Source of the DNA: a virus
Direction: 5' to 3' (one strand)
IMG/VR virus record: IMGVR_UViG_3300031715_000001
Span: 42,689 to 106,688 of that record
DNA length: 64,000 nucleotides
In this document: one piece after another, positions 1 through 64,000 of the stretch
How positions within the stretch are numbered: position 1 is the first letter of the stretch
Layout: each line of letters opens with the position of its first letter
Program-made: the position numbers and the translations under genes
Notes under the pieces: generated by a model
Seen by the model: the letters and a program-made list of their open reading frames with translations, nothing else
The model's database searches: none
What the model was told of the DNA's origin: nothing

Positions 1-28
1 GCCCTACGCAGCCAAATACCCGGCGAGT

Positions 29-460
29 ATGCAATTTGGCCCTATCCTTCCCAATGCGGTTTATCACTGGCGGCATCCCAACACCAACCCGCCCGCGAAA
101 ACCGCCGACGTAAAAGTGACCGCGGTGATCTTTTTGGGCGGCAAGGAAGAGGGCGATCCGCTGCGTACCATCCCGCTATTCGTGGCGCGCGCGCAGATGA
201 CCGGCGAATTAACTTATTGGGCCAAGGCCATCGATTCCGTCCACACGCTGGCCCAGCTCGAAACCTTGCTCAGCCATCCGCGAACGCCGGCCGACGCGAC
301 TACGGCGGCCGTGATTCTTAGTACGCTGCGCAGCGTGCCCGCATCCGTGAGCGCTGGGGTGATGACCGAAGGAGCGGGTTTGAACTACGTCCAGGTATAT
401 CTAAAGCGAATGCTGTCCACGTTGGAAGTCGAATCGGTCCGCAAAGGAGGCCAGCAATGA
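29..460 (+). CDS. hypothetical protein (true start may differ or lie upstream of the window)
   Basis: 143-aa ORF whose stop overlaps the next ATG (ATGA); AAGGAGG RBS for the next gene lies in its 3' end. Confidence 0.5.
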   Translation: MQFGPILPNAVYHWRHPNTNPPAKTADVKVTAVIFLGGKEEGDPLRTIPLFVARAQMTGELTYWAKAIDSVHTLAQLETLLSHPRTPADATTAAVILSTLRSVPASVSAGVMTEGAGLNYVQVYLKRMLSTLEVESVRKGGQQ

Positions 461-1098
461 ACCAGTTATTTCTTGCGTTGCTGTTCGCTCCACTCGCGGC
501 CGCGCAGTGTCCCGGTTGGGCCATGAGCATCGGAGGGATCTTGGCCGGAACACAGTACAGCTTTTCGCAAACCGGTCCCACCGGAACTGGTATACCTTTC
601 TCCAACTTTTACATCACGCGGACCTACTGGCCGGCTTGTATCTCGCTCACGGGAGCCGGGAGCACGAGCTCGCCGACTTCGCTTAACGCCAGCGGGACTT
701 ACGGCTTTGCCGGAATCTATCCGCAGTGCAATCCCATTTTCAGCGCCGTAAACAGCGGGTATGCAACCGGAATTCAATACGCACAGTATGGAGCCGTCAA
801 CGAAGGTTGGCTGGGAGTCTGTGTCGCGACGGGCATAGTTTCGGCACAGGTCAATTGCCCGACTAGCTGTCAAGCCTCATTGCCGCCACCAACTAAGCCG
901 ACAACCTGTGGGAGCGTGGGGACGCCTCCAGCGTGGTCCTGCAACCTCTGGTGCTGCGACACGTTTTACGGGCTGTGGTACTGTACCGAAGACGGAGTAT
1001 GCAGCAACAACTATTCCAAAAACAGTCCGTTCCTGGTCCGGCCGCGACGGCAGAGTGATGTCCTGGCCATTCAACTCGGGCCACCGCCAGGGAAGTAA
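457..1098 (+). CDS. secreted Cys-rich protein
   Basis: Signal peptide MNQLFLALLFAPLAAAQ; strong RBS; many Cys residues and a Pro-rich linker. Confidence 0.65.
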   Translation: MNQLFLALLFAPLAAAQCPGWAMSIGGILAGTQYSFSQTGPTGTGIPFSNFYITRTYWPACISLTGAGSTSSPTSLNASGTYGFAGIYPQCNPIFSAVNSGYATGIQYAQYGAVNEGWLGVCVATGIVSAQVNCPTSCQASLPPPTKPTTCGSVGTPPAWSCNLWCCDTFYGLWYCTEDGVCSNNYSKNSPFLVRPRRQSDVLAIQLGPPPGK

Positions 1099-1127
1099 AA
1101 GCAACGCCCAGTCATAAAGAACCCGCT

Positions 1128-1817
1128 ATGCTAAGAAACTTTGCGCTTCTCAATCTTCTCGCGCTGTCACTCGGCGCAACTCCGACCTATCTCGACACCG
1201 GATCAGCCAGCATCACCTGTGTCCCGAACGGCCCTGGAGATCCAACCACCGTCCAATCCAGTGGTCCGCAGGCAGCGGCGCAGTGCCAATTGCCCAATCT
1301 CAGCCCTGGTGGTGCCGGTGTAGACGCCAATGGCCTTAACCTTTTGGGTAGTATCGGAGGTTGGGCCAGCGCAGCTTCTTTTAGTGCTAGCGGACAGTCC
1401 GTAGATACCGTCACTGAGGGCGACAGCAGCGGAGTCGCTCAGTTCAATATCTCATTCCAATGGGGCGTGCTTTTAGATTTTGGAATTCAAGCTGACGTGG
1501 CGGCTGATTTTTACATCAATGGGGTACCGGTTTGGAATGACAACCATTTTGTGACTGGTGATGTCTCAGTAGGCAATTTTGATATCGCCGCTGTCGATGA
1601 ACCGTTCAGTCTAGGACAGCAATTCACCTTGCAGGAAGATGTTAGCATCTCTGGATCGGGGGGCGGTCCAACTGGGATAGAAGAGTACGGAAACTACATC
1701 AGCGTTGTCGGGATATTAGAAATCAGCGATCCAATTCTTATTCCAGAGCCACGCACGGCTTTTATGGTAATAGTCGGAATCTTACTGCTGGGTATTGCGG
1801 GCAGGGACTATCTATGA
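1128..1817 (+). CDS. PEP-CTERM sorting-domain surface protein
   Basis: N-terminal signal peptide; C-terminal IPEP motif followed by a hydrophobic helix (IPEPRTAFMVIVGILLLGIAGR). Confidence 0.8.
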   Translation: MLRNFALLNLLALSLGATPTYLDTGSASITCVPNGPGDPTTVQSSGPQAAAQCQLPNLSPGGAGVDANGLNLLGSIGGWASAASFSASGQSVDTVTEGDSSGVAQFNISFQWGVLLDFGIQADVAADFYINGVPVWNDNHFVTGDVSVGNFDIAAVDEPFSLGQQFTLQEDVSISGSGGGPTGIEEYGNYISVVGILEISDPILIPEPRTAFMVIVGILLLGIAGRDYL

Positions 1818-2033
1818 ATTCAAGAACTTGGAATGACATACTGATAGCCAGAATCGGCTGGCTGTTATTAAGTATCAGCCTGATGATGCTACTGCAACCG
1901 CCCAAATCATTGAAGGTCTTACTATATTCAATGGCCTGCGCGTCTGTGGGATTCGTCTCTTGTAAAGTCGGTGAAGCGGTTGCGCGCAGATGGTCGAGTC
2001 GCAGGGAGTCAAGTATATAATTACCTAACCTTT

Positions 2034-2873
2034 TCAAGTTCCCTGACAAGGTACTGCGCTCGAAGTAAATGTACCTGTTGAGTCTACACAAACATACCGT
2101 AGGCCGCTGCCGCTCTTCAGGGTTGGCATAACAATCTCCCCTGGTTGGCTGCCGCTCGCGCCAGTTTTTAGCGTACCTGGAATGCTCACATTTCCACCTG
2201 AATCCAGAACTACGCAATTCGGACAGGAGATCACGCCGGTTGCAGGGTTGTAGACAAGCGGCGCGAGAACGCCATTAATGACCAATGGACCAATCGCTGG
2301 AACGGGCGCTGGCTGTGCGGTTCCGGATATCTCGACGCGGAGCCCGGTTGGATTGGGATTGGGCGTATAGTTCGTGACCACAAAATCAAGCGTGTTGATT
2401 CCGGCGATAAATCCGGTCGAGATGGGGAAAGGCGTAAGGGAAAGAAAGGAATCGGAACTGGGGCCAACCGCTGTACCGTTGATCTTTATGATGATAGGGG
2501 GATCGTCGGAAGCAACCTTCACCGTAAGGGCCGCCGTGCTGATATTCAATCCGGTGAGGTCGAAAGTGGTTCGGTAGGTATATGCGCCCGCTAGGTTGCC
2601 AGATCCAGCATCCGCTCTAGGCCCAATCCATTTGGAATTTGGCCCGCTAGCCAGCCAAAGATTCGTTGCAATCGGCCAAGCGTTATTGACCACATATGCG
2701 TTCGGGCCTGGGTAGGCAGGGTCCGCGCTGGTGATCAACTTGTAATGCGCGTCCACGCTAGCGTCGGATGCCAGGACGCCAGGGGAGACCGTGCCGGTAT
2801 TAAAAATTGGAATCGCGACTGGGGTTTGGGCAAGAATGGAACAGGTTATGCCGAGGTATATTAGCATTCTCAT
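2034..2873 (-). CDS. secreted beta-sandwich (carbohydrate-binding-like) protein, last gene of the tail cluster
   Basis: ATG at 2873 overlaps the upstream TGA; signal peptide MRMLIYLGITCSILAQ; SKWIGP...YTYRTTFDLTG...NTLDFVVTN jelly-roll-like segment. Confidence 0.6.
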   Translation of the reverse strand: MRMLIYLGITCSILAQTPVAIPIFNTGTVSPGVLASDASVDAHYKLITSADPAYPGPNAYVVNNAWPIATNLWLASGPNSKWIGPRADAGSGNLAGAYTYRTTFDLTGLNISTAALTVKVASDDPPIIIKINGTAVGPSSDSFLSLTPFPISTGFIAGINTLDFVVTNYTPNPNPTGLRVEISGTAQPAPVPAIGPLVINGVLAPLVYNPATGVISCPNCVVLDSGGNVSIPGTLKTGASGSQPGEIVMPTLKSGSGLRYVCVDSTGTFTSSAVPCQGT

Positions 2874-5584
2874 CTGACAGTTACCCCAGAAATCGTCGCG
2901 CCAGAGAATGTAGTGTTGCCAGTCGGCGTAGGCAAAGAGAAGCCTGTCGCGCCGCAATAAACAGCCAGGTTGTCTGGTGCTCCGGAATCACTGTGGCCGC
3001 ACTGCAATGTTCCGTCTGGCGAGATGGAAGTTTGGCTGACGTAGTAATCCGTGCCTGTATAGTCACCAATGACACTCACGCCGCGAGTTTTGAGTAATTC
3101 AACTACGTTTATCGGGGTGGCCGAAGTGCCAGTAGCCATCGGCGAAAAGTCCAGAATCATCATGTCCGACTGATTCTGGTAAGGACCGTTTACGCCACTA
3201 GTTGCCATCGTAACGTCGGGGGTGAATATTCCGGTCCCGGCAGTCCAGGTACCCCCCAACGTCCCTCCACAATTGAAGGTCGAGCCCCACTGAGCCGTAG
3301 CGCCTGAAACCGTCCCGGCGTTGTCGGTCAGCGTTAGGCTCGTGCCGCTATTTACCGTCGCCACTTTACAGAACTTTCCTGAACCCAGAGAACAGGTGGT
3401 GACGCCAGCGATCTGAATGTAGTGGCCGGCCAGCGCACTATCAAAGGCAGGACCGCTCGTTGCGGTTAGCGCCGTACCGCCCGTTACGTTCACGCTGCCG
3501 GTCAGATTGGTAAGTCCAGCGATGGTGCATTTATTATTAACGTCCAACAGTCCAGTCACGCCAGAGAGAGTGATCGGGCTTCCGACGATCTTATTGCCGT
3601 TTGATACTGGCAGGTTTCCATTTATATAGTTAGCATCAACGGTGAGTGAGCCTGGGGTGCCGGTTGTCAGACTTCGAATGGCGTAGCCGTATACTGCGGG
3701 GGCGCTGTTACCATTGTCAACAGTTATGATTGACAATGGAGCCGTCAAAGCTCCACCGACATGAAAGTCCTGAAGTTGGTGGTCTATCGGGAAGAGGAAG
3801 TATGCGCCACCGCCTGCCTGCACGGGCGTGAACATACTGACTGCGCCGCCCGCATCTGGATCAGAAGCGGTAACGACGCTGTATGCAGCCAAGTCTACGC
3901 CTTGAACAAAAAGCTCATGCTTGACGCCGCCTATGGAAACCTCAACCCAGCCCGCGTGCCCAGCGGAATTACAATTGGCATTCGCACAATCGGTCGCTGC
4001 ATTGGAAATTTGTTTGAATAGAAATCCTTTATCGCTTGATGATGGCCTTACCGGCATCGGACCTTCATCTACAATGGTGTGCCCCGGCCCTAGCCAACTC
4101 AAGAGTTCGTCAGCGGCGCTTGTAGCGCTCGTTGCTTCCAGAATGCACCACATCTTACCACTAACACCGGAGAATCCCTGACTGCACTGAAGAATTCCTC
4201 TGATATTCGTTTGGCTGCTACTACTAGGATTAGGATTCCCTGGGCTGATCGTTGTGAGCGAGCCATAATTGTACGTAACATAAGTCCCATTCGTTACGTC
4301 TGCGATTAGGGCTATTGGGCTATTACCTGTAACATGTACGTTGTTGGTGAGTGGGAAATACTTCCCACCAACCACCATTGTGTCGTTTGAAGAGGCGAGA
4401 CTATATAAGGCCGTAAAGGAGGGTCCGGTCGTTCCCACCAACAAACCTATATCCGCGTCGGAGCCGCCCGGAATCAGGACCCGATGAATTGTGGCGGAAT
4501 GCGTAGTATAGAGATAGGCATCCAAGCCTGGATTGAACGCTGTATAACTTGGGTCCCAGAGCATGTCTCCATCAGTTAGGGTTGTGACAGTCAACACATC
4601 ACCAGTACCATTCGTCTTGGTGATGTAAGTCGTACCACCTGGAAGGGTCTCTGTTATTACGTAATTGCCTGTCGTGCTGACGGAAGACTGAGGACCATCC
4701 GTTAGGATCACTCGAATGGCATTCGATGGGGTAACGCGATAACGAACACTCCCTGCTCCTGGGCCAAAGTTCGGGTCGGTGTCGGTGGTGGACGTACCGG
4801 GAGTCGTCGGCAGGAAACGAGTTCCACCAGGCACGGCGTTTGTAATAGTGCAAAGTTCCTCGTGTTGATAAATAGCACTCCCAACAGCACAGTTTACAGC
4901 AGCCCCGTTAGGAGTCTTCCAATTTTGAACGGACGGTGCAAAGGTCTGATAGTTGATTGTTTCCGTACAGCCCGAAGGGCACGAGCCGCTTTGAGTGATG
5001 GTGATAGTGGACTGCGGGCAGTTTGTTCCTACTGTTGAGCATGCCGGGAAACCTGTCAGATTCGATCCGGTCCAGTAAACGTAGACCTGATTTGGGGCAG
5101 TTGTCGTTGACACCGTGGCTGTCCCAGAGCATGAAGCCGCTGTTCCAGGGCTTGCTATAGCCGTGGTTGGACTGGAAGTATAGCCGCCGCCTCCATTGGT
5201 GATGACAAGTGCTGTCCCTCCGGCGATTGTATTTGTGCCGGTCAACGCCACTGTGGCCGCGCCGAGTTCCCCACCTCCGTTGAACAGATTCAGGACACAG
5301 GTCTGGCTGACTGAACCGACTGCCGTGATGCCGCTTGTATAAGTCCCAGCCGTTAGTGTCGAAGTGACCTGGGTGTGCATGATAGCGCACAGAGAACCAC
5401 CGGTCGTGATAGTATTCGCGCATCCCGATACCGTGATCGTGCCCGAACCGCCAGTGAGGGTGATTGCGCGCGGGTAGTCCTGCGCATAGGCCGAGACGCC
5501 TTGGAAGGTCAGCGTAGTAGGGCTGATCTGTCCCAACAATGCGGAAGAAATGGCCAGCGCCAATGCTAAAAAGCCGAATTTCAT
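2870..5584 (-). CDS. large Thr/Gly/Ser-rich tail appendage or adhesin-like protein with signal peptide
   Basis: 904-aa ORF translationally coupled to its neighbours; signal peptide ending LLGQ; beta-rich composition. Confidence 0.6.
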   Translation of the reverse strand: MKFGFLALALAISSALLGQISPTTLTFQGVSAYAQDYPRAITLTGGSGTITVSGCANTITTGGSLCAIMHTQVTSTLTAGTYTSGITAVGSVSQTCVLNLFNGGGELGAATVALTGTNTIAGGTALVITNGGGGYTSSPTTAIASPGTAASCSGTATVSTTTAPNQVYVYWTGSNLTGFPACSTVGTNCPQSTITITQSGSCPSGCTETINYQTFAPSVQNWKTPNGAAVNCAVGSAIYQHEELCTITNAVPGGTRFLPTTPGTSTTDTDPNFGPGAGSVRYRVTPSNAIRVILTDGPQSSVSTTGNYVITETLPGGTTYITKTNGTGDVLTVTTLTDGDMLWDPSYTAFNPGLDAYLYTTHSATIHRVLIPGGSDADIGLLVGTTGPSFTALYSLASSNDTMVVGGKYFPLTNNVHVTGNSPIALIADVTNGTYVTYNYGSLTTISPGNPNPSSSSQTNIRGILQCSQGFSGVSGKMWCILEATSATSAADELLSWLGPGHTIVDEGPMPVRPSSSDKGFLFKQISNAATDCANANCNSAGHAGWVEVSIGGVKHELFVQGVDLAAYSVVTASDPDAGGAVSMFTPVQAGGGAYFLFPIDHQLQDFHVGGALTAPLSIITVDNGNSAPAVYGYAIRSLTTGTPGSLTVDANYINGNLPVSNGNKIVGSPITLSGVTGLLDVNNKCTIAGLTNLTGSVNVTGGTALTATSGPAFDSALAGHYIQIAGVTTCSLGSGKFCKVATVNSGTSLTLTDNAGTVSGATAQWGSTFNCGGTLGGTWTAGTGIFTPDVTMATSGVNGPYQNQSDMMILDFSPMATGTSATPINVVELLKTRGVSVIGDYTGTDYYVSQTSISPDGTLQCGHSDSGAPDNLAVYCGATGFSLPTPTGNTTFSGATISGVTVR

Positions 5585-7128
5585 CGCAGCGTTACTCCAG
5601 GAGTTATATTCATGCCACTTCCTAGAATGGAAGGCAAGATCGTAGTTCCACCGCTGAACTCATAAGCCCCCGCATCCCACACACCGGTTGCCGGTCGAGA
5701 AGTGGTGGAACGAGACACGGCCTTATGATTAACCGAATCGTAGCTGGTGTAAGTTGAATCGCTCGTGCATAAACTGGCAAAGACGCCCGAGCACGAACTA
5801 GTGAAGTCTGTCCCGACCCCAACTGTTGAGTTGGTCGAAGCTACCGGTGAGTAGGCATAGGTTTCTGAAGCCGTATACTGATCGAAGCGAGGGGAACTGT
5901 CAGAGTCAGCCTGTGCCGCCGTCTGTTGCACGTTGCCACCATCGTTGATGCAACTTCCGTTCACGAAATTGCATATTGTTGGCGAGATGCAGTGAAAATT
6001 GCCGTAATGCGCCGTGCCCGTTCCCGCAGACCCGTTTTGCATACACGCTCCCGTGGCTGTTACGACGGTATTGTTGTAATAATAGAATGTGCCGTTCGTT
6101 GAAGGACCACCGATGCTAAAGCCTTTATCGGAGTTCACCTCGTTATCGTAAAGAACATTATTGAAGGCATAGGCAACGTAGGATGGGTTGGCTGAATTGG
6201 CCAACATGAAAATGGTGGTCCCGCCGCTACACACCGAGTGACGGACGACGTTGTTGGAAACTTGGATTACCGTACCGCTAAAGACCCCCTGCGGATAAAT
6301 CATGTTGCAGTGATCGCCCGTGGTCGAGAGGTTGTTATATTCAACTAGATTTCCGTCGATCACGTTGAAGATGCCGTTCATCCCGTCATACACGTAACGC
6401 ACGATGTTGCCATGTACGATGTTGCCGTGCAAGATTCCACCGAAACAGTAGTTGCCTCCTATGTCTGATGAGTCCGATCCGTCGATGACGTTGTACTGAA
6501 AAAGATTGCCGGTTCCTTCGCCGCCGAAGTTGCTCCAGTTCATGGTCATGGCGAATGGATCGTTTGTGCCGGAACCGCAAGAGCCACCCGTACGTGACCA
6601 GCCATGAATGTAAAGATTTTCTACCGTAATACCGTTGCCGTAAGTAGCGACGATGTTTGAACTAGACCCATCGTACTTATAGCCGGTGACCTCGATGTTG
6701 TCGAGAGTCAGGTAATTCCCCGCAAGCCAGACCACGTTACCGAGAGTGCTAGAGTTATTCCCGCAATTAGTCGCTTGGCAACTCCAAATAGGCCGCGTCC
6801 AGGATGCTCCCGTGAACCACGTTTGATCCACGCCGATGTAGATCGTGGACCCGCTGGAACCGGAGTAGGTAAGGTTCACGCCGCCTAAGTCCGTCGAACC
6901 CCACGTATCCCCTCCGTAGAGGATAAAGCGATCCCCAGGATTAGGGGAATATCCAGCAGCGTTAGATGTAGCGCCAGCCATTCCTGGAATATGCGCCCAC
7001 GGAGTTGCTTTCGATTGGGCAGTTGTAGAAGAACGAGTATCGAGACCGTTTGTTTTTGAGATATAAAATGTCGCCCCAGACAATGGAAGGCATAGCAGTG
7101 CTAAGAGAGCAAATCTCCTGTAGGTCAT
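5581..7128 (-). CDS. right-handed beta-helix (pectate-lyase-like, putative depolymerase) protein with signal peptide
   Basis: ATFYIS...PWAHIPG N-terminal motif; Asn-ladder repeats (YNVIDG, GNIVRY, NNVVRH, NNTVVT); C-terminal WDAGAYEF motif. Confidence 0.7.
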   Translation of the reverse strand: MTYRRFALLALLCLPLSGATFYISKTNGLDTRSSTTAQSKATPWAHIPGMAGATSNAAGYSPNPGDRFILYGGDTWGSTDLGGVNLTYSGSSGSTIYIGVDQTWFTGASWTRPIWSCQATNCGNNSSTLGNVVWLAGNYLTLDNIEVTGYKYDGSSSNIVATYGNGITVENLYIHGWSRTGGSCGSGTNDPFAMTMNWSNFGGEGTGNLFQYNVIDGSDSSDIGGNYCFGGILHGNIVHGNIVRYVYDGMNGIFNVIDGNLVEYNNLSTTGDHCNMIYPQGVFSGTVIQVSNNVVRHSVCSGGTTIFMLANSANPSYVAYAFNNVLYDNEVNSDKGFSIGGPSTNGTFYYYNNTVVTATGACMQNGSAGTGTAHYGNFHCISPTICNFVNGSCINDGGNVQQTAAQADSDSSPRFDQYTASETYAYSPVASTNSTVGVGTDFTSSCSGVFASLCTSDSTYTSYDSVNHKAVSRSTTSRPATGVWDAGAYEFSGGTTILPSILGSGMNITPGVTLR

Positions 7129-9252
7129 TTAATTAAAACACGCATTCGCTGCATAGAATGTATCCCCACTTGTTCCATCAGTGACGACAGGCGTTTTAGA
7201 ACCAGCCGTAGTCGTAATCAACGCAACAGACCCGTCCTGCGTGTTGCCATAAATTGTGTGGGCATAACTGAACGAATTGCCGGATGCGGGGGCCGTCGTT
7301 AAAGATCCGTTGACGCCAAACCCAGCCAAACAGAAATCATTCGTTCCTGTCGTAGTTACCGATGGTCCTGTGCAAGTAGTCCCGCTACAAGTCCCCGCAT
7401 TTGTCGCTCCGCCCGAGCCGTCCTGGGACCAACTACTCCCAGAACCCTTGGCAACTTGATAGATCGTAAGCTCCGCGTTTGTTACAGCGCCGCTAAATAC
7501 GATGTGAATTTGTGATGCTGCGGTACTGGGAGCACTCACAAACCAAATAGAAGGCGTCATGTGGCCCGTGGCAGCGGTCGCCCCGGCAGCTTTTGACATG
7601 GTGCCACCCGTAATGCAAGAACCCCCGGAAGACAAACAGACAGAGGATGTCGAAATCGCCGCGCTTCCGCTTTGCTGCGCTATCTCAACCGCCATGAGAT
7701 TGTTCTGAATAGAGGCTTTAGTCAGCGCGAAATTTAGGGATGATCCACTAGTAGCTTGATCCGACTCGCCATCTATGATACCGATGCCACCAGACCCCCA
7801 AAATCCAACAACGTCTCCTGTCCACCCTGTACTCCCCGATGCCGACAGTGTGAATGTGAATGGTGGCCCAATGGTTCCTGCCGATGGGATGCAATGCCCA
7901 AATGGATTATTCTGCCAAAGCGGTTGTGGTCCATCTATAGGCTCACCGCCGAAAGATCCAGCATCGAATTGACAGTTCGATCCCGTCCCGGAGGGAGCCG
8001 TCAACGCAATAGCGGTGTTCGTTCCCTCCGACCCAACGGCCTCTGAAATTCCCACGGATGGCAGAGGACTCCAGGTAGGCCCAGATGAAACCGCATCAAA
8101 GGCTAACGATGTAGCACCGCTGCTCCCGCTTGAGAAAGAAGCGCGACCTGCCGTAACGCTAGTGGGCGCATTGACGTACTCTCTCAACACAAACGTACAA
8201 TCTTGGGACGTAGCAACGGTGAAGGTCAGGTCTCCTGGGGATGTCGCCGCCGCGTTGGCAAGATAATACTCATTGAGTCCGCCGACCGAGCCGTTAAATG
8301 TGGTAGTCCAGGTACGGCCCGCATCCGTAATCGCGGTCGGCCCAGCGCTGATACAAGAATTGGTGTCGGTAAGTAAGCTCCCGCTGGCGTTGGGAAATTG
8401 CACCTTAAAGGATGTGGCCGATGAGCTATTCGGTTCTGAATAACCCAACATGCGGCTGACATATACTCCACTTGGGGCTGTACCGGCAGACGCAGATTTG
8501 AATGCAATGAGAAATTCCGTATAACTGGAAGATGTTCCCAGCGTTATGGTGGGGTTCTGTACCCCTGCCGAAGTAGCGACAGTCCAACCTACAGCACAAT
8601 CGTCCTGTAGGTTACTAGGCCCTTGCGTCCATCCACCCGGAAAGGTGATAGATGCTTGGACTTGGCTACTGGCCGGACAAACCTGAGCCAGAACAAGATC
8701 GTTTGCCGCCGTGGTGGTTATGCTGGCGCAATTGGCGGACGTTGTTGCAGCGTGACTACAACTTGTGTCCACATCCACCGGGCTAGAGGTTGCAATGTTA
8801 TAAAACTCCCAGACTTGGGCGCTGGCGTTGCTGACGGCTGTTGTTCCGAACGTAACGTTTGTCTTGATAGCCCCAGCGGTCACATTTGGCGCATAGGCAA
8901 TACCATTCCACAGGTTAGTCCCGCTTGGGTCTTGTGATCCTGAGAGCACGGTAAAAGAATTGCTCTTATCGTCTGCTGCCGTCGCCGTTACCGAAGTACT
9001 GGCATGGGCATACTGAAACGGAACTACCCTGAGGTTCCCGCTGAGCGCCGGGTATGACGCCTGGAGACAATAGGAAAAGGTAGGACAGGCGGTCTGGCCT
9101 GTAGGGTTACTACCCACGCTTGTGCCGGTCGTGCTATTGCTTGCGCTTGCGCTGACGAAGCCGGGAGTGGCCGGTACAACAGAATTGAAAACTGTCGGAA
9201 CAAATTGACCAAAACAAGCGCCTGCTGCTAACAATACAGATAACACTCGCAT
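7129..9252 (-). CDS. tail-associated protein with duplicated beta-sandwich modules and signal peptide
   Basis: Signal peptide MRVLSVLLAAGACFGQ; internal repeat (SITTTAANDLVLA / SVTTTGTNDFCLA). Confidence 0.55.
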   Translation of the reverse strand: MRVLSVLLAAGACFGQFVPTVFNSVVPATPGFVSASASNSTTGTSVGSNPTGQTACPTFSYCLQASYPALSGNLRVVPFQYAHASTSVTATAADDKSNSFTVLSGSQDPSGTNLWNGIAYAPNVTAGAIKTNVTFGTTAVSNASAQVWEFYNIATSSPVDVDTSCSHAATTSANCASITTTAANDLVLAQVCPASSQVQASITFPGGWTQGPSNLQDDCAVGWTVATSAGVQNPTITLGTSSSYTEFLIAFKSASAGTAPSGVYVSRMLGYSEPNSSSATSFKVQFPNASGSLLTDTNSCISAGPTAITDAGRTWTTTFNGSVGGLNEYYLANAAATSPGDLTFTVATSQDCTFVLREYVNAPTSVTAGRASFSSGSSGATSLAFDAVSSGPTWSPLPSVGISEAVGSEGTNTAIALTAPSGTGSNCQFDAGSFGGEPIDGPQPLWQNNPFGHCIPSAGTIGPPFTFTLSASGSTGWTGDVVGFWGSGGIGIIDGESDQATSGSSLNFALTKASIQNNLMAVEIAQQSGSAAISTSSVCLSSGGSCITGGTMSKAAGATAATGHMTPSIWFVSAPSTAASQIHIVFSGAVTNAELTIYQVAKGSGSSWSQDGSGGATNAGTCSGTTCTGPSVTTTGTNDFCLAGFGVNGSLTTAPASGNSFSYAHTIYGNTQDGSVALITTTAGSKTPVVTDGTSGDTFYAANACFN

Positions 9253-9254
9253 GA

Positions 9255-12200
9255 CTAGTTCGCCTGCACCACTAACAGCCTCGGAAAGGTTACATCGGCT
9301 GAGTAAAAGTTGATATTACCTGTCGCTGTATCGGTAGCCCGCCCGACCTGTACAATCATCAATCCCCCTGCAATACAACCGCTCATTTGTGTAGCACCGA
9401 ATTGAACATTCGAGCCGTTATAGAAGCCGTTCGCTACCGCGCTAGCTCCGAATGTGACGGTACTTGATGACTGCGCCGCTGAAAAGGTAGCGTCATCCGA
9501 CACCGTGCCATTTCCGGCAGTAGGGCACGATACCTTCACCTGTGGGATTACGGTATGCCCGTTAGTTGTATCGGAAGCAGCCGAGAAATAAAAGCGGACG
9601 TATGGATTGGTCGCCGTATCCCAATCTTCAGGAATAGTTAGTGAGAACTGAGCAAACGTGCTGGAGGTGTCGGTAATAGTAACGAATCCGCCCTGGTTGT
9701 TTGTTCCTGCCCGGCAGCCAACGGTGCCTCCCGATCCAATTGACCAACCCGCTCCAGCCGTAGTGTTATTGCAATTAGCTGCCGGGATCTGAAGGCGTTC
9801 GGGGAAGTCTATATAGGTTGGTTTGGTGCTAGCACCCTGAGAAACAAATACTTGCCCGCTAGTCCCCGCAACAGAGGACTGAAAAGCACCGGTTGATGTA
9901 GTACCGCCTAAGATAGGAGCGAAAGCCGTAACAGACGTGTCGCCAGTGCCGCCCCCTGAGACAGTAATCGTTGGTAGATCTCCGGTTGCAATAGCCCTGA
10001 ATGCTGGAGCGCCTGCAGTGGCGAACAATGCATGAGTCGTTGTCGTGTCAGCCGAGATGGTAGCCTCAGCTTGCGAGCCTTGACCGATCACGACAGCGTT
10101 GTTGGTCAATGCTGCCGCACTGGTTACCTGGGTGGCCGGGTTTAAAGAAAACTGAGCGTACGTGATGGCACTTCCAGAAGATCCGATGGCCGTCACCTGG
10201 GACGTGAGAAGCCAAGAAGTGGTCCCGTTGACGGTGCCGGATTGAACAGGAATGCTTCCGGTATTGTTGACGTCGGACGGCGTATCGTAGTCTAAAGCTC
10301 GCGTGAACACGGTGCTTATGCCCGTAGTCCCCACCACGGTCACTGTGTATACGCCATTGTAAGCTGCCGTGGATAGATTCTTTAGTAGGTAACGCTGCCC
10401 GGTTCCACTAACAGTCACGCCGTCAATGGTCGTCGTCCCGGTTGCTGTCAGGGTATACGTGTCACCGATACCACCCCCGACCTGCACGTACGTACCTGGG
10501 ATATTAGCGGTAGTAGCTGCAAGTACGGCAACCGCTGGATTGACGGCTGCGATGGCATTCGATACGGCGGTGGTAACGAAAGCGTCAGTGGCGAGGTCGG
10601 TCGAATTATCACCGGCTGTCTGGGTGGGAGCGGTGGGGGTACCGGTCAGCGCAGGACTAGCGGAAAGAACAGCCGTGGTGCCCGTTCCGGTGGTGGTGGT
10701 GGCAATGAGTTGCTTACTGCTGTTGGTTCCTAGCAAGGTGGCTGATGTTGGAATTGCAGCGCCTTCGACCTGCACCACCGTAGCAGCCACAGATCCAGAA
10801 CCGGACGCCGTCACATCGCCAGTTAATGCGCTGATACCTCCGCCCGAGGCAGCAGCCCCCGCAGGATTCATGTCAATCAGCGGAAGAGTGGTGGAGAGAG
10901 TAGCCGAAATACCGTCTCCGAACATACCGGCAGGCAGCGTTCCGGCAACCGCCATGACGATACCAACAGTGGAACCTTGCCCGGACGTACATGAACTCGT
11001 TCCACCAGAATCCGTCACTTGGCCAGCCGTTGAGCCCGCGCAAACGGTATGGTTTAACGTCACCGCTGAGGAGGCGTTGATCGGGATCAAGCTCCCAATC
11101 TTAGCCACATGCACAGTATTCGTAAGGACTTTTTCAGCAGCGCCTAGCCAATTCGTAGGACTAGCAGGGCAATCAGCGACAGTGTTAGCTGTGGCCGCAA
11201 CAGGGCATTCCAAATTGAACTGTGTCGCTGTTGTACCTTTATCGTATGGCTGTAAGAGTATCAACGGCCCCTGCAAACCTTGTGTTGTTCCGGTGGACTC
11301 TCCGCCTTGCAACTGCAAGCTCCCCGCTACCGAAGCCGCATTCGCCACAGCGTTGTTTCCGCCGCGCACAAGCGTGTAACCACCGACCGAAGAAGAACCG
11401 CCACCAGCCTGGCTATCCGCACCACGAAAGACACCACCTGGGAGCGTGCCATTCAGGGCTGTATCTAATCCACCATCATAAACCCCTGGATTTCCGCTAT
11501 TGTTGTACATGGTGTTTCCGGGAGCCGAAAAATTGCTCGTGGTTAACTGACCCCCGAAACCACCACCCATCGAAATAACGCCGTTCCCTAGATTCACCGT
11601 TGAATAGGCCGAATAAGCATTGGCCCCATTGCCCCAAATCATGGGCTGCGCGTTGGTTGAGTTGATGCCGAAGTTGTCGGTGGCTGTTGCGGTGAAGCCC
11701 GCAGCGGCGGGGATTTTTAAGTTACCGGCGCTTCCATCGAAGATACCTCCTGATCCGAGGGTGATCGTAGTTCCAGAGTAGGTAAGTTGGCTAATTCCGC
11801 CGAACGCGCCCGCGTTATTATATTGAATCTGTGTGCTACTGCCTCCGGGACTTCCGCCTCCGCCGCCCGAGGGAGTAACTGCGTTATAGCAAGGATTGGG
11901 GCTACCTCCGGTCGTGTATTCGATCGCCTGGCCATTGGTTGGGGTAAACCCCGAGCACAGAGGAACTCCGTTAATTCCGGCCACGGTGGTTGCTGGGAAG
12001 GTACCAGAAACATCTCCGGTGAACACGCCCGCATTTACCAGGTCAGCGGCTGGAACCAACCCATAGGTTATTTGCGACACGTTGCTACTGGGAGCGCCGA
12101 CAAGCATGACTCCTGCGGCTGAAGGGCCGGTAGGTGACGCCTGTAAACCGTAACCTGTGAACGTTGCTACATCAGGACCTATAAAACTGAATATATTCGC

Positions 12201-13991
12201 TAGTATCGGCCACAGGGTGGTGTTGCCGACGAGTTGGACAACCCCTGAATTAACCCCATTGTTGGCGGAAGAGACCGGGCCTGGGAAGGTTGTGGTGGCT
12301 ACTCCCGTCGCGCTGCCGGTGTGGGTGAAGGCGATGGTAGAGGCGGCATCGGTTCCATTCCCCGGCTGAAATTGAAGCGAGACGCAGCCCTTGGTTGAAG
12401 CCGCCGCGTGCCATTCGTTACCGCAGGAGAGATCTAGGGATGGACCGCTTTGGGAAGTACTGGAGGTTGCGGCGGTTGTGTTGTACCAGGCAAACGCATC
12501 TGCCAACGCTGAGGTGTAGTCAAAAACCGACGTGTCCCCGGTCATGCTAAGGGTGAGGTTTCCGGTTGGGTTGCCGATAGCGCTCCAAATTACCGAGCCC
12601 GATCCAACAGCCCCGCAGGTTAGCGTGTGGCTTGGATAGACCAGTGCATGTGCGCCGTCATTGGCACAGACGGGGATGGCTTGAGTGCTTGGGATTGCTG
12701 AGGAGGCAGTGAAATTACCGAAGATGTTGTCCGCGCCGACGCTGGCTAATCCGCCTGCCGGGAGGCCAAGCGCATTTGCTAGATTTACGCTGACTGGCGT
12801 TCCAAGTGCAGGAGCTACCAAGGTTTTACTGGAGAGGGTTTGGGGGTCGGTGGTGCCGACTATCGTACCTGTGGGCGCAGCCACCGTGGTTCCCCACGAG
12901 GTGCCTGAAACTACAATCGGAACGCCGGAGCCGGTAGGATAGACCATCCCGCTTCCGCTCCCAAGGGCGGTCCATATATTTGTAGTAGCGCAGCCTTTGA
13001 ACGTCGCCGCCACGGTATTAAATTCGATCTGACCAGCCGCGCAACTTGCTGGGTCGGAGGCATGGTTGGGGAGTAACAGATCCACAGCGCTGAAACTCTG
13101 CAACCCTGTGGAGTACGTATTCGCTTGGTCGTTGAATACAACATCGCTGGCTAGGCGCGCTTTTGCAAGCGTCCCAGTCCACCCTGCCGTAAGGACTCCG
13201 CCAGATAGTGAAAGCGTTACATTGGTATCATTCGCGGTGGATGTGACCGTGCCTAAACAGGACCCACTGCCGAACAATGCGTGGGTGGCGTCACAAGTAC
13301 CAGTCCACAGGCCAATTATGTCGCTAGCCAACGCAGACGCCGTCCCTCCAGCCCCATTACCTTTGAGTGGAGCGCTTCCGGAAGTTGCGGCCACGTAATC
13401 GGTGCCAGCAACAGCTAATCCCGCCACACCGCTGGTAACCTTCACGATTCCCGTACCGGAGGGAGCAGGACCAGCCGGACCAGCCGGTCCAGTTGCGCCA
13501 GTCGCCCCAGGGACTCCGGGGAGTCCCCACGTCATGGTGACAGACCCGGTGATGGAGCCTCCCGCCACCACCATCCGGATGTCGATGAGGTCATTCACGG
13601 CTGTCGTGAAATTAGCGGTGCTGCCGCATGTGATATTTGCCGGCGCGGAAGAACTGCCATTGACAGGGCACGTCACTGTTTGCGGCAACGTGTTGTCCAT
13701 AAATGTAAATGTGGCCGTGACGCCGGCACCTAGAGCGGAACTCCAGCGCGCCGCGAAATTTGAAATAGAACCAGCGATCAGTACAGGCGTTTGGACAACG
13801 GTCTCAGTCGTGTTGGCCGCGATATTGCCGCCGGCTGCCGGGAAGTAGTAAGTGCCTGCGATATAGGTGGCGGATGCAACCGCGGAACTTCCGCCGCCTC
13901 CCCCGCCGCCGCCCGTGCCGCCCGGACCATTGACGAACTGAGCCTGGACGAATGCGCACACGAATACGGCAAAGAAAAGAAGTCTTCTCAT
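9255..13991 (-). CDS. long tail fibre protein
   Basis: 1578 aa; collagen-like GxY triplets (GVPGATGATGPAGPAG); tail-fibre repeat SPALTGTPTAPT...LATDAFV; GGSSTQIQYNNAGAFGG motif; N-terminal signal peptide. Confidence 0.8.
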   Translation of the reverse strand: MRRLLFFAVFVCAFVQAQFVNGPGGTGGGGGGGGSSAVASATYIAGTYYFPAAGGNIAANTTETVVQTPVLIAGSISNFAARWSSALGAGVTATFTFMDNTLPQTVTCPVNGSSSAPANITCGSTANFTTAVNDLIDIRMVVAGGSITGSVTMTWGLPGVPGATGATGPAGPAGPAPSGTGIVKVTSGVAGLAVAGTDYVAATSGSAPLKGNGAGGTASALASDIIGLWTGTCDATHALFGSGSCLGTVTSTANDTNVTLSLSGGVLTAGWTGTLAKARLASDVVFNDQANTYSTGLQSFSAVDLLLPNHASDPASCAAGQIEFNTVAATFKGCATTNIWTALGSGSGMVYPTGSGVPIVVSGTSWGTTVAAPTGTIVGTTDPQTLSSKTLVAPALGTPVSVNLANALGLPAGGLASVGADNIFGNFTASSAIPSTQAIPVCANDGAHALVYPSHTLTCGAVGSGSVIWSAIGNPTGNLTLSMTGDTSVFDYTSALADAFAWYNTTAATSSTSQSGPSLDLSCGNEWHAAASTKGCVSLQFQPGNGTDAASTIAFTHTGSATGVATTTFPGPVSSANNGVNSGVVQLVGNTTLWPILANIFSFIGPDVATFTGYGLQASPTGPSAAGVMLVGAPSSNVSQITYGLVPAADLVNAGVFTGDVSGTFPATTVAGINGVPLCSGFTPTNGQAIEYTTGGSPNPCYNAVTPSGGGGGSPGGSSTQIQYNNAGAFGGISQLTYSGTTITLGSGGIFDGSAGNLKIPAAAGFTATATDNFGINSTNAQPMIWGNGANAYSAYSTVNLGNGVISMGGGFGGQLTTSNFSAPGNTMYNNSGNPGVYDGGLDTALNGTLPGGVFRGADSQAGGGSSSVGGYTLVRGGNNAVANAASVAGSLQLQGGESTGTTQGLQGPLILLQPYDKGTTATQFNLECPVAATANTVADCPASPTNWLGAAEKVLTNTVHVAKIGSLIPINASSAVTLNHTVCAGSTAGQVTDSGGTSSCTSGQGSTVGIVMAVAGTLPAGMFGDGISATLSTTLPLIDMNPAGAAASGGGISALTGDVTASGSGSVAATVVQVEGAAIPTSATLLGTNSSKQLIATTTTGTGTTAVLSASPALTGTPTAPTQTAGDNSTDLATDAFVTTAVSNAIAAVNPAVAVLAATTANIPGTYVQVGGGIGDTYTLTATGTTTIDGVTVSGTGQRYLLKNLSTAAYNGVYTVTVVGTTGISTVFTRALDYDTPSDVNNTGSIPVQSGTVNGTTSWLLTSQVTAIGSSGSAITYAQFSLNPATQVTSAAALTNNAVVIGQGSQAEATISADTTTTHALFATAGAPAFRAIATGDLPTITVSGGGTGDTSVTAFAPILGGTTSTGAFQSSVAGTSGQVFVSQGASTKPTYIDFPERLQIPAANCNNTTAGAGWSIGSGGTVGCRAGTNNQGGFVTITDTSSTFAQFSLTIPEDWDTATNPYVRFYFSAASDTTNGHTVIPQVKVSCPTAGNGTVSDDATFSAAQSSSTVTFGASAVANGFYNGSNVQFGATQMSGCIAGGLMIVQVGRATDTATGNINFYSADVTFPRLLVVQAN

Positions 13992-14060
13992 GAAGTTGGA
14001 ACCTTAAAGTTGAAATTGGTGGAGAGCGGGGAGCTTTACGCTAGATCTCTAGGGCGCATA

Positions 14061-17000
14061 TTATTTGGCGGTCACTGTCCAGGCCGAGCCATCACAGTAG
14101 GCTTCGACGTGGTTTGATCCCCCGCCGGTGATTGTCGCTCCCCACGTGTTGGTCACTGAGTCGGTAACGGGCGCATGGCGCCCTTCGTTTCCGGATGCAC
14201 AGGTAGCCAGAGCCGAGAATGAATTGGTTTTCGATCCGTAGGACCCGACGTCATCAAGCGACCAAGCCAGCGCTTTGGCGTTGTTCAAAATCTGGTACTG
14301 GCCCGCGCTGGCTACGCGAAAGTATTTTATGGGCGACGTGGCGCCGGTCTCCACATTTTCGAAAATCATCTCGTTGGTGTCGCTGGTTGCGTTGAAGCGG
14401 TAACGAGCCGGTGTCTCGAAGGTGGCGTATTGGGTGGCGGCCGTATAGGCGTTCAACTCAGTCGAATCAACAAGCGGAACTCCAGACGACGCCTGCACTG
14501 GCGCCCTCATGACCAAACGTGTCGGCGGTGTCGATGTATCCAGCCTGATGCTGCGAAAGGTTCCCCCAAATTTCGGATTAATGAAGGAAACCAAGTCGGA
14601 CGAGGTTTGGACCTTGACGTCGCCGCCCAAGCCCGATGCATTATTGCTCCCGAACGTAGTGTTGCCGAACGACACGATGGCGCTGTTATCGATAAGCCCC
14701 GCGAATACGGAGCCGCTGACGGAATTGGAGAAAAAGGAATTGTCTATCTGAACGTTTCGCGCGTTGTGCGTATAGAGCGATGACGTTGAGGCGGTCCCAT
14801 CGACGATCAACTGATCGAAAAACGAGAACATCGATTGCAGCGAATTGGTGTTCTCTATTTGTACGGCGACTGCCCACGCACCATAGATTCTGATCCCAAA
14901 GCCGTAGGTTGCTCCAGCAGCGGCCGCCGTGGTGGCAAGATCATGAAACGCTATCTGCCCGGTTCCCGCCGGCGGATTGATGACAACATTGTAGAAGCTG
15001 TTCTCTCCGGCGCTCCCCGTCTTGTCATGATGAACTGCGTCGCAACTGACATTGGTAATACCCAGATTGCCGAAACCGGATGCCTGCGTGAGGGCGATAT
15101 TGAGGCCGTTACAGCCGCCATAGAGAGATGCATCGGAGACGAAGTCAGGAACTCCGCCCAGGCCGCCGTAACTCGACACCACGACGTCGTCCTTTGTGGT
15201 GCTCTGGTTGTCCACCGTCAACTTGTGGAGTCCGACGCGGTCGCGTCCTATGGGGCCCGGATTTTGACTGTCGCAGGTGAACCGGAAGGCAGGATTCGGA
15301 ATCGTGGCATCGTAGACCAAGACCACACCGCTTCGCGAGGTGCCGACTATTTCCACGAGGTTTAGATAGACCTCTACCCCGGCGTGCATTGTGAAGGTCC
15401 CGTCGGGAATGGTTACCGTGCCGGAGTGGCCGCCGAAGTTGGGATCCACTGGAAGAGCCCACATTGCTTCATCGATGCCGGCGGTTGCGCTCGATATCGT
15501 CCAGGAGCCGGTATGATTATTAGCCGGCACAAAGGTGAGGGTTCCAGTGGAGGCGCCGGACGTGCACGTTCCACCGGTGATGAGCACCGCCTCGGCGGTT
15601 CCCGTCCCGGCCGAAATCCACTTGTAGTCGCGCGCGTTCGTCCCGTTCACCCCTAAAGGACAGGGAGCCATGTTGGCTGTGTTCGTAAGCCCCGCAATGA
15701 GGGTTCCTCCTGGACTTTGGGCTTGAAAGTTGTAATCAGCGGCATTATTGATGGCCAGCGTGCTGAACTGCAGTGTCGGCGTCACGATATTGGGCGCGAC
15801 GCGCAAATAGTTAAGCTGCGCTCCCGTTCCCAGCCCGAGGCCGCCATTTGCGAGCTGTAATATTCCAGTCACATCCGTTGTGAGCCCGACCGGGGAATAA
15901 GCTGGAGGACCGGCCACGTTTCCGTGCAGCAAGGTGGTCGTCGTTCCTAGGGTCGAGAGCGCCGAAGTCCCCTGCGAACCGGCCCCGATGATCAGAGCGT
16001 TCAGCGTCTCCGCCGCGGCGCTCGTTACGCACGTCGGGCAGGCGATCGCGCCCGTAGCCGTGATCGGACCTCCGGTGATTGGACCGGTGGTCGTGATGCT
16101 CGTGACCGTGCCCGTTCCAGCCGTGTTAGCGACCCATTGGACACCGCCTGGTTGGGCGGAATTGGACTCCAGGACGAAGCCGTTGGTGCCCGCAACCGTG
16201 ATCCCGAAGGTTCCGGTGCCGGTCCCGGTGACGATTCCGCCTTTGGCAACCCCGCTCGAATCGAAGCCGGTTCCGCCTTGCGCGGGCGTCACCGCCGCAT
16301 TGGTGGTTAATACCGTGGCGCTGGCGTTCGGGAATGCAAAGGTCTTGAGCGAAGTGGTGGGTCCTGAGACGGCGAAAAAGCCGTTGCCTGATCCACCGCT
16401 CGCGCCCGGCAGAATTCCCGCGACATCGGTGGTCAGAGTAACCGGAAGAAAAGAGCCGGTGCCTCCAGCGTTGCCGTGGTAGACCGTCGTCGTACTTCCA
16501 AGCGTCCCCAGCACCGTCGCGTCGTTTGCACCATTGCCGATCAGCAGTTGTCCCGCAAAGAGTGGGCCGCTCGAGTTGGTAACCGTCCCCGCGCCCGCTA
16601 CGGTCGCCCAGGTTCCATCGCCGCGCCAGAAAGTGATGCTCGACGCTCCCGTGCCGCCGTTCAAGTTTGAAACTGGTAGATTACCGGTCACGCCGCCATT
16701 TCCCGAGGCCGCCAGGTTGATCGCCGCCAGGCGCGCCCCTGCGACTGTTCCGCCCGAGAGATTGTTACCGTTCGTTGCGTCAATGGTCGCCGAAGGCGAA
16801 AAGCCGGTGCCGTTCGTGGTTGTGACGATCGTGGCGCAGCTTCCGGCCGCTTTCTGCACATCTCCGGTAAAAGCGGGAACTTGAGGACAGAGCAGCGAGC
16901 CGCTCAATACGGAAGCGGGCAGGCTTGTGATCCAGGCGGGATTCGAATAGCTTCCCGTCGAGACGATGAGATTCGCCGCCGGAATCGAACTGTCGATGAT

Positions 17001-17738
17001 ATTGCCGCTCGAATCGAAGAACGGAATATCCCCTGTCGAAAAGACACCTGATCCGCTGGTGAGTTTCCCGCTGTTTCCATACAGCGAAGTGATGGGCACG
17101 CCTAGGATCTGATTGGCGTTATTGATTCCGGTTCCTGAAAAGGTCAAGACACTGCTCGATCCGACCGTCAGGGTCTGGCCGGTGTTATTCACTCCGGTCA
17201 GGATGGAGGAAAAGGTGGTGGATCCGCCGCCTCCCCCTCCGCCCGCGCCCGGCGCCCAATAATTGCCGTTCCAGGTGAGCACGTTGCCGATCGAAGCGCC
17301 GGCGTTTGAGATTTGCGCGGGTGCGATGATGCCGGTAGAAGGAGGCGGGCAACCGACTGAGGATTCGACGATGTTGAGCGAGACCGGGGAGGAGGAGACT
17401 GGGACGTACCAGTATCGTGAGCTGGCCTGCCCATTGAGCCGGTATTGGACTTGAAAACAGCCGATCGGCAACATGGCCGCGGTGGGGAACAAAGAGATGT
17501 TGACCGCACCGTTTGTGATCGAGACGGTCTCCGAGCCGGGAAAAATCACCTGCCGCGGATTGGCGTCGTTGGTGTAACGCCCCCACGAAATTACGATCGT
17601 GCCGCTTGGATGCGTATTGTTCGGCCAGGTGATGGTGTCGGAGATCTGGGTCAGCGCGGACTGCCCGAAAACATTGAGTGAAAACGCTAAAGCGATGGTA
17701 AGATACAGAATGAGCCGCGCGACGTTGACGCGCCGCAG
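14061..17738 (-). CDS. tail fibre/tailspike with C-terminal beta-helix region (start uncertain; CTG at 17738 proposed)
   Basis: GNLPVSNLNGGTGASSITFWRGDGTW and GTGTVTSITT fibre motifs; GTVTIPDGTF beta-helix entry motif; signal-like segment RRVNVARLILYLTIALAFSLNVFGQ. Confidence 0.7.
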   Translation of the reverse strand: MRRVNVARLILYLTIALAFSLNVFGQSALTQISDTITWPNNTHPSGTIVISWGRYTNDANPRQVIFPGSETVSITNGAVNISLFPTAAMLPIGCFQVQYRLNGQASSRYWYVPVSSSPVSLNIVESSVGCPPPSTGIIAPAQISNAGASIGNVLTWNGNYWAPGAGGGGGGGSTTFSSILTGVNNTGQTLTVGSSSVLTFSGTGINNANQILGVPITSLYGNSGKLTSGSGVFSTGDIPFFDSSGNIIDSSIPAANLIVSTGSYSNPAWITSLPASVLSGSLLCPQVPAFTGDVQKAAGSCATIVTTTNGTGFSPSATIDATNGNNLSGGTVAGARLAAINLAASGNGGVTGNLPVSNLNGGTGASSITFWRGDGTWATVAGAGTVTNSSGPLFAGQLLIGNGANDATVLGTLGSTTTVYHGNAGGTGSFLPVTLTTDVAGILPGASGGSGNGFFAVSGPTTSLKTFAFPNASATVLTTNAAVTPAQGGTGFDSSGVAKGGIVTGTGTGTFGITVAGTNGFVLESNSAQPGGVQWVANTAGTGTVTSITTTGPITGGPITATGAIACPTCVTSAAAETLNALIIGAGSQGTSALSTLGTTTTLLHGNVAGPPAYSPVGLTTDVTGILQLANGGLGLGTGAQLNYLRVAPNIVTPTLQFSTLAINNAADYNFQAQSPGGTLIAGLTNTANMAPCPLGVNGTNARDYKWISAGTGTAEAVLITGGTCTSGASTGTLTFVPANNHTGSWTISSATAGIDEAMWALPVDPNFGGHSGTVTIPDGTFTMHAGVEVYLNLVEIVGTSRSGVVLVYDATIPNPAFRFTCDSQNPGPIGRDRVGLHKLTVDNQSTTKDDVVVSSYGGLGGVPDFVSDASLYGGCNGLNIALTQASGFGNLGITNVSCDAVHHDKTGSAGENSFYNVVINPPAGTGQIAFHDLATTAAAAGATYGFGIRIYGAWAVAVQIENTNSLQSMFSFFDQLIVDGTASTSSLYTHNARNVQIDNSFFSNSVSGSVFAGLIDNSAIVSFGNTTFGSNNASGLGGDVKVQTSSDLVSFINPKFGGTFRSIRLDTSTPPTRLVMRAPVQASSGVPLVDSTELNAYTAATQYATFETPARYRFNATSDTNEMIFENVETGATSPIKYFRVASAGQYQILNNAKALAWSLDDVGSYGSKTNSFSALATCASGNEGRHAPVTDSVTNTWGATITGGGSNHVEAYCDGSAWTVTAK

Positions 17739-17771
17739 CGGCTCGGCACGAGACCCATAGGAGGGGTCAAC

Positions 17772-18578
17772 ATGCAAACCAATATTACACCTGCGCTCAG
17801 TTGGCACATCCAGGATATTTCCGGGCAGACCTTTGGAGCGCTCATCGTCGAAGAATTTAGTCATGTTGGAAAGAGACATACGACCTACTGGAAATGCCGT
17901 TGCGCATGCGGGGTGGTGAGAACCATCCGTCAGGACCAATTGAAAGCGGGCCAGCCCTGCAAGGCTTGCTATGTGGGGCAGAAGAGGGAACGAGTACTAG
18001 CGAGGATGGAAAAGCGCTGCAGTGTCTGCCATCAGACGCTTCCGCTATGCGGGTTCAATAAGGACAATCAATACACGGGGCGGATCAGTTCCCGCTGCAA
18101 GGCCTGCGCCATAGAAATGCAAATACGACAGAGGGAGAGAATAAAGGTCCTAGCCCTTCAAAGGCAAAAGCGGAGAGCGTCAGAGTCCGCGTTGGAAGAA
18201 AAACTCTGCCCGAAATGCCACAAGACCAAACCGGTTGGAGACTTTTGGAAAACTAAGCAGACCGTTCATGGGCTAACGTCCCGGTGTAAGGAGTGCCTAG
18301 TAGCAGACGATCGCGAACGAAAATTCGGTCTTACTCCAGAAGCGCTGCAGTCTATGTCGAAGTCGCAAGGGAACTGTTGTTATGTCTGTCACAGTCCTTT
18401 TTCCGGCCCTCACACAAGAGCAATAGACCATTGTCATGAGTCTGGATTGGTTCGCGGGCTATTATGCCCACAGTGCAATCTTGGACTCGGGTGTTTTCGT
18501 GACTCGCCTGACCGACTCCGGGCCGCCGCTCTCTATATCGAGAAATGGCTGGAGCGGCGCGCCACCCCTGCGGCGTAA
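17772..18578 (+). CDS. free-standing endonuclease VII-family HNH (putative homing) endonuclease
   Basis: N-terminal DISGQTFGALIV...WKCRCACG domain; CxxC zinc fingers; C-terminal CYVC...IDHCHESGLVRGLLCPQCNLGLG EndoVII motif; GGAGG RBS. Confidence 0.85.
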   Translation: MQTNITPALSWHIQDISGQTFGALIVEEFSHVGKRHTTYWKCRCACGVVRTIRQDQLKAGQPCKACYVGQKRERVLARMEKRCSVCHQTLPLCGFNKDNQYTGRISSRCKACAIEMQIRQRERIKVLALQRQKRRASESALEEKLCPKCHKTKPVGDFWKTKQTVHGLTSRCKECLVADDRERKFGLTPEALQSMSKSQGNCCYVCHSPFSGPHTRAIDHCHESGLVRGLLCPQCNLGLGCFRDSPDRLRAAALYIEKWLERRATPAA

Positions 18579-18620
18579 GCTAAATGCAGGTGTTAGGGAT
18601 GAACCGGGATGATCTTGTAG

Positions 18621-19019
18621 CTATTTCTTCTCGGGCGTAGGGGGCTTATTCCACCACACGTGCGGCGTTACGGGCCGCCCCTCCGGGCCCTTTAGCAACT
18701 TTCCATCCGGGCCGAATCCGCTGACTCCGCATTCCGGGGTCTTTATCTTGTCCTTGGGGACGCCCACCGATTCACAAGCTTTCGCTACCATCGCTTGCTG
18801 ATCAGCGATCACGGGATCGATCTCATTGTGATAGTCGTCGATCTTGTAATTCTTGTTGATCAGATTGATTTGAGAGATCGTGAAGGCTAAGTGATAGGTC
18901 TCTTCGTCGGTGAAATCTCTTCCATTCGATGATTTCTCGGTTTGCTTCGGAACTACTGATTTCGGTTCCTGAGCATAAATAAGTGATGTCAAAAGTGTAA
19001 GTAAAATCAAAAGCTTCAT
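18621..19019 (-). CDS. small secreted protein
   Basis: AAGGA RBS; signal peptide MKLLILLTLLTSLIYAQ. Confidence 0.65.
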   Translation of the reverse strand: MKLLILLTLLTSLIYAQEPKSVVPKQTEKSSNGRDFTDEETYHLAFTISQINLINKNYKIDDYHNEIDPVIADQQAMVAKACESVGVPKDKIKTPECGVSGFGPDGKLLKGPEGRPVTPHVWWNKPPTPEKK

Positions 19020-19035
19020 GCTTTTTCCTTTCGTG

Positions 19036-19347
19036 CGTCTCGTGCGCTCCTGGAACCCGCGCACGTTGGGGATTAGTTATTTCGTATCGTCAGCAGCGCA
19101 TGGAAACTGGTGCTCTGGAAACTCGGCAGGATCGCCGGGATACTCACCACCGCAGTTTTCGCAGTAGGTGACCGTCTCGTACGAGTCGGCCACGTCAGGA
19201 GGCCCACCAGCACGCTGACTCTTCCATTTATGCTCCATCTCGCCAGTCTCCCACGTGCCCGTCGGCATCGAGCGAAGACGGGTCCCCGTACTTATCCGCA
19301 GGATAAGGCCGGGTATCCAGGATGCGAGTGGACGAGGGCACGAAACG
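19036..19347. mobile_element. hairpin-flanked cassette A (left end 19036-19074, right end 19254-19347)
   Basis: Left CGTCT-cgtgcgc-tcctggaaccc-gcgcacg-TTGGGGATT; inverted right end cgtgccc-(75-nt loop)-gggcacg-AAACG; outer inverted repeat cgtgcgtYtcgtgc. Confidence 0.7.
19077..19238 (-). CDS. cassette A cargo, small CxxC protein (53 aa)
   Basis: GGAG RBS; MEHKWKSQ...YCENCGGEY; lies entirely between the two hairpins. Confidence 0.55.
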   Translation of the reverse strand: MEHKWKSQRAGGPPDVADSYETVTYCENCGGEYPGDPAEFPEHQFPCAADDTK

Positions 19348-19367
19348 CACGATAGCCTCAATTCCAT

Positions 19368-21884
19368 TTAACAACCACTTGAGCTAATTAAGAGCCCAAA
19401 TGTGAAATTCATAGAGCAACTTCCATTAACTACTGTCTTGCTGGCTCCCGCACCACTCGGAGTCTGGTATCCGATGTTGGTGAAGAAACCATTCACGCCG
19501 TCCATGGTGGCTTTCACATTTCCTGATGCATCCGTGGCCGCGCATTGCCCGGCTCCGCTCAATCCACCTCGCGAGCCGGCATCGCACCACACCACTAGTT
19601 CGCCGCCAGCGCTATAGCCCGAAAACGAGTAAGGCGCCGTCGCGCTGCTCACCCAATTCCCATAGGCCGCTGTGTAGGTATTTCCGCGGTGATGGTCCGC
19701 GTTGTCGATCACGTTCGCCCCGCCGACCTGGAAGGCTCCCGAGGTGTTCGATACACTCACCGCTCCATTTCCCGTTACCCAAAAAGCGAAATTCGAGTTC
19801 GAGAATGTGAATAAGCCACCTGTGTTGTTGGCCGTCATCTGCAGGAACTGAACACTGTTCGCGGTCCCGATCTGCTGCGGCAACGTTAAAGCTACGGTTG
19901 ACCCGGAGGGTGTAACGGTGATCGCGTTCGGCTGCGCGCCATTTGTGATCGTCAGCGTACCGAGGTTGTTCCAGGCGGTCCCGTTGAAGACTTTTTCCTG
20001 AGCCGCGCCGTTATCCCAGTACATCGCCCCTGCGGCGAAGGTGTCGCCCGTGGTCAAGGTCGGAGTTCCCGAGGAATTTCCGGTCTGGATGTAATGAGCG
20101 GCGCTGAAGCTCAAGGCCGTCATTCCGGCGTCGACCGCTTGGACGGCATCGAACCGGGTATTGGTCCCGAAGGGAAGTACTTTGAATCCGTTGTCTGATT
20201 GCACGTAGCCGCCGGCTACCGTGATGGCTTGATTCGATCCCGTTCCGTGAACGGTCAGCGTATTGATGGAATTCTGCCAGGTCAGGTTGGCGCTACCACC
20301 GAAGATTCCGGCGTTGTTGTATTGCAGGTTCGTATCGGCGCCCGCCGGTGTTCCGCCCCCTCCGCCTCCCCCGGAAAGCGCTACCCAGGCCGTTCCGTTG
20401 TAGTATTTTTCGACACAAGGGCTTACGCTCGTATCGCAGAACATCATGCCCTGGTTCAAATTGTCGCCTGGAGTAATGGGCGCGGATCCGCCGCCCGATC
20501 CGGGAGGACCGCTCGAAAATCCGGTGGTGATGTAATTGGCGGCAGTGAAGCTCGATGCCTTCATTCCGGCGGGAGTGATGATGGAATCGTAGCGCGTGGC
20601 AAGACCGAAGGGAACTGCGAAACCCCAGTCGGAGGTTACTAGGCCGGTTTGGACCTCCAGGGCCGGGATACCGGGACCGCCGGCGTTCCCGACTACATGC
20701 AAAATCTGGTTGGTATTGTCCCACCAGAAATTGGCGCTTCCGGCGAAAGAGCCCGCGCTATTGAACTGAACGTTGGTTGTCGCGCCACCCGGCGAAGTAG
20801 CGCCGCCCGAGGCCAGATTCACCCAGGCTGAGCCGTTATAGAGTTTCTCCTGGCAGGGTGAGCTGCCGGTATCGCAATACATCGTTCCGGCGTGCGGAAA
20901 GCCAGGCTCGCTGCCCGTGGCTGGAGGCGCTCCGGACGAGGCCCCGGTTTCAATGTAGTTCAAAGCTGTGACGCTGGTTGCGAGCACCCCCGTGCCTATT
21001 GCGCTGATCGCGCTGTAGCCGGCGCTGGTTCCGTTCACCAGGAATCCGTAATCGGAGCTCACGGAGGCCTTTGAGACTACGAGGGACGCAGGCGCGAGGC
21101 CCAGGCCCGTAAAGGTCCCGGATATATGCACAACCTGATTGGTGTTGTCCCACCAGAAATTGGCGCTGCCCGCCAGCGCGCCCGCATTGTTGTACTGGAC
21201 GCTGGTCGTCGGGCCGCCGGGCGTCCCCCCTCCGCCGCCTCCACCTCCACCGCCCGGAGCGAATACAAGATTGCCCGCGCCATCGGAGGTCAGCGCGCCC
21301 GCCGCGTCCTGTTGCGGCAGCGTCCAGGCCAGATTCTGCGACATGCCCGGATTGGCCTTGAATATTGCGTAATTCGGGGTTGGATTTCCGTTGCCGACTT
21401 CGAGGGCCTGTCCGGCGATCACATTCGCGCCGGCCGTAAAATTTCCGCCCACGATTACCGGGCCACCTCCGCCTCCATTGCTGTTGCTGATGGTGGCTCC
21501 TGACAATGTCCAGTAATTCCCATTGCCCACTGGGGTTACCGAGGAACCGATCAGATTGTCCCCGCCCGCCCCCACGATGACGGCGCCGGTTGAAGTTGTG
21601 ACGACTAGCTTGTAAGGAACATTGGGAGTCAACCAGATCCCCGAAGGTGTGCGTCCTGATCCATCGAGGATGATGGGATTGGAATTGGCTAACGTTCCCG
21701 CTGAGGTGGTGAAGGTCCCTAATGGCGTGCCTGGACAACTTGAGCCTGCCGCACAGGTGTAAACTCTGCCGTTCGATAGTGGATTGCCGTTGTTATCAAA
21801 GAACTGCTGATTAGCCCAAGGAACAATAAGAGCTTGACCGCATAAATAAAACGGGAGTAAGAGAAGTAGAAGTAGTTTACGCAT
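19368..21884 (-). CDS. tail fibre/spike with virion-attachment N-terminal domain
   Basis: QQFFDNNGNPLSNGRVYT.AAG...NPIILDGSGR motif typical of podovirus fibre attachment domains; three repeats of PGG.TT.VQYNNAG.FAGSANF.W; signal peptide MRKLLLLLLLPFYLCGQ. Confidence 0.8.
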   Translation of the reverse strand: MRKLLLLLLLPFYLCGQALIVPWANQQFFDNNGNPLSNGRVYTCAAGSSCPGTPLGTFTTSAGTLANSNPIILDGSGRTPSGIWLTPNVPYKLVVTTSTGAVIVGAGGDNLIGSSVTPVGNGNYWTLSGATISNSNGGGGGPVIVGGNFTAGANVIAGQALEVGNGNPTPNYAIFKANPGMSQNLAWTLPQQDAAGALTSDGAGNLVFAPGGGGGGGGGGTPGGPTTSVQYNNAGALAGSANFWWDNTNQVVHISGTFTGLGLAPASLVVSKASVSSDYGFLVNGTSAGYSAISAIGTGVLATSVTALNYIETGASSGAPPATGSEPGFPHAGTMYCDTGSSPCQEKLYNGSAWVNLASGGATSPGGATTNVQFNSAGSFAGSANFWWDNTNQILHVVGNAGGPGIPALEVQTGLVTSDWGFAVPFGLATRYDSIITPAGMKASSFTAANYITTGFSSGPPGSGGGSAPITPGDNLNQGMMFCDTSVSPCVEKYYNGTAWVALSGGGGGGGTPAGADTNLQYNNAGIFGGSANLTWQNSINTLTVHGTGSNQAITVAGGYVQSDNGFKVLPFGTNTRFDAVQAVDAGMTALSFSAAHYIQTGNSSGTPTLTTGDTFAAGAMYWDNGAAQEKVFNGTAWNNLGTLTITNGAQPNAITVTPSGSTVALTLPQQIGTANSVQFLQMTANNTGGLFTFSNSNFAFWVTGNGAVSVSNTSGAFQVGGANVIDNADHHRGNTYTAAYGNWVSSATAPYSFSGYSAGGELVVWCDAGSRGGLSGAGQCAATDASGNVKATMDGVNGFFTNIGYQTPSGAGASKTVVNGSCSMNFTFGLLISSSGC

Positions 21885-21952
21885 GGATTTTCTTTTTGGG
21901 TCGACGCTCTTCAGATCTGTCGTGGTAAATTCGGTTTGAGGACGTTCGCGCT

Positions 21953-22435
21953 ATGAATGATTTCGCCCGTTCGATCAAAGAGCCGATCCGTTTCTTTTTG
22001 CGATCGGGCCCCGATTCCTGGTTAGCGGCGCTGCTGGCGCATGCCCAGGACGGCAAGCTGGGGTTCTACAGTTGCTGTTGTTTCGTCGGAAGCCGCACTG
22101 CGACGCATGCGCTCCGACCGGCTTATGGGACCAACAACGCCTTTGTAGAGTCTCTCCATTGTGAGTGGCGGTGGTCTTCCCCACACCATTGGCTGCCTAG
22201 TATCGCTGGCTCCGCTGACCATCTAAAGGAGGCTCGTAAGCAGCCTGGAGGAACGGAAGCTGAAATTGCCTTCAGAGATCTTGGTCTTCGCTATGGAGTG
22301 AACGACGATGCACTTCGCCGGCGCGTCGTGATTCCCATGATCAAGGCCGAAATGCGGAGACGCGAGAGAGCAAGCGAATCCCCAACGCACGCGGGCTCCA
22401 GGAGCGTGCGAAACGAGCCAGTATTGACCTGTTAA
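21953..22435 (+). CDS. antisense moron / cassette B cargo, hypothetical protein
   Basis: 160-aa ORF with GAGG RBS filling the gap between two minus-strand virion genes; runs through a hairpin element at its 3' end. Confidence 0.65.
   Translation: MNDFARSIKEPIRFFLRSGPDSWLAALLAHAQDGKLGFYSCCCFVGSRTATHALRPAYGTNNAFVESLHCEWRWSSPHHWLPSIAGSADHLKEARKQPGGTEAEIAFRDLGLRYGVNDDALRRRVVIPMIKAEMRRRERASESPTHAGSRSVRNEPVLTC
22377..22415 (-). repeat. hairpin element (TTGGGGATT type), right end of cassette B
   Basis: AATCCCCAA-cgcacgc-gggctccagga-gcgtgcg-AAACG. Confidence 0.8.
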
Positions 22436-22469
22436 ATACCCGTACTGGGGACCGTTCCACGTGCAACGT

Positions 22470-25400
22470 TTACCGTGAACTGGCCGTGGCGGCGCGCTGT
22501 TGCTGCAGCACATGTTCCGCCGCGAAAGGATTGGTGGAGTTTCCAATTAGTCCGGTGCCGACGATGCTCATATTCAGTACATTGTTGAGCACAGCGGTGG
22601 CGTTTATCTTGACCGGTCCTACTTTGACGCGAGCCGCTTCCTGTTCCCGCTTTTCGTTGCCTTGAAGTCCCGCTATGTCACCAATTGAATTCGCGAACGC
22701 GTTCAGTTGCGCCGCCGCCGCTAGGGCGGTTCTCCAAGTAGTAGGCCAGCCAGCCGGAGTCTTATCCGGTATAGCCGACATCAGTTCAGGCGCTAGTTTC
22801 CCGCTGCGATCGCGGAAGCCGGTGAGGTACGGCTCTTTGGATAATGTGGCGGTCACAGCCGCTCGCGGTAGCGGGCCAAGTACCGGATGGCTGAAGGTGT
22901 TCACAATGTCGCGCATCCCAGCCTCGCGCGCCTGCCCGCCCGTCCCGCGCTCCATGAGCGTCTGGTAAGCCCCCGGGACTCCAAGCGCCATCGCTCCGCG
23001 ACGGATCAATGGATTGAAGGCGTAGACGTTTACGTAACCAACTTCTGGCCCCTTCCCCCAGAGCGTGTTCCCGAGTGTGCTGTGCCGGAACTTGTCGATT
23101 CGCCCCGCACCGCTTCCCACGGGAATGGACAGGAACTTCGAGCGCTTATCCTCCCAGGGATATTTGCCTGTGAGTTCCTTGCTCAACAGGAACCAGACTC
23201 CCAGCGTTCCGAGGATTCCAGCGGTGAGAGCGTGCCAGAGCCGCAACTGCGCTTTGTTCTTCGGAACCCACGGAGCTTTTCCTTCTCCGGGCGTAATCGT
23301 CGGACCGGAACTGAACATGGCGTTCACACCGTTGCGGATCATCGTAGACCCGGCGGTGTAGAAGGGTGAAAACGGGAATGCTTTGACGTGCTTCTCGAGA
23401 TCCGACCAAAGGGCCGGTGTGTAATTTCCAAGTTGATTTACGAACTCGTTCAACTCTTGGGGCGACACATTGGGATTGATTGCCTTGGCGACTCTCCACA
23501 TGATGTAGCGGGCGCGCGCGTCAATCCCTTTGGGACCGTAGAGCATCGGAGACAGCGAGTATCGGACCAGCTTCGCTCCGGTCAGCTTCGCGAGTTCCTT
23601 ACTGTACGTTACCGAAGCATACCGGGTCGGAAGAGCGCCGGCGTCGGCCATTTCCTGAAAGGCTTGGACCGCCTCTTCTTTTGTGGGGTCCGTTGTGGCC
23701 AGCATTCCGAGCGCCTGGAATTTCTTGGTCAAGATATTCGAAGATGCGAGCATGCCTCCGAGCGACGAAGAGAGGAACGGAGTATTCGCAATGAGTGCGC
23801 CCACGAGATTGGCGGAGTGGAAAGTCATGTCCGCCGGGCCCTGCAACGCGAAGGTATTGACCATCTGTAGCGCCCTGTGAATAGCACCGGGCTCTGGTCT
23901 TGAGTCTTTATCGACCACGTCCTTGATTTCGTCGTAGAACCATTTCGGCATGTAAGCTTGAACGGCTTGGGTGTAGAAAGACTTTTCTCCCTGCTTGATG
24001 ACCATTCGCGGAGGCGTGACGGTAACCTTCTTGGTGGGATATTCCTTGCCGCGCCACAGGAATGTATCGGTATCGACCGAACTGGACCTGGGTACTTTCT
24101 TCATGAGGCCCGCGTCATAAGCCGCTTGAATTACGGACGCCCTTCCGCCTTGTGATAAGTCTCTTGCGAGAGCTTGACGAAAGCGCTCGATGTCGACGAC
24201 ATAGCCTTTTTTCGAAAGTCCGGTCGCCATGACGTTCCGCGAGTTACCGGGTTTCTTGAAGCCCAGCTTTTCAAAAAAGGTCGGTTTGCCTTCTTCGGCC
24301 GCGAGTAATGGAAAATAGCGTCCCGCTGGTCCTAGAGCGGTGGTAAAGACGCCTTCGTTCAAGGCGTGATTCTGCGCGATGGGGTGCTCGATGCGCTCGC
24401 CGTAGATCCGGTCGGCTTCTTTCACCTTCGGATTGGTTTTGATCTGATCGCGGATGTGATCGAAGTGATCGGTATCCATGGCGGGACGGACGTTGTTGGC
24501 AGCGGTCTCAAAGAGCGGCCAGAGGTAATTCCGAAGGTCTTCCCAGCGTTTCTGCTCGACCAGGGCACTGGCTATTTGCGCGGGGTTTTCCGGCATTCCG
24601 GCTCTACCCTGTAGATTGTCGAGCATATCCACGAAGTCTTGCGACATCGAGCCTTCTTCGCCGCCGCCCGAGAAATCCTTTTCCATCTGCTCGTCCGTCA
24701 GTTTTTGCGCTTGATTGGCGAAGTCCTGCCAGCGGTCCCGGATTCCCTGGAGGCGTGAGTCGACGTAATAGAGAAACAGCGATTCCACCGGGACTCCGGT
24801 GCCTTCGAGAGCTTTGCGCATCAGCGGTAAAGATGCTCTGATGATGGCCGCCGAGCGAGCTTCAGGCGATGCTCCGCGCAGCATGGCTTCGTGGACGGGA
24901 GGCGATGCACGCTTGGTTTGACCGAGACCGCGGATTAGCGAGGATTCGACCGCGCCTCGGACGCTGTAGTTCCCTCCGCGTGCTCCTTCGTAACCGGTTT
25001 GGATGAGGTCCCCCAAGGCCGGGGCCGATCCACGTTCCCCACGCTTGCCGGGGACTACATCCCGTGTTTTTCGGGGTCGTACTTCTCGGTCGGTTGTGGT
25101 GGGGGATTCGTCAGGACCTGGGCGTGGCTGCTCGTCAGAAAACGAACTCTCTTCAGGGCGGTAGGCGGATATATCTGGTCCAGAGCTTCCTGAAGGCCCT
25201 TCTCCCCGTTCCGTTGCAGGCCCACCAGGCAATTCTTGAGATTCGCTTGGGGCTCGTTCAGGGCCGAAGGCGGAGAAGACTTCGCGGGCGATTCGTCCTG
25301 GAGCTTTAGATCCATATTCTCTCCTCAATGTTCGCACGTATTGCGCCGCAAGGGAACGCGCGTCTGGTACCGACAGGCCCAGTTCCTGGTAGCCCTGTGG

Positions 25401-28400
25401 GCGCATTAAACGCACGGCCACTTCCGTAGCTTGTTCTGGTGAGTCAGGAGCGAGATCGCTGTACGTTCTAGAAAGATGAAGCGCAGCCTTCTCGTAAACC
25501 GGACTGCCGGTAAAACGAGAAAGAGATTCTCCGAAATGCTTGGTCGCCGTTCCCTGAAGGGTCGCCTGGAGCGCGTGGTGTAATTCTTCCGTGAAGGCAG
25601 TATCGCGATGCTGATCCATTGCCGGAGAATCCGAGACAAGGATAAAAGACTTTCCAGCCGGTCCCGCCGAATCGAGCATCTCACGAAGACGGCGCACTGG
25701 CTCGGGCGCGTTGTGAGGGAAAAGGCGTCCGAGGTTACGGGAGAGAACGAACGTATCGCGTGGTGAGATATGAAGCGCGGCGTGAGTAAAAGGGATCGAG
25801 TCCTGTGTTTTATTCCCGGCGCGGGCGACCAATTCCATGGCACTCTGGTTTCCGAGATAGGCGACGGCAAGGTCGTGATATTGCGGCCCGATGGGTATTG
25901 GTTCGATGACGGCTCTGCGGGCGTGGAATCCGTTCGGTGCCTCGCTTATGTATTGGGCGTTTCGCACGTCCTCGGGAAGATGCGGAATGCGGGAACCCTC
26001 TATGCTGACTGGTTCAGAAGCAAGCGCAGTCAGCGACCTCAGTTTCTCTGGTACAGCGTCGTTCCTGATCGGCATGACGAGGCCAACAAGCTTGCTTCCC
26101 TTGTGAGCCTGAAATGCCTCGTTGGTCGCGATCGCGGTCCACTTATCCGGCTTGTGCGCCTTATTGAGGTAATCGAAGTACCCTGAATCCATCACGCCGC
26201 CGTTCGAGAAGACGACGTATTCGTGAGCGCCTTGTTTGTAGAAGCCAACCGGAGTGACTGTTTTGCCGCCCTTGTTTGGGATGACCTTCGAAATATCAGG
26301 CCCTTTTCTCTCTACCTCCGACGGCGTCCAATATTTCGGCGGTGCTCCCTCGACCAGAATGTGTCCGTTCGTGTGCCACACGCCGCCCTTGAATGGAATT
26401 GGCCCGTTGAATCCAAACCTACTATCACCCGGATCTTCAATCTTTCCAGACCCAGGTTTGTACTCTGACATGGGCAGTCCAGCTTCGGCTTTAGCAAAAG
26501 GACTTGGCTCGCCCTTCAAGAACGCTTCCGCAACGGCGCGGGCTTCGGCCTTTGGATACCCAGCGCCAACGATCTCAGTTTCCTGTCTGCCGTATTTATT
26601 CGCTTCGCCGGGAGGTGTGTCGTAGTATTTCCGCTCAACATCCCAACCGTCTGAAATGTTGCGCGACTGCCGGAGGTCTACGCGCTCGCCAGTCGGCTTA
26701 CCTTCGGCGTCCACGCCGTAAGCGGTGAACACTTTTCTTCCGTTTTCCGCTTTCTCTTTTCCGAAAGTAACGGTTGAAGCTTTAACCTCGATGGGCGGAC
26801 CCTTCTTCTTGGCCTCGGGAACCTTTTGTTTCTGTTTTGCCAGTGCATCATTCCGACGGATGTGTCCGTCACGAATGACTTGATCGGCATATTCGTAGTT
26901 GGACGGAGTCTGCAGGTTTGCGCTGGCGCGGTATTCTTCCGCCTCTTCGAGGAGATTCCCGTATTCCTGAGACGCTGGTTTCCCGCGCTTCAGCCGCTCC
27001 TCCAGCGATTCGATCCAGGTACGCACGAGTCCTGGGGAAGCTGCTGTTCCTGGTACCTCATCAGGCTTTGGAGCAGCGGCCATCGCTTGCTGCTCCTTTT
27101 TCTGCACCGACGGAGCGGCACGCTCTGGCATCTTCGGCTGCTCTGGCGCGGGCGCTCCTTCCAATGCGCTTGGGCTCTTGGGGGCGAGATAATCTGTTGG
27201 TTGCGTGACTGATGCCCGCGACACGATCCTTGAGCCTTTGTCTGGTGGCGTAGAATGCGTCCTTGGCTGCTCACCCGCGATCGGACTACCATCCTCGTTG
27301 ACGCGCTGCTCGGTTAGTGTCCAACCGCCGCCCGGTTTCTCGTCGTACGCTAGGACCTTGTCGTACGTGTGCCAGTAGCCGCTAAAGATTACGTTGCCGG
27401 GCGTGTAGAACTCACGACGGCGAGCGATCAACGGAGGAACCGGCTTGGACTTCTTCGCTGTGGCCTTTGTTGGCTTCTCCCTAGTTGTTGTTATAGGCTG
27501 CTGCCGCATCGCGGATATATTCAGCGGCGTCCATGCGGAAGGTACCAGGGTACGACCATTACCATGTATCGCGCCCCATAGCCACGTCTTTCCGTTCGGC
27601 TCGCGGGTCAGGAAGGATTGGCTCTTGGACGGACCTTCGACTTCGAGTCCTAATTCTTTGGCCTTCGCTACGAAAGCGTCATTGGCCGCGTGCCGCAAAT
27701 CTTCGACTTGATCGTTCGTAAGACCGGACGCGCTCTTTACAGTTTTGGCACTTTCACCTTTGGCGCGCTCAGTTTCGGTACCTTCGCCGGCGGGAGCACT
27801 TGTTGGACCCTCGGTACCGCGCTCTGAAATGCTGGATGTAGAGGCTCTGGGACTGGATGGGCCAGGTTGGGCACCTTTGGATCCGCCAGCTTCGGAGGTT
27901 TCACTAGGCGTGGCTTCGGTAGGCGGATGCGCAGGACGTTGGGGGACGACTTCGGTTGGCTTGGATTCATTCTTCTCACCAGTTTTAGACTTTTGTGGTT
28001 CTTGCTGCCGCCCTGGAGTTGCGGCAGCGCTGGATGCTTGTGCTCCGAGTGGGATGTCCGTTCGTTCGCCCGTCTTCGGCATGAAATGAACTCGGTCAAA
28101 TTCGATTTGCTTGCCAGTCAGGCCCGGTACCGCGCGGCCGGCGTACTTCTTTCCTTCGCCCGCTTTCACATAGGCGATGGTCACGTGGGGCTTGTACTCC
28201 GGGAATTCGTTGCCGTTGGGGAGCTTGGAGAGTTTCTTATTCAGTCGCTTCAAACCCTCCGAGTCGACGGCGAGTTTGAGCACATCGTAATCGGGATGCT
28301 GTTTCGACGCAGGGAAGATCGAGATGCGACCAATGTTAGCTTTGATCGGTCCTTGGTCCGCGATGAGCTTTTGCACGTCAGCGGGTTCATTGGTATGCAA

Positions 28401-31400
28401 TCCGTAGAAGACGGTGATGTGAGGTTCGGTTTCACGTCCATCCTCGGCGAGATCGGAATCGGGAATCTTCGCGGCGGCTTTGCGGAAGGCGTCGGCGAAT
28501 TGCTGTGGCAGATTGACCTGAGTAGAAGAATAATCGTGTGCCTTCTTTTCCGTTGGAGCGTTTTGCTGCCCAACTGAGGCTTGGGCAGCGGCGCGCGCTT
28601 CCGTCGCTTTATCTGCCCCCTCCTGTCCGAAGGCATCAACAATCTCGTTCAAGGTTGCCGCCGCCATTTGGCGCGCATTCGCTAGCGAGGCTTCGAGTTC
28701 CTTCTTCCGCTTCGGCGTGAGCTTCGGATTTCGGAGGGCTTCCTCTAAATTGCGCGCTGCGTTTGCGTGCCCGACGTATTGGTCGCGGGCTCCCTCGAAT
28801 AGCGCCTCGGGCGGATTCTCTTCGCCTTCATAGCGGGAGCCTTCCCGGACTTTCAGCGGTTCGGCAGCCGGCGGTTTCGCCGCAGCAGTGGGCTCTGGCT
28901 GGAGTTTCTTAATCCAGTCGATCATCGCCTGTTGACGTTTGGCAGTTTTCTCGGGAACATCCGACGGAAGTTTTGCCGTCAGCGCATTCTGCGGGCGTGT
29001 TGCACTTTTCAGAAATTCCTGAATCGCTTCCTCGCGTGTTGGATAGAACTTATCGAATCCCGAAGTTCCGAGGTGTCCGCCAGCTTGTCCCTGTAAATTG
29101 AAATTGCCCGCGACTTGCCATCCCTTTCCAGGATGATTGCCAATATGTACATCAATCTTGTCGTTGCCCTTCGAGCGATATTGAAGTTTCTCGACTTGCG
29201 GCTCGGGGCCTGCCGCGGGAAGGGAAGAAGGAGTTTCAGAGGTAGCTGCGGGCTTCAGTAATTCGCGAGGCTTCGAACCATCCGCTGGTCCGATGATTCC
29301 TTCCTTCTCCATCCGATCAAGCATGCGGGCGGCTTGACCGTAGCCCATTCGCAACTTTCGTTGCAGGATAGACGGTGAGGCTTTTCCAGCCTCGCGGACG
29401 ACTTGAAGCGCTTCGGGATAACGAGCCTCTTCCGCTTCTGGAAGAGTGGGTGCCGGGAGAGAAACCTCTTTCGGAAGAGGTGTCGCTTCCGGCTGCGCCT
29501 TCACACTCTTCGGTGGATTAAAACTAGTTGCTGCATGTTCAGTTAAGTACACTCCTGGTTCTGCATCATCAGATACTTTCTGTAATCCTTTATCTGTTGA
29601 TTTGAATAATTGTCCTGTTGCGGACCAATAAGGCTTCTTAGCCATCTCAGCATGGTCAAATTGGAAATCAGAGGGTGATCCGGCTTTCTTCCAGGCATCG
29701 ACGATCTGCAGGCCTCCGCCGGTCAAGACGACTAACGCACGGCCTTGGGGCGGAAGATTCTTTTCGACCTGGTCGAAATTCTGTAGCGTCGGCAATTTGA
29801 ATTGGTTGAAGCTTTGCCCCGGTTCACCGGAGATAGGACTTACGCCTTCCGGTTTCGAATCCGGATTGAGCATGAGCGAGGAGACTTTGTCTGCGACCTG
29901 GTCAACTGGTTTACCTTCATCCTCACCGCGGGCCCAGCCGTCGAAGGCCGGAACTTGGGTGGGCGAGTCCGAGAAGTTCTTGGCCGTATCGACTAATCGA
30001 TCGTCGGTACCGGTAATGACCTGATCGAAGGGCTTCGATAATTTGGAGGCTAATTCTGAGGCTTGTTGTTCTCCTTGAGAAGACAGGGGAATATCGGCTG
30101 ATCCGGTGACTCTACGAACTGATCCTGCAGTATCCGCGCCTTGAGCGGGGGGAGGAGGTTCAGGTTGAGCACTGCCAGGTCCGCCTCCGGTCTCCACAGG
30201 AAGTCCACGTAGACCTGCGGGGCGTTGATCCTCAACTGGCGGTTGGACACTACCTGGCTGACTTTCAGGAACAGCTCCGGACTGTTGCAGTTCCTGATCT
30301 CGACCGTTACTAGGTGATACATTGGTTGCCTTTGCGGCCAGTTTGGTGAACAAAGAGAGCGGCAACCGCTGGCCGGGGACCACGCTTCCATCAGGTAGTT
30401 TCTGGTCGAATTGAACGCCCGTGTTATCGGATTTGGTGACAGTGTAGGTCCCTGAAGGGAGTTCGAAGCTGGAGCCAGGACTCAGCGCGGACGGTGCTGG
30501 AGACGTTGCCGCGGCGGGAGTTTTGAGAAAGTCTTCGGGCGCGACGGAGAGATCTGGAGCAGCTCCGCCGGCGGGTTGAACGGGCGGGACGCCAGGCGGG
30601 GGAATTTCGCCTGCAGGCGGAGTAGGCGGCGCTTCAGGTGCGGGGCCCGCGATTTGCTTCGGTGCCATGGCAGCGCGTTCTTGGGCCTGACGCTCCGCGT
30701 ATTCGCGGTTGACCTTGTTCTGGAGGAAGTCCTTTAGCGCGGCGCGAAACTGCGCGTTTCGGATCATGCCCGGTATGCCGGTGATAACCCCGCCTCCGGC
30801 CGCTCCGACGAGACCGGCTAAAGTTGAGGCTACTTCGTCGTATTCCTCGGGTACGTCCAGTTTCTTGAGCAGTGCATGGGTGGCTTCGGTCGAAGCCGTC
30901 CCCAGACCGAGGGCGATAGCAGCCTCTACGGGCGCGATAACTCCTTCACCGACCATCGCGGGTGTGCCGGCTTTCATCGCTCCACCCAAGACGTTCCCCA
31001 CCCCTCCTGCAAATTGCCGGGTGAGTTGTTCCTGCTCCGATGGGCTGACGGGCGGCGGTTGCGCTGGCACGATGGAGCTTGGGCCAGCGACGATAGGCGC
31101 TCTCCTTGAAAGCGGCTCTGCCATCTGTTCGGCGCCGCGAGCGATTTGCTCTACTCCCTGTACTGGGGCGTCTAAAACTCCGAGCGGGCCGGTGCCGGTG
31201 TCATCGCCGTAGTAGCGTGCTCCGGTTCGCGGGTTGATGAACAAAGGCGCATTGTTCGCTATTGCTCGTGCCTTGGCGTCCGCGGGCGTCTGCAGCTCGC
31301 CAGGGGCAGGCGGAGTGGGAAGTGCTGGTACTGACCCCGGCTCAGGTTGTGCGGTGGTGAGCCCCGGTGGAACCGTGAGTGGAGTAGTGGGTGGTATGGC

Positions 31401-31925
31401 CGTACTGGAGACCGTTCCACGTGCCACGTCGGGAGCAGTGATCGGAGTTTCCCCGGCCACTTCCCAGCCAGTGTTAGAGACCGGTGATTCTGACGCGACG
31501 TCCCAGACAGCAGAACTGCTTTCTTTGTTCGCTTGGAAAGCTGCTAATTTCTCACGATCGACGGAGGAGAGCTTGGCAGTTCTGTTCGCGCCCAGCGACT
31601 TCTCCGCGTCCCGAATGTACTGCTCGGTATCGTTTTCAGACGGCGGCGCGTAGGAGTTGATATAGTCGCCGAGCGTGTCCCCTTTGTCCGCCCTGGACTG
31701 GATGTGCTGCCGGAGCGCCTCGTAGCCCGACTCAGGGGAATCGAATTTCGCAAAGCTTCCATTCTGGGTTGCACCGGGTTGTTTAGCATACTCCAAATTT
31801 CCTGGGTTGTTGTTCTGGTAGGCCAACTGGACGCGGTTCGGCTGTCCGGGCGCGACGGGAGGAATCGTCACGCTCGCGCTAGGAGCAAGGTCCTGTTCTT
31901 CTTCTACTTCCCAAGCTACGGGCAT
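22470..31925 (-). CDS. giant polyvalent DNA-ejection (internal virion) protein, P22 gp16 position
   Basis: 3151 aa, third gene of the ejection cluster; NNPGNL lysozyme-like N-domain, histidine-phosphatase-like domain, FtsK-gamma domain, 2H phosphoesterase (HIT/HVT), EELHH metallopeptidase-like motif. Confidence 0.8.
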   Translation of the reverse strand: MPVAWEVEEEQDLAPSASVTIPPVAPGQPNRVQLAYQNNNPGNLEYAKQPGATQNGSFAKFDSPESGYEALRQHIQSRADKGDTLGDYINSYAPPSENDTEQYIRDAEKSLGANRTAKLSSVDREKLAAFQANKESSSAVWDVASESPVSNTGWEVAGETPITAPDVARGTVSSTAIPPTTPLTVPPGLTTAQPEPGSVPALPTPPAPGELQTPADAKARAIANNAPLFINPRTGARYYGDDTGTGPLGVLDAPVQGVEQIARGAEQMAEPLSRRAPIVAGPSSIVPAQPPPVSPSEQEQLTRQFAGGVGNVLGGAMKAGTPAMVGEGVIAPVEAAIALGLGTASTEATHALLKKLDVPEEYDEVASTLAGLVGAAGGGVITGIPGMIRNAQFRAALKDFLQNKVNREYAERQAQERAAMAPKQIAGPAPEAPPTPPAGEIPPPGVPPVQPAGGAAPDLSVAPEDFLKTPAAATSPAPSALSPGSSFELPSGTYTVTKSDNTGVQFDQKLPDGSVVPGQRLPLSLFTKLAAKATNVSPSNGRDQELQQSGAVPESQPGSVQPPVEDQRPAGLRGLPVETGGGPGSAQPEPPPPAQGADTAGSVRRVTGSADIPLSSQGEQQASELASKLSKPFDQVITGTDDRLVDTAKNFSDSPTQVPAFDGWARGEDEGKPVDQVADKVSSLMLNPDSKPEGVSPISGEPGQSFNQFKLPTLQNFDQVEKNLPPQGRALVVLTGGGLQIVDAWKKAGSPSDFQFDHAEMAKKPYWSATGQLFKSTDKGLQKVSDDAEPGVYLTEHAATSFNPPKSVKAQPEATPLPKEVSLPAPTLPEAEEARYPEALQVVREAGKASPSILQRKLRMGYGQAARMLDRMEKEGIIGPADGSKPRELLKPAATSETPSSLPAAGPEPQVEKLQYRSKGNDKIDVHIGNHPGKGWQVAGNFNLQGQAGGHLGTSGFDKFYPTREEAIQEFLKSATRPQNALTAKLPSDVPEKTAKRQQAMIDWIKKLQPEPTAAAKPPAAEPLKVREGSRYEGEENPPEALFEGARDQYVGHANAARNLEEALRNPKLTPKRKKELEASLANARQMAAATLNEIVDAFGQEGADKATEARAAAQASVGQQNAPTEKKAHDYSSTQVNLPQQFADAFRKAAAKIPDSDLAEDGRETEPHITVFYGLHTNEPADVQKLIADQGPIKANIGRISIFPASKQHPDYDVLKLAVDSEGLKRLNKKLSKLPNGNEFPEYKPHVTIAYVKAGEGKKYAGRAVPGLTGKQIEFDRVHFMPKTGERTDIPLGAQASSAAATPGRQQEPQKSKTGEKNESKPTEVVPQRPAHPPTEATPSETSEAGGSKGAQPGPSSPRASTSSISERGTEGPTSAPAGEGTETERAKGESAKTVKSASGLTNDQVEDLRHAANDAFVAKAKELGLEVEGPSKSQSFLTREPNGKTWLWGAIHGNGRTLVPSAWTPLNISAMRQQPITTTREKPTKATAKKSKPVPPLIARRREFYTPGNVIFSGYWHTYDKVLAYDEKPGGGWTLTEQRVNEDGSPIAGEQPRTHSTPPDKGSRIVSRASVTQPTDYLAPKSPSALEGAPAPEQPKMPERAAPSVQKKEQQAMAAAPKPDEVPGTAASPGLVRTWIESLEERLKRGKPASQEYGNLLEEAEEYRASANLQTPSNYEYADQVIRDGHIRRNDALAKQKQKVPEAKKKGPPIEVKASTVTFGKEKAENGRKVFTAYGVDAEGKPTGERVDLRQSRNISDGWDVERKYYDTPPGEANKYGRQETEIVGAGYPKAEARAVAEAFLKGEPSPFAKAEAGLPMSEYKPGSGKIEDPGDSRFGFNGPIPFKGGVWHTNGHILVEGAPPKYWTPSEVERKGPDISKVIPNKGGKTVTPVGFYKQGAHEYVVFSNGGVMDSGYFDYLNKAHKPDKWTAIATNEAFQAHKGSKLVGLVMPIRNDAVPEKLRSLTALASEPVSIEGSRIPHLPEDVRNAQYISEAPNGFHARRAVIEPIPIGPQYHDLAVAYLGNQSAMELVARAGNKTQDSIPFTHAALHISPRDTFVLSRNLGRLFPHNAPEPVRRLREMLDSAGPAGKSFILVSDSPAMDQHRDTAFTEELHHALQATLQGTATKHFGESLSRFTGSPVYEKAALHLSRTYSDLAPDSPEQATEVAVRLMRPQGYQELGLSVPDARSLAAQYVRTLRREYGSKAPGRIAREVFSAFGPERAPSESQELPGGPATERGEGPSGSSGPDISAYRPEESSFSDEQPRPGPDESPTTTDREVRPRKTRDVVPGKRGERGSAPALGDLIQTGYEGARGGNYSVRGAVESSLIRGLGQTKRASPPVHEAMLRGASPEARSAAIIRASLPLMRKALEGTGVPVESLFLYYVDSRLQGIRDRWQDFANQAQKLTDEQMEKDFSGGGEEGSMSQDFVDMLDNLQGRAGMPENPAQIASALVEQKRWEDLRNYLWPLFETAANNVRPAMDTDHFDHIRDQIKTNPKVKEADRIYGERIEHPIAQNHALNEGVFTTALGPAGRYFPLLAAEEGKPTFFEKLGFKKPGNSRNVMATGLSKKGYVVDIERFRQALARDLSQGGRASVIQAAYDAGLMKKVPRSSSVDTDTFLWRGKEYPTKKVTVTPPRMVIKQGEKSFYTQAVQAYMPKWFYDEIKDVVDKDSRPEPGAIHRALQMVNTFALQGPADMTFHSANLVGALIANTPFLSSSLGGMLASSNILTKKFQALGMLATTDPTKEEAVQAFQEMADAGALPTRYASVTYSKELAKLTGAKLVRYSLSPMLYGPKGIDARARYIMWRVAKAINPNVSPQELNEFVNQLGNYTPALWSDLEKHVKAFPFSPFYTAGSTMIRNGVNAMFSSGPTITPGEGKAPWVPKNKAQLRLWHALTAGILGTLGVWFLLSKELTGKYPWEDKRSKFLSIPVGSGAGRIDKFRHSTLGNTLWGKGPEVGYVNVYAFNPLIRRGAMALGVPGAYQTLMERGTGGQAREAGMRDIVNTFSHPVLGPLPRAAVTATLSKEPYLTGFRDRSGKLAPELMSAIPDKTPAGWPTTWRTALAAAAQLNAFANSIGDIAGLQGNEKREQEAARVKVGPVKINATAVLNNVLNMSIVGTGLIGNSTNPFAAEHVLQQQRAATASSR

Positions 31926-31933
31926 TTAGTTTT

Positions 31934-33463
31934 TTACTGACCGGGTTGGTCGAGTCTGACCTGCTTGCCACCCTGAAGCGTCCAGGTCTGGCCATTCTTG
32001 AACTTCGTCGCCACTCCCTCTTTGAGGACAGAAGCGGGCGGCGCTTGACTTGTGGCCGCCGGTGTTCCGGCCGGAGCCTGGCTGGGCGACTGGATAGCCG
32101 GGGTATATTTTCCCCACCCGTGGCGTTTCAGAATCTCATCTTGCTGGTTGTTCAGAATCTGCGCTCGCTGGTCGATGCCGTTCATGAGCGTGGTGGCATC
32201 GTCGATCGGCATGTCGCGATTGGTCTTGGGATCTTTAATCGTGTCCTGACCGTCGGCGGACGCCTTCTGAATTCGGTTCTTGTACTGCGCTTTCAGTTGC
32301 CAGAGTTGCGCTTCCTGGCCCTGCAGCGTCTTCTGTAGTTGCGCCTGACGCTCGTCGTCGCGCGATTGGATCATCTGCTGATTGGCTGACGCGCCCGAAG
32401 TTCCTTTCGCCTTCTGTTGCAGCGCCAATGCGTTGGCCGCCGACTGGCGCACTTCCGGAGTTTGCGTCGGATCGCTCGCAAGCACGGCCAGGGCTCCAGG
32501 AGTGGTCCCAGCGCGTTGGGTCATGGCGTCGGCGCGCTGCTTTTGTACGTCCCGTGAGGTCCGTTGATTCGAGTTGAGCGGTACTTCCTGAATCTTCGCG
32601 GCCGTTGCCTGGCCCTGCGGCGTTGACGGGTCGAAGGTCTGGAAATTCTGGAAGAACGGTTTTACCGCTGGATCCAGATTTTCGAGCCATTCGGAATGCT
32701 GTTCCTGGTTGGTGACTCCCAGGTGCTCGGCGGCGGCGTTCTCTTTCTTCTGCTGTAGCGCGTAAGCATCGTTCCCGGCGGCATACTTCTTCTCGATACC
32801 GAGCCGCTCTTTGGCCTGCGCTTGCGCATCCACGTCCTTGTCCCAAGCGGCGAGCGCCCCGACATGCGCTAGGTGAGACCGGAGCGTAGTGTCGGACAAA
32901 TCTCCCGGTTGTGCGGGATAGTCCGGGTCGTTCTCGCCGATGAACTTTTGATCAAGTAGCGTTTGACGCAATCCGGGATAGGCGCCTGCACGCTGCTCGG
33001 CCGGAAGCGAGAGTAGGCTCTGTCCCGCGTTCGCCAGGGCCGTATTCCTAAGCGCGTTGTTTTCCTGTTGGATCTTGGGGAGTTCCAGTTGCTGCTTGAT
33101 GTAGGCCTGTTGGTAATCCTGAATCGGCTTCCAATTCCTGGGCTTGATCTGGGGTTGTACGTCTGCCTGGAAACCGTTCCAATCAGTCGTGCCGTCGGGT
33201 TTCTGGAAACGCGCCATCGAGTCCTGGATGGTCTGCTGATCGGCCTGGTCCTCTTGCGCCTTTTGTAGGTTCAGTTGGAATTCCTGACCTTGCGTCCCAC
33301 TGTTTTGCACCTGGTTGGCGAGAGCCTGGGCGCGCAAGGGACCTTCGGCTACCTGTTGACGCAATAATGCCGCACGATTAGCCGTCTCCGCTATAATCGC
33401 CGGATCGGTGATGTCGGGAGGCTTTATTCCTGTGGCAATTATGGATGGATCAAGAAGTGGCAT
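31934..33463 (-). CDS. DNA ejection/transfer protein (P22 gp20 position)
   Basis: Gln/Ala-rich helical 509-aa protein between the gp7-like and giant ejection genes; C-terminal FKNGQTWTL motif. Confidence 0.6.
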   Translation of the reverse strand: MPLLDPSIIATGIKPPDITDPAIIAETANRAALLRQQVAEGPLRAQALANQVQNSGTQGQEFQLNLQKAQEDQADQQTIQDSMARFQKPDGTTDWNGFQADVQPQIKPRNWKPIQDYQQAYIKQQLELPKIQQENNALRNTALANAGQSLLSLPAEQRAGAYPGLRQTLLDQKFIGENDPDYPAQPGDLSDTTLRSHLAHVGALAAWDKDVDAQAQAKERLGIEKKYAAGNDAYALQQKKENAAAEHLGVTNQEQHSEWLENLDPAVKPFFQNFQTFDPSTPQGQATAAKIQEVPLNSNQRTSRDVQKQRADAMTQRAGTTPGALAVLASDPTQTPEVRQSAANALALQQKAKGTSGASANQQMIQSRDDERQAQLQKTLQGQEAQLWQLKAQYKNRIQKASADGQDTIKDPKTNRDMPIDDATTLMNGIDQRAQILNNQQDEILKRHGWGKYTPAIQSPSQAPAGTPAATSQAPPASVLKEGVATKFKNGQTWTLQGGKQVRLDQPGQ

Positions 33464-33494
33464 TTAAAAAAGAATGAAGGTCTCAGACTTGGAA

Positions 33495-34020
33495 CGTTTC
33501 GTGCCGAACTGAGGTTTCGGCACGTTGGGCTAGCGCGTTCCGGCGTTCTATCCGTTTGTTTCGCCAGTGGTAATAACGCCAGCGACAGTGCAGAATGAGC
33601 GAAGAAAGCGAACGCTCAGTATATTCGCTGCACCCGATTTGAATCGAACTTGTGGTTGTTTTCTGGTCGACATACCACTGCCGCCAGACGATATGACCAT
33701 CCGCCCTCTTGCGAACGTCGAGGTGCGAAGGAAAGTCCTCCAATCGGCACATGATCGGAGGGTCAGCTTCCTTCGGGCATATTCGGATAAACAGGCAGAG
33801 TACGACGTTTCGGTAGATATTCCCGGTCGAGGCTTCCGTACAGTCGCCACGCTTCCGTTCGCCGGAATCGTAAAGCCCGACCGAAAGACCGTCTTCGTCG
33901 TAATGTGCAGTAAGTCGCTGAATGTCAGGTCCGTGCATCGCAAGTCTCCTGGCCGATAACCGGACTGCCCGGTTAGCGGTCCGATGTGCTCTGCGCCCGT
34001 TTACAGGAGGGCGCAAGACG
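33495..34020. mobile_element. hairpin-flanked cassette C (left 33495-33531, right 33956-34020)
   Basis: Left CGTTT-cgtgccg-aactgaggttt-cggcacg-TTGGG; right ATAACCGGACTG...tgcgccc-gtttacagga-gggcgca-AGACG. Confidence 0.7.
33548..33943 (-). CDS. cassette C cargo, hypothetical protein
   Basis: AGGAG RBS immediately before a TTG start just inside the right hairpin end; alternative frames exist. Confidence 0.45.
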   Translation of the reverse strand: MRCTDLTFSDLLHITTKTVFRSGFTIPANGSVATVRKPRPGISTETSYSACLSEYARRKLTLRSCADWRTFLRTSTFARGRMVISSGGSGMSTRKQPQVRFKSGAANILSVRFLRSFCTVAGVITTGETNG

Positions 34021-34028
34021 GAAGAAAG

Positions 34029-35027
34029 TTATGGGGTTCCAGTCGGGCTATAAGATCCCGCAGGAGGTGGTGCTGCTGTTCCATTTACTCCCCCACCAGG
34101 TATGAGTAAAGTGTTTCCGCTGTTGCCAGGCATTCCGTATACCACGCGATTGGCGGCATTGGTGATTCCGCCCAAGGCCGTGTTTAAAGCATTGGTCTGC
34201 CCGATCACACCCGCGCCTTGTGCGGCCGCTCCGCCCTCTAAAGCTTGCCCGGCGATCTGGGCCGCCTGCAGGCCTGTGTTGCCGGCGTAGGTCGCGGCGC
34301 TCGTGGTGTTGGCTGCGATTTTCCCCGCCGTGTTCTGTACGTTCGTATTCTGGAGCTGCCCGGTGTTTCCGATGTCGGTGTTGACCAGGCCGGTCGCCTG
34401 CAGTCCGCTTCCAGAGAGATTCTGGAGTCCCGAGATCTGCGAGAGCACGTTTTGACGGTTGGTGTTGTACTCCGATAGTGCATTATTGAAATCGGCTTGG
34501 TAGTTGGTGGCCGCCAGGCTATTGGCGAGCCGTGATGTTTCCCTCGTCGCTCCACCGGTGAGCAGTCCACCCGACGCCGCCTGGCTCCGCTGCAAGGCTT
34601 GCTGTTGCTGCTGGACCTCATAGTTATAACCGGGATTGGCGGGATTATTGGTTAGATCATTCGCGGTAAAGCTGAACTGATTCGACGGTGCGGTCAGTGA
34701 GCTGAGCGCGGCCTGCAGCCCCGTGGTGGCTGTCTGTCCGGCCTGGACATAAGGATTGACCGCCGCGATCTGATTGGTGAGGGCGCTGCTTAATGTCGCG
34801 TTGCCCGTATCGGACGCCGCCTGTAGTCCGGTGTTCGCGGCTCCGGTTGCTGTGTTGACGCCCGCCGCCGCGGTTCCGGCCGCCGCTGTAGCCTGCTGAC
34901 CGACCTGTTGCGCCGCTTGAGTCTGGATCTGGGCGGCTTTCGCGGCGCCCTTGCCGCCGAAGATACCCCCGAGCAGGCTTCCGCCCGCGCCAATCGCACC
35001 AGCAGTGACGGCCCCCCCAAGCGGCAT
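34029..35027 (-). CDS. DNA ejection/pilot protein (P22 gp7-like)
   Basis: Gly/Ala-rich N-terminus (GAGGSLLGGIFGGKGAAKAAQIQ); NPYVQAGQTA and NPGY...AASGGLLTG motifs. Confidence 0.8.
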   Translation of the reverse strand: MPLGGAVTAGAIGAGGSLLGGIFGGKGAAKAAQIQTQAAQQVGQQATAAAGTAAAGVNTATGAANTGLQAASDTGNATLSSALTNQIAAVNPYVQAGQTATTGLQAALSSLTAPSNQFSFTANDLTNNPANPGYNYEVQQQQQALQRSQAASGGLLTGGATRETSRLANSLAATNYQADFNNALSEYNTNRQNVLSQISGLQNLSGSGLQATGLVNTDIGNTGQLQNTNVQNTAGKIAANTTSAATYAGNTGLQAAQIAGQALEGGAAAQGAGVIGQTNALNTALGGITNAANRVVYGMPGNSGNTLLIPGGGVNGTAAPPPAGSYSPTGTP

Positions 35028-35030
35028 TGT

Positions 35031-35498
35031 TTAATTAATCTCCATCGGTCGGGACAGCCCAACAATAATCAAATCTTGAAGTCGGCCATGTTTCATAAAC
35101 GAGCGTGGGTGTACGCCGACGATTTCCATGCCCGAAGCCTTGGCAAACGCTAAAGCAGCGCGGTTACTCGCCACGATCGTTCCAATCAGTCTTTGGCATT
35201 TGGTTTCGCCCCAGATCCATTCCCTGAATTCCCTTGCGGCCCTACGCGCTCTTCGTCCCCAGGCTGAAGGGAGAAAGGCTTCGTGCAGTTCCCACATCAC
35301 GTGAGAATGTTTGGCGACCATGAATAATCCGATCAGCTCGGGACCGTCTTTGACCAGCACGTACTTCAGTAATTCGTGCTCGGGCGGTTCCCATTCGGAA
35401 GCCGGCGGCGCGAAATCATCGTGCATGTGTTCGTAGAGTTTGGGGTGTGTCAGTATGCTCTTGAGGATCTTTGGATCGGCGCAAACCTCGAAAGTCAT
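35031..35498 (-). CDS. GNAT-fold protein (P22 gp14/DUF2824-like)
   Basis: WELHEAFLPSAWGR...NRAALAFAKASGM GNAT motifs; conserved position just upstream of the gp7-like gene. Confidence 0.7.
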   Translation of the reverse strand: MTFEVCADPKILKSILTHPKLYEHMHDDFAPPASEWEPPEHELLKYVLVKDGPELIGLFMVAKHSHVMWELHEAFLPSAWGRRARRAAREFREWIWGETKCQRLIGTIVASNRAALAFAKASGMEIVGVHPRSFMKHGRLQDLIIVGLSRPMEIN

Positions 35499-35979
35499 TC
35501 GCGGTGATACTCACTGTCAGGTATGGGACGAGCTGGCCCGCGCGCCAGGAGCTGCCCGGCATATCGCAGTCTTTAGCGGCCAGCTTGGCCAGGAATTTCG
35601 CGATCGCGATATTGTCCGAGAAGAATTCGGCGTAAACGCGCTCGACGCCCGCCTCAAACCCGCGCTTCAAAACCTCGAAGACAGCTTCGAGCGGAAGTCC
35701 CGAACCGTGCACCTCTCTGGTGAAACAGATGCCACGGAACCAGGCCACGGGCTTCCCTTGAATCTCCATGCGCTGGTATCCGATGGCTCCGATCGGCAGG
35801 CTATCCCAGAAGACCAGATAAAGGTCCCAGCCACGCTCTTTTCTCCGCTCCATCTCTTCGGTGAACTCGATGTAACTCTTCGGTCCATGGTCGGAGAAGT
35901 TAAACTCCGGGAATTCTTGCATCCATTCCCAAAGGGTTGTGTAATACCACGATGGAAAGGGTGTCACTAATCGAATCAT
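35416..35979 (-). CDS. GNAT family acetyltransferase
   Basis: PIGAIGY...REVHGSGL...DNIAIAKFLAKL acetyl-CoA-binding motifs. Confidence 0.65.
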   Translation of the reverse strand: MIRLVTPFPSWYYTTLWEWMQEFPEFNFSDHGPKSYIEFTEEMERRKERGWDLYLVFWDSLPIGAIGYQRMEIQGKPVAWFRGICFTREVHGSGLPLEAVFEVLKRGFEAGVERVYAEFFSDNIAIAKFLAKLAAKDCDMPGSSWRAGQLVPYLTVSITANDFRGLRRSKDPQEHTDTPQTLRTHAR

Positions 35980-36053
35980 TTAGGTTATGGTGCGTCTTGC
36001 GCCCTCCTGTCAACGGGCGCAATGGAGAGGGGATGGTTTACCCGGCGGTCCGT

Positions 36054-36335
36054 TTATTGTGCGGCGGCCGCAACACCGGAGTAAGGCACGGCCCGGAGCG
36101 CGAATCCCAGTTCAGGAAACAGTTTCTCCTTCACGGCTTCCGCATCCAACTTGCGCGCGAAGCGCAGCGCATCGGCTCGCACTCGCGTAAAGGAATCCTT
36201 CTTCAAGCCGCATCCGGACCAGTACACTTGATCGCCTTCGATAATCCAGCCGAGTTCGGCCCCAGGGGCGAAAGGCGGCTCATAAGGCGCTGGCTTCTTA
36301 GCGGCGCGCTTTCTCTTTGCGGGTTTCTTTGTCAT
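36054..36335 (-). CDS. cassette D cargo 1, basic hypothetical protein
   Basis: MTKKPAKRKR...; its stop TAA lies in the element's inner motif. Confidence 0.5.
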   Translation of the reverse strand: MTKKPAKRKRAAKKPAPYEPPFAPGAELGWIIEGDQVYWSGCGLKKDSFTRVRADALRFARKLDAEAVKEKLFPELGFALRAVPYSGVAAAAQ

Positions 36336-36362
36336 TGGCTCGAATCCTGGATAATAGTCAGC

Positions 36363-36695
36363 ATGGCTGATTGTGAAAACTGCGCTGTTCTCCAGGCTCG
36401 AATTGACAACCTTTTGACCCTTCTCCAGGAGCAAATAGCGAAACTTGGAGACCAAACGCTAAAGAGCCCTTCCTGGGAAAGGAGAATGCGGATATTAAAG
36501 GCTGTCATGAACAATGACGCACCGGAGCGCGGTCAGCTTAGAGAAGACTTAGTGAGGGCGGTTGCTGATCGTGACATGAGTCATATCTTCCACGAATCCT
36601 TAGCGATAGCTGTCGTTGCGGCGCATGAACTCGGCATGACGCCGGAGCACCTCTACAAAGCTGTAAGGCCAATGTGGGAGGCCGAGCATAGATAA
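36363..36695 (+). CDS. cassette D cargo 2, CxxC coiled-coil hypothetical protein
   Basis: MADCENCAVLQARIDNLL...; its stop is the TAA of the ATAACC motif. Confidence 0.55.
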   Translation: MADCENCAVLQARIDNLLTLLQEQIAKLGDQTLKSPSWERRMRILKAVMNNDAPERGQLREDLVRAVADRDMSHIFHESLAIAVVAAHELGMTPEHLYKAVRPMWEAEHR

Positions 36696-36774
36696 CCGAA
36701 CTGCTCGGGCGAAGATCGCCTTTTGATTGCGTGCGGGTTCCAGGAGCACGCAAGGCGTACCAGAACCTAAATAT

Positions 36775-37269
36775 TTATTGGCTCATGTCCTGCAACACCG
36801 TTCCGTCGTACAGCAGATCGATGATCCCGCCCACTCCATAAGCTGTTGCGATATTCAAGGCCGGATTGAAGTGCGACCGTATTGGGATTGCCGGGCCGTC
36901 GTTGTACGCGCACGAATTCACGCCGACCTGCAAGGTATGGGCGAGCTTGATCCGGAACTCGACACCCACCGCCAGAACAGGTCCAGAGCCTTCGGGACAC
37001 GCGATTGCGTTATTCGCGCCCGTCTCGGTGAGGATCACATGCGGGAACTCGGTGAGCCCGGTCACCGTCTGGTCGACCATCAGGAGCAACTGGTAAAGCG
37101 ACATCACCACTTGGTGCACGCGGTCGATGTACTGATACCACGGGATGCTGAAGACGTTCTCGGTAAGAGTACTCTTCGGGTCAGTCGATGGCGCGAGGAC
37201 TTGATCCTCGTAATTAGGCATCGGAGTCAATTGAATGACTGTACCCGGTGTGATTGCAGTAGTACTCAT
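36775..37269 (-). CDS. virion structural protein (downstream of gp10-like gene)
   Basis: 164-aa ORF in the operon direction; FSIPWYQYI and IDLLYDGT motifs resembling fibre-like modules. Confidence 0.55.
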   Translation of the reverse strand: MSTTAITPGTVIQLTPMPNYEDQVLAPSTDPKSTLTENVFSIPWYQYIDRVHQVVMSLYQLLLMVDQTVTGLTEFPHVILTETGANNAIACPEGSGPVLAVGVEFRIKLAHTLQVGVNSCAYNDGPAIPIRSHFNPALNIATAYGVGGIIDLLYDGTVLQDMSQ

Positions 37270-37381
37270 CTCAAGTATTCAATGATCTTTGGGGGTTCAC
37301 GCTTGTCTCAGCACGCGAGGAGAGACTGGGCTTTGGTTCGTGCGCGCTCCGGGCCGTTGGGATTAAGATTGAGCTATCGAC

Positions 37382-37711
37382 GTGGTTCGGATGACTCCCA
37401 CACACAACCCGGTCGCAAATGTGGCCGTGCTCGCTGGCAACTTCGTTCAGTTCGAATGGTACGTGAAAGAGTATATCCGGGACTCGCCTAAGATCGAAGT
37501 GGCCTACTTCCACGGCTTTTCCGTCCAGGTGGGAGACCGTCGCTTTATCTACGCCAGCGACCGATACCGAATCGTTGGGCTTCCGTTGGACGACGTGGTC
37601 TGTGTCGGAACGTGGTATGAGAACCCAGACGCCATCGAAATCAAGAACACTGCCGAGCTGTACCGACGGAGACCTATCGCCTCTTCCCCAATAAACGAAC
37701 CGCTCGGTTAA
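37382..37711 (+). CDS. antisense cargo, hypothetical protein
   Basis: 109-aa ORF between a degenerate element (~37331-37363) and an inner motif (CAGTTCCGTTTAT, ~37719-37732). Confidence 0.55.
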   Translation: MVRMTPTHNPVANVAVLAGNFVQFEWYVKEYIRDSPKIEVAYFHGFSVQVGDRRFIYASDRYRIVGLPLDDVVCVGTWYENPDAIEIKNTAELYRRRPIASSPINEPLG

Positions 37712-37729
37712 GCGCACGAGCAGTTCCGT

Positions 37730-38023
37730 TTATCGGCCCGGAATCGGGTTCCATCCGCAGGGCTCCTTGCATTCCACAATCGTGATGGTCTTCCAGTGTT
37801 GTCCTAATTCGCGCTTTACAAGATTCACCACTTGTCGCGGCGAATCGCACCATGTGACACCTCCGAAGCCAGGAGAATCCATGAGCACCTCGTATCGTCG
37901 GCTCGGCCTTGATCCAGGGCCAATCGGCAGTGCCCAAGCTCCCATCATCAACAGGAGTGCGGCAAGGGTGGCGAAGAAAACCTGCCGATAAACGGACCGG
38001 CCGATCGAAGACTTGATCTTCAT
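37730..38023 (-). CDS. cargo, small membrane or secreted protein
   Basis: Hydrophobic segment VFFATLAALLLMMGAWAL; stop TAA falls in the inner motif. Confidence 0.4.
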   Translation of the reverse strand: MKIKSSIGRSVYRQVFFATLAALLLMMGAWALPIGPGSRPSRRYEVLMDSPGFGGVTWCDSPRQVVNLVKRELGQHWKTITIVECKEPCGWNPIPGR

Positions 38024-38120
38024 TGCGCCCGTCGGCCAGAAGCGAAGATGGGTGCCCCTGCTTATCCGCAGGACAAGGCCGGGTATCCAGGATGCGAGTG
38101 GACGAGGAGGGCGCAAAACG
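37988..38120 (-). repeat. long-loop hairpin element, right end of cassette E
   Basis: ATAAACGGACCG...tgcgccc-(78-nt loop closely similar to that at 19261-19335)-gggcgca-AAACG. Confidence 0.8.
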
Positions 38121-38147
38121 GAAATATGGTATACCATACTTCACTTC

Positions 38148-39902
38148 TTATGAAGGCCCCAATTCAATCAAGGCATTATAAATAGCTTTCAGTTGTCGAG
38201 CCGTACTCTTGATCTTAAAAGTCTTTGAAATCCAGAAAGCACCGAGTGAGTACCACACAGGCTTAGGATCGAAGACTTGAGGATTAGTCTGCGAGTTCTG
38301 CGTCATATCGGTGATCTCGTCCGGCGTCAGGAAAGTTCCCTCATACTCTCCAGATCGTCCAAGCGATGCAGCTCCGGCATCTACCCAGGTGCGCGCACCG
38401 TCCGATGACGTGGCCAGGTTGACGGTGGGGATCAGCGGCTTTCCATCCAGCCCCAAGTTAGCGGGGTCGATTGTTCCTAACTCGCAATCGAGGGCAAAAC
38501 ATTTGATGTTCTGCATTTCGAGGTTGGAATTGATGTGCGGGGAAATCCGCATCACCGGGATATCGACGCCGTCGTCCTGGTCGAAGTCGGGCGAAACCTG
38601 CCAGATCTTGCCCGAAGCGAAGCCCGCGACCAAGTCCATCCTGGTCCCGCTCGGCCAGGTGACGTGTACCCGAAAAGTTCCCGGGTCGGCCCCATATACT
38701 TCGTCCTCGGGCGTCTCCGGACCCATTTCCGACCACACACCGCCCGCCGTCTGGTCCCATTCCCAGGTTCGATTCGCGGTTGGAAAGTCAATGCGGTAAA
38801 TCGAGTGCCCGCCCTCGAGGTACGTCGAGCCAATGGCATCGTAGACGAGAGGATAGCTTCGCATGGCGTTTTCGATGCCGTGATCGGAAATACGCACAGG
38901 CGCTCCACCAGCGGAGTGAACGATCTGATCCTCGCCCCGCAGCGTGCTAAGCAGGCTGCAGATCGATCCATCGGCGAGCTTCGCCACCGACCACGGCGCG
39001 GATGTCCCGGCGTTGATATTGCGCCCGCTCACTCTGGTGAAAGGGAAATCGGCGTTTCCGGAGTCGCCCCAGACTTCGGTTTGGCTCGTGTCTCCGATCA
39101 AAGCCAATTGTCCGTTGACTTCTTGGATGGCCCCAATATTGTCGATCGAGCCCGATTTGTCCGCGAAATCGAGCTCGTCCCAGGTGCTTCCGTCCCCGAG
39201 CGCTGAGAGACGAAACTGCTTGGTGTTGGGTTGAGAGACGATGAAGTAGTCGTCGATAAATTCCGGCATGACGCCGGTCAAATACTCGGTGCCGGCCTGA
39301 TAAGCCACGTCCTCGATCATTCCGGCGTCTTTGTCCAACACTAGGTCCGTGGCGTCTGTAACGGCGATGACGTTGTAGAGAGTCGTGCCGATCATGAACA
39401 GATCGCCTGGCAGGACATCGCCGCCCGCGCCCTGGAAAAGCGCGCCCGATACCCAACTGACCGCGTTGCCGTTTACGTTTACTGTTCCGGTCGCATAGCT
39501 GATGATCGGACGGAAGAGTGAGACTCCGTTGTAGAGGTACACATTGCCGGCGCTGCACACCAAAAGCTGTAAGCCGTTGGCCCGCATGGTGGCCGGATTT
39601 CCACCTACCGCGATCGGTCCGGCCGCGTGGCTGGAAGTGTCTTCGAATATCTCGTAGAGCATCCCCCCACAAACGACGAAGACCCTGGTCTTGTTGGCCC
39701 ACATCCCTTGTACGCCGGCGCCGGGTGTTTTAAGAGTGGTGAAGAGCTTTTTGCCGGAACGCGGGAATAAGGTGAAGGGACTTTTCGAAGCAGGATCCAT
39801 ATTCTGCTCGATCCGCATGTTTACGGTACGCGTGGCCGAGGCTCCTCTAGCCCGTGAGTTGTAGGAGCCAGCGCAGAAATTAGCTATGGGCGTCAGTGGC
39901 AT
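38148..39902 (-). CDS. tail hub / packaged-DNA stabilization protein (P22 gp10-like)
   Basis: 584-aa beta-propeller-like protein; DGSTWDELDFA, EVWGDSG.ADFPF, RISDHGIE and SSDGARTW motifs; gene order. Confidence 0.8.
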   Translation of the reverse strand: MPLTPIANFCAGSYNSRARGASATRTVNMRIEQNMDPASKSPFTLFPRSGKKLFTTLKTPGAGVQGMWANKTRVFVVCGGMLYEIFEDTSSHAAGPIAVGGNPATMRANGLQLLVCSAGNVYLYNGVSLFRPIISYATGTVNVNGNAVSWVSGALFQGAGGDVLPGDLFMIGTTLYNVIAVTDATDLVLDKDAGMIEDVAYQAGTEYLTGVMPEFIDDYFIVSQPNTKQFRLSALGDGSTWDELDFADKSGSIDNIGAIQEVNGQLALIGDTSQTEVWGDSGNADFPFTRVSGRNINAGTSAPWSVAKLADGSICSLLSTLRGEDQIVHSAGGAPVRISDHGIENAMRSYPLVYDAIGSTYLEGGHSIYRIDFPTANRTWEWDQTAGGVWSEMGPETPEDEVYGADPGTFRVHVTWPSGTRMDLVAGFASGKIWQVSPDFDQDDGVDIPVMRISPHINSNLEMQNIKCFALDCELGTIDPANLGLDGKPLIPTVNLATSSDGARTWVDAGAASLGRSGEYEGTFLTPDEITDMTQNSQTNPQVFDPKPVWYSLGAFWISKTFKIKSTARQLKAIYNALIELGPS

Positions 39903-39933
39903 GGATCGGAAAAGCTAGAATTGGGCTTAGGTT

Positions 39934-40325
39934 CGTTTCGCAGCGAACTGAGGTTTCGCTGCGGAGGGGCTGTGAGCAAGAACTTTCCACTGACCGCACG
40001 AAAGTACGATCTTTATGTAGCCTTGGATGAGGCGGTAGAAGTTGGCCGCGTACTATTCGCAGGGCGCAAGCGGCGTTTCGTGATTAAGGAGCTTATGTCT
40101 CGCGAGGCGTGGGATGCCGAAAGAGCCATTCCGCCCCAAGGCGATCCGAAGGGGCGCTGGCTAGGGCCTGGAAAATGTGACGACAAGCCCAATGATGAAA
40201 GCCTGAGCTACAACCCGTCCGCAGGCATTCCAGAAGAATGCAAATTCTTCTATGGGGCGGACTACCTACCTCAGGACCTCAGGACTAATCCCCAACGTGC
40301 CCGTGCTCCGGGAGGGCACGAGACG
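39934..40325. mobile_element. hairpin-flanked cassette F (left 39934-39963, right 40287-40325)
   Basis: Left CGTTT-cgcagcg-aactgaggttt-cgctgcg; right AATCCCCAA-cgtgccc-gtgctccggga-gggcacg-AGACG. Confidence 0.7.
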
Positions 40326-40343
40326 GACCACAGGCCTGATTGA
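39972..40343 (+). CDS. cassette F cargo, hypothetical protein
   Basis: GGAGG RBS and GTG start right after the left hairpin; reads through the right hairpin. Confidence 0.55.
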   Translation: MSKNFPLTARKYDLYVALDEAVEVGRVLFAGRKRRFVIKELMSREAWDAERAIPPQGDPKGRWLGPGKCDDKPNDESLSYNPSAGIPEECKFFYGADYLPQDLRTNPQRARAPGGHETDHRPD

Positions 40344-40528
40344 TGATGTGCCCTCGCTGCCGTAGGGAGCTTTCCCTTGGCGAAGTCCACATCGCCTGCT
40401 CTCCAGCGATTACCATGGCGTGCCCGATATGCCGCGCCGAAAATGACCGTACACGCTCAAAGTGCCATCACTGCGAATCCGAGCTGCATCCCAAGCGGCA
40501 GGTTCAGCATGTGACCACTGATCACTGA
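40340..40528 (+). CDS. small zinc-ribbon protein
   Basis: CPRC, CPIC and CHHC motifs; coupled to the upstream stop. Confidence 0.5.
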   Translation: MMMCPRCRRELSLGEVHIACSPAITMACPICRAENDRTRSKCHHCESELHPKRQVQHVTTDH

Positions 40529-41262
40529 TATCTGTTTCCAAGATATACGTTACTTCTTCGGTCTCCCACCGCCCAGTCGAGTTCTCTCTTTAATGGCCGG
40601 TCGTTGTTCATCTTGATCAGTGCGAGTGATCGGATGGCATTGGCTCGCGTGTCTTCCGACATTTGCTGTTCGTTGGGATAGCGCGCGGCCAATTGTACGG
40701 CTAAATTGGACTCGATCATCATCTGGTAGCCGTTGGGATAAGTCAGTTCGGCGTCGCCAGTGGCATCGATTTGCGAAAGCGGCTGCTCGAGATACAACGC
40801 TATCTGGTTGGCATCGGTCGGAACGAATACCAAGTGCAGGGTACCAAGGGGCGGCTGAGAGCGTTCGTAGTAGAAGCATCTTGGATAACTGATAGTCTGG
40901 GTCTTTAATGTCCAGCCCTGCCATTCATCGAGCGTGAGTGGTTGCATCCGATATTCAGGGTAGGGCGCGTTGGCTGTGACGGTTACGAGTACCCCGGCGC
41001 GTTCGATCTGGTTCGGTGCGACCGGCATATCGAAGTCTCCGCCCGGTCCTACCAGATAATCGCCCTGGTTCGAAACCAGAGGAAACAGCATACGTGCGAC
41101 GTGCGAGACGGTGAAGCCGTCGGCGGCTAGTTGATCGACGAAGCGGTTGTAGAGCTGCCGGCATTCCTCGTTCTGATCTGGAGAGAGGATGGTCTGCTCG
41201 GTTTTGACAATCCCTGCGTCTCTAAATGCGCCGTAGAATAATTGAGTGATCGATATGCCCAT
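40522..41262 (-). CDS. head-to-tail adaptor (P22 gp4-like), copy 2
   Basis: TQLFYGAFRDAGI...YLVGPGGDF...YPNGY..MIESNLAVQLAARY pattern; upstream of the gp10-like gene. Confidence 0.7.
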   Translation of the reverse strand: MGISITQLFYGAFRDAGIVKTEQTILSPDQNEECRQLYNRFVDQLAADGFTVSHVARMLFPLVSNQGDYLVGPGGDFDMPVAPNQIERAGVLVTVTANAPYPEYRMQPLTLDEWQGWTLKTQTISYPRCFYYERSQPPLGTLHLVFVPTDANQIALYLEQPLSQIDATGDAELTYPNGYQMMIESNLAVQLAARYPNEQQMSEDTRANAIRSLALIKMNNDRPLKRELDWAVGDRRSNVYLGNRYQ

Positions 41263-41296
41263 GAGGATTTAGGAGAAACTGAAATGACGTTAGGAG

Positions 41297-41796
41297 CGTT
41301 TCGTGCCGCACTGAATTAGCGACACGGTCGGAATATGATCATCGTTCGTCTATCTCTGTGGCAAAAGCTAAAGTTACTTTTCGGTTGGTACCTGCAGATC
41401 GAGGAATGGCCAATCGGTCAGAGTTATTACCAGTACGTGCTAGGGCCTTGGGAAACACCGCGACAATTCAGGAGCCGGTGGCGGTGCGAGCGTTGCGGTG
41501 AATATATCGAAGGTGATCGTGATGGTCATAAGTGTGTTCCGCGTCGGCCTCCGTATAGTTCCTATGTTTACGGTGAAGGTGTTGTGCTCGCTGAGATCCT
41601 TAAAGTGGTAGGCAGGCGGGGTATTCAACTCCGTGACATTCAGAATCTCCCAGGCGTTCTCGAACAGGACTATTCGACAATTCAGGACAGGATTGAAGAA
41701 TACGAAAAGCAGATCGCCGTCCTGGAGACGATCAAATCGTCAAGTGTGCCCGACACAGATCCCCAACGTGCCCGTGCTCCAGGAGGGCACGAGACG
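41297..41796. mobile_element. hairpin-flanked cassette G (left 41297-41326, right 41758-41796)
   Basis: Left CGTTT-cgtgccg-cactgaattag-cgacacg; right GATCCCCAA-cgtgccc-gtgctccagga-gggcacg-AGACG. Confidence 0.7.
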
Positions 41797-41802
41797 GAAT
41801 AA
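41335..41802 (+). CDS. cassette G cargo, hypothetical zinc-binding protein
   Basis: 155-aa antisense ORF starting 9 nt after the left hairpin; CERC...HKC motif. Confidence 0.6.
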   Translation: MIIVRLSLWQKLKLLFGWYLQIEEWPIGQSYYQYVLGPWETPRQFRSRWRCERCGEYIEGDRDGHKCVPRRPPYSSYVYGEGVVLAEILKVVGRRGIQLRDIQNLPGVLEQDYSTIQDRIEEYEKQIAVLETIKSSSVPDTDPQRARAPGGHETE

Positions 41803-41810
41803 AGTTGAAT

Positions 41811-42206
41811 TTAATTCAGTAAGAACTGCTTGCTATTGGATGTCGTAATTGTCACCATTGCCCCGGCAGCGTGAGGGACGGCATTTGTTCCAAGGGGAAA
41901 GGCAACCGTTGGCCATCCCAGGGTGAAAGCGCGGATGACTGGAACATGCGAGCTGCCGATGCGCCAGCGCGAAGTGACCTGCATGTACTCCCGATCGATC
42001 TGAATCAACGTCGGCGTCGAATGGTGACAGCCTCCCGAGTCAGGATGCAAGATTCCTGTAGGGTCCGCGACAATGATGTAGTCCTCGGTGATTCCCACCG
42101 CGTTCGCCAGCACGGTCGTGTAGGTGTTGACACGGGTGACGGGTGGCGGAGGAGGAGGCGGCGCCGCTGGCTGCGAGAGATCGAAAACCAGCAGCGCCGC
42201 ATGCAT
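41811..42206 (-). CDS. small virion protein, paralog of 44096-44401
   Basis: TYTTVLANAVG...IQIDREYM...HAAGAMV motif. Confidence 0.55.
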   Translation of the reverse strand: MHAALLVFDLSQPAAPPPPPPPVTRVNTYTTVLANAVGITEDYIIVADPTGILHPDSGGCHHSTPTLIQIDREYMQVTSRWRIGSSHVPVIRAFTLGWPTVAFPLGTNAVPHAAGAMVTITTSNSKQFLLN

Positions 42207-42211
42207 GAGGT

Positions 42212-42739
42212 TCAGTACTGCGTGTACGAAATCATAATGTTCACGGTGCCGGCCGCGCTATTGGTAGCGCACAACGCGCTCCCCGCCGGCGTCTGAAATA
42301 GAGTTCCGATCCCCGAACCTAGGCCCCAAGGAGGCGCACTGGTCGAGAGGGGGAAGTTCCAGGTCGGCGTCAGCGTGGCGGTCGGAGTAGCGCACGCCGT
42401 ACCTGTTCCGGCGATAAATTTCAGGGTGGTGGCCGTCGAGGTAACCGAGCCCTGCACTGAAATCGCGCAGACCCGGATCGCCGTCGTCCCTGAGAGCGCC
42501 ACAATCTGCGTCGTGGTCGCAGTCGCCATCTGCAATTGCGCGGAGTTGTTGCAGACAGCGAGACCGGTCTGAAGTCCTGCGGCGTTGCCGGCGATATAGA
42601 TCGCCTTGGCAGGCACGGCGCTTCCTGTCGCACTACTGGCCGCGTCTACAACCGGGGCGGGTTGAGCGACGTTCAGATCCGCGCGGCACACTAAAAAGAC
42701 AACGAGCAGTGCGAGCGCCAGGCGCAAGGTCGATTTCAA
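42212..42739 (-). CDS. secreted structural protein
   Basis: Signal peptide MKSTLRLALALLVVFLVCRA; beta-sandwich-like mature region. Confidence 0.6.
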   Translation of the reverse strand: MKSTLRLALALLVVFLVCRADLNVAQPAPVVDAASSATGSAVPAKAIYIAGNAAGLQTGLAVCNNSAQLQMATATTTQIVALSGTTAIRVCAISVQGSVTSTATTLKFIAGTGTACATPTATLTPTWNFPLSTSAPPWGLGSGIGTLFQTPAGSALCATNSAAGTVNIMISYTQY

Positions 42740-42743
42740 AAGG

Positions 42744-43547
42744 TTACTCCCTGGTCAGTAAATGAAGGTTGAGGGCCGAAGCGGTGCCCGCGATCGCCGT
42801 GATGCCCGAGGCCATAACTACGCCGCCCAGGTCCATGCCGCCGTTGGCGCCGCAACCCATGTTGGAATTCGGGGGAATCGAGAAATCGCCGTTGCCGCCG
42901 ATCCAGATAATCGGAGTGCCGGTTTTATCCTGGATGCGCAGCGTGACGGCGGAGTTGGTGATGTTATTCACGAAGCATTCGACCACGCAGCCCGTGACGG
43001 AACTGACTGACGTCCCCGTGCTGACTGCCACTCCCACCGTGTTGTGAATAACGTAGGCAGTTCCAGTTCCGCTGCAGCCGGCTGGAAGGTTGAAGGTACT
43101 GCCCAGGATGTTCGCCCCGGCCGGGAGAGCGTTGGTGATGGCGGTTACCGCCGTGATCGTTCCGCTATTGACCACTACGCCGTTGGTGGTCCCAGCGGTC
43201 GTTTGATCGATGCCAAACTTCCCGGCGATGGCCGTGCCTGCGGTGAGCGCTACGGCATTGGTGGTGCCCGGCGTGGTCTGATCGATTCCGAACTTGCCCA
43301 GCAGGTTCGTACCGGCCGGGAGCGCGGCATTCACCTGTACGCCGTTGGTGGTGCCTGGTGTGGTCTGGTCGATGCCGAACTTGCCGGCCAGGGCGGATCC
43401 GGCCTGCAGGGTGACCGCCGAGCCTCCGCCGCCCGATTGATTCAACTGGCCCATGACCAGGCCCGCGCAAAGCAGCGAGACCAGCAGAGCGCTAACGATA
43501 AATTTCGGGCTCCTGAGAAGCGCCCGCGGCTGAATTCCGAATAGCAT
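42744..43547 (-). CDS. secreted structural protein with three GKFGIDQTT.GTTN repeats
   Basis: Hydrophobic leader ending VMGQ; beta-strand repeats (ALPAGTNLLGK type). Confidence 0.6.
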   Translation of the reverse strand: MLFGIQPRALLRSPKFIVSALLVSLLCAGLVMGQLNQSGGGGSAVTLQAGSALAGKFGIDQTTPGTTNGVQVNAALPAGTNLLGKFGIDQTTPGTTNAVALTAGTAIAGKFGIDQTTAGTTNGVVVNSGTITAVTAITNALPAGANILGSTFNLPAGCSGTGTAYVIHNTVGVAVSTGTSVSSVTGCVVECFVNNITNSAVTLRIQDKTGTPIIWIGGNGDFSIPPNSNMGCGANGGMDLGGVVMASGITAIAGTASALNLHLLTRE

Positions 43548-43559
43548 TGGTTTTACCTT

Positions 43560-44087
43560 TCAACTGTGGTCGTAATACACCGTGGCGAACACCCCGCAGG
43601 AAGCGTCATCGAAGTTTTCTACGGTGAGCCGAAAGAACGCTTCTGCCGGGATCTGGTGATAGTCCTTGTGAGGAGGTTCGTAGTCTTCGCTGGTACCGTT
43701 TGAAACCAGATAACCGAGGATCGTCTCGACGCCGCCTGAAACCGATTTGACGGTCCAGACACAATCGCGGCTGGAAGCAACGATGACCTTGGCCAGCTTT
43801 CCGCCCGCTGAAATGGCGGGGCAGTCGAAATTTTCAGAGCCCGCCGCCGCGAGAGTGCTATTGGAGAACACCTGAAAGGTCGGGTTCATGGGCCCGGCCT
43901 GGCGAACCACCGCGCCTCCGTCGGCTGAGCCCGGATCCACGGCGCGAACATCCTGCAAATCGCCGGCATTGGCACCTGCGATGCGTCCGCGTTCCCGGTA
44001 AACCAACTTGCCCGCGACTTCGAGCGAATCCGCATCGAGGCTTTTGCCCGGCCCGTCTTCCGGCAGTCCGATAACATCGTTGGCCAT
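43560..44087 (-). CDS. virion structural protein, hypothetical
   Basis: 175-aa ORF in the operon; LPEDGPGK..D...YRER N-terminal motif. Confidence 0.55.
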   Translation of the reverse strand: MANDVIGLPEDGPGKSLDADSLEVAGKLVYRERGRIAGANAGDLQDVRAVDPGSADGGAVVRQAGPMNPTFQVFSNSTLAAAGSENFDCPAISAGGKLAKVIVASSRDCVWTVKSVSGGVETILGYLVSNGTSEDYEPPHKDYHQIPAEAFFRLTVENFDDASCGVFATVYYDHS

Positions 44088-44095
44088 TTGGCTGT

Positions 44096-44401
44096 TTATT
44101 CGCGGCTATCAGTGGTCGTGATCATCACCGTAGCCCCGGCTGCGTGCACAACCACATCCGATCCTATGCTCGGTGCTTGCCAAGCCAGTCCGCGAACCAC
44201 CGTGACGATATTCGAGCCGAAGCGGTAGCGGGCGTCGACGGCCATATACTCCTGATCGATTTGGATAATGGATTGGATGGCGTTGTGAGCCCCGCCTGAG
44301 TCCGCATTTACAATTCCCGTTGGATTGGCGACGACGATGTAATTGTCCTGGAGGCCAACGGCGTTGAGCAGCGTCGTGGTATAAGTTTTGGTCGAGGGCA
44401 T
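44096..44401 (-). CDS. small virion protein, paralog of 41811-42206
   Basis: TYTTTLLNAVG...IQIDQEYM...VRG...HAAGATV motif. Confidence 0.6.
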   Translation of the reverse strand: MPSTKTYTTTLLNAVGLQDNYIVVANPTGIVNADSGGAHNAIQSIIQIDQEYMAVDARYRFGSNIVTVVRGLAWQAPSIGSDVVVHAAGATVMITTTDSRE

Positions 44402-44843
44402 CGTGTACGTTATTCCGTTTCAGCTCAACGCTCGCGAGTATTCTATCTTCGTGGTCCTGCAGGAGGAGGGCTTGAAGCGGATCCGCGCCTACGATCCGGC
44501 CCAGGTGAACGTGCAGGCGCTAGGCCCGGCGTTTACGCATCTGCGGCTGAAGGATATTCACGTCGGGTACGCCACTGATTCTGAAATCCGGGAGGTCCTC
44601 AGACTCGCTGAATTAGGGCGAGTGCAGGATGGCCTGAAGTGGCTATCCCGTGGTTTCGAGTTCAAGCCCGAATTCATACACCGTGGCGAACACCCCGCAG
44701 GAAGCGTCATCGAAGTTTTCTACGGTGAGCCGAAAGAACGCTTCTGCCGGGATCTGGTGATAGTCCTTGTCAAGCCCGAATTCGGGGATCACGACGGGCC
44801 GCCGTTGAGCCTGAAACGAAAGCCTGGGGAGCCCGCGCAGTGA
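44388..44843 (+). CDS. antisense cargo, hypothetical protein with a 36-codon templated insertion (start uncertain)
   Basis: Open ORF; 44676-44770 is a copy of 43575-43669. Confidence 0.5.
   Translation: MVEGIVYVIPFQLNAREYSIFVVLQEEGLKRIRAYDPAQVNVQALGPAFTHLRLKDIHVGYATDSEIREVLRLAELGRVQDGLKWLSRGFEFKPEFIHRGEHPAGSVIEVFYGEPKERFCRDLVIVLVKPEFGDHDGPPLSLKRKPGEPAQ
44662..44783 (+). repeat. 95-bp exact duplicate of 43575-43669 bounded by the direct repeat TCAAGCCCGAATTC
   Basis: Direct comparison; repeats at 44662-44675 and 44770-44783, 108 bp apart. Confidence 0.9.
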
Positions 44844-44856
44844 TACGCTTGCGAAT

Positions 44857-45123
44857 ATGCAACCAGCAACATCCGCTCCCAATGATCTGACGCGCGCTGA
44901 TCGTCTGACCCCCGCCATCGAGGAGGAGATCGTTCGACAATTCTCACCTCAAATCTGGAATGACGAACAACAGATCCGGGGTGGCCTCGTTCGGGACGCA
45001 CTTATTAAAGCGACGGGCGTCATCATCGCCAACGTTCCGCCTGGTCCCGATCGCACGGTGGCACTACGTAAGCTGCGTGAGGCACGAATGGACTGTAGTG
45101 TGGCAATCAGCTTGAACATATAA
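44857..45123 (+). CDS. small helical phage protein (Acb2/Tad1-like hairpin family possible)
   Basis: IIANVPPGPDRTVALRKLREARMDCSVAI resembles the P..RE.SLA.TKLEEA..W...AI pattern; stop lies in the ATAACC motif. Confidence 0.55.
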   Translation: MQPATSAPNDLTRADRLTPAIEEEIVRQFSPQIWNDEQQIRGGLVRDALIKATGVIIANVPPGPDRTVALRKLREARMDCSVAISLNI

Positions 45124-45183
45124 CCGGACTGCCGGGGCGGCGTCCGCTCTTCATTGCGCCCGTTGCCAGGAGGGCGCAAAACG
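45120..45183 (-). repeat. hairpin element (ATAACC type), right end of cassette H
   Basis: ATAACCGGACTG...tgcgccc-gttgccagga-gggcgca-AAACG. Confidence 0.8.
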
Positions 45184-45197
45184 AACCAAAGCCTTGA

Positions 45198-45959
45198 TCA
45201 CTGTCCCGGAACTACTGGTGTTCCATCACCCTTAGTAGGTCCAGCTAATGTTCTTGAAGATCCAAATGCTCCACTCAGTTTGTCATTATTGATCTGCTCT
45301 AACTTCTGAATTGCATCCTGATACTGTGCCGTCACTTCCGGGGTGACACTGAACCGGTAAGCGGGAGCTAGTGCGATCGTCAAACCGAGGCGCATCGGTA
45401 GGATATATTCAGTCGGAAAGTAGTTCTCGATCAGCTGCTGCTCGTCGCCTGGGGCAAAGGTGGTCAGCGGATTCCACTGCGCCTGCTTCAGGAATCCGTT
45501 GAACTGCGGGATGGGCGCGACATTGATGGTCGCAATCGGCACGTTGTAGTCGTAGAAATAATCCGTGGGCCCGTCCGGATCCTGGAGAGTCCTTGTCGTC
45601 AGGCTTCCAAACTGGGGCCGGGTCAGGATATTCAGCGGCCAGCGGCGCGCGGTTCCGACGATATACCAGACGGCCTGCACGTACACCGGCCTGGTGTAAG
45701 TGGGATTCGCGCCTCCGGTCTCGAAGTTTGGCGCAGCGCCGGCCCCCGGCCCGATCTGATAGCTCCCGACGCCCGCCGTGAGCGGATAAGAGACCTCGGG
45801 CACGAAGTTTAGCCGGAGCCTCGAGGCGGACCAGCTTTGCAGCATATCCGTCTGCGTTCGCATGGCGTGCGCGACACGTTGGCCGGACGGAGTCTGTCCG
45901 GGCGTGAGCGCGCCCACGTCAGAGAGCGAGTCGCTTATGAGGTCGAGTACAGAGGGCAT
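45198..45959 (-). CDS. head-to-tail adaptor (P22 gp4-like), copy 1
   Basis: LDLISDSLSDVGAL..GQTP...YQIGPG...FPTEY...LGLTIALAPAY pattern. Confidence 0.7.
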   Translation of the reverse strand: MPSVLDLISDSLSDVGALTPGQTPSGQRVAHAMRTQTDMLQSWSASRLRLNFVPEVSYPLTAGVGSYQIGPGAGAAPNFETGGANPTYTRPVYVQAVWYIVGTARRWPLNILTRPQFGSLTTRTLQDPDGPTDYFYDYNVPIATINVAPIPQFNGFLKQAQWNPLTTFAPGDEQQLIENYFPTEYILPMRLGLTIALAPAYRFSVTPEVTAQYQDAIQKLEQINNDKLSGAFGSSRTLAGPTKGDGTPVVPGQ

Positions 45960-46014
45960 CGGGAGCTATCGCGACCACTGCGGTTCGGACTGTTCAGCTT
46001 TTGTTTTGTCGGCT

Positions 46015-46569
46015 TTACTTGTTCGCATCGGCCGCTCTCTTGTCCGCATCGGCCGCTCTCTTGTCCGCATCGGCCGCTTTCTTTTTCTCGGCGTTCAATT
46101 GGTCCTCGCAGTCGGGATCCTTTCCCGGTTGAAAGTCTTTTTCCGGTAGAGGGGGGTTGGCGAGGGGCGGCATGAAACGGCCTTGTTGGGTCGGCGCCGG
46201 CACGAGAACAGCCTCGGGAGCGAGGCGAAGAGGAGGTTCCCCTTCGGGCTGCACGGGCGCTGGGACCACTGGCGCCGTGTAAGCCGCCCGGATCGCCGCG
46301 CCGATATTTCTGCCGATGGACCCGGTTTTGGGGAACTGCTCGGCTATCGCTACGTCGCGGCCCATCTGGTCCAGAACTCCCTGGTTGTAGCCGCGCTGAT
46401 AATCTTCGTCGGCCAGTGCCAGGCGCGAGGCGGTGTCGGTAATGGCACGCTCGCGCGTGAATTGTTTGTAGTCTTCCGGATTCACGCGGCTGTGCTCGAG
46501 TTCATCCTTGACGAGCCGGGGTTTGCCTGGGTTTTGGGGATCCGGGATATAGCGGGGATGATGTTCCAT
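46015..46569 (-). CDS. hypothetical protein with C-terminal KRAADAD repeats
   Basis: AAGGAG RBS; 21-bp tandem repeat at about 46024-46078. Confidence 0.6.
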   Translation of the reverse strand: MEHHPRYIPDPQNPGKPRLVKDELEHSRVNPEDYKQFTRERAITDTASRLALADEDYQRGYNQGVLDQMGRDVAIAEQFPKTGSIGRNIGAAIRAAYTAPVVPAPVQPEGEPPLRLAPEAVLVPAPTQQGRFMPPLANPPLPEKDFQPGKDPDCEDQLNAEKKKAADADKRAADADKRAADANK

Positions 46570-46581
46570 AAAAACTCCTTT

Positions 46582-47007
46582 TTAGTTCGTGCTCCAGTAG
46601 GAAACGATCACGGTGTCACCCGAGTGCGTTCCATCGATACAGGCCATCGCCAGGTCTTCCCGGTCCGAGGGTGTGTTCCCGTTGGCTCCCTGGGGATCGG
46701 ATAGGCTATTGCCCGGCGAGGTCGACGTGCCGGGGCCGAGTTCGGCCGTCAATTGGGAGGGGTCGGTCGCGCTGCACGCGGTAGCGGCGGGAACGCCAAG
46801 CATGACGTACACGAGGCCCGTGCTGTTGTGGCGATTCTGAACAAATAAGCGGTCGACCAGCGTGGATTTGATCGCCAGGCGGATGGGCGTGCCGGCGGTG
46901 ATCGTTAAGAAGCCGCCACCGGAGGCCACCACATTGACGCGGCGGGCGTCCGCTAGCGGCGCGGTAAGAAATAGAATTGCAAGCAGCGATAGGGCGAGCC
47001 GTTTCAT
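46582..47007 (-). CDS. secreted or structural protein
   Basis: GAGG RBS; signal peptide MKRLALSLLAILFLTAPLADA. Confidence 0.6.
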   Translation of the reverse strand: MKRLALSLLAILFLTAPLADARRVNVVASGGGFLTITAGTPIRLAIKSTLVDRLFVQNRHNSTGLVYVMLGVPAATACSATDPSQLTAELGPGTSTSPGNSLSDPQGANGNTPSDREDLAMACIDGTHSGDTVIVSYWSTN

Positions 47008-47028
47008 TCGGATGTTCCTCGGTTGAAG

Positions 47029-47073
47029 AAAAAGGGGGAGAGAGCGGCGACTCGGTCGGATCGCCACTCTCTC
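47029..47073 (-). terminator. rho-independent terminator downstream of the capsid and decoration genes
   Basis: On the minus strand, 13-bp stem gagagagtggcga/tcgccgctctctc followed by CCCCTTTTT. Confidence 0.6.
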
Positions 47074-47124
47074 GCGTAGGGGAAGGACCCCGGCACTCTG
47101 CAGCGACGTTAGTCGGTGCCGGCC

Positions 47125-47799
47125 TTAGAATACGACAGTGCCTTCGCTATAGACGGTGTAAGCCGGATTGATCACGTTGGTGATCACCACCCGGAAGCGT
47201 TTGCTGTTGTTCTGCGCCACGGTAACGGTGCCGACAATCGTCGCGCCCGTACCAGCCACCAAGGTAATGGCGAACGCGCCGGCCGAAGAGTTGAGAATCG
47301 TGAACTCGAAGCTCTGGTCGATGAAGGGCGTGCAATAAGACCCGATCGAGGCCAGCAGAAGCGTTGCCGTCGGCAGGGTATAGTTGGCCGCGGCGGTAGG
47401 AACCCCGAGAATCAGGATGCCCAACAGTTGCTCGGGCGTCAGAGTGACGGTGCCGATCAGATTGGCGATGTTGACGGTCTCGAATGAGGGCGTGAGGCGG
47501 CTGTAAAGCCCGAGACCTTGCTCCATGAAGGGCGGAAAGTCTTTTTCAGCTCCAGCCCAGACCAGCGCGCCGGCGCCGTGATAGCGGGCCGCCGATCCGA
47601 GTACCCCGCGGTTGGTCGCTACGATGAAATTCACGGGATCGACGATGGAATCGACTTCCAGGCCTTCGCGTCCGATCCAGAGGATGGTCCGGTTGGATTT
47701 GTTAGGTCCGGGAGCGGTAATGCCAGTGAGCGACCCCAGGGTGACGTTCTTGTCGGTGGGCTGAATGGTCGAGGTGAGAGAGGTGACTACGATAGACAT
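47125..47799 (-). CDS. capsid decoration/cement-like protein
   Basis: Immediately after the capsid gene with AAGGAG RBS; NYTLPTA...F.FTILN...ITLVAGTG motif. Confidence 0.6.
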   Translation of the reverse strand: MSIVVTSLTSTIQPTDKNVTLGSLTGITAPGPNKSNRTILWIGREGLEVDSIVDPVNFIVATNRGVLGSAARYHGAGALVWAGAEKDFPPFMEQGLGLYSRLTPSFETVNIANLIGTVTLTPEQLLGILILGVPTAAANYTLPTATLLLASIGSYCTPFIDQSFEFTILNSSAGAFAITLVAGTGATIVGTVTVAQNNSKRFRVVITNVINPAYTVYSEGTVVF

Positions 47800-47845
47800 G
47801 ATTGGTTGTTCTCCTTATTTGCTGTCTTTTCTTCAAGCCCGCTTT

Positions 47846-49105
47846 TTACAGCGAGCAGATCAGACAAGCCTTTCTCGATTGGCCAACCAGCGTGCCCAAA
47901 AGCATGTCTAGCCGTGTGACCACCTCGCCCGACATCACATCGGAAGCGCGCCAGACGCGCATCCCGATCTTCATGATCTTCGAGCGCGTGCGCCCGGAGA
48001 GTTTGTCGACGTCGGCCGGAAGCACGAGGTTCGGTGAGGCGTAAACCAGCGCCGATTTGTGCATGGCGATTCCCACCGTGAAAGTGATGCTGGAGATGGC
48101 GTTCATCGTGGCGCCGGTGGGTTGGCCCCAGATGAATACGGGAGCGTTGGCGGCCGGAAGCGCGGAAACGTTGGCGTAAGCGGTGCCGAACTCGATTGCC
48201 TCGGTGAGGGTAACGGTCACGGTCCCGGTGTTCGAGGAATTACAGGCGGCCGCAACGGTGAAAGCCTGCAGATCGCCTGGATAGACGACACCCAAGACCG
48301 GGTGCACCATGGCGCAGCCGGTAAACTGCAGCTTGTCGCCTTGCAGAAGGACGCCGGTGATGCTGTTCGCAAAACCGGAGAGGTTGATCGAAGTGCCGGA
48401 TTGATTGGCTCCAGCAACAAGCGGAACCGCGCCGGTGAAATTACCGGTGGTTTGCTGATAGAGCGCCTGTTCCATGTACCAGGTCGCTCCGCCGAATTCT
48501 CCCATCTTGCCGGCCATCGAACCAGTCCGATAGCGTTCGCTGATTTCGGCGGTGGGGTTGAAGAACGTGCGTCCGGTCGCGGTCGCCTTCTGATCCATCG
48601 CGGCGTCGACCAGGATGTGTCTTACTCCGCCCATGCCGGCGGGCGTTCCACCTTGACTCAGTAGCCGGTGGGCGTCTTGGTAGACATCGAGCGAGGTCGG
48701 TACGACGCCCGGAGTACCTACGAAATTCGAAACGCCGAGCGCCATGGTCTGAGTGGCGGATTTCGCGGCGGCGGCCCCGATGGCGTCCACGTGGGGCTCG
48801 AGGACTTGTTCTTTGAAGTCGTTCAATTCCATCGACAGCATGCGGTCGGTCAAAAGTGAGTCCGAACCGAAGGCGGGAGGAATGACCATTGTGACCAGGC
48901 GCTCGTCGATGGCCTGGGGTTGTGCGCGCTCTCCGCGGCGCGATTGCATGTAAACGGGCAACCGGATGGCGATCGTATCGCCTTTTACCGGAGAATTCGC
49001 CCATTGGGGATCGTAGCGGCCGTCTGCCAATTGCAGGATGACGGAATTCTGGCTATACCGCTCCATCGCTTCGTCGAGGATGATGTCGCTAGTTAATAGA
49101 GGCAA
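47846..49105 (-). CDS. major capsid protein (P22 coat gp5 family)
   Basis: KGDTIAIRLP, FFNPTAEISERY, LLQGDKLQF, TRLDMLLG motifs; follows the scaffold gene. Confidence 0.85.
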   Translation of the reverse strand: MPLLTSDIILDEAMERYSQNSVILQLADGRYDPQWANSPVKGDTIAIRLPVYMQSRRGERAQPQAIDERLVTMVIPPAFGSDSLLTDRMLSMELNDFKEQVLEPHVDAIGAAAAKSATQTMALGVSNFVGTPGVVPTSLDVYQDAHRLLSQGGTPAGMGGVRHILVDAAMDQKATATGRTFFNPTAEISERYRTGSMAGKMGEFGGATWYMEQALYQQTTGNFTGAVPLVAGANQSGTSINLSGFANSITGVLLQGDKLQFTGCAMVHPVLGVVYPGDLQAFTVAAACNSSNTGTVTVTLTEAIEFGTAYANVSALPAANAPVFIWGQPTGATMNAISSITFTVGIAMHKSALVYASPNLVLPADVDKLSGRTRSKIMKIGMRVWRASDVMSGEVVTRLDMLLGTLVGQSRKACLICSL

Positions 49106-49192
49106 GTGAGGTCTCCCGAGTTCAGGCGCGCTTCAAGCGGCCCGAGAATTGGGGAGCGAAGGATCGAGTCTTCGGTAGCCTGGGGACGAACC

Positions 49193-50473
49193 CTACATCT
49201 CTCCGCGTTCCTTGCGCAGTTTGCGCCGGGCGTCGGAGTCCATGGGGTCTACATCTTCCGGTTTCAAAGTCGGTGCCGCGCTGCGACCCTTAATGGGCGT
49301 GGGCGACGGCTCTTCTCTCCGGGGTGGCTGGTTGGGTGAAGTCTGCTGGGGGGCCGCTGCTGCAGCAGCTGCGGCAAGCGGGGGAACTGCGGCGACTGGC
49401 GCGGCTGGCGGTTTGGTTTCGCTCTTGAGCTTATAGCGGAAAATGGCGATCTCCTGAGCGGCGACGTAAAGCGCTTGCGATACCTCGTCCGGCGTCTTGG
49501 GATCTCCTACTTTCTTGACTATTTCTTCCAGTTCCGCTTGATGAGCGGGTTGAGCGAGCTCGTACGCCAGTTCAAGTCCATCGGGCAACGACTCTACGAG
49601 CAGGTGCCGCATGATTTTGTTGGTATTGTCCCGGCCGAAGTTGGCGGCGTCGGTTTCCCTGTCGAAGTTGGGATGCGCCTGACGCACATCGCTCAACCTC
49701 TTGGTGATACCTTCGTTACGCTTGACTTCGGTCTGGCGCTGCGTGTCGCGTTCGCGCTGGGCCGTATCCACCCGCTGTTTCTCGGTTTGATCGAAAGCTC
49801 GCCTCTTATCGTTCCAGTCGACTAGCTTCTCGGTGTACTCGGTACGCGCTTCCTCGAGCGCCGCTACCGGGTCGTCCTGATCGGCATAATCTTCCAGTTT
49901 GGGCCGGGCGGGTCTCGCTTCGGAGAATTCAACGGGCTTAATGGGCTCTTCTGCTTTGGCGGGTTCCTTTGCGGGCGTAGCTGCGGGTTGAGGAGTAGCT
50001 ACCAGCGATGACGGGGTAGATGGTTGTGCCACCCGCGCCCGTAATTCGGCAATCGTAGCTTCCTGGACCGCAAGCTTGCGCGCATCCTCGGATCTGGCCG
50101 TTTCGAGTTCATGCAGCCGTTTGGTACGTTTGGCGTGTCTCCCTAGCTTTTCTTCATCAGATTTGGTCGATTCGGCCTGATATTCAGCTCGTGTTTCTGC
50201 GTCGATCGCTTCGTGCTCCTCGGCAGCGGGCGCGCCGGCGGCAGGTACTGCCTTTTCAGGGGCAGGTGGTGCTGCAGCGCTCTTGTCTGGCTCGGGGGGT
50301 GCGGGCGTCTTCGGTTCGGCTGGCTTATCGGCCGGTTGGTGCTGTTCTTCCCCCGACTCTTCGACTTGGACGTCGTAGCCCTTGTCCTTAAAGTGGGCAA
50401 GCGTTGCCGCCTGTTCCTCGGGGGATTGTTCTACGGCGTTCTCAAATGTTCTGTCGTCTAAAGCAGAGGGCAT
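49193..50473 (-). CDS. scaffolding protein
   Basis: Acidic, Pro-rich and coiled-coil composition; RPKLEDY and GLELAYELA motifs; upstream of the capsid gene. Confidence 0.75.
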   Translation of the reverse strand: MPSALDDRTFENAVEQSPEEQAATLAHFKDKGYDVQVEESGEEQHQPADKPAEPKTPAPPEPDKSAAAPPAPEKAVPAAGAPAAEEHEAIDAETRAEYQAESTKSDEEKLGRHAKRTKRLHELETARSEDARKLAVQEATIAELRARVAQPSTPSSLVATPQPAATPAKEPAKAEEPIKPVEFSEARPARPKLEDYADQDDPVAALEEARTEYTEKLVDWNDKRRAFDQTEKQRVDTAQRERDTQRQTEVKRNEGITKRLSDVRQAHPNFDRETDAANFGRDNTNKIMRHLLVESLPDGLELAYELAQPAHQAELEEIVKKVGDPKTPDEVSQALYVAAQEIAIFRYKLKSETKPPAAPVAAVPPLAAAAAAAAPQQTSPNQPPRREEPSPTPIKGRSAAPTLKPEDVDPMDSDARRKLRKERGEM

Positions 50474-50507
50474 TTTCCTATGTCAAGAGTGAGGCATGAA
50501 ACGCGGT

Positions 50508-50762
50508 TTACCTAGGATTGGCCGGTAATACATGCCGATGTGAATTGGCTTGTATCCGCGCTACTTCCGAGTGCATGACACGCGCGATCAGTCCAATTTC
50601 GGAATCCTGGACGTGCATGCGATGGTCCCGGCCGTCCCGCCAGCGATGGGAGCCGCATTCCGGACACCGCCGGCACTCCGGGCGTCCATTGCGTTTCTTC
50701 CACCAGTGGCGGCAGATGTGACAAGTACGTAGTAATGAATCGATCATCAGGCGTCGTTCCAT
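50508..50762 (-). CDS. zinc-ribbon protein
   Basis: CHICRHWW...RCPECGSHRW motif. Confidence 0.5.
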   Translation of the reverse strand: MERRLMIDSLLRTCHICRHWWKKRNGRPECRRCPECGSHRWRDGRDHRMHVQDSEIGLIARVMHSEVARIQANSHRHVLPANPR

Positions 50763-50986
50763 CCATCGCTGCGTTTGCGCCGCTTCTTCACACGGAGTCT
50801 CCGGTAGCCGTATTTCTGCTTGGGCGGCACTGTGTGCTCCGGTAAATCCGATTCCTTGGTTGCGGCGAAGTCGTGGAGTTGCTGGTGTGGCATCTTCAGC
50901 AATCCTTTATTGCGTGCGTAGAGTTGCTCCGGATGGTGCTCCGCGATCGCCATCACGGTTCGCTGTGCTTTGCTTATGGATGGCAC
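50747..50986 (-). CDS. DUF3008-like small phage protein
   Basis: MPSISKAQR...LHDFAATKESDLPE pattern; AAGGA RBS. Confidence 0.65.
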   Translation of the reverse strand: MPSISKAQRTVMAIAEHHPEQLYARNKGLLKMPHQQLHDFAATKESDLPEHTVPPKQKYGYRRLRVKKRRKRSDGWNDA

Positions 50987-51085
50987 GGTGTTTTTCCTTC
51001 TGCCACTGAGATTAAGTACTGCGAAAAACCGTGTTCGGTACTAATTGGAGATGACACGCGGGTTAAAAGCGCATAGCATTGAGCA

Positions 51086-51892
51086 ATGCCAATCCAGAAT
51101 ACGAAGGTCTGCACGAAGTGTGGTCGCGAATTGCCCACATCATCTTTCTGGGTTACCAAAACGCGGAACAACTATATTCACGCACGCTGCAAGGACTGTG
51201 ACATTAGCGCCAAGCGCTCCACCGTGCGAGAGTTTAATCGTTCCGCCGCCCTCTGTGAGAATGGGCACGACGATTGGCAAGTCAACGCGAATGGATTCCG
51301 CTATTGCGTAACGTGCAAGCGTGCTGCTGGTAAGCCGCTATCCAGAAAAGAGCACAACAAACGGCAGGCTCAAAGAAAGCGGAATCTTGCTTCGAAACGC
51401 GGTCACCCATTGTGCGCTTGTGGTTGCGGCGACCGGGTGGTTATCGAAAGTTCTAGATTTCTCAAAGGACACGGACGGGATCCTTGGACTTTATGCGCAA
51501 ATGGGCATTTGCTTTCGGAGACTCGGAAAAGGCACCCCAACGGGGATACCTTTTGCTCTGTTTGTAGAAATGGGCGCTCGAAGAAGTTTGCGGAGGATCA
51601 TAGGGATAGGCTTCCAGCGTACAACCGAAAATCCAAGATCAAACGATCTTATGGCCTGACCACGCGAGACTTTGAGGCCCTCCTCGAATCCCAGGGCGGG
51701 GTATGCGCCATCTGCGGCGGCCAAGATTGGGGTTTTCGCGGTCCCCATATCGATCATGACCATAAGACCGATAAGATTCGCGGCGTTCTCTGCCATCGGT
51801 GCAACACAGGGCTTGGACTCCTGCGCGATAGCGAAGATATTCTAATGAAGGCCATATCCTATTTGGCCAGCCGAAATCAGCGAGCCGCCTGA
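51086..51892 (+). CDS. free-standing endonuclease VII-family HNH endonuclease
   Basis: C-terminal QGGVCAICG...HIDHDHKTDKIRGVLCHRCNTGLG motif; several CxNGH/CxxC modules. Confidence 0.85.
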   Translation: MPIQNTKVCTKCGRELPTSSFWVTKTRNNYIHARCKDCDISAKRSTVREFNRSAALCENGHDDWQVNANGFRYCVTCKRAAGKPLSRKEHNKRQAQRKRNLASKRGHPLCACGCGDRVVIESSRFLKGHGRDPWTLCANGHLLSETRKRHPNGDTFCSVCRNGRSKKFAEDHRDRLPAYNRKSKIKRSYGLTTRDFEALLESQGGVCAICGGQDWGFRGPHIDHDHKTDKIRGVLCHRCNTGLGLLRDSEDILMKAISYLASRNQRAA

Positions 51893-51919
51893 AACCGCCC
51901 TTGCCGGGGAGAAGAGGCA

Positions 51920-52345
51920 TTACGCCATCGTCACGCCTTGGAGGTTGACGACTTTCCACTTTCCGTTGTATGCCACTAGCTCGATGCCGCCGCCCGCATT
52001 AGCCGCAAACGTCGCGGTGTTCACATGCGCTGCTCCGTCCTGGAATAGTCCCGTGGCGGTGATAACGTGGGCTTGGGCGGTATCGCTGGTGAAGACCAGC
52101 CTGACTCCGTCGTCCCCATTGGCTGACTGCGCGCCAGCGGTAGGGGCCGGAAGCGTGATGGCGCAGGCCCCGGCGGCGTAGGTGATCACGTAAACCGCCG
52201 AAACATGCTGATTGATGAGCGCCGTAGAGAGCGGGAGCGGAATTGGGAAATAAGGCACTTGCCCGAGAGCAACCGCCTTGACTACCTTGATGGCATCGTT
52301 GGCGATAACACCGCCATCTTGCTGGACTTTCACATTGAGGGACAT
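51920..52345 (-). CDS. virion structural (decoration-like) protein
   Basis: AAGGAG RBS; AITLPAPTAG...IELVAYNGKWKV motif. Confidence 0.6.
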   Translation of the reverse strand: MSLNVKVQQDGGVIANDAIKVVKAVALGQVPYFPIPLPLSTALINQHVSAVYVITYAAGACAITLPAPTAGAQSANGDDGVRLVFTSDTAQAHVITATGLFQDGAAHVNTATFAANAGGGIELVAYNGKWKVVNLQGVTMA

Positions 52346-52512
52346 TTTAGATTTCTCCTTTGAATTCGAATTGGGATGAGTAGGGGCTTTGCGGGCGCCA
52401 CGTCGGCGCAGCACGCAGTCTATGGGTTGCTTCATTTATTTCACGAACCGAGATCTGAGGGGCACCCATCTTCGGTCGATGCCGCCGAGCGCGTTGGGGA
52501 TTTGCGGTCCGG

Positions 52513-52812
52513 TTACCTGGGCTTGGTGGTCCTACAGTTGCAATCGAAGGTGTCCCAGATGGCGCAGTCTTTGTGATGCGTGACCATACCGTGTGCAGCG
52601 GCGCGCTCTACCTGACGCGCCGCCGCTCCCAGAAAAAGCGCTGTCGTGGTGGGGTCTTCTGAAACCGCGATGCCGTGCATGTCGATCTCGCCGTTGCTCA
52701 TGAAGGCGTGGTCGTAGCCGGCTGCTTTCAGTTTCAGTTTGATCTCCTGGTATGCATCCGAAGAGACTTCCAGTACCACGTAGGTGTGTGTGTTATGCAT
52801 CGTTCCATCCAT
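52513..52812 (-). CDS. conserved-looking phage hypothetical protein
   Basis: THTYVVLEVS..AY.EI..KL..AGYDHAF...IDMHGIA. Confidence 0.55.
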   Translation of the reverse strand: MDGTMHNTHTYVVLEVSSDAYQEIKLKLKAAGYDHAFMSNGEIDMHGIAVSEDPTTTALFLGAAARQVERAAAHGMVTHHKDCAIWDTFDCNCRTTKPR

Positions 52813-53272
52813 CGCTGTGTTGCTTTTTTACGCGTATAACCGCGTGCGCTTTTCGTCCGCCCGCAATCAACTGAATCAGAGCCGGGGTCGTCAGCTTAGC
52901 GCGCTTCGGATCCGCTTCCCAGAGATTGCAGCAACCCATTGGGTCGATCTTGCCCGGTGTTGCCCCCGGTGACCGCTTATCCACGCGCTTGCAATCGTCG
53001 GGCGCTTCTAATTCCTCGCAACGCCGGCACCCGAACCCTGGTTTATTCTCGACGTATCCGGTTTCGATTCGGGTCTTGTCGTGATTGCCTTCGATCCGTC
53101 CCTTGCTTAGATCTTTCCAGTCGTTGCATCCGCCGAATGGCTTCACGTCTTCATCAGACTTTACGTAGTCGGTGCACTTCCCTTTAGAAGAGATGAAGGC
53201 ACACTCACTACAGTGCAGTTCGCATCCGGAGGCAAGAATGTACCCGGCTTCTGCTTTCGTGAGTTTTTCCAA
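52793..53272 (-). CDS. tandem HiPIP-like (putative Fe-S) Cys-rich protein
   Basis: Two copies of GY...CxxC...C...P.G.C..W. Confidence 0.5.
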   Translation of the reverse strand: MEKLTKAEAGYILASGCELHCSECAFISSKGKCTDYVKSDEDVKPFGGCNDWKDLSKGRIEGNHDKTRIETGYVENKPGFGCRRCEELEAPDDCKRVDKRSPGATPGKIDPMGCCNLWEADPKRAKLTTPALIQLIAGGRKAHAVIRVKKQHSDGWNDA

Positions 53273-53278
53273 TGAGGT

Positions 53279-53614
53279 TTATTCCGTCTCGTGCCGCCCT
53301 GGAGTTGCGGCACGTTGGGGATTCCCGCCTGCCGTGGGGGCCTGTTTCTCTCTTGTGACTTCGGCGAGTTTGCCAGCCTCTTCGTCATCGTACTTAAACG
53401 CGCTCCACTCACAGTGAGCTTTTGCGGCTTCGAGCGTCAGATACGATCTATCCACGCCTGCGACTCTTAGATCTGTGACGAACAGGAGGTGCCCGAAACG
53501 GGGCTCGCAAATCGTGGCGTAACATAGCTGGCTGTTGCGGTCGACTAGATAGTGGACGGTGTACCGCTCTCCATCGGCATCGACCGGCGTAGCCTGCAGC
53601 CATTCAACTTCCAT
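53279..53614 (-). CDS. cassette I cargo, hypothetical protein
   Basis: 111 aa; ends by reading through the hairpin element (NPQRAATPGRHETE). Confidence 0.55.
   Translation of the reverse strand: MEVEWLQATPVDADGERYTVHYLVDRNSQLCYATICEPRFGHLLFVTDLRVAGVDRSYLTLEAAKAHCEWSAFKYDDEEAGKLAEVTREKQAPTAGGNPQRAATPGRHETE
53285..53323 (+). repeat. hairpin element (TTGGGGATT type)
   Basis: CGTCT-cgtgccg-ccctggagttg-cggcacg-TTGGGGATT. Confidence 0.8.
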
Positions 53615-53617
53615 CCG

Positions 53618-53854
53618 CTACTTCTTCCACTTCCGTGCATTGTTGGCGAAGTTGGCCATCTGGCGCACGTGTGCATCATCGGAGTTCAAATCTTTGTCGA
53701 TGGTCGACTGCGGGATCTCTTCCCCTTCAGGCGTCCCCGTATGGGCGCGGTAATCCCCTTCATGGGAAGGTTTGATTTTGATCGGCCCGGCACTCTTATC
53801 GGCGTTAGCCGGTGCCGGCTTGCGCTTCTTGATCAGTTTCACCCGCACCCGCAT
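53618..53854 (-). CDS. small basic phage protein
   Basis: IKIKPSHEG...RQMANFANNARKWKK; GGAG RBS. Confidence 0.6.
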   Translation of the reverse strand: MRVRVKLIKKRKPAPANADKSAGPIKIKPSHEGDYRAHTGTPEGEEIPQSTIDKDLNSDDAHVRQMANFANNARKWKK

Positions 53855-53857
53855 TGG

Positions 53858-54184
53858 CTATTCTCCGTCCGTGGCTGGAGAGGCGGGCGGTGTGTACGGC
53901 TTCTTGGTCTTCATCGGCCCCGCTGGCTGCTCGGTGATCTCATTGCCTGCAGGTTCGCTGTTTGTCGTTCCGGGCGGCACGCCTAAATGCTCGCCAGCAT
54001 GTGCCAATGCTTCCTGGATGGTTGAGAATGATCCGGTGTGCTTACGCATCGGGAAGGGATCTTTCTTCGATCCGGCATTGAGGGTGTGGACGTCGGCTCC
54101 TCCGTTTTCGGCTTTACCGATGTGCACTTCTTTCACTTCGCCGTCGGCGATGGCTTTGGCCTTGGGCTTTACACTGATCTTCAT
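53858..54184 (-). CDS. hypothetical protein
   Basis: AAGGAG RBS; 108-aa ORF in the operon direction. Confidence 0.6.
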   Translation of the reverse strand: MKISVKPKAKAIADGEVKEVHIGKAENGGADVHTLNAGSKKDPFPMRKHTGSFSTIQEALAHAGEHLGVPPGTTNSEPAGNEITEQPAGPMKTKKPYTPPASPATDGE

Positions 54185-54223
54185 GATTTACTCCTTGGGA
54201 TTCTGTTCTTACTGGTTTTGGTG

Positions 54224-54891
54224 CGTTTCGTGCCGCACTGAATTAGCGGCACGTTGGGGATTGGCTCACCGAGCTCCCGCAGCACCTCGCCGGTCTCGGA
54301 ATCGATAAGTTCAATTCGGGTGTAGACGATACCTTCCCGCCAGTCCTTCTCGAAGCGATGAAATCTTATCCCGAGCACTGCGGAAACCTTGGATTCAGCG
54401 CCCATTTGAGAGCGAGCCGCCAATTCCCGAAGGGTCCACGCCGGTAACGGCTAAGCATGTCTCCCGGCTCCATATTCGCTTCTGCCCACCAGACTCTTCG
54501 GCCGTCGATCATCGCAGCGTAAACGCTCGGCTTGCGCTCCTGATAATTAATGGCTTCCGGGTCGCCGATCCACTGCCGAACAACGACCGCACCATCTGAT
54601 CGCGTTCGTATATCGAGATGGGAAAACTGCGATGGATCAATCCTCCCGGACGGCAGGACTTGAATCAATAGCCGGACGAGAAGGTTACGGTAGTGACGGT
54701 CGGCGTACACATCGTAATAGTCAGCCCGTTTGCGTTGGCCCGTGTCATAAGCGCCTGGAGCGAGTTGCTCTTCGTCCCACACCTCGGGCAACAACTGGAT
54801 TGGTAGAATGCTCATTCGGAATTGCCGATAACCGAACTGTCGGGGTACGGGACCTCTTGACCGTGCGCGGGTTCCAGGAGCGCACAGGACG
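54224..54891. mobile_element. hairpin-flanked cassette J (left 54224-54262, right 54828-54891)
   Basis: Left CGTTT-cgtgccg-cactgaattag-cggcacg-TTGGGGATT; right ATAACCGAACTG...cgtgcgc-gggttccagga-gcgcaca-GGACG. Confidence 0.7.
54366..54815 (-). CDS. cassette J cargo, hypothetical protein
   Basis: 149-aa ORF starting just inside the right end. Confidence 0.55.
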   Translation of the reverse strand: MSILPIQLLPEVWDEEQLAPGAYDTGQRKRADYYDVYADRHYRNLLVRLLIQVLPSGRIDPSQFSHLDIRTRSDGAVVVRQWIGDPEAINYQERKPSVYAAMIDGRRVWWAEANMEPGDMLSRYRRGPFGNWRLALKWALNPRFPQCSG

Positions 54892-55174
54892 GAATACTCT
54901 CTTTCGGAACTTCAATCTTCTTTTTTGGTGATGGGAACATCTGCATCCGCATTGCAGTATTGGACACGGCGTGCTGGACCACTTCTTCAAGCGATCGCGG
55001 GCCTTTGGGCTTCTCACTGTGGATCTTGTCCCTCTCGAGCAGCCGGCATTTGGAGGTACAGCGCGGGCAGAAGGGCGTCGGTGATATGACTTCGGCGGCC
55101 TTGCCACCTGGGCGCCAGCTCCTGAAGTCTTTCGAACATCGGTCGCAGATATAGAACGAACGGGTTTCGCTCAT
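54812..55174 (-). CDS. zinc-finger hypothetical protein
   Basis: CDRC...CPRC motif; coupled to the portal stop; 3' end runs through a hairpin element. Confidence 0.5.
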   Translation of the reverse strand: MSETRSFYICDRCSKDFRSWRPGGKAAEVISPTPFCPRCTSKCRLLERDKIHSEKPKGPRSLEEVVQHAVSNTAMRMQMFPSPKKKIEVPKESIPSCALLEPAHGQEVPYPDSSVIGNSE

Positions 55175-57462
55175 TGGGTCGGTCCAGCACTCCCTGCGCC
55201 GTTAGGCTGTGGTGGTCCTGGAGGGCCTGGCGCCGGTCCACCCGGTGCCGGCGGCATGGAAGCATTCAATCCGGTTGGCGCTCCCGTGGGCCCGCCAGGC
55301 GGCGCCGGAGCGGCTGGCGTTGGCGTTGAGGGCGACGGCTCGGAAGAATTTTCCGGCAGTTCGTTCTCCAAGGCCATGAGGATTGATTCGAGTTTCGCGT
55401 TTAGAACCGCGATATTCCCGGCGTGTCCCGCCTTGGCGTCGGCCGCCAGAATCTCCGCGCGGTCTGAGGCTGCCGCAATTCTCTCCTTCGATGCTATTTC
55501 CAGGCGCTTGGTGAATTGCACATCGCCCAGTTCCTTTACCTTCTGGATTAGCATCTGAATGAGCTTGTCGGCTTGTTGCAGGTTCTGTTCCTGCGCCTGC
55601 AGGGCTTGGGTAAGTTGTCCCGTGGTCGGTCCGTCGTCGTCGCCAGCTTTGAATCCTGGAGGACGGAGGCGCTCGGCGTACCTGGCCGCATTCGGAACTC
55701 CGAGGTCCTGAATGATCAGGTCTAACGCTTGCCCGACCTGCGGGAAGGACTTAGCCAGGTCAAGCAGCCGTTGCGCCGATTCATTCATTTGGCTGGCGTA
55801 GCTCGGGGCGAGGTTTGGCACCGGACCGTATTTGTGCTGGCCGAAGATATGGCTTGTGACCTTGCCCGTCTGCTGGTCCACGTATTCCTGGTTAATCAAG
55901 ACACGCTTGGTCTTGTCATCAGGCTGTGTGATGGTGATGGCCTGCTTGTCGGTGTAACAGAAGTCCATCAACTCGTTCACGATTTCCGCTTCCTGATTCA
56001 GCGCGCGGTTGAAATTGTCGGGAAATGCCGCGTGCGACACGTCGCCCGATTGTTTGATTTGCGAGATTGCGACGCCGGACTGCTTGCCCTGTTGTTCGCC
56101 TAATTGCGGCGCGAAGGTATTCAGTACCCTTTGCAGGTCGTCCTTGGCACCGGCGGTCGCCTGCACCACGGCTGCTGTGTTGGGCGACGGGGATACCCAT
56201 TGCGGCGGCGGTAGCGCTCGGCCGCTCTGATCTTCTAATGCAGTCGATTCAATGAGCGACCACGGGTAGCGGTTGATATTTTGGACGATGGCCTTCTGCT
56301 GCGGAGAGAGTTGCCCGACGACGCCCATCATGTGCGGCAGCGGAGCCAAGCCAACTTCGTCGATGGTCCGCGACACCATGTAGTCGTGAATGCGCGAGGG
56401 GTGCATGGCAGGCTTCACCATGCCCGAATGAATCTTAGGTCTCTTGCCGCGAAATACCTCGCGTCCGATGCAGACCACGATGGGAATGAGTTTTCCGGGC
56501 CAGAGGCGTTTCTCAACGCACTGCGTGCCGGTCATCTTGCGCCATTCAAGCCAATCGTCCAGTTTTTTCTTCACCCGGATCGGTTCGGCTCCCGGGGGCA
56601 CATCCTCTTTCCACCACTCGGTTCCATCGGCCAGCTTCCAGACCTCGCGCATGGCCCACTTCCTGCGCCAGTATTCGCCCACCCGGATCTTGTCCTTGGG
56701 AAACCACAGCGTGCGCTGCGAATCGTCGGTGATCGCCAGACCGTTCAGATCGAGCGCACGCTCTCCGTCGAAGCCGTAATTGGCCTTGAACTCGTCGCGC
56801 CATAGATCTTCGAACGCATAGCCCCAGCCGGCGTCCGAATAATCGAAGTTGAGGACGGTCGGGTCCATCGCGATCGAATGCAGGTTGTCGACGCGCTGGA
56901 TCCTCAAGCGCCTGGAAAACGTAGGTCCGTCTTCGTCCTCTATTACCACCCGCCAATAGCCCCGCCCGACTGAAACGGCGAACTGGTAGCCGGTCTCGCG
57001 CGCGATGGGGGCTTTCGACTGCCGGTCGATGTTGCGGTAGAGGCCCGAACGCACATCCGCGGTCGCCTGTTTGGCGCCTTCGCTCATAGGAACGAATTCG
57101 ACGGTCAGCTTGTTGACACGGATCGTGTTGACGACCAGATCGACTGAAGGCGAAAGCAGATCGATGACGAAAGCCGAGCGCCCCTGCGCCATCATCTGTT
57201 TGGCTTTGTCTTGACCGGTCTCCTCTTCAATCCAGTGGCGGCCGGACAGGAAGTCTAATTCGATGTCGGTATTGTGCTGGAATTCCGAGTCTGCCTCTTC
57301 CCATTCGGTGAAACGGCGGCGCAGCTCGCTAGCGACTTCGGCTTCTTTGGGATCGCCGAGCTCCGGGTGCACGACGTCGTCAAAGTTTTTGGAGTCGCGC
57401 GAGGACTCGGGTGCGCCGGGGCGTTCACGCTGGGGCGAGATGTTAAGGGTTTGAATAGCCAA
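55171..57462 (-). CDS. portal protein (P22 gp1-like)
   Basis: DFLSGRHW, AVSVGRGYWRV, DYSDAGWG, WPGKLIPIV and QSGVAI motifs; Pro-rich C-terminus; downstream of terL. Confidence 0.85.
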   Translation of the reverse strand: MAIQTLNISPQRERPGAPESSRDSKNFDDVVHPELGDPKEAEVASELRRRFTEWEEADSEFQHNTDIELDFLSGRHWIEEETGQDKAKQMMAQGRSAFVIDLLSPSVDLVVNTIRVNKLTVEFVPMSEGAKQATADVRSGLYRNIDRQSKAPIARETGYQFAVSVGRGYWRVVIEDEDGPTFSRRLRIQRVDNLHSIAMDPTVLNFDYSDAGWGYAFEDLWRDEFKANYGFDGERALDLNGLAITDDSQRTLWFPKDKIRVGEYWRRKWAMREVWKLADGTEWWKEDVPPGAEPIRVKKKLDDWLEWRKMTGTQCVEKRLWPGKLIPIVVCIGREVFRGKRPKIHSGMVKPAMHPSRIHDYMVSRTIDEVGLAPLPHMMGVVGQLSPQQKAIVQNINRYPWSLIESTALEDQSGRALPPPQWVSPSPNTAAVVQATAGAKDDLQRVLNTFAPQLGEQQGKQSGVAISQIKQSGDVSHAAFPDNFNRALNQEAEIVNELMDFCYTDKQAITITQPDDKTKRVLINQEYVDQQTGKVTSHIFGQHKYGPVPNLAPSYASQMNESAQRLLDLAKSFPQVGQALDLIIQDLGVPNAARYAERLRPPGFKAGDDDGPTTGQLTQALQAQEQNLQQADKLIQMLIQKVKELGDVQFTKRLEIASKERIAAASDRAEILAADAKAGHAGNIAVLNAKLESILMALENELPENSSEPSPSTPTPAAPAPPGGPTGAPTGLNASMPPAPGGPAPGPPGPPQPNGAGSAGPTQ

Positions 57463-57476
57463 GGTAGTATTGAGGG

Positions 57477-57788
57477 GTGGAGCAGGAGGATCAGTACGTG
57501 AAGGCGCTGGAGGCTGAGCTTAATGAGTGGAAGACGGCTTTCACCGGGCTACTCGGGGAGCAACCCATCACTCTCACGCCTGGGCTTCTCTGGAACGCGA
57601 TTAATCATCTTCGGGCGGAGAAAGAGGATCTCGTCCTGGTACTGAAAATGCTTGACGATGACTTCAAATACTTGGAGGGAAGCTGTCCAGGTTTGTACTT
57701 GACAGGCGCGGGATACGTTCTCGCCCCACGAGTCCTAGAGATACGGAAATTGCTGGGTTCCCCCACGGAGCGAAACCATGAACCTTAG
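57477..57788 (+). CDS. antisense moron, coiled-coil hypothetical protein
   Basis: GAGG RBS and GTG start; lies between the terL and portal genes. Confidence 0.5.
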   Translation: MEQEDQYVKALEAELNEWKTAFTGLLGEQPITLTPGLLWNAINHLRAEKEDLVLVLKMLDDDFKYLEGSCPGLYLTGAGYVLAPRVLEIRKLLGSPTERNHEP

Positions 57789-57978
57789 CCGCCGTGGAGT
57801 CCTAGCGTTCCTGGCTGCGGGGCTCGCGCTCGATCCTGAGCGGTTGCTGTGGGTGCCGGGGAAGAAACTGATCTCGATACCTAAGCCGCTAGTTGACTGG
57901 AATCTTATCGATTCCTACGAGGCGGCGGCCATGGATCTGTTTGAACTGATTAACGCGCTGGATATGACCCGGTATTAA
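57778..57978 (+). CDS. small protein with twin-arginine-like N-terminus
   Basis: MNLSRRGVLAFLAAGLALDPERLLWVPG; GGAG RBS. Confidence 0.55.
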   Translation: MNLSRRGVLAFLAAGLALDPERLLWVPGKKLISIPKPLVDWNLIDSYEAAAMDLFELINALDMTRY

Positions 57979-58139
57979 TGGGAGAGTTGGGCTCTACACT
58001 CCAGCCGGTCGCCGCACTGGTAAAACGCAGAGACCGTCGCTCATAGAAGCCCCAGGACGAATCGCTGAGCCTCGGGTGATACTTCAGGGTCACCTTCGCG
58101 CAACATAGAATCAACAACTTCCAGTTTTGAATCTTGGTT

Positions 58140-58251
58140 CGTCTCGTGCGCTCCTGGAACCCGCGCACGTTGGGGATTGGACACCGATAACCGGATCGTT
58201 CGGTTATCGGTCCGCTCTTCACTGCGCCCGTTGCCAGGAGGGCGCAGGATA
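58140..58251. mobile_element. empty hairpin-pair element K (no cargo, 112 bp)
   Basis: TTGGGGATT-type end (58140-58178) nearly abutting an ATAACC-type end (58187-58251). Confidence 0.7.
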
Positions 58252-58259
58252 GAAACTAT

Positions 58260-59813
58260 TCATCTAGCCCAGCTCATAGATCCACCCACATTCCTTGGTT
58301 CTGGTTGGTTAGATCCTAAAACTGGAGGAGGAGCAACCTTACGTACAAACGTGCACGCCAGCGCATCGGGATAGTCCGGAGATTTAATCTTGCGTTTCGA
58401 CATTGACTCTTTCGACTCCAGCGTGAGTTTTCCGTGGTTGTGATGAAACCCTGGCCCCAGGAACTCCTGAGCCAGTTTCTCATCGTCTGGTATCGCTCCC
58501 AGACGCATCCACTCGCGCATACGGTCCCACATCAGAGAGCGCACATTCAGATAATGCCGCTCACCCGACGTCTCTCCGAAATTGACTTCAAAGCAATTGG
58601 TGAAGCCTGAGTCCTTCGCCCGCTGGATGATCACCGCTCCGAAGGCCTGGTCGCCGAATAACGCGGCTACCTTGCGCTGCGACGAACGATCGGCCATGAT
58701 GTCGCACATCTTCGCGACCACCTGATCACGCGGTGTATCGCCCGGCAGGATCACCGGAGGAATAGACTTACCGTCCAAGCCTCTCCGGAATGCGAATACG
58801 TGCCTTGCCATTCCGCCGTTGGCCGCGTCATACCCGACTATCAAGGGCTCGTCGGGAAGTACGCGGTGAATACGTCTGCGCGCTTCGTCGACGATCTGCT
58901 GCGAGATGAACTGTAATTCGCTCGCTCGCGGACACAGCCCCAGGACGCGGACGCGGAAAAGATCGGAATCTTCGCCCCACTCTTCCCGCCACTCCTCGAT
59001 GAACTTCTTGTTGGTGAAAGCGCTTTCTAAACCTGACCAGATGCGGGTATTCCACAGCTTCGAGGCCTTCCCATTGGTGACGTTGTGGAACTCGCCCGTA
59101 TTGCGGAGCATCTGCCCCCAGGCGAAGAACATCGGCTCCCCATCGGTCATTCCGAAGTAGGCCGGCGTCCAGTTTTCATCGGGAATTTCCGATGCTTCGT
59201 CGAAGAGGTACCAGGAGGTAGACGTTCTGGCGTGCTGGCCGGCGAAGGATTGGGCTCGTTCTTTTGAGGCTGTCTTGGGGTTACATTTCCATTTCTCGCG
59301 CTTCAGCGGGTCCTTGTGAAAAACACCCGATTTCTGGATGTCGAACAAGTCCTTGCCGTGCCCGGCATTGCCCCAGTACATGATGTCGGCCCAGGTGCGC
59401 TCCTCCAGTTGCTGGTAGGTCCCTGCGGTCACAGTGCCGACCGACAGAGGCCGCGTGCGCAACAGAAACCAGGCGATCCAGGCTCCCAGCGTCGATTTGC
59501 CGGTTCCATGCGCCGACTGTATTCCCATCCGGATGGGTTCGACCGGCGTGTGTCCGTCGAAATTGTTGGCCGTTATCTTTTCTCCCAGGTCTATTAGGAA
59601 CTGGGTCTGCAGGGCGTCCGGCCCCTCCATGTGCTCGAATTCGGTGCCCTTTTGCTTCCATGGCCATTCGTTTAATACAAAGCCTAAGGGATCGTGCTTG
59701 TATACCTCTGCAGTAATCTCGGTAGAAGAGGAATGCAGGCCCTGTAGTTTTCCTTCGAGTAAAGAGGCGGCTCCTCTCATGAGATCGAGGTTTTGGTGGT
59801 AAAGATCTAACAA
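58260..59813 (-). CDS. terL: terminase large subunit
   Basis: Walker A SAHGTGKS; Walker B YLFDEASE; nuclease motifs VGYDAA and SPDYPDALACTF. Confidence 0.9.
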   Translation of the reverse strand: MLDLYHQNLDLMRGAASLLEGKLQGLHSSSTEITAEVYKHDPLGFVLNEWPWKQKGTEFEHMEGPDALQTQFLIDLGEKITANNFDGHTPVEPIRMGIQSAHGTGKSTLGAWIAWFLLRTRPLSVGTVTAGTYQQLEERTWADIMYWGNAGHGKDLFDIQKSGVFHKDPLKREKWKCNPKTASKERAQSFAGQHARTSTSWYLFDEASEIPDENWTPAYFGMTDGEPMFFAWGQMLRNTGEFHNVTNGKASKLWNTRIWSGLESAFTNKKFIEEWREEWGEDSDLFRVRVLGLCPRASELQFISQQIVDEARRRIHRVLPDEPLIVGYDAANGGMARHVFAFRRGLDGKSIPPVILPGDTPRDQVVAKMCDIMADRSSQRKVAALFGDQAFGAVIIQRAKDSGFTNCFEVNFGETSGERHYLNVRSLMWDRMREWMRLGAIPDDEKLAQEFLGPGFHHNHGKLTLESKESMSKRKIKSPDYPDALACTFVRKVAPPPVLGSNQPEPRNVGGSMSWAR

Positions 59814-59836
59814 GCAATGGGAAGAGAATGATCGAG

Positions 59837-59866
59837 CGTTTCGTGCGCTCCTGGAACCCGCGCACG
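59837..59866 (+). repeat. hairpin element upstream of terL
   Basis: CGTTT-cgtgcgc-tcctggaaccc-gcgcacg. Confidence 0.8.
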
Positions 59867-59882
59867 CTGAAGAGAGGACTGA

Positions 59883-60224
59883 TTACCGGGTGTTCCGTTT
59901 ATTTGTGAATTCGCTACGCAGCGCTTCGATAACCTTCGCTTGCATCGCCGGGTACTTGGCAGCGATGTTCTCGTGAGGATTGAATAACGAGCCTTTGCCC
60001 TTTAGGTACGCTGGTAACCTGACCGTGATCGTGTCGCCGCGCTGAGGCACGGGCATTTCCATGCCCCGCAGCCGTGCAAGTACCTGGTTCAAATACAGCT
60101 CGTTGTACACCAGCGGCGACAACCGATCAACTGCGCGACATTGCCGCCCCATGGCGGGCTTGGGCGCGATAAGCGCGGCCAGGGTTGCAAAGAAGGAACG
60201 GCGGTCGAGTCTCATGTCAGGCAT
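59883..60224 (-). CDS. small mosaic protein with twin-arginine-like leader and capsid-like peptides
   Basis: RRSFFATLAAL leader; GDTITVRLPAY and SLFNPHENIAAKY segments. Confidence 0.5.
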   Translation of the reverse strand: MPDMRLDRRSFFATLAALIAPKPAMGRQCRAVDRLSPLVYNELYLNQVLARLRGMEMPVPQRGDTITVRLPAYLKGKGSLFNPHENIAAKYPAMQAKVIEALRSEFTNKRNTR

Positions 60225-61194
60225 GCAACAGCCCTACCTCGCGCCTGCGGAATCCCTCGACCGGCTTGGGCTGCATTTCCATGCCCCGCAGCCGTTGAAG
60301 TACCTGCTCGTAATCCTGCTCCAGGCAGACCACCGCGACCACCAGCTCGCGCAGATGTGCAATGCTCAATCCCTCGGTCTCATCGCACCACCGTTCCAGC
60401 GGGACCTTCGCCCCGGCGCACGCTTTTCTGAGATAAACCATTCGCGCCGCGGCCGATGGCATACCGATCTTTACCCGCTCGTCGAATCGCGACGGCCGGT
60501 TGATCAGCCTGGCGCCCAGCCGCTCCGGATAATTGGTCGTAGCGACATAGACCACGTTGTCGGTCTGGTGCTCGCCATCGAGCATCGCCAGGATGGAGTG
60601 CTCGCCGTAAGAGGCGATCGTTTCATCCACGTCCTCCAGCACCACGATCAGCGGTCTTTCCGGTTCAATCCTTCGCAGAAAGACCAGCGCCGCCACGGTC
60701 ATGCGTGGATCGGAAGAGACGATCACCACGCCGTCATACTGGCGGATGATCTCCTGCACCAACAATTGCGCCGTTACCGTCTTGCCGCCGCCCGGGGGAC
60801 CCCACAGCAGTACACCGCGTTTGTAAATCAGCCCGTGCTTTTGATAGAGATCCTTGGCGCGCCAAAATTTCCGGATACCGGCCAATACCCTCAGGTGCGA
60901 TGCCTCCGGAAGCTCGACGATCTCATCGGAGAGGATAACCATCCTCTGCAGGAAGAGACCATTATCATCCTGTCCCACGCAGTATGCGCCGGCGTTCAGC
61001 CGCTCCAGGGTACGTGAGCCGGGGCGAAACCGATTATTGGGGAGGACCTGCCAAAGCGCGTAGTCGACGTCGGTTCGAGAATTCGGACTGGGCGAACTCG
61101 GCTGGGCGCACTCCGCATTGTTGGCGCGCTCACGAAGGAACGGCGCTGGAGGCTCGCTAGCCAGCAACTCGCCCAGTTCCTGTTCTTCGGTCAC
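60217..61194 (-). CDS. classical AAA+ ATPase (BCS1/Cdc48-like core)
   Basis: KRGVLLWGPPGGGKT, VVLEDVDE, ATTNYPERLG and RPSRFD motifs. Confidence 0.85.
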   Translation of the reverse strand: MTEEQELGELLASEPPAPFLRERANNAECAQPSSPSPNSRTDVDYALWQVLPNNRFRPGSRTLERLNAGAYCVGQDDNGLFLQRMVILSDEIVELPEASHLRVLAGIRKFWRAKDLYQKHGLIYKRGVLLWGPPGGGKTVTAQLLVQEIIRQYDGVVIVSSDPRMTVAALVFLRRIEPERPLIVVLEDVDETIASYGEHSILAMLDGEHQTDNVVYVATTNYPERLGARLINRPSRFDERVKIGMPSAAARMVYLRKACAGAKVPLERWCDETEGLSIAHLRELVVAVVCLEQDYEQVLQRLRGMEMQPKPVEGFRRREVGLLHA

Positions 61195-61202
61195 GCTTCA
61201 GT

Positions 61203-61772
61203 CTACTTCTTTCGCTCAGGCTCGGCAGGCTGCACTTCCGCCGCGGGTAATTGTGCCGCTTCCTTCTGCATCTGTATGCTCTCGGCAGCCTGTATTCCTT
61301 TGCGCAGCCATTCGAGGAGGTCCCGTACTTGCCCCTCGGTCAGATTGTCGAGATCTCCCTCGAGCGGCGCTACTCTCTGGCGGTTGAAATGGTCTGGGTC
61401 CCCGGCTTCGAGGAACTTGATCATCAGGTGATCGGAGTAGATGCGCTCGTAGACCAACTGGCCCTGGTGTCTGACCGGTTTGCCCTTGTAGAGCAGCAGC
61501 TTGAGCACGCCGTCGTGTGCCCTCCGGACAGCTTCGTCCTTCATGCTCTGCAGCCACCGCTTCTCAGCCGCCTTGAACCGTACCGGATACGTCGGGTCTT
61601 CGTCGAGCCACCGGTAATGCTCCGAGCGCGCTACCTTGGCCCAGCGGGAGGCGTCGAGCACCCGCCCGCACTCCGCGACACATGCCAGAAAGCGTTCCTG
61701 GGACGCCAGGTTGAACCTCGCGCGCGCGTAAGCGTGTCCGATGGTGTCTGATGGGGGGCCCGAAACGGCCAT
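61203..61772 (-). CDS. terS: terminase small subunit
   Basis: HTH-like segment QERFLACVAECG.V..A....V.RS.HY.W; EAVRRAHDGV...YSDHLMIKFLEA.DP motif; position upstream of terL. Confidence 0.65.
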   Translation of the reverse strand: MAVSGPPSDTIGHAYARARFNLASQERFLACVAECGRVLDASRWAKVARSEHYRWLDEDPTYPVRFKAAEKRWLQSMKDEAVRRAHDGVLKLLLYKGKPVRHQGQLVYERIYSDHLMIKFLEAGDPDHFNRQRVAPLEGDLDNLTEGQVRDLLEWLRKGIQAAESIQMQKEAAQLPAAEVQPAEPERKK

Positions 61773-61780
61773 AACGGGTC

Positions 61781-61978
61781 CTAGTTCGGTACGCACTGCC
61801 AGGTGTATTTGCAGTTGCGGCCATTCTCGTCGCAAGTGCAGACTGGCGCCATTCGAGCGCATCCGGGCGGGGGTGGGGGCGGTGGAGGTGGAGCGCCACA
61901 GCCCTGTCCGTTCGCAGTACTGGTTTGCATCGTCATCAGCAGGATTGCAGTTAGGACTAATAACAGTGTGGACTTCAT
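61781..61978 (-). CDS. small secreted Cys-rich poly-Pro peptide
   Basis: Signal peptide followed by six Cys and nine consecutive Pro. Confidence 0.55.
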   Translation of the reverse strand: MKSTLLLVLTAILLMTMQTSTANGQGCGAPPPPPPPPPGCARMAPVCTCDENGRNCKYTWQCVPN

Positions 61979-62163
61979 GCGGCTCGCTTCTTTCTAGCTT
62001 TACGTCTAGCCTTGGCCAGGCGCTGGCCGATCGCGGCGCGGTCCTTGTCGCTCATTTGCGCATATTTGGCTTCGTTCAGCTTGCGAGCAATTTCAGATCG
62101 CTCATCAGGTGAAGTCTTACTCCAACGCTTTTTTGCCAGTTCGGATGCCGCCGCGTCCGTCAT
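61975..62163 (-). CDS. small basic helical protein (possible DNA-binding regulator)
   Basis: KRWSKTSPDERSEIARK / KYAQMSDKDRAAIGQR duplicated motif; first gene of the leftward unit. Confidence 0.55.
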   Translation of the reverse strand: MTDAAASELAKKRWSKTSPDERSEIARKLNEAKYAQMSDKDRAAIGQRLAKARRKARKKRAA

Positions 62164-62203
62164 CCCCTACAGTCTACACCATTATGTCCGTCCGCACGCG
62201 CAA

Positions 62204-62268
62204 ATAACCGGAACGTCGGGGGATGGGGAACTTTTCAAAGCGCCCGTGCTACAGGAGGGCGCGAAACG
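62204..62268 (-). repeat. hairpin element (ATAACC type) in the divergent control region
   Basis: ATAACCGGAACG...agcgccc-gtgctacagga-gggcgcg-AAACG. Confidence 0.75.
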
Positions 62269-62289
62269 GGAGAATAGTCAGATTCGGGC

Positions 62290-62319
62290 TTGACATGTCC
62301 CTACGCACGGACATACAAT
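62290..62319 (+). promoter_or_regulatory. sigma70-type early promoter with a palindromic operator in the spacer
   Basis: TTGACA-18 nt-TACAAT; ATGTCC-N8-GGACAT palindrome spans the spacer. Confidence 0.7.
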
Positions 62320-62377
62320 CGGGTTGTAACTAAACTGCCCGCGCCGAGGCACGAAACCGGCGAAGGAGAAATACGAA

Positions 62378-62785
62378 ATGAATCATTTACAACGAGAGGA
62401 ACGCGACATGGCCACACAAAACGGCTTCCGCGGCTTCCTCGATCAGAACATCCGTTACCGGGATGACGTTCCCTTGAAGCCCGTCGCCCGCGTCGAACAA
62501 CCGGAGCCACTGCCGCCATTCTCGGCCATGGTCGAACAGGCCTGCGAAGACTGCCGGGGAACCGGACAAGATGCCGGCGCACTCGATGACGATTACGATC
62601 CCTGCTCAGCCTGCAATGGATCGGGGAAAGAACTCGTACTCCGCAAATATCTGGCCGAGGCCTTTGCCATCGCGGCCGGCCAGTCGTCGAGGCAACCAGA
62701 GAAAGCCCACATCGTGGCGTTGACTCAGTATGCGCGGGAAACCGTCAGCGCGTTATTCGCGGGCCAGACCAAAGAGGCCGCATGA
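62378..62785 (+). CDS. early protein with a DnaJ-type CxxCxGxG zinc finger
   Basis: CEDCRGTG and CSACNGSG motifs; AAGGAG RBS. Confidence 0.7.
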   Translation: MNHLQREERDMATQNGFRGFLDQNIRYRDDVPLKPVARVEQPEPLPPFSAMVEQACEDCRGTGQDAGALDDDYDPCSACNGSGKELVLRKYLAEAFAIAAGQSSRQPEKAHIVALTQYARETVSALFAGQTKEAA

Positions 62786-63816
62786 CTAACCAAAACCCGC
62801 TAACTCTCCCAGGGCAGCCGAGTGAACCCGCTAAGATAAACCCGGCTGCCGGATCACCCGTTCAGGTGAACGTCCATTCGAATGGTACTACGGCGATTCG
62901 TAAACCCGCCACCACGGCCTTTCAATTCCATAAGGCCGTCAAACAGAATGCCAAATGCCGTCTAGCAATCTCAGGACCCTCGGGCGCCGGCAAGACTTAT
63001 ACGCTGCTGAAAATAGCCACCGAGCTGGGCGGCCGTATTGCGGTGGTCGACACCGAACACGGCAGCGCATCCAAATACGCCGATACTTTCCAGTTCGACG
63101 TATTAGAGCTCGATAGCTTCGACCCGGACTCTATCCCGGAACTGATCAAGAGCGCGGCCGAGGCTGGTTACGCGGTGCTAATCTTCGATTCGCTTTCCCA
63201 TTTCTGGACCGGCAAGGGCGGCGAACTCGATCAGGTCGACAATATCACCGCACGATCGAGGAGCGGCAATAGCTTTGCCGCCTGGCGCGAAGTATCACCC
63301 AAGCACAATCGCATGGTGGACGCCATGATCTCAGCTCCCATTCACATTCTGGTCAGCCTGCGCGTAAAGACCGAGTGGGTCATGGAGACCAACCGGGACG
63401 GCAAGATGGTTCCGCGCAAGATCGGCTTGCAGCCAGTGATGCGGGACGGCATTGAATATGAATTCGACGTGTGCGGCGACATGGACCAGGAAAACAAACT
63501 GGTCATCAGCAAGAGCCGCTGCCCCACACTCAACGCCCAGGTCTTTTCTAAGCCGGGCGCGGAAGTAGCCAGGATGCTGAAGGACTGGCTAGGCGTTTCT
63601 TCGGCCGAGCCGGCCGTGAATTCGCAGTCCGAAAAGCCCTGGAAAACCGTGCGCGAAATGAAACACGCCTTCGCCCTCGTCCGGGAACAGATCGGCGAGG
63701 TCGTCTTTCTGGGCGAACTCGAAAAGGCCGGCGTAAAGGATTGCGGCCAGTTCCGGACTTCTGATCAAGCGCTGGCTTGCTACGCCTCGCTCATCTCCAA
63801 ACGGGAGGTGGCCTAA
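62782..63816 (+). CDS. sak4: Sak4-like (AAA_24) phage single-strand annealing ATPase
   Basis: GPSGAGKT, VVDTEHGSA, IFDSLSHFW and RDGIEYEFD motifs. Confidence 0.8.
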   Translation: MTNQNPLTLPGQPSEPAKINPAAGSPVQVNVHSNGTTAIRKPATTAFQFHKAVKQNAKCRLAISGPSGAGKTYTLLKIATELGGRIAVVDTEHGSASKYADTFQFDVLELDSFDPDSIPELIKSAAEAGYAVLIFDSLSHFWTGKGGELDQVDNITARSRSGNSFAAWREVSPKHNRMVDAMISAPIHILVSLRVKTEWVMETNRDGKMVPRKIGLQPVMRDGIEYEFDVCGDMDQENKLVISKSRCPTLNAQVFSKPGAEVARMLKDWLGVSSAEPAVNSQSEKPWKTVREMKHAFALVREQIGEVVFLGELEKAGVKDCGQFRTSDQALACYASLISKREVA

Positions 63817-63819
63817 AAT

Positions 63820-64000
63820 ATGTGCGCACTCACCATACTCGCCGCTCCCGTATCTTCCGCCACTCCGCTCTACGCAATCGAAGAGTATCTGGCGGCCATG
63901 GTCGATACCGCCGATCTGGTTTCAGACGAGGAACAAAAGGAGTTCCTCGTTGAATTCCAGCAAGCACTGACAGTGGCGGTCGACAAGCTCGATCGCGTCG
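63820..64000 (+). CDS. Gp157/Gam-like coiled-coil protein (truncated by the window end)
   Basis: GGAGG RBS; PLYAIEEYL...VDKLDRV N-terminus; typical neighbour of sak4. Confidence 0.5.
   Translation, partial: MCALTILAAPVSSATPLYAIEEYLAAMVDTADLVSDEEQKEFLVEFQQALTVAVDKLDRV

Follow-up and report, generated by a model that had tools for sequence, protein, structure and literature searches.

Sec-type leaders and paired cysteines on the putative tail fibres of a P22-like soil phage suggest folding in the periplasm

Background

In the textbook view the assembly of tailed phages is entirely cytoplasmic, and P22-type tailspikes fold and attach in the cytoplasm without signal peptides. Phage proteins that use the Sec pathway are known, such as the coat proteins pIII and pVIII of filamentous phages and the signal-anchor-release (SAR) endolysins, but neither group comprises an appendage of a tailed virion. 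Filamentous phages encode exported proteins, as does the phage described here, but are assembled by extrusion at the membrane. SAR endolysins are also exported, but their SAR domain is weakly hydrophobic, rich in Gly/Ala/Ser, and remains uncleaved, unlike the leaders reported below. Literature searches revealed no report of exported tail fibres and no precedent in a tailed phage.

In known podovirus tailspikes the particle-attachment domain of about 100 residues, as present in cyanophage Pam1 (PDB 7EEQ) and in the tailspike of Xanthomonas phage PBR31, is located at the very start of the protein, is not preceded by a leader, and does not contain a Cys pair. Another type of fibre, that of Legionella phage LME-1 (PDB 9EFK, orf22), is present as six trimers on the short tail. 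Here, we analysed a stretch of 64,000 nucleotides (the window) of a 107-kb record of a P22-like phage from soil, whose putative fibres differ from the known podovirus tailspikes in their N-termini and their Cys content.

Results

Leaders in the fibre block and elsewhere in the genome

The preliminary description of this DNA had noted eight tail-region proteins with Sec-type leaders, and their N-termini are present as quoted (Table 1). All eight show the n-h-c build: the n-region is basic, the hydrophobic core is uncharged, with mean Kyte-Doolittle values of 2.8-3.3 across 8 residues, and positions -3/-1 are occupied by small residues. Seven have Gln at +1, the lone exception being the 515-aa protein. 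These calls result from a rule-based scan of all ORFs for the same three features, with a core length of 7-15 residues. SAR domains were also considered but ruled out, because the cores are rich in Leu/Ile/Phe and precede canonical cleavage motifs.

The eight genes had been described as standing in a row. They do lie in one region, but the row is interrupted by an endonuclease VII/HNH gene. The block closes the late structural operon and its stop and start codons overlap, as in the case of the 904-aa gene, whose stop overlaps the start of the next gene (ATGA). The trait had been placed in this block but is not limited to it: the window contains at least five further leader proteins, in most of which Gln is at +1, and four more small proteins with leaders are encoded in the first 42 kb of the genome. 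About 17 of the 137 ORFs have leaders, with Gln after the cleavage site in about 14 of the 17, and by our own arithmetic from 17/137 the chance of finding leaders on all eight proteins of the fibre slot is ~1e-8. The 213-aa and 229-aa leader proteins have no family match.

Table 1. Features of the window in the order of the gene block, followed by the contrast set and the other leader genes
Feature	Position	Strand	Predicted cleavage site	Cys in mature part	Remarks
838-aa fibre/tailspike	19368..21884	-	LCG/Q	10	16-aa leader
132-aa leader protein	18621..19019	-	IYA/Q	2	between fibre genes
endonuclease VII/HNH gene	17772-18578	opposite			breaks the row of eight leader genes
fibre/tailspike-type protein, ~1200 aa mature	14061..17777	-	VFG/Q	13	start uncertain
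1578-aa fibre protein	9255..13991	-	VQA/Q	20	
707-aa protein	7129..9252	-	CFG/Q	16	all-beta, multidomain
515-aa protein	5581..7128	-	LSG/A	12	right-handed parallel beta-helix; depolymerase-like
904-aa leader protein	2870..5584	-	LLG/Q	20	
279-aa leader protein	2034..2873	-	ILA/Q	4	last gene of the block
internal/ejection proteins, 3151, 509, and 332 aa	22470..35027	-	no leader	0	contrast set
213-aa leader protein	457-1098	+	AAA/Q	12	197 mature residues; first of two within 457..1817
229-aa leader protein	1128-1817	+	SLG/A	2	second of two within 457..1817
175-aa leader protein	42212-42739	-	Gln at +1	4	among head/neck genes
267-aa leader protein	42744-43547	-	Gln at +1	4	among head/neck genes
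leader protein	46582-47007	-			

If the true starts were located downstream of the hydrophobic segments, as had been considered earlier, the leaders would not be translated. However, none of the four genes examined has a usable start behind the leader. The 838, 1238, and 904 genes do not contain any ATG, GTG, or TTG between the leader and residue 60, and the sole alternative start of the 1578 gene falls within the hydrophobic core. Homologues begin at the leader too. In the 1238-aa gene (ORF 14061-17939) there is no ATG near the leader, and the nearest usual start is a TTG at 17777 with AGGTG 10 nt upstream. Across the homologues of three protein families the leaders are kept in kind but not in sequence, whereas the sequence just past the predicted cut is conserved.

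Cysteines come in pairs

Seven of the eight mature block proteins, and 12 of the 13 leader proteins in the window, contain an even number of Cys. In contrast, the Cys content of the head and internal proteins is 0.28%. The same pattern is found in the homologues. In the 838 family, 54 of 79 homologues have leaders, and all 45 leader-bearing X/Q homologues have an even mature Cys number, whereas the leaderless homologues are of mixed parity. We found 309 homologues of the 707-aa protein, and among the close full-length ones most to nearly all have leaders; even Cys numbers were found in 25 of 27 close members with a leader and an X/Q site and in 33 of 48 members overall, the parity being weaker in the distant ones. 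In the 1238 family, 27 of 31 relatives with such a leader and site have an even mature Cys number. In addition, Cys columns are gained or lost solely as pairs in the head-binding domain and in the 707 family. Cys44 and Cys50 of the head-binding domain are both present in 27 sequences, never present singly, and both absent in 15, and the column pairs of the 707 family include combinations of 22/0/21, 25/0/18, and 13/0/30 (both/single/neither).

Parity and paired columns indicate, albeit indirectly, that the mature proteins sit in an oxidising compartment. The earlier proposal of export with disulfide formation receives strong support from the even Cys counts, the paired columns, the leaders in three families, and the lack of downstream starts, and the export and oxidative folding of the fibre-type proteins can be regarded as well supported. 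As judged from their sequences, the host-recognition proteins very probably fold in the periplasm rather than the cytoplasm.

Alternatively, the hydrophobic N-termini could be retained as peptides for assembly or membrane association, with the Cys being oxidised only after release. This would agree with cytoplasmic assembly, which to our knowledge is the rule in every tailed phage studied, and the leader calls are rule-based. However, it is hard to reconcile with leaders that follow the canonical n-h-c build and -3/-1 rule with Gln at +1, just as on the small non-structural proteins of the genome, and with conservation that starts just past the predicted cut. Moreover, leaders and paired Cys occur together and are both missing from the leaderless homologues and from the phage Tunturi_3 (see below). 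We therefore regard retention as very unlikely, and favour export.

The 838-aa and 1578-aa proteins resemble virion fibres

In the 838-aa protein, residues ~20-115 form a tailspike head-binding domain, which is followed by three GG..VQFN-type repeats and a variable C-terminus. The domain is homologous to those of Pam1 and PBR31 (E 0.004 to that of PDB 7EEQ), and in tblastn searches it matched the N-termini of annotated tailspikes and fibres of podoviruses, which are leaderless; the match to one such tail fibre had an E-value of 2e-13. As in known podovirus tailspikes the gene is located just past the internal/ejection genes and the C-terminus is variable. However, leaderless proteobacterial homologues open straight with the head-binding domain, while in the 838-aa protein it does not start at the initiator Met but at the mature N-terminus, and it includes a Cys pair. 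P22 gp9 can be likened to the 838-aa protein by analogy. The middle repeats also recur in fibre-like chromosomal genes of bacteria with a predatory or episymbiotic lifestyle.

Residues 1036-1282 of the 1578-aa protein match the LME-1 tail fibre (18 chains of PDB 9EFK, E 6.6e-15), although this match covers an internal segment only. The head-binding domain of the one protein and the fibre homology of the other support the assignment of both as putative virion parts.

The other block proteins

Pfam and PHROGs retrieved essentially nothing for the eight block proteins, and a PDB sequence search with the 1238-, 904-, and 707-aa proteins did not give any match. The relatives of the 1238-aa protein open at a short leader, which nearly all of them have, and share the mature N-terminus Q-S-A-L-T. 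Their N-terminal ~630 residues are conserved and the C-terminus is variable, with Beta_helix/NosD domains in some. The family is modular and consists of an anchor and a variable tip, a build typical of phage receptor-binding proteins. The 707-aa protein contains a jelly-roll of the carbohydrate-binding-module (CBM)/TNF-like type at residues 486-606, and its AlphaFold2 model (pLDDT 88.6) gave weak fold matches (Z <= 5.5) and no clear one with Foldseek or VIA-align. The parallel beta-helix fold of the 515-aa protein, which has no match among the Pfam sequence models, was identified by ESM Atlas feature and structure matches (TM by query 0.61-0.70; pTM of its own Atlas model 0.86), the nearest clusters being Pel9A-like/DUF1565/Beta_helix and often from Acidobacteriota. 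For the 904-aa protein the Atlas gave a poor model. This protein shares an ~85-aa domain (residues 77-160) with Acidobacteria cell-envelope lipoproteins; every match has a signal or lipoprotein leader, and the named ones are from Terracidiphilus sp. Family searches with the 279-aa protein gave no match, and neither Pfam nor PHROG contained one for the 132-aa protein. The latter may help the fibres to assemble in the periplasm. Small leader proteins are also found in the fibre clusters of Tunturi_1 and Tunturi_5 but are not related to it in sequence.

With sequence links to proven virion fibres in two of the eight proteins, most or all of the block proteins might be exported and nevertheless not belong to the virion. 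They could act as enzymes and binders that are free in the periplasm or secreted, for example EPS/capsule depolymerases, or receptor-destroying or envelope-remodelling factors that help the progeny to escape or block superinfection. The resemblance of the 515-aa protein to secreted bacterial beta-helix enzymes, the host-type envelope domain of the 904-aa protein, and the lack of a proven link to a virion protein in six of the eight fit such roles. However, the only particle-attachment domain of the genome, present in a single copy, is located on the 838-aa protein, the 1578-aa protein resembles a tail fibre that has been visualised, and the 1238 family has the anchor and tip build. Without the block the phage would lack a recognisable receptor-binding protein, and a leaderless fibre candidate is not visible in this genome. 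We consider non-virion roles unlikely. A virion role of the six other proteins is suggested by their gene position and modular architecture.

The trait in cultured phages, and the host

Tunturi_1 and Tunturi_5 are cultured phages of the Acidobacteriota Tunturiibacter (PMC11924767), and they share the trait. As in the present phage, Tunturi_1 gp12-14, 16, and 17 and Tunturi_5 gp337-342 have even Cys numbers as well as leaders, most of them followed by Gln at +1, and these proteins are annotated as tail fibre, tailspike, or virion structural proteins (PMC11924767). Signal peptides are nowhere mentioned in that paper. The proteins of our phage do not show any sequence similarity to the Tunturi proteins, and Tunturi_5 is a jumbo myovirus, unlike the P22-like phage. 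The fibres of Tunturi_3, which infects the same host species, are leaderless and Cys-poor; the export route is therefore not obligatory.

The preliminary description had also offered that a lysogen displays the fibres as adhesins. Such a prophage-expressed cluster (lysogenic conversion) would be in line with the tyrosine integrases and the adjoining tRNA-Lys fragment in the genome, and with the recurrence of the 838-aa repeats in the chromosomal genes mentioned above. However, the position of the genes at the end of the late operon does not fit, and neither a T9SS-type C-terminal sorting domain nor an outer-membrane targeting domain was found on the block proteins. As Tunturi_1 is reported to grow lytically and has no annotated integrase (PMC11924767), display by lysogens is disfavoured as a general explanation and, in our view, very unlikely.

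The host of the phage is probably a member of the Acidobacteriota, because leads from protein repeats, beta-helix clusters, a contig of a Sulfotelmatobacter MAG, and the relatives of the 904-aa domain point to this phylum. The Sulfotelmatobacter contig is P22-like and likewise combines leaders with even Cys numbers. Among 401 genomes of the phylum of G001, a close portal or head-binding domain was found in none but the MAG from which the lead came. Scans for related loci did not find any with the portal alone and gave repeat matches and nothing more with P0002 alone, and the tRNA-Lys fragment had no match in four genomes. One soil sequencing run contained a small share of the words of the phage and no RNA run was listed as containing them, neither of which we counted as evidence.

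An N-terminal Gln is able to cyclise to pyroglutamate. The preference for Gln after the cleavage site recalls the Q-rule of the Bacteroidetes, in which Gln follows the signal peptidase I cut in most substrates (PMC5837995), but that study does not treat the Acidobacteriota. A search for the plant-type glutaminyl cyclase (PF05096) was negative for two Acidobacteria MAGs and positive for a Bacteroidales MAG. For samples of Acidobacteria, Bacteroidales, and Bradyrhizobium the estimated share of Gln at +1 was too noisy to be of use, and the positive control did not stand out.

Discussion

Taken as a whole, a model that combines Sec export and periplasmic disulfide folding with a receptor-binding role in the virion and joining at lysis has, in our opinion, somewhat better than an even chance of being correct. 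The fibre, tailspike, and depolymerase-type proteins would be made as Sec preproteins. In the first step, which is well supported, they would be exported through the inner membrane, cut by signal peptidase I mostly before Gln, and folded in the periplasm with all Cys in disulfides. The products would then be receptor-binding parts of the virion, a role for which there is support in the case of the 838-aa and 1578-aa proteins and which may extend to the others. Fibreless heads with portal, nozzle, and internal proteins would presumably be built in the cytoplasm, and because the heads would be built there without fibres, the head-binding domain of the 838-aa protein could dock only once holin lesions or lysis mix the compartments. 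Attachment during or after lysis would thus follow logically from export. Docking at lysis would parallel the in vitro addition of P22 tailspikes to spikeless heads. The likely gain would be disulfide-stabilised appendages with a blocked N-terminus for harsh soil. Against the model, joining after lysis has to overcome dilution, and the 1238-aa gene combines an abnormal start with the only odd Cys count of the block.

More tentatively, and with slightly less than an even chance, the whole receptor-binding apparatus of many Acidobacteriota phages with short and contractile tails alike may be matured in the periplasm, so that fibreless particles and disulfide-bonded, N-terminally blocked fibres are joined only at lysis.

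Conclusions

If the fibres are exported, lysis would become an assembly step, and host Sec, signal peptidase, and Dsb would be dependency factors of the phage. Expression of such fibres for structural or engineering work would need periplasmic conditions, and virome filters that discard proteins with signal peptides as 'non-virion' would be wrong for these phages. Because the trait is common to cultured Tunturiibacter phages, the question is testable now. If the model holds for many Acidobacteriota phages, tailed phages would possess a second assembly line, located outside the cytoplasm.

A block of leader genes behind the structural module

The window, the final 64 kb of one virus record of 106,688 bp, carries a P22-like structural module on the minus strand, and directly downstream on the same strand follow the genes of eight proteins with predicted Sec-type N-terminal signal peptides (leaders), several of these genes overlapping at their stop and start codons. 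All eight N-termini quoted in the preliminary description are present in the sequence, each with the tripartite structure typical of Sec signal peptides, and in seven of the eight the best predicted cleavage site places Gln at +1; every leader and cleavage-site call is rule-based. The block stands as described, but leaders of the same kind are also carried by at least five other proteins of the window and by four encoded within the first 42 kb of the record. About 17 of the 137 ORFs encode leader proteins; at that frequency, finding eight of eight in one block by chance has, by our own arithmetic, p ~1e-8, and the cluster is far beyond chance. It had also been considered that the true starts might lie downstream of the hydrophobic segments, which is not the case in the four genes checked. 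In the 838-, 1238-, and 904-aa genes the stretch from the leader to residue 60 is free of ATG, GTG, and TTG codons, and the sole alternative start codon of the 1578-aa gene falls within the hydrophobic core. Bypass of the leader by translation is excluded for these four genes, which are the testable ones.

Some other features of the record are included in the table. Between the two phrog_12985 paralogues of the neck region there are small genes, including leader proteins. Two paralogous small ORFs have a common N-terminal region with a Cys triplet, and one of them is wedged between a fibre gene and the gene of the giant internal protein. A 213-aa leader protein contains 12 Cys in 197 mature residues (6%) and has no family match. 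The first ~45 nt only of a tRNA-Lys(UUU) gene adjoin two tyrosine integrase genes 12 kb before the window; this is probably the attachment site, and none of the four genomes compared contained a match to it.

Features of the record in window positions (G000:C1, whole-record coordinates)
Feature	Position	Strand	Remark
Portal	55171-57462	-	PF16510
Coat	47846-49105	-	PF11651
Paralogue, 253 aa	45198-45959	-	phrog_12985
Paralogue, 246 aa	40522-41262	-	phrog_12985
Nozzle/hub-like protein	38148-39902	-	phrog_578
Ejection-type proteins and 3151-aa internal protein	22470-35027	-	3151 aa: N-terminal cell-wall hydrolase-like region
Cys-triplet ORF	21953-22435	+	
Cys-triplet ORF	G000:C1:34130-34591	-	
838 aa	19368-21884	-	10 mature Cys
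132 aa	18621-19019	-	2 mature Cys
Endonuclease VII/HNH	17772-18578	+	
1238 aa	14061-17777	-	13 mature Cys
1578 aa	9255-13991	-	20 mature Cys
707 aa	7129-9252	-	16 mature Cys
515 aa	5581-7128	-	12 mature Cys
904 aa	2870-5584	-	20 mature Cys
279 aa	2034-2873	-	4 mature Cys
213-aa leader protein	457-1098	+	
tRNA-Lys(UUU) fragment	G000:C1:30617-30766		

Cysteine patterns

As a test of export we searched for the signature of an oxidising periplasm in Cys parity and paired Cys columns. The mature Cys count is even in 12 of the 13 leader proteins of the window (12, 2, 4, 4, and 2 in the five outside the block). Head and internal proteins contain 0.28% Cys, and the 3151-, 509-, and 332-aa internal or ejection proteins have none in 3992 residues. 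All 45 homologues of the 838-aa protein with a leader and Gln after the cut have even mature counts, and its leaderless proteobacterial homologues are of mixed parity. Counts are even in 27 of 31 members of the 1238-aa family, and in the 707-aa family in 25 of the 27 closest full-length members and 33 of 48 overall, parity fading with distance. Across the 838 family, the head-binding domain has the pair Cys44 and Cys50 complete in 27 sequences and lacks both residues in 15, and in no sequence does one of them occur alone. The corresponding numbers (both/single/neither) for the pairs of the 707 family are 22/0/21 (102,119), 13/0/30 (165,175), 25/0/18 (192,219), 23/1/19 (300,352), and 19/1/23 (641,705). 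Such gain and loss of columns in pairs is what structural disulfides should produce, and it goes together with the presence of the leader. The proposed disulfide folding after export is thus backed by even counts, paired columns, and the co-occurrence of leaders and Cys. The leaders could also be hydrophobic peptides without a role in export, but the link between leader and Cys pairs would then be left unexplained. Sec-type leaders that cannot be bypassed, together with oxidative folding, are well supported at the sequence level.

The 1238-aa gene has an abnormal 5' end. No ATG is near the leader, and the closest of the usual start codons is the TTG at 17777. The ORFs of its relatives open with a short leader and conserve Q-S-A-L-T as the mature N-terminus; the short Met-Lys/Arg start present in all of them is missing here. 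The endonuclease VII/HNH gene, which lies between two fibre genes and is encoded on the opposite strand, abuts this 5' end just upstream and may have displaced the original start. Because of the odd Cys count and the doubtful start, the copy in this phage may be impaired.

A probable role in the virion

In the 838-aa protein, residues ~20-115 share homology with the N-terminal regions of leaderless proteins annotated as podovirus tailspikes and fibres (Xanthomonas phage PBR31, DSL-LC05, Manatee Spring contigs) and match the tailspike head-binding domain of cyanophage Pam1 (7EEQ, E 0.004). In the leaderless proteins this domain is at the very start, whereas here 16 hydrophobic residues precede it. 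The domain is present in a single copy in the whole genome, and no protein encoded elsewhere in it looks like a fibre without a leader. For the 1578-aa protein the match is to the tail fibre of Legionella phage LME-1 (E 6.6e-15), of which PDB 9EFK shows six trimers. That one exported protein carries a particle-attachment domain and another has fibre homology is well supported. The 1238-aa family keeps the N-terminal ~630 residues and swaps the C-terminal parts, some being beta-helix domains, which is the usual build of receptor-binding proteins. The 707-aa protein is all-beta and multidomain with a jelly-roll domain, and has no clear relative among solved structures. Some of the set may be exported enzymes or helpers that stay free and are no part of the virion; candidates for this are, for example, the 515-aa protein, which is a right-handed beta-helix, the 904-aa protein, and the small proteins. 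Separately, residues ~217-570 of the 838-aa protein contain three GG..T.VQFN..G.F.GS.NFTW-type repeats, which are also found in genes on the chromosomes of predatory or episymbiotic bacteria such as Bdellovibrio, Micavibrio, and Saccharibacteria.

A possible assembly route

The leaders would be cleaved before Gln, which would then be cyclised to pyroglutamate; spontaneous or M28-type cyclisation is possible, and a PF05096 cyclase was not found in the two Acidobacteria MAGs searched. The fibres would dock onto fibreless particles built in the cytoplasm once the two compartments are joined by holin lesions or by lysis. The Amidase_2 endolysin is leaderless, which fits holin-dependent lysis. In vitro, spikeless heads become infectious phage when P22 tailspikes are added, and the long fibres of T4 are the last to attach; late joining of the fibres is therefore plausible by analogy. 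We know of no tailed phage with periplasmic fibres, and a literature search for them found no description. Q-rule leaders have been reported in Porphyromonas phages, only on unknown proteins (Matrishin et al. 2023).

Host and spread of the trait

All leads point to Acidobacteriota as the host, although none is proof. The best reference-genome match is a contig of an Acidobacteria gp2 MAG, whose fibre also bears a leader. The 904-aa protein has a domain common to Terracidiphilus lipoproteins, and acidobacterial sequences are frequent among the Atlas neighbours of the 515-aa protein. A further lead to the host is a 65-kb P22-like contig of a Sulfotelmatobacter MAG, where the head-binding protein and three more fibre-type proteins all have leaders, ending in A/Q or G/Q in three and C/Q in one. 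The trait was also present in two cultured phages of Tunturiibacter, in Tunturi_1 (gp12, 13, 14, 16, and 17) and Tunturi_5 (gp337-342, including three annotated tail fibres); Gln is at +1 in most of these proteins, and the mature Cys counts of the large ones are even. Tunturi_3, by contrast, has leaderless fibres with few Cys. The paper describing these phages never mentions signal peptides and reports lytic growth (PMC11924767). The earlier suggestion that a lysogen displays the fibres as adhesins conflicts with Tunturi_1, a lytically growing phage for which no integrase is annotated, and with the late-operon position of the genes. Taken together, these sequences indicate that the leaders go with the host group and not with one phage lineage, and that they are not obligatory.

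Follow-up and report, generated by a model that had tools for sequence, protein, structure and literature searches.

The stretch of DNA analysed here (64,000 nucleotides, hereafter the window) belongs to the ca. 107-kb (106.7-kb), 97%-complete genome of an uncultured, temperate, P22-like soil phage. It contains numerous short hairpins placed between genes. A covariance model (R1, alignment A2) made from 39 hairpin copies of the phage genome and searched with filters off detected 18 short copies in the window, scoring 36 to 56 bits, while the best remaining match reached 16 bits. Another two copies (19254 and 38024) share the foot, stem and tail of the short ones and have a loop of ca. 72 nt rather than 10 to 11 nt, so that all 20 sites listed in the original prediction are present. 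Of the degenerate sites that it added, the one at ~37331 is a plausible relic and the one at ~17729 is doubtful. The family is not restricted to the virion module, as had been assumed, since R1 located long forms and at least 21 further short copies elsewhere, in the other (first) 42 kb of the genome. Outside the window, the family was found in the rest of the genome and in two relatives, and not in the parts sampled of four other relatives or in the bacterial genomes sampled. Rfam gave no match to the family. The CGTYT pentamer of the foot is by itself not enriched (233 observed versus 290 expected); the family signal resides in the composite element. The pattern of hairpin-bounded junctions is real and unusual.

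The sequence of the 7-bp stem changes from copy to copy yet stays paired, as first described: 97.9% of the 234 cells in the 39-copy alignment are paired, five of the six stem pairs show compensatory changes on both sides, and none of 500 shuffles reached the pairing score (slid controls were 14 to 66% paired). G-U pairs occupy just two of the 234 cells, and this near-absence fits a palindrome acting at the DNA level better than an RNA element. The loop length of 10 to 11 nt in the short copies, with CTG (CCG once) at loop positions 3 to 5, was also confirmed. At least six copies have nested inserts of 60 to 135 nt in the loop, one of which recurs next to a TnpB gene, on its 3' side.

At the left of the window, a short type I copy (19033-19077, plus strand, R1 52.9 bits, tail TTGGGGATT), with its foot ca. 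17 nt from the ATG of a minus-strand gene that begins near 19020 with a signal-peptide start, is partnered by the long-loop copy at 19242-19350 (minus, 26.4 bits), whose loop has a nested module B. Directly past the stop of a 3151-aa gene lies another short type I copy (22374-22418, minus, 49.2 bits), for which a search for a partner found none. This large ORF itself includes two diverged, decayed copies, both on the plus strand. One, type II-like (27994-28075, 16 bits), has a perfect 7-bp stem and exactly the loop sequence of the 53285 copy, and encodes aa 1284-1309, the C-terminal border of a 2'-5' RNA-ligase-like module; the second (28556-28630) encodes aa 1099-1124, and its foot abuts the N-terminal border (aa ~1125) of the same module, which is rearranged in relatives P0071-P0074. 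The unit 34023->33492 has a short copy as right arm (33492-33536, plus, 37.2 bits, foot 32 nt from the start of gene 31934-33463) and as left arm a type II copy (33940-34023, minus, 48.3 bits) with foot, hairpin and box (33956-33976), located 9 nt past the stop of gene 34029-35027 and followed by AGGAG and then the ATG of an ORFan of ca. 151 aa (33483-33939). Two type II copies are partners at 35990-36057 (plus, 52.6 bits, box 36037-36057, foot 14 nt from the start of gene 35416-35979) and 36690-36760 (minus, 39.8 bits, 18 nt past the stop of gene 36775-37269). The type I relic (37331-37370, plus), recognised in the sequence and with no R1 match, has lost its 3' stem and retained TTGGGATT; it is probably the right arm for the long-form copy at 38120 (long-loop copy 37984-38123, minus), which has a type II tail (CCGGTCCGTTTAT box near 37984-38001).

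Further on, a short copy with a Shine-Dalgarno sequence (GAGGGG) as tail (39931-39975, plus, 36.1 bits) precedes the GTG start of the plus-strand ORFan 39970-40343, and the right arm of this plus-strand unit (39931->40328) is a type I copy at 40284-40328 (minus, 49.6 bits). The next unit (41294->41799) begins with a short copy (41294-41338, plus, 36.2 bits) immediately upstream of the plus-strand ORFan 41335-41802, which had no homologue in a 5.8-billion-protein database, and has a type I right arm (41755-41799, minus, 53.4 bits) 15 nt past the stop of gene 41811-42206. A type II copy without partner (45112-45186, minus, 52.9 bits) lies 15 nt past the stop of gene 45198-45959 and faces a plus-strand block of two genes (44388-45123), and a type I copy (53282-53326, plus, 52 bits, foot 13 nt from the start of gene 52793-53272) is likewise solo. 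The filled post-portal unit is formed by a type I right arm (54221-54265, plus, 48.5 bits, foot 40 nt from the start of gene 53858-54184) and a type II left arm (54816-54894, minus, 43.3 bits), and the 149-aa cargo ORF (54366-54815) has its ATG 13 nt beyond the box (54828-54848). An empty unit of ca. 112 bp (58137-58254, minus, 55.6 and 43.6 bits) comprises a type II arm (58211-58254), a palindrome (58187-58207) and a type I arm (58137-58181, plus). The last two copies, both type II, are partners at 59834-59902 (plus, 48.6 bits, box 59882-59902, foot 24 nt from the start of gene 58260-59813) and 62204-62271 (minus, 45.2 bits, box 62204-62224).

The common anatomy is a unit of ca. 112 bp with both feet outward: a T-rich stretch, CGTYT foot and 7-bp hairpin, ca. 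10 to 15 nt, a 21-bp palindromic box, cargo or nothing, and an inverted hairpin with an ARACG foot. The two arms of a pair are unlike in both stem and loop, making a REPIN-type long hairpin impossible, and folded as single-stranded DNA the empty unit 58137-58254 gives three hairpins (z = -4.76). The box (ATRACCGG-N5-CCGGTYAT) is conserved in sequence; matches with up to three mismatches number 12 versus 1.0 in shuffles, every one beside a hairpin, and the identical sequence appears in two relatives (L006 and L010) despite their different stems. No sigma-70-type promoters or U-tract terminators coincided with the elements, their counts in 13 kb equalling those of shuffles, and the distance between a TTGAAG-like tail and a TTAT box (20 to 22 nt) exceeds standard promoter spacing.

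The arrangement in inverted pairs with CGTYT outermost stood up, with eight such pairs instead of the seven first counted: 19036/19350L (long-loop), 33495/34020, 35993/36757, 39934/40325, 41297/41796, 54224/54890, 58140/58252 and 59837/62268. What the last one encloses is not morons but the small terminase and an AAA ATPase, together with two small ORFs. The preference for gene junctions, with avoidance of the tight ones, was borne out (copies at 1 of 15 junctions of <30 nt versus 13 of 23 wider gaps), and apart from the two old copies the intergenic location is strict. Feet lie 7 to 43 nt from a stop or start codon. In sense copies (n = 7) the foot is 7 to 18 nt past the upstream stop, and in antisense copies (n = 13) it is 13 to 43 nt from the start of the gene beyond; the distance on the tail side is variable (11 to 1134 nt). 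Cargo ORFs begin immediately past the inner tail in the direction of that arm (genome coordinates 23142, 25664, 33438 and 38106; window coordinates 34020, 39934, 41297 and 54890; likewise 6402 in L006), this tail being the 21-bp box or a Shine-Dalgarno-like GGGGA/GAGGG. Where the tail holds a Shine-Dalgarno sequence, the start codon follows 6 to 16 nt further. An ORF of at least 56 aa comes after 9 of 11 type II copies oriented along the main transcription direction versus 2 to 3 of 9 oriented against it.

The relatives L006 and L010 (portal ca. 58% identical) carry the family, which was absent in the 3 to 13 kb sampled from four relatives of similar divergence and is thus dispensable. Empty units of ca. 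112 bp occur in three phages, all with one orientation relative to the next gene; those of L006, L010 and genome position 36237/36369 lie directly upstream of, and co-directional with, that gene (portal included). Such a constant fit of the units to the neighbouring gene points to selection on expression. Aligning relatives upheld part of the expected cargo exchange: behind the portal, the junction has no cargo in L006 and L010 and the 149-aa ORFan in the window, and solo copies differ between L006 and L010 at three junctions. On the other hand, L013, L012 and L009 retain these core genes and their junctions but lack the hairpins, and the ends of a 3.2-kb block in which L006 and L010 are non-homologous do not coincide with hairpins. 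One soil contig skips 54378-54821 and so lacks exactly the 149-aa cargo ORF, with one breakpoint 6 nt beyond the box and the other 112 nt from a hairpin.

Our preferred reading, held tentatively and somewhat short of probable, is that of a boundary-and-leader cassette, similar to the PeSLs, that doubles as a recombination substrate. On this view, the phage lineage would place a tripartite module of ca. 112 bp at junctions between genes, with the hairpins as its two outer arms and the feet adjoining the stop codon of the preceding gene and the start codon of the following one, and accessory ORFs would be accommodated inside, starting right past the inner tail. We infer that the box may bind a sequence-specific dimeric protein controlling the unit, and that the hairpins could serve as boundary structures, either transcript-end/insulator hairpins or cruciforms. 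As tens of copies of one putative protein-binding site in short intergenic gaps throughout a temperate phage genome, the boxes, though not the modules as wholes, resemble the stoperators of Cluster A mycobacteriophages. The latter are asymmetric sites of 13 to 14 bp, without hairpins and in one orientation relative to transcription, unlike the palindromic, hairpin-associated box found here. With more than 40 alike copies over 107 kb, recombination at or between copies might add, delete and move the flanked genes, by analogy with PeSL cassettes. Among the genes of the window is one for a Sak4-like annealing protein (62782-63816).

These promoter-early stem-loop cassettes of T4-type phages combine a stem-loop, a promoter and a Shine-Dalgarno sequence between a stop and the next ATG, and flank ORFans, and their recombination has been shown experimentally to yield indels and circles (Arbiol et al. 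2010, PMC2839356; Comeau et al. 2014, PMC4122927). Both systems have a stable stem-loop, a conserved linear segment and a Shine-Dalgarno sequence, both flank ORFans, and in both, related phages differ at the sites in that the genes flanked there have been inserted, deleted or replaced. However, PeSLs lie in early hyperplastic regions, share a single direction and have a recognisable sigma-70 promoter, whereas here we found inverted, foot-out pairs in a virion module and no promoter consensus. The 21-bp palindromic box, the covarying perfect palindromes, the loop inserts and the copies inside an ORF are also particular to this phage. Altogether, the system looks more like the T4-type promoter/stem-loop cassettes than like a proven new gene-capture machine. 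Some features nevertheless count against a boundary/leader role: the lack of a sigma-70-type promoter or U-tract terminator, with the tail-to-box spacing of 20 to 22 nt, the half of all copies that are antisense to the surrounding genes (PeSLs share one direction), the nearly pure Watson-Crick stems, and also the nested loop inserts, the two copies inside an ORF and the relatives that lack the family.

Essentially the idea of the original prediction, a dedicated structure- or site-specific recombination system is in our view unlikely, albeit a serious contender. Hairpins (as cruciforms or single-stranded DNA) and/or the palindrome would be sites for inserting, excising and swapping cassettes at gene junctions and even where domains of the polyvalent ejection protein meet. 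The foot-out inverted arms recall transposon ends, and the Watson-Crick palindromes, the CTG fixed in the loop, the recombinase core-like layout of the box (7-7-7 / 8-5-8) and the nested loop inserts would all suit such sites. The turnover of solo copies, the orthologous junction found empty or filled and the soil variant minus one cargo ORF agree with capture, as do the decayed copies exactly at the borders of the module shuffled in P0071-P0074. An enzyme of the host might act on the sites, and candidates for the proposed enzyme outside the window exist elsewhere in the genome: a DNA-invertase-family (Hin-type) serine recombinase (genome 2137-2736), a tyrosine integrase, two TnpB and EndoVII-type nucleases (potential cruciform cutters). 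Yet none could be linked to the elements by position or co-occurrence, and no HUH/Y1, DDE, IS110 or Rep gene was found in the 97%-complete genome. Other points against are the L006/L010 block bordered away from hairpins, the soil breakpoint 112 nt off, and the unit orientation that always suits the neighbouring gene. To our knowledge, the box resembles neither dif sites nor the hix/gix consensus.

The analogies invoked for capture were not supported. REPINs, acted on by RAYTs (Y1 HUH), are similar in the short conserved motif beside a GC-rich palindrome, the inverted doublets, the intergenic location and the many copies, but this phage has no RAYT, the family is in no sampled bacterial genome, the arms are not copies of each other, and CTG is conserved in a loop of 10 to 11 nt. 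Integron attC sites also conserve structure over sequence, vary in central loop length and accompany promoterless small ORFs, and the GTTGGGG tail is similar to the R' box (GTTRRRY). Here, however, there is no complementary R'' box, no extrahelical bases and no intI/attI/Pc platform, the copies form inverted pairs rather than a direct array, and the tyrosine integrase scored 33.5 bits versus the 220-bit cut-off of the XerA/integron-integrase model.

Rather more doubtful is the idea of a miniature repeat of the MITE, Correia or REP kind, selfish and without dedicated function, that a mobiliser acting in trans would have spread through part of the lineage, its positions and orientations being tolerated insertion spots and the cargo nearby by accident. 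Correia, BOX and ERIC repeats are chromosomal elements of ca. 110 to 150 bp in hundreds of copies, intergenic and often upstream of genes, with inverted ends that pair mutually and a central protein-binding site; they can change expression and be cut as RNA hairpins, and the BOX build is modular and nested. Size, three-hairpin fold, inverted ends, putative central site and modular build are alike, but the present elements belong to a phage, each of their ends folds back on itself, and units enclose genes. Patchy presence among equally distant relatives, identical 39- to 41-bp copies at distant genome sites with other stem/loop variants in relatives, strictly intergenic copies save two old ones, nested inserts and decayed relics favour this explanation. 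In fact, the loop inserts, the in-ORF copies and the four hairpin-free relatives make mobile DNA fit at least as well as a control element. Nevertheless, orientation relative to the adjacent or enclosed gene is non-random, tails have been adapted into Shine-Dalgarno sequences 6 to 16 nt ahead of start codons, and the box kept across genomes with core proteins ca. 58% identical, together with the long-lived stem covariation, implies purifying selection. We saw neither a transposase-bearing parent element nor target-site duplications.

Phase-variable prophage expression, with the arms as sites of the Hin-type invertase flipping box, promoter or cargo, is highly improbable: although that gene, the short units with inverted arms and a conserved 88-aa gene reversed relative to its adjoining hairpin between the window and L006 would fit, all empty units of the three genomes share one orientation to the next gene, paired arms are unlike, the box differs from hix/gix as far as we know, and the sole opposite-strand joint among the reads has 32 nt on its shorter side, within a repeat.

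A family of short hairpins is spread along the genome of this phage. The element was present at every one of the 20 window sites of the original prediction, and its structure is indeed conserved although the stem sequences differ. In the alignment of 39 genome copies (A2), pairing held in 97.9% of cells over the 6 scored stem pairs, both sides had changed in 42 cells, and compensatory changes affected 5/6 stem pairs. None of 500 shuffles reached the observed covariation score, and slid controls paired far worse. G-U pairs are nearly absent from the stems. The covariance model of short copies built on this alignment (R1), run with filters off, gave 18 window matches of 36 to 56 bits, all others scoring ≤16 bits; the copies at 19254 and 38024 have an unchanged foot, stem, and tail, with a loop of ca. 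72 nt. Hairpins lie at gene junctions and avoid the tight ones, as expected from the prediction (1/15 tight junctions vs 13/23 gaps of ≥30 nt), and no strand bias of the copies was seen. The proposed siting between virion genes is real in the window, but the family is not confined there: R1 recovered 21 further short copies in the first 42 kb of the genome, along with several long forms, and the family is therefore genome-wide.

Three kinds of tail follow the hairpin on its 3' side. Type I is TTGGGGAT(T). The second kind is SD-like, reading GGGGGAGA or GAGGGG, and the start codon comes 6 to 16 nt later. Type II consists of nTGAAGAG, 20 to 22 nt, and a box that ends in CCGTTTAT or CCGGTTAT; this box makes up the right half of a 21-bp palindrome, ATRACCGG-N5-CCGGTYAT, which has 12 matches at ≤3 mismatches vs 1.0 in shuffles. 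In the relatives' contigs L006 and L010, the box is kept in sequence, beyond mere pairing, and so resembles a predicted binding site of a dimeric protein. For the type II tail, RNAalifold recovered the hairpin alone and no further conserved structure. The foot is always on the outer side of the hairpin, 7 to 18 nt past the stop codon in sense copies and 13 to 43 nt ahead of the start of the gene beyond in antisense ones; the distance from tail to gene is variable (11 to 1134 nt). The minimal unit, of ca. 112 bp, is made up of a type II arm, the box, and an inverted type I arm, and folds as three hairpins (z = -4.76). Such empty units occur in the focal genome at window 58137-58254 and genome 36237-36369, and there are three in L006 (plus one with ca. 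200 bp separating the arms) and two in L010. They are located just upstream of the next gene and co-directional with it, the exception being window 58137-58254, where two opposite-strand ORFs separate the unit from the portal. At least six copies carry a conserved loop insert of ca. 65 nt, and one loop insert holds an additional 72-nt piece. Kissing loops between arms were discarded, as the two loops of a pair mostly bear no relation to each other in the focal genome.

The cargo ORF of a filled unit shares the direction of one arm and starts directly behind the inner tail of that arm. Two cargo ORFs, of 149 and 155 aa, gave no matches in Pfam and PHROG searches; the former has weak homologues (best, 7e-8), and the homologue search found no relative of the latter. 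The idea that the pairs bracket unrelated cargo stands for these units, but the pair 59837/62268 encloses, at window 59883-62163 (minus strand), the small terminase (61203-61862), an AAA ATPase (60217-61194), and two small ORFs, so accessory genes are not all that the pairs enclose. Base composition did not mark the cargo as foreign DNA (inner segments, 0.51 to 0.60 GC, vs 0.57 for core genes). Hairpin tails provide several cargo ORFs with strong GGAG/GGGGA sites; most core genes have A-rich leaders without a Shine-Dalgarno sequence.

Relatives were located through portal alignment (A1). The family is present with ca. 14 copies in 18.7 kb of L006/L011 and 6 to 8 in L010, with different stems and loops. 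Neither the family nor a substitute hairpin family was found in the sequence examined of L007, L009, L012, and L013, and core neighbours are retained without hairpins in the last three. The junction after the portal and a small zinc-ribbon gene illustrates this turnover: L006 and L010 have an empty unit there, and the window unit (arms 54816-54894 and 54221-54265) holds the near-ORFan of 149 aa. Soil read contigs are short and sparse (depth <4 over most of the stretch), and one of them skips 54378-54821, i.e., the 149-aa ORF, starting 6 nt past the box and with the other breakpoint 112 nt off the hairpin. L006 and L010, whose core genes are ca. 75% identical, show single-copy differences at three junctions. 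Breakpoints among relatives were expected to coincide with hairpins; in the genomes compared, this held for the post-portal junction and the solo copies but failed for a 3.2-kb block differing between L006 and L010, the ends of which are not at hairpins. An opposite-strand read joint at 45158/58183, with a shorter side of 32 nt inside the repeat, was left out of the evidence.

Two diverged copies are located inside the ORF of a giant protein of 3151 aa (window 22470-31925, minus strand) with transglycosylase, His-phosphatase, FtsK-gamma, and 2'-5' RNA-ligase/Acb1-like modules, where they encode aa 1099-1124 and 1284-1309. In relatives, the RNA-ligase-like module aligns from aa ca. 1112-1130 through 1293-1334, i.e., beside the decayed copies, and the segments flanking it are rearranged in the homologous proteins P0071 and P0072. 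This module recurs in >100 giant phage proteins with different domain sets.

The single IMG/VR virus record, of 106,688 bp with the window as its terminal 64 kb, has a completeness rating of 97% and a 126-bp terminal direct repeat (window 63875-64000, genome 106563-106688, vs genome 1-126; 99.2% identity). The genome is probably complete and terminally redundant, or else the assembly is circular. A P22-type portal and coat are encoded, and the minus strand carries nearly all genes. Cultured phages are distant (best portal identity, 27%), and near-identical DNA occurs in soil metagenomes, no RNA data set being among those listed. One tyrosine integrase suggests a temperate lifestyle; it is not of the integron type (33.5 bits vs the 220-bit cut-off of the XerA/integron-integrase model). 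The genome also encodes a Hin-type small serine recombinase or DNA invertase (genome 2137-2736, minus strand), a Sak4-like protein, and two TnpB proteins without TnpA (genome 13628-14812, L002, and 40612-41772, L001; both on the minus strand and outside the window). The TnpB genes are not bounded by hairpin copies; 135 bp past the one at 40612-41772 are 94% identical to the loop insert of the long-form hairpin at genome 3563. Free-standing EndoVII-domain zinc-ribbon proteins are encoded at window 17772-18578 and 51086-51892 (both plus strand, opposite to the core genes), the whole genome holding two or three EndoVII-domain proteins. This pair resembles homing endonucleases, and one soil contig skips 51051-51702. 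After the invertase gene, there is a 30-bp GC-rich palindrome (genome 2068-2097), 15 nt of which recur exactly at window 15922-15936, within a tail-fibre-like gene of 1292 aa. This recurrence may mark a site of inversion or recombination, or may be due to chance (ca. 2e-4). Profile searches of the genome for Y1/HUH, rve, DDE_Tnp_1, IS110, and Rep_trans found none, and PF01797 (Y1 HUH, RAYT/TnpA), which matches control genomes, had no match in this 97%-complete one. The original prediction had placed the enzyme outside the window: the invertase and the integrase are candidates there, but no HUH/Y1 enzyme is, and none of the integrase, invertase, TnpB, EndoVII-type, or Sak4-like genes is positionally tied to the elements.

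The closest known system seems to be the promoter-early stem-loop (PeSL) cassettes of T4-type phages. In common with them, these intergenic composite repeats place a stable stem-loop in the gap from one gene's stop to the start of the following gene. However, PeSL copies are co-oriented with transcription and carry a sigma-70 early promoter, whereas here antisense copies make up about half of the family, in inverted pairs, and a consensus scan found neither promoters nor terminators at the elements, with a consensus that may not be that of the host. Possibly, the conserved tail and box serve as a promoter of a non-standard kind or as an operator. Inverted arms, a palindromic box, an empty socket state, nested loops, and domain-border copies are not described for PeSLs. 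The likeness to REPIN/RAYT and integron systems in the original prediction found no support. REPINs are two near-identical inverted REPs forming one long hairpin, but here paired arms differ in stem, loop, and tail, and the RAYT profile is unmatched. attC sites have complementary R''/R' boxes, extrahelical bases, and a direct array by intI-attI; here the foot and tail are non-complementary, the stems perfect, the arrangement inverted, and the integrase far below the integron cut-off. IS200/IS605 elements or PATEs combine imperfect subterminal hairpins at both ends with a Y1 TnpA and strand-specific insertion 3' of a short target; this genome has the two TnpB genes lacking TnpA, with the 135 bp shared between a TnpB 3' flank and one loop insert. 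MITEs have TIRs, a target-site duplication, and a DDE parent IS; here TIR-like foot-out arms are found between strongly diverged flanks, with no rve, DDE_Tnp_1, or IS110 gene. The family also matches no Rfam motif at gathering thresholds over 64 kb, and permissive searches with the unit, the long form, and the TnpB locus gave chance-level hits only. It agrees with the PeSL definition only in part and lacks the defining features of REPIN/RAYT and attC; we file it among the repeated regulatory/recombinogenic phage cassettes.

Several promoter and terminator types were rejected individually. For an N4-like hairpin promoter, no RNA polymerase signal was found (the 3151-aa protein has other domains), the spacing is unsuitable by eye for sigma-54, ECF, and sigma-28 promoters, and an intrinsic terminator would need a U-tract, absent in both orientations. 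Searches elsewhere gave no further members: the exact type I pattern had no match in IMG/VR, there were no portal relatives among GTDB genomes, and the hairpin pattern gave at least 120 single matches in GTDB genomes, none of them true by R1 among the matches listed. R1 also found nothing in 4 and then 151 genomes chosen from the locus of a Bryobacterales-titled match, with sensitivity limited to ca. 41 candidates scored per genome.

The best single reading, which we adopt tentatively, is a boundary/leader cassette that is also a substrate for recombination, given the rules of orientation, the adaptation of tails as SD sequences, the conservation of the box, and the documented behaviour of PeSLs (PMC2839356, PMC4122927). 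Judging from the first three features, the modules would act in the expression of the neighbouring gene; with no promoter or terminator consensus and no Rfam match, this mechanism is one that we infer. The near absence of G-U pairs, the inverted arms with feet outward, the inserts nested in loops, the intragenic copies at a module border, and the patchy distribution among relatives all favour a DNA-level mobile element and so keep two rivals alive, against which the orientation rules, tails, and box point to the boundary/leader cassette. The stronger one, a dedicated recombination system, is unlikely; the other, a selfish repeat, is less probable again. Ranking between them is a doubtful specific version, in which a structure-specific recombination system carried by the phage would use the ca. 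112-bp three-hairpin modules as sockets to add and swap accessory genes at junctions and entire domain modules within the giant polyvalent ejection protein. Its candidate enzymes would be the Hin-type invertase, the EndoVII-type cruciform nucleases, and the tyrosine integrase, and, if true, it would amount to an integron-like cassette platform dispersed over a virus genome. An inverton is very improbable: like Hin/Gin inversion systems with their inverted sites, the genome has an invertase, but the units show a single orientation in three genomes, the read data being sparse.

The acquisition and shuffling of accessory genes ("morons") by phages is mostly explained by illegitimate recombination. 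To our knowledge, PeSLs are the sole documented repeated cassette driving accessory-gene shuffling. The phage lineage described here would be a second case beside them, architecturally distinct in its inverted structure-conserved arms, putative protein-binding palindrome, visible empty state, and copies at polyvalent-protein domain borders. Should a protein read these modules, they would constitute an accessory-gene regulon of this group of uncultured soil phages; should an enzyme cut or recombine them, they would amount to a new cassette platform and might serve to insert genes at defined sockets.

Two further features were also observed. A conserved protein of 83 to 88 aa with the motif VPPxPDR..A.RK.RE.RMDC is encoded at window 44857-45123 (plus strand), L006 15224-15475 (minus strand), and L010 9030-9278 (minus strand), with the core genes always on the other strand, and its location in the window differs from that in L006 and L010. 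A perfect 95-bp direct repeat has its copies 1.1 kb apart (window 43575-43669 and 44676-44770), one in the 3' end of the gene at 43560-44087 and the other in a non-core block beside the hairpin at 45183; nearby, soil contigs skip from 44399 to 44855 and from 44661 to 44770.

Follow-up and report, generated by a model that had tools for sequence, protein, structure and literature searches.

Why would a phage keep the winged helix of the bacterial translocase FtsK inside a giant late protein and dispense with the motor? The question is raised by a 64,000-nt stretch of virus DNA (the window), part of a genome of 106,688 bp, in which the first-pass annotation had placed a stand-alone FtsK gamma domain at 29255-29432, within a virion ejection protein. 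From the known dealings of FtsK gamma with KOPS motifs and with XerD it had been proposed that the domain orients the incoming DNA, tethers it to the chromosome or activates XerCD of the host. Here we describe the domain, the protein and operon that contain it, and the readings that its residues and relatives allow.

A canonical FtsK gamma domain without a motor

Reverse-complement translation reproduced the peptide that had been quoted for this locus, and the coordinates proved right within one base, but the feature lies on the minus strand (Table 1). The FtsK_gamma profile PF09397 matched the segment over profile positions 3-61 of 63 with 75.4 bits (E 2.9e-21), where the gathering cut-off is 30.6 bits, and the domain scored 82.5 bits in a six-frame search of the whole genome. 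When the PDB sequences were searched by phmmer, the matches were FtsK gamma entries only (2J5O, 2VE8/2VE9, 2IUT, 2J5P, 5DCF and 2IUS, with E-values from 1e-11 to 2e-7). The AF2 model of the segment showed three core helices with a pLDDT of ~83 and a less confident wing (~62). In the comparison of this model with the PDB by Foldseek, the best 13 matches were all FtsK gamma (probability 1.00, target-normalised TM 0.61-0.76), including 2VE8, 2J5P, 2J5O and the KOPS-bound gamma 2VE9, and the next fold class had an E-value ~40-fold or more worse. These results identify the segment as a canonical FtsK_gamma winged helix, in a match far beyond chance, and confirm the close resemblance that had been noticed at first sight.

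The remark that no motor domain lies nearby was also borne out, and on a larger scale, as PF01580 (FtsK_SpoIIIE) had no match at E ≤ 0.01 across the whole 106,688-bp genome. The alpha/beta RecA-like motor (PF17854 plus PF01580) was absent from the giant protein in the Pfam scan, so that its layout is not that of an FtsK/SpoIIIE translocase; real FtsKs included in the same search (P0029 and P0141) did show the motor. The gamma domain is present in a single copy, internal to the giant protein and held between flexible linkers, rich in Pro, Ala, Ser and Thr on both sides.

Table 1. Late genes and giant-protein segments discussed in the text, in window coordinates.
Feature	Coordinates	Strand	Residues	Basis
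Small terminase subunit, start of late operon	61203..61862	minus		phrog_4044, E 5e-21
Portal protein	55171..57462	minus		phrog_156, E 3e-79
Major head protein	47846..49105	minus		phrog_283, E 2e-36
Podovirus tail-hub / 'packaged DNA stabilization' protein (P22 gp10 class)	38148..39902	minus		phrog_578, E 6e-60
509-aa ORF directly upstream of giant gene	31934..33463	minus		ORF list; context
Giant multidomain ORF (P0002), probably virion-packaged and ejected	22470..31925	minus	3,151 aa	single open frame; homologues
N-terminal header domain	31536..31877	minus	17-130	of the kind heading ejected, tape-measure and internal virion proteins
Gly/Ala-rich hydrophobic segment, N-terminal carrier region	30903..30959	minus	323-341	Kyte-Doolittle, 19-aa window, max 1.59
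His_Phos_1 (histidine phosphatase superfamily)	29706..30116	minus	604-740	PF00300, 43 bits, E 5e-11
FtsK_gamma winged helix-turn-helix	29256..29432	minus	832-890	Pfam, PDB sequence matches, fold match
2H phosphoesterase, weakly Acb1-like	28131..28439	minus	1163-1265	PF13563, 32 bits; phrog_755
Conserved ~855-aa C-terminal carrier module	22473..25040	minus	2296-3151	blastp map, alignment, AF2 model
Predicted transmembrane-like helix within C-terminal module	23184..23240	minus	2896-2914	Kyte-Doolittle max 1.59 over 19 aa

The giant gene in the late operon

The late operon runs on one strand in the order TerS, portal, major head protein, gp10-like hub, giant gene and tail genes. The tblastn matches of the hub gene were annotated as head closure Hc3, packaged DNA stabilization protein or tail tubular protein B. 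The ORF just upstream of the giant gene had no match in PHROG or Pfam, nor by tblastn in 50,697 phage records; its place in the gene order corresponds to that of JC1 gp68 (510 aa), the gene ahead of the giant gp69 in that phage. Downstream of the giant gene, PHROG and Pfam gave essentially nothing for the ORFs at 2870-21884, whose designation as tail genes follows from their position. The phage also encodes a 371-aa tyrosine integrase (PF00589, 52-54 bits), located at 31335-32450 in the coordinates of the whole record. We conclude that this is a temperate P22/Bcep22-like podovirus and that the giant ORF occupies the ejection-protein slot of its late operon. Judging from gene order and relatives, the gamma domain very probably does sit inside a virion ejection protein, as had been proposed. 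The host of the phage is probably an acidobacterium.

A common carrier module with shuffled cargo

Pfam families detected in the giant protein with E < 1e-6 were FtsK_gamma, His_Phos_1 and 2H phosphoesterase, to which PHROG added the N-terminal header; at least four further conserved blocks have no assignment, and neither do long stretches of the protein. The header domain matched phrog_873, phrog_2276 (tape measure) and phrog_7182 (tail injection transglycosylase), with E-values from 1e-19 to 1e-10, and in tblastn it matched structural proteins of epsilon15/phiV10-like phages and an 'internal protein B'. Two relatives, P0003 and P0009, have an SLT domain at the position corresponding to the header, and by blastp the giant protein shares aa 366-564, around the hydrophobic segment of the N-terminal carrier region, with P0003 and P0007. 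The His_Phos_1 match begins at profile position 15, and inspection of the place where the N-terminal RHG motif is expected revealed RRVTGS, in which that motif is not recognisable. Both H-x-T motifs of the 2H domain are present (HITV and HVTI), and the Acb1 profile PF23474 reached 20 bits on this domain, under its cut-off.

Eighteen homologues of 1,866-5,418 aa carry the C-terminal module together with cargo that includes SNF2 or Sno helicases, methylase, SLT, ddrB-ParB, LPD38, 2H and His_Phos domains in differing order and content; PF18857 (LPD38), for instance, is found in P0018. The blastp block map showed that aa ~2296-3149 are the only part common to the whole family. In L003 the module stands by itself as a 981-aa ORF, and elsewhere it bears more than 3,300 aa of cargo. 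Because the homologues share only the C-terminal module and carry shuffled cargo, we assign the giant protein to the polyvalent proteins. Its closest relative, P0003, whose C-terminal module is 78% identical, is devoid of gamma, indicating that gamma is dispensable for the carrier function.

The AF2 model of the C-terminal module (pLDDT 77) gave 69 matches at E ≤ 0.001 in BFVD, to segments of giant phage proteins, many of them annotated LPD, LPD38 or LT_GEWL; the matches to LPD/LPD38-annotated segments had a probability of 1.0 and TM values of 0.3-0.45. Among PDB folds, Foldseek found nothing for the module at E ≤ 0.001 and the best VIA-align wide Z was 4.8, for a helical sub-part, a result that is a missing match and not proof of a new fold. 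The comparison thus leaves the module unconnected to T7 gp16 or any other ejection protein of solved structure.

Comparison with known polyvalent and virion proteins

The FtsK wHTH was listed by Iyer, Burroughs, Anand, de Souza and Aravind (2017, J Bacteriol 199:e00245-17; PMC5512222) as a dsDNA-binding domain that polyvalent proteins carry infrequently, with a predicted role on dsDNA, one example being Cupriavidus WP_029307715. The giant protein is a phage-type polyvalent protein, and a motor-less FtsK wHTH in such proteins was already described in 2017. Like the phage-type proteins of that study, it joins unrelated enzymatic and nucleic-acid-binding domains in one giant polypeptide encoded among the virion genes of a portal/terminase phage, and it includes a 2H domain, called phage-type-specific there. 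Unlike them, it showed no Pfam LPD match at E ≤ 0.1 and, again by Pfam, no MPTase, ArdC-N or methylase-helicase dyad, and its C-terminal module can be recognised solely in uncultured phages and through structure prediction, with no tblastn match among the 50,697 deposited phage records. Since neither a match in deposited phages nor a Pfam LPD was found, the link to the studied polyvalent proteins rests on architecture and predicted structure.

A second likeness is to the 'DarB-like' podovirus proteins Bcep22 gp75 and JC1 gp69 (archetype P1 DarB; PMC9144972). There, too, a giant gene ends the morphogenesis block, after a ~510-aa virion protein and a head closure/hub gene, and the comparable giant protein JC1 gp69 was found by mass spectrometry in CsCl-purified virions (PMC9144972). 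The differences are that neither our C-terminal module nor the 509-aa ORF has a sequence match to deposited phages, and that helicase and methylase are missing from the giant protein described here, for which we imply no role in antirestriction.

Gamma domains occur elsewhere among phages, with relatives of gamma encoded in 116 deposited phage records. In the Bacillus phages Sam46 and Sam112 the small terminase bears an N-terminal FtsK_gamma, and separate small FtsK_gamma phage genes exist whose role was stated to be unknown (PMC8190038). These phages share with ours the re-use of a motor-less gamma as a presumed DNA-recognition module, but in them, as in the phage gamma genes, the domain belongs to a packaging enzyme or to replication/recombination blocks and not to a virion cargo protein. 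At least 57 short sequence matches look like genuine gamma-only proteins. Taking all the short top matches as stand-alone gamma proteins was rejected, as alignment showed that in some cases a short contig carries just the C-terminal part of an FtsK gene.

The gamma domain as a probable tether to double-stranded DNA

The domain recurs in P0004, P0006, P0009, P0103, P0149, P0169 and P0129, and in giant proteins it often stands beside a 2H phosphoesterase and a histidine-phosphatase-like domain. Six of the giant-protein gamma domains formed an exclusive clade in the tree (support 0.93), with cores 61-70% identical to one another across proteins that differ in their other cargo. This exclusive clade indicates a maintained module and not a fresh capture from a host. 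In the tree, the phage domain has as its nearest non-giant neighbours FtsK gamma domains of the Solibacteraceae/Bryobacteraceae type, and it shares 56-62% identity with the FtsK gamma encoded in genomes of these two families.

We consider it fairly probable that gamma acts here as a motor-less dsDNA-binding module, one 'bead' in an ejected phage-type polyvalent protein, which tethers the cargo to DNA. The giant protein would be packaged in the virion through the N-terminal header and the C-terminal carrier module, and would be ejected into the cell along with the genome. Gamma would then hold it on duplex DNA, in all likelihood that of the entering phage and perhaps also that of the host nucleoid, and such a tether may keep the enzyme cargo (2H phosphoesterase, histidine-phosphatase-like domain and several unassigned modules) where it is needed as infection begins, in its first minutes. 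A point against this reading is that binding of DNA by a lone gamma domain is expected to be weak, so that we have to assume several copies of the giant protein per virion for useful affinity. Three gamma domains sit on each KOPS in the case of FtsK (PMC5052618), and the giant protein has one copy.

DNA-reading residues and KOPS-like sequences

Compared with FtsK/SpoIIIE gamma (PF09397; 2J5P, 2J5O, 2VE8, 2VE9 and 5DCF), the phage domain has the same fold, retains almost all the near-invariant positions of the family and keeps the equivalents of R1289, R1292, G1294, Y1295, R1300 and E1306. It differs in being without a translocase motor and in having N1296, R1297 and E1303 replaced by G, Q and D, respectively. 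A triple alanine mutant of E. coli R1300, E1303 and E1306 is KOPS-blind (PMC2680272, through which the list of KOPS-contact residues was taken indirectly). In the alignment to PDB gamma, the phage domain has R, D and E at these three positions, so its DNA-reading surface is plausibly intact, as far as can be judged from sequence. Other positions have moved. Position 1297, an Arg in 205 out of 285 related gamma domains, is never Arg in the giant-protein clade, and position 1300 may be R, K, Q, D or A within the giant-protein gammas, with Arg in only two of the six clade members. Without R1297 and with a variable 1300, these domains could read DNA in a relaxed or altered way, or could have taken up a protein partner instead.

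The R, D and E at the KOPS-contact positions, and the proximity to Solibacteraceae/Bryobacteraceae FtsK gamma in identity and in the tree, would also suit a domain that recognises the polar G-rich octamers of the host chromosome and, as a form of host takeover, holds the cargo at the nucleoid or competes with the loading of host FtsK. In the whole phage genome, the KOPS sequence GGGNAGGG was found 7 times on the plus and 3 times on the minus strand, where an order-3 Markov model predicts 5.0 and 5.7 copies. For the full set of KOPS/SRS sequences scanned genome-wide (GGGNAGGG, GGGCAGGG, GAGAAGGG and GAGAAG), counts were at expectation and showed no polarity, and the best of 488 tests for de novo strand-skewed octamers (p 5e-4) was not significant after correction. 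The proposal that the domain orients the incoming DNA by way of KOPS is not upheld by these counts, and, as the phage genome has no KOPS enrichment, any specific target would be on the host. There is, however, one gamma copy here, against three per KOPS in FtsK (PMC5052618), and the handful of molecules injected would scarcely rival the FtsK of the cell. The range of residues found at position 1300 argues, moreover, against a single conserved target motif. We regard the reading of host KOPS as a doubtful alternative to the tether.

More improbable, in our view, is that gamma does not bind DNA in this protein, and serves as a protein-protein adaptor, for example in capsid core assembly, or persists as a decaying passenger without present function. 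Winged helices are often re-used for protein contacts, and the absence of R1297 from all giant-protein gammas, the variability of position 1300 and the lack of gamma in the closest relative, P0003, could all be understood in this way. Such readings sit poorly, however, with the 75 bits scored against the Pfam profile and with the retention of almost all near-invariant positions. Furthermore, a supported clade with 61-70% core identity amid differing cargo points to purifying selection.

XerD contacts and dif-like sites

Residues of gamma that contact XerD are Q1288, R1289, R1292, I1293, G1294 and N1296 (Table 1 of PMC5052618). The phage domain has Q, R, R, M, G and G at these positions, that is, four identical residues, one conservative change and the replacement of N1296 by G. 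Position 1296 is also G in the FtsK gamma of two probable host-lineage Acidobacteriota, whose loop reads RRLRLGYGR, compared with RKLRMGYGQ in the phage. The critical R1289 is kept in 8 of 8 giant-protein gamma domains while the recognition-helix positions vary, and isolated gamma, or even the 9-residue peptide RQFRIGYNR, activates E. coli XerD (PMC5052618). A gamma with a kept XerD loop and a drifting DNA-reading helix might be conceived as a recombinase switch delivered at DNA entry, independent of FtsK and of cell division, which would turn on host XerD or another tyrosine recombinase, such as the phage integrase, for integration, recombination or the creation of host chromosome dimers. The XerD contacts are, however, a subset of the DNA contacts of gamma (PMC5052618) and are near-universal among the gamma domains of the family, so their retention is nonspecific.

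Two dif sites of the probable host lineage were recovered from Solibacteraceae and Bryobacteraceae genomes (L009 and L010). The best phage matches to these two Acidobacteriota dif sites had at least 10 mismatches out of 28, the level of shuffled genomes (9-11), and with the dif sites of E. coli, B. subtilis and actinobacteria nothing was found within 9 mismatches in the phage genome, where the core pattern was also absent. The genome-wide search for dif-like sites and skewed KOPS-like octamers therefore returned neither. The idea of XerCD-mediated integration is not supported, given this lack of a dif-like site in the phage genome and the phage's own tyrosine integrase, and that of recombination at 'hairpin cassettes' gained no support. 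[quoted passage not shown]

Phage-encoded activation of Xer has a reported precedent in XafT of TLC-phi, which we take to belong to a different domain family and not to the gamma domains. This protein of a satellite phage is a known XerD activator supplied by a mobile element (PMC6744903; PMC9226527), as the first-pass annotation had proposed for gamma. TLC-phi integrates at dif and relies on XerCD, whereas the phage described here lacks a dif-like site and encodes an integrase itself. With a context that is that of an anti-defence or takeover cargo protein and not of a recombination module, activation of XerD by the phage gamma is unlikely, although its largely retained contact residues would be compatible with contact to XerD, and a delivered switch for XerD or any other tyrosine recombinase seems to us highly improbable.

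What the finding means

The tether to dsDNA stays our preferred reading of the domain, and the understanding of phage entry or of Xer recombination is unchanged by this result. What the locus adds to the giant injected polyvalent proteins is a clearly resolved case, taken from a phage lineage that is uncultured and probably acidobacterial, and with it the observation that gamma in these giant proteins is an inherited component with a clade of its own and not an accidental capture from a host.

A motor-less FtsK gamma domain in a giant phage protein

The first-pass annotation had claimed, from the sequence alone, a motor-less FtsK gamma winged helix within a virion ejection protein. Its peptide was reproduced by reverse-complement translation and lies in a single open frame of 3,151 codons, the giant protein P0002 (see table). 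The Pfam family FtsK_gamma (PF09397) matched at 75.4 bits (E 2.9e-21; cut-off 30.6), and PDB sequence searches matched only FtsK gamma entries (2J5O, 2VE8/2VE9, 2IUT, 2J5P, 5DCF and 2IUS). An AlphaFold model of the segment, with a pLDDT of ~83 for the three core helices, gave FtsK gamma domains as all of its best 13 Foldseek matches in the PDB. The absence of a motor was borne out too, the FtsK_SpoIIIE family finding no match across the whole genome. A minus-strand FtsK gamma domain without motor is therefore confirmed as a real feature.

Features of the giant protein and of the late genes around it (window positions)
Feature	Position	Strand	Residues or length	Remark
Small terminase	61203-61862	-		
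Portal	55171-57462	-		
Major head protein	47846-49105	-		
Paralogous ORF	45198-45959	-	253 aa	phrog_12985
Paralogous ORF	40522-41262	-	246 aa	phrog_12985
Hub or 'packaged-DNA stabilization' protein	38148-39902	-		P22 gp10 class
GNAT acetyltransferase	35031-35498	-	155 aa	PF13302, also DUF2824
Giant protein	22470-31925	-	3,151 aa	single open frame
His_Phos_1	29706-30116	-	aa 604-740	match begins at profile position 15
FtsK gamma	29255-29432	-	aa 832-890	PF09397
2H phosphoesterase	28131-28439	-	aa 1163-1265	both H-x-T motifs intact (HITV, HVTI)
C-terminal carrier module	22473-25040	-	~855 aa	one TM-like helix

Genomic position and architecture of the giant protein

The viral contig, an IMG/VR record of 106,688 bp, is judged to be 97% complete, and the window makes up its final 64 kb. 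The minus-strand late genes run from small terminase through portal, major head protein and gp10-class hub to several small ORFs plus a 509-aa ORF, the giant gene and finally large ORFs, which had no family matches in PHROG and Pfam scans and are assumed to be tail genes because of where they lie. The head-to-tail block also carries the two paralogous ORFs, and the GNAT gene is embedded in the virion genes shortly before the ejection-protein slot is reached. The giant gene stands where P22-like and Bcep22-like podoviruses have their ejection proteins; JC1, a Bcep22-like phage, has a virion protein of 510 aa immediately before the 4,515-aa 'DarB-like' gp69, which was found in purified virions (PMC9144972). 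The first 130 residues of the giant protein matched tape-measure and 'tail injection transglycosylase' PHROG families as well as structural proteins of epsilon15/phiV10-like phages, and in two relatives (P0003 and P0009) an SLT lytic transglycosylase holds this N-terminal header position. We infer that the giant protein is packaged in the virion, ejected and bound to DNA.

A search of 5.8 billion proteins yielded 18 relatives of 1,866-5,418 aa. In a block map, only aa ~2296-3149 were common to all, while the header, His_Phos, gamma, 2H and four unassigned blocks varied in presence and order; other cargo in the relatives comprised SNF2 and Strawberry-notch helicases, methylase, SLT, ddrB-ParB and LPD38. 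The His_Phos_1 block is shuffled among P0006, P0007, P0010, P0012 and P0017; in the giant protein its match lacks the RHG motif, RRVTGS standing where RHG is expected, and the domain may be catalytically altered. The 2H domain, the most widely shared cargo block (10 of the 18 relatives), has a weak, sub-threshold likeness to anti-CBASS Acb1 and may degrade a signal of the cyclic-nucleotide or 2'-5' type. In P0006, a ~352-aa intein-like insert (aa 2820-3171; Cys first, HN last, Ser next) splits a helicase motif between FVDEAD and SFKNLQF; the motif is unbroken in P0004 (aa 2237).

The C-terminal module anchors proteins of 981 to >5,400 aa: it stands alone as a 981-aa ORF (L003:9578-12523), and ends a 1,714-aa ORF and another of >4,154 aa. 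Its model was confident (pLDDT 77) and matched no solved structure in PDB fold searches, nor did tblastn find its sequence in 50,697 deposited phage records. The model did find 69 counterparts in BFVD at E <= 0.001, all of them segments of giant phage proteins and many labelled 'large polyvalent protein associated domain', LPD38 or LT_GEWL. The shuffled multidomain pattern is that of the polyvalent proteins named by Iyer et al. 2017 (PMC5512222), predicted to be packaged and then injected with DNA; 2H and LPD38 are confined to their phage-type members, and an 'FtsK wHTH domain' is already on record as one of their infrequent dsDNA-binding domains (PMC5512222). The best-supported reading, which we consider probable, is that gamma is a dsDNA-binding tether within such an injected protein.

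Residues, relatives and possible targets of the gamma domain

Residues were numbered by alignment to E. coli FtsK, counting backwards from its C-terminus, consistently with control residues R1280, R1297 and G1318 (PMC5052618). The phage gamma is identical to FtsK at Q1288, R1289, R1292, G1294, Y1295, R1300 and E1306, and is changed at I1293 (M), N1296 (G), R1297 (Q) and E1303 (D). The KOPS-blind FtsK mutant is R1300A/E1303A/E1306A (PMC2680272), and XerD is contacted through Q1288, R1289, R1292, I1293, G1294 and N1296, R1289 being critical (PMC5052618). Both surfaces are thus largely kept; since they overlap and are conserved across almost all gamma domains, sequence alone cannot tell DNA reading from XerD contact. 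That the domain reads host KOPS is unlikely, if the foremost alternative. The phage genome carries KOPS-type octamers at the expected frequency and without polarity, and none of its octamers was significantly strand-skewed.

Seven further giant proteins carry gamma (P0004, P0006, P0009, P0103, P0149, P0169 and P0129), usually after the N-terminal carrier region and close to the 2H domain. Six of the giant-protein gammas grouped as an exclusive clade (support 0.93) in a tree built from ~285 related domains; within this clade, position 1297 is never Arg and residues at 1300 vary. Gamma is absent from P0003, the closest whole-protein relative, in the block map. That gamma is a non-DNA adaptor or a vestige is somewhat less probable than the host-KOPS reading.

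In a library of 1.84 billion proteins, the gamma segment's 150 closest relatives (P0020-P0168, all outside the window) were mostly short, some being FtsK C-terminal fragments from short contigs. At least 57, of ~150-370 aa and with a Met start, consist of two or three tandem gammas and little else, and look like real proteins. Because three gamma domains bind one KOPS in FtsK (PMC5052618), such tandem proteins may suffice on their own for KOPS-type binding.

Contigs assigned to the bins of Solibacteraceae and Bryobacteraceae (Acidobacteriota) genomes carry relatives of the C-terminal module; these genomes have one gamma match each, in an 822- or 853-aa frame taken to be FtsK; the phage gamma is 56-62% identical to these. 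Each genome holds exactly one canonical dif-like site (L009:1494-1521, minus strand; L010:1494-1521, plus strand) of pattern A(C/T)TTCCGATAAC(G/A)GATATTATGT(C/A)AACT, and the reversed pattern gave zero sites in both. The dif-like sites sought in the phage failed to appear: its genome came no closer than 10 mismatches to either 28-mer (shuffled genomes, 9-11), and nothing lay within 9 mismatches of E. coli, B. subtilis or actinobacterial dif. The phage has its own 371-aa tyrosine integrase outside the window (genome 31335-32450; L002:1393-2508, minus strand), which points to this podovirus-like phage of ~107 kb being temperate. Activation of Xer or an integrase by gamma is improbable, as the dif site and recombinase dependence that define Xer-exploiting elements are lacking; it would, if true, be the interesting outcome.

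The gamma domain is genuine and sits in an ordinary setting, of a kind already known. As a tether, it would hold the protein's enzymes to the incoming genome or the nucleoid.
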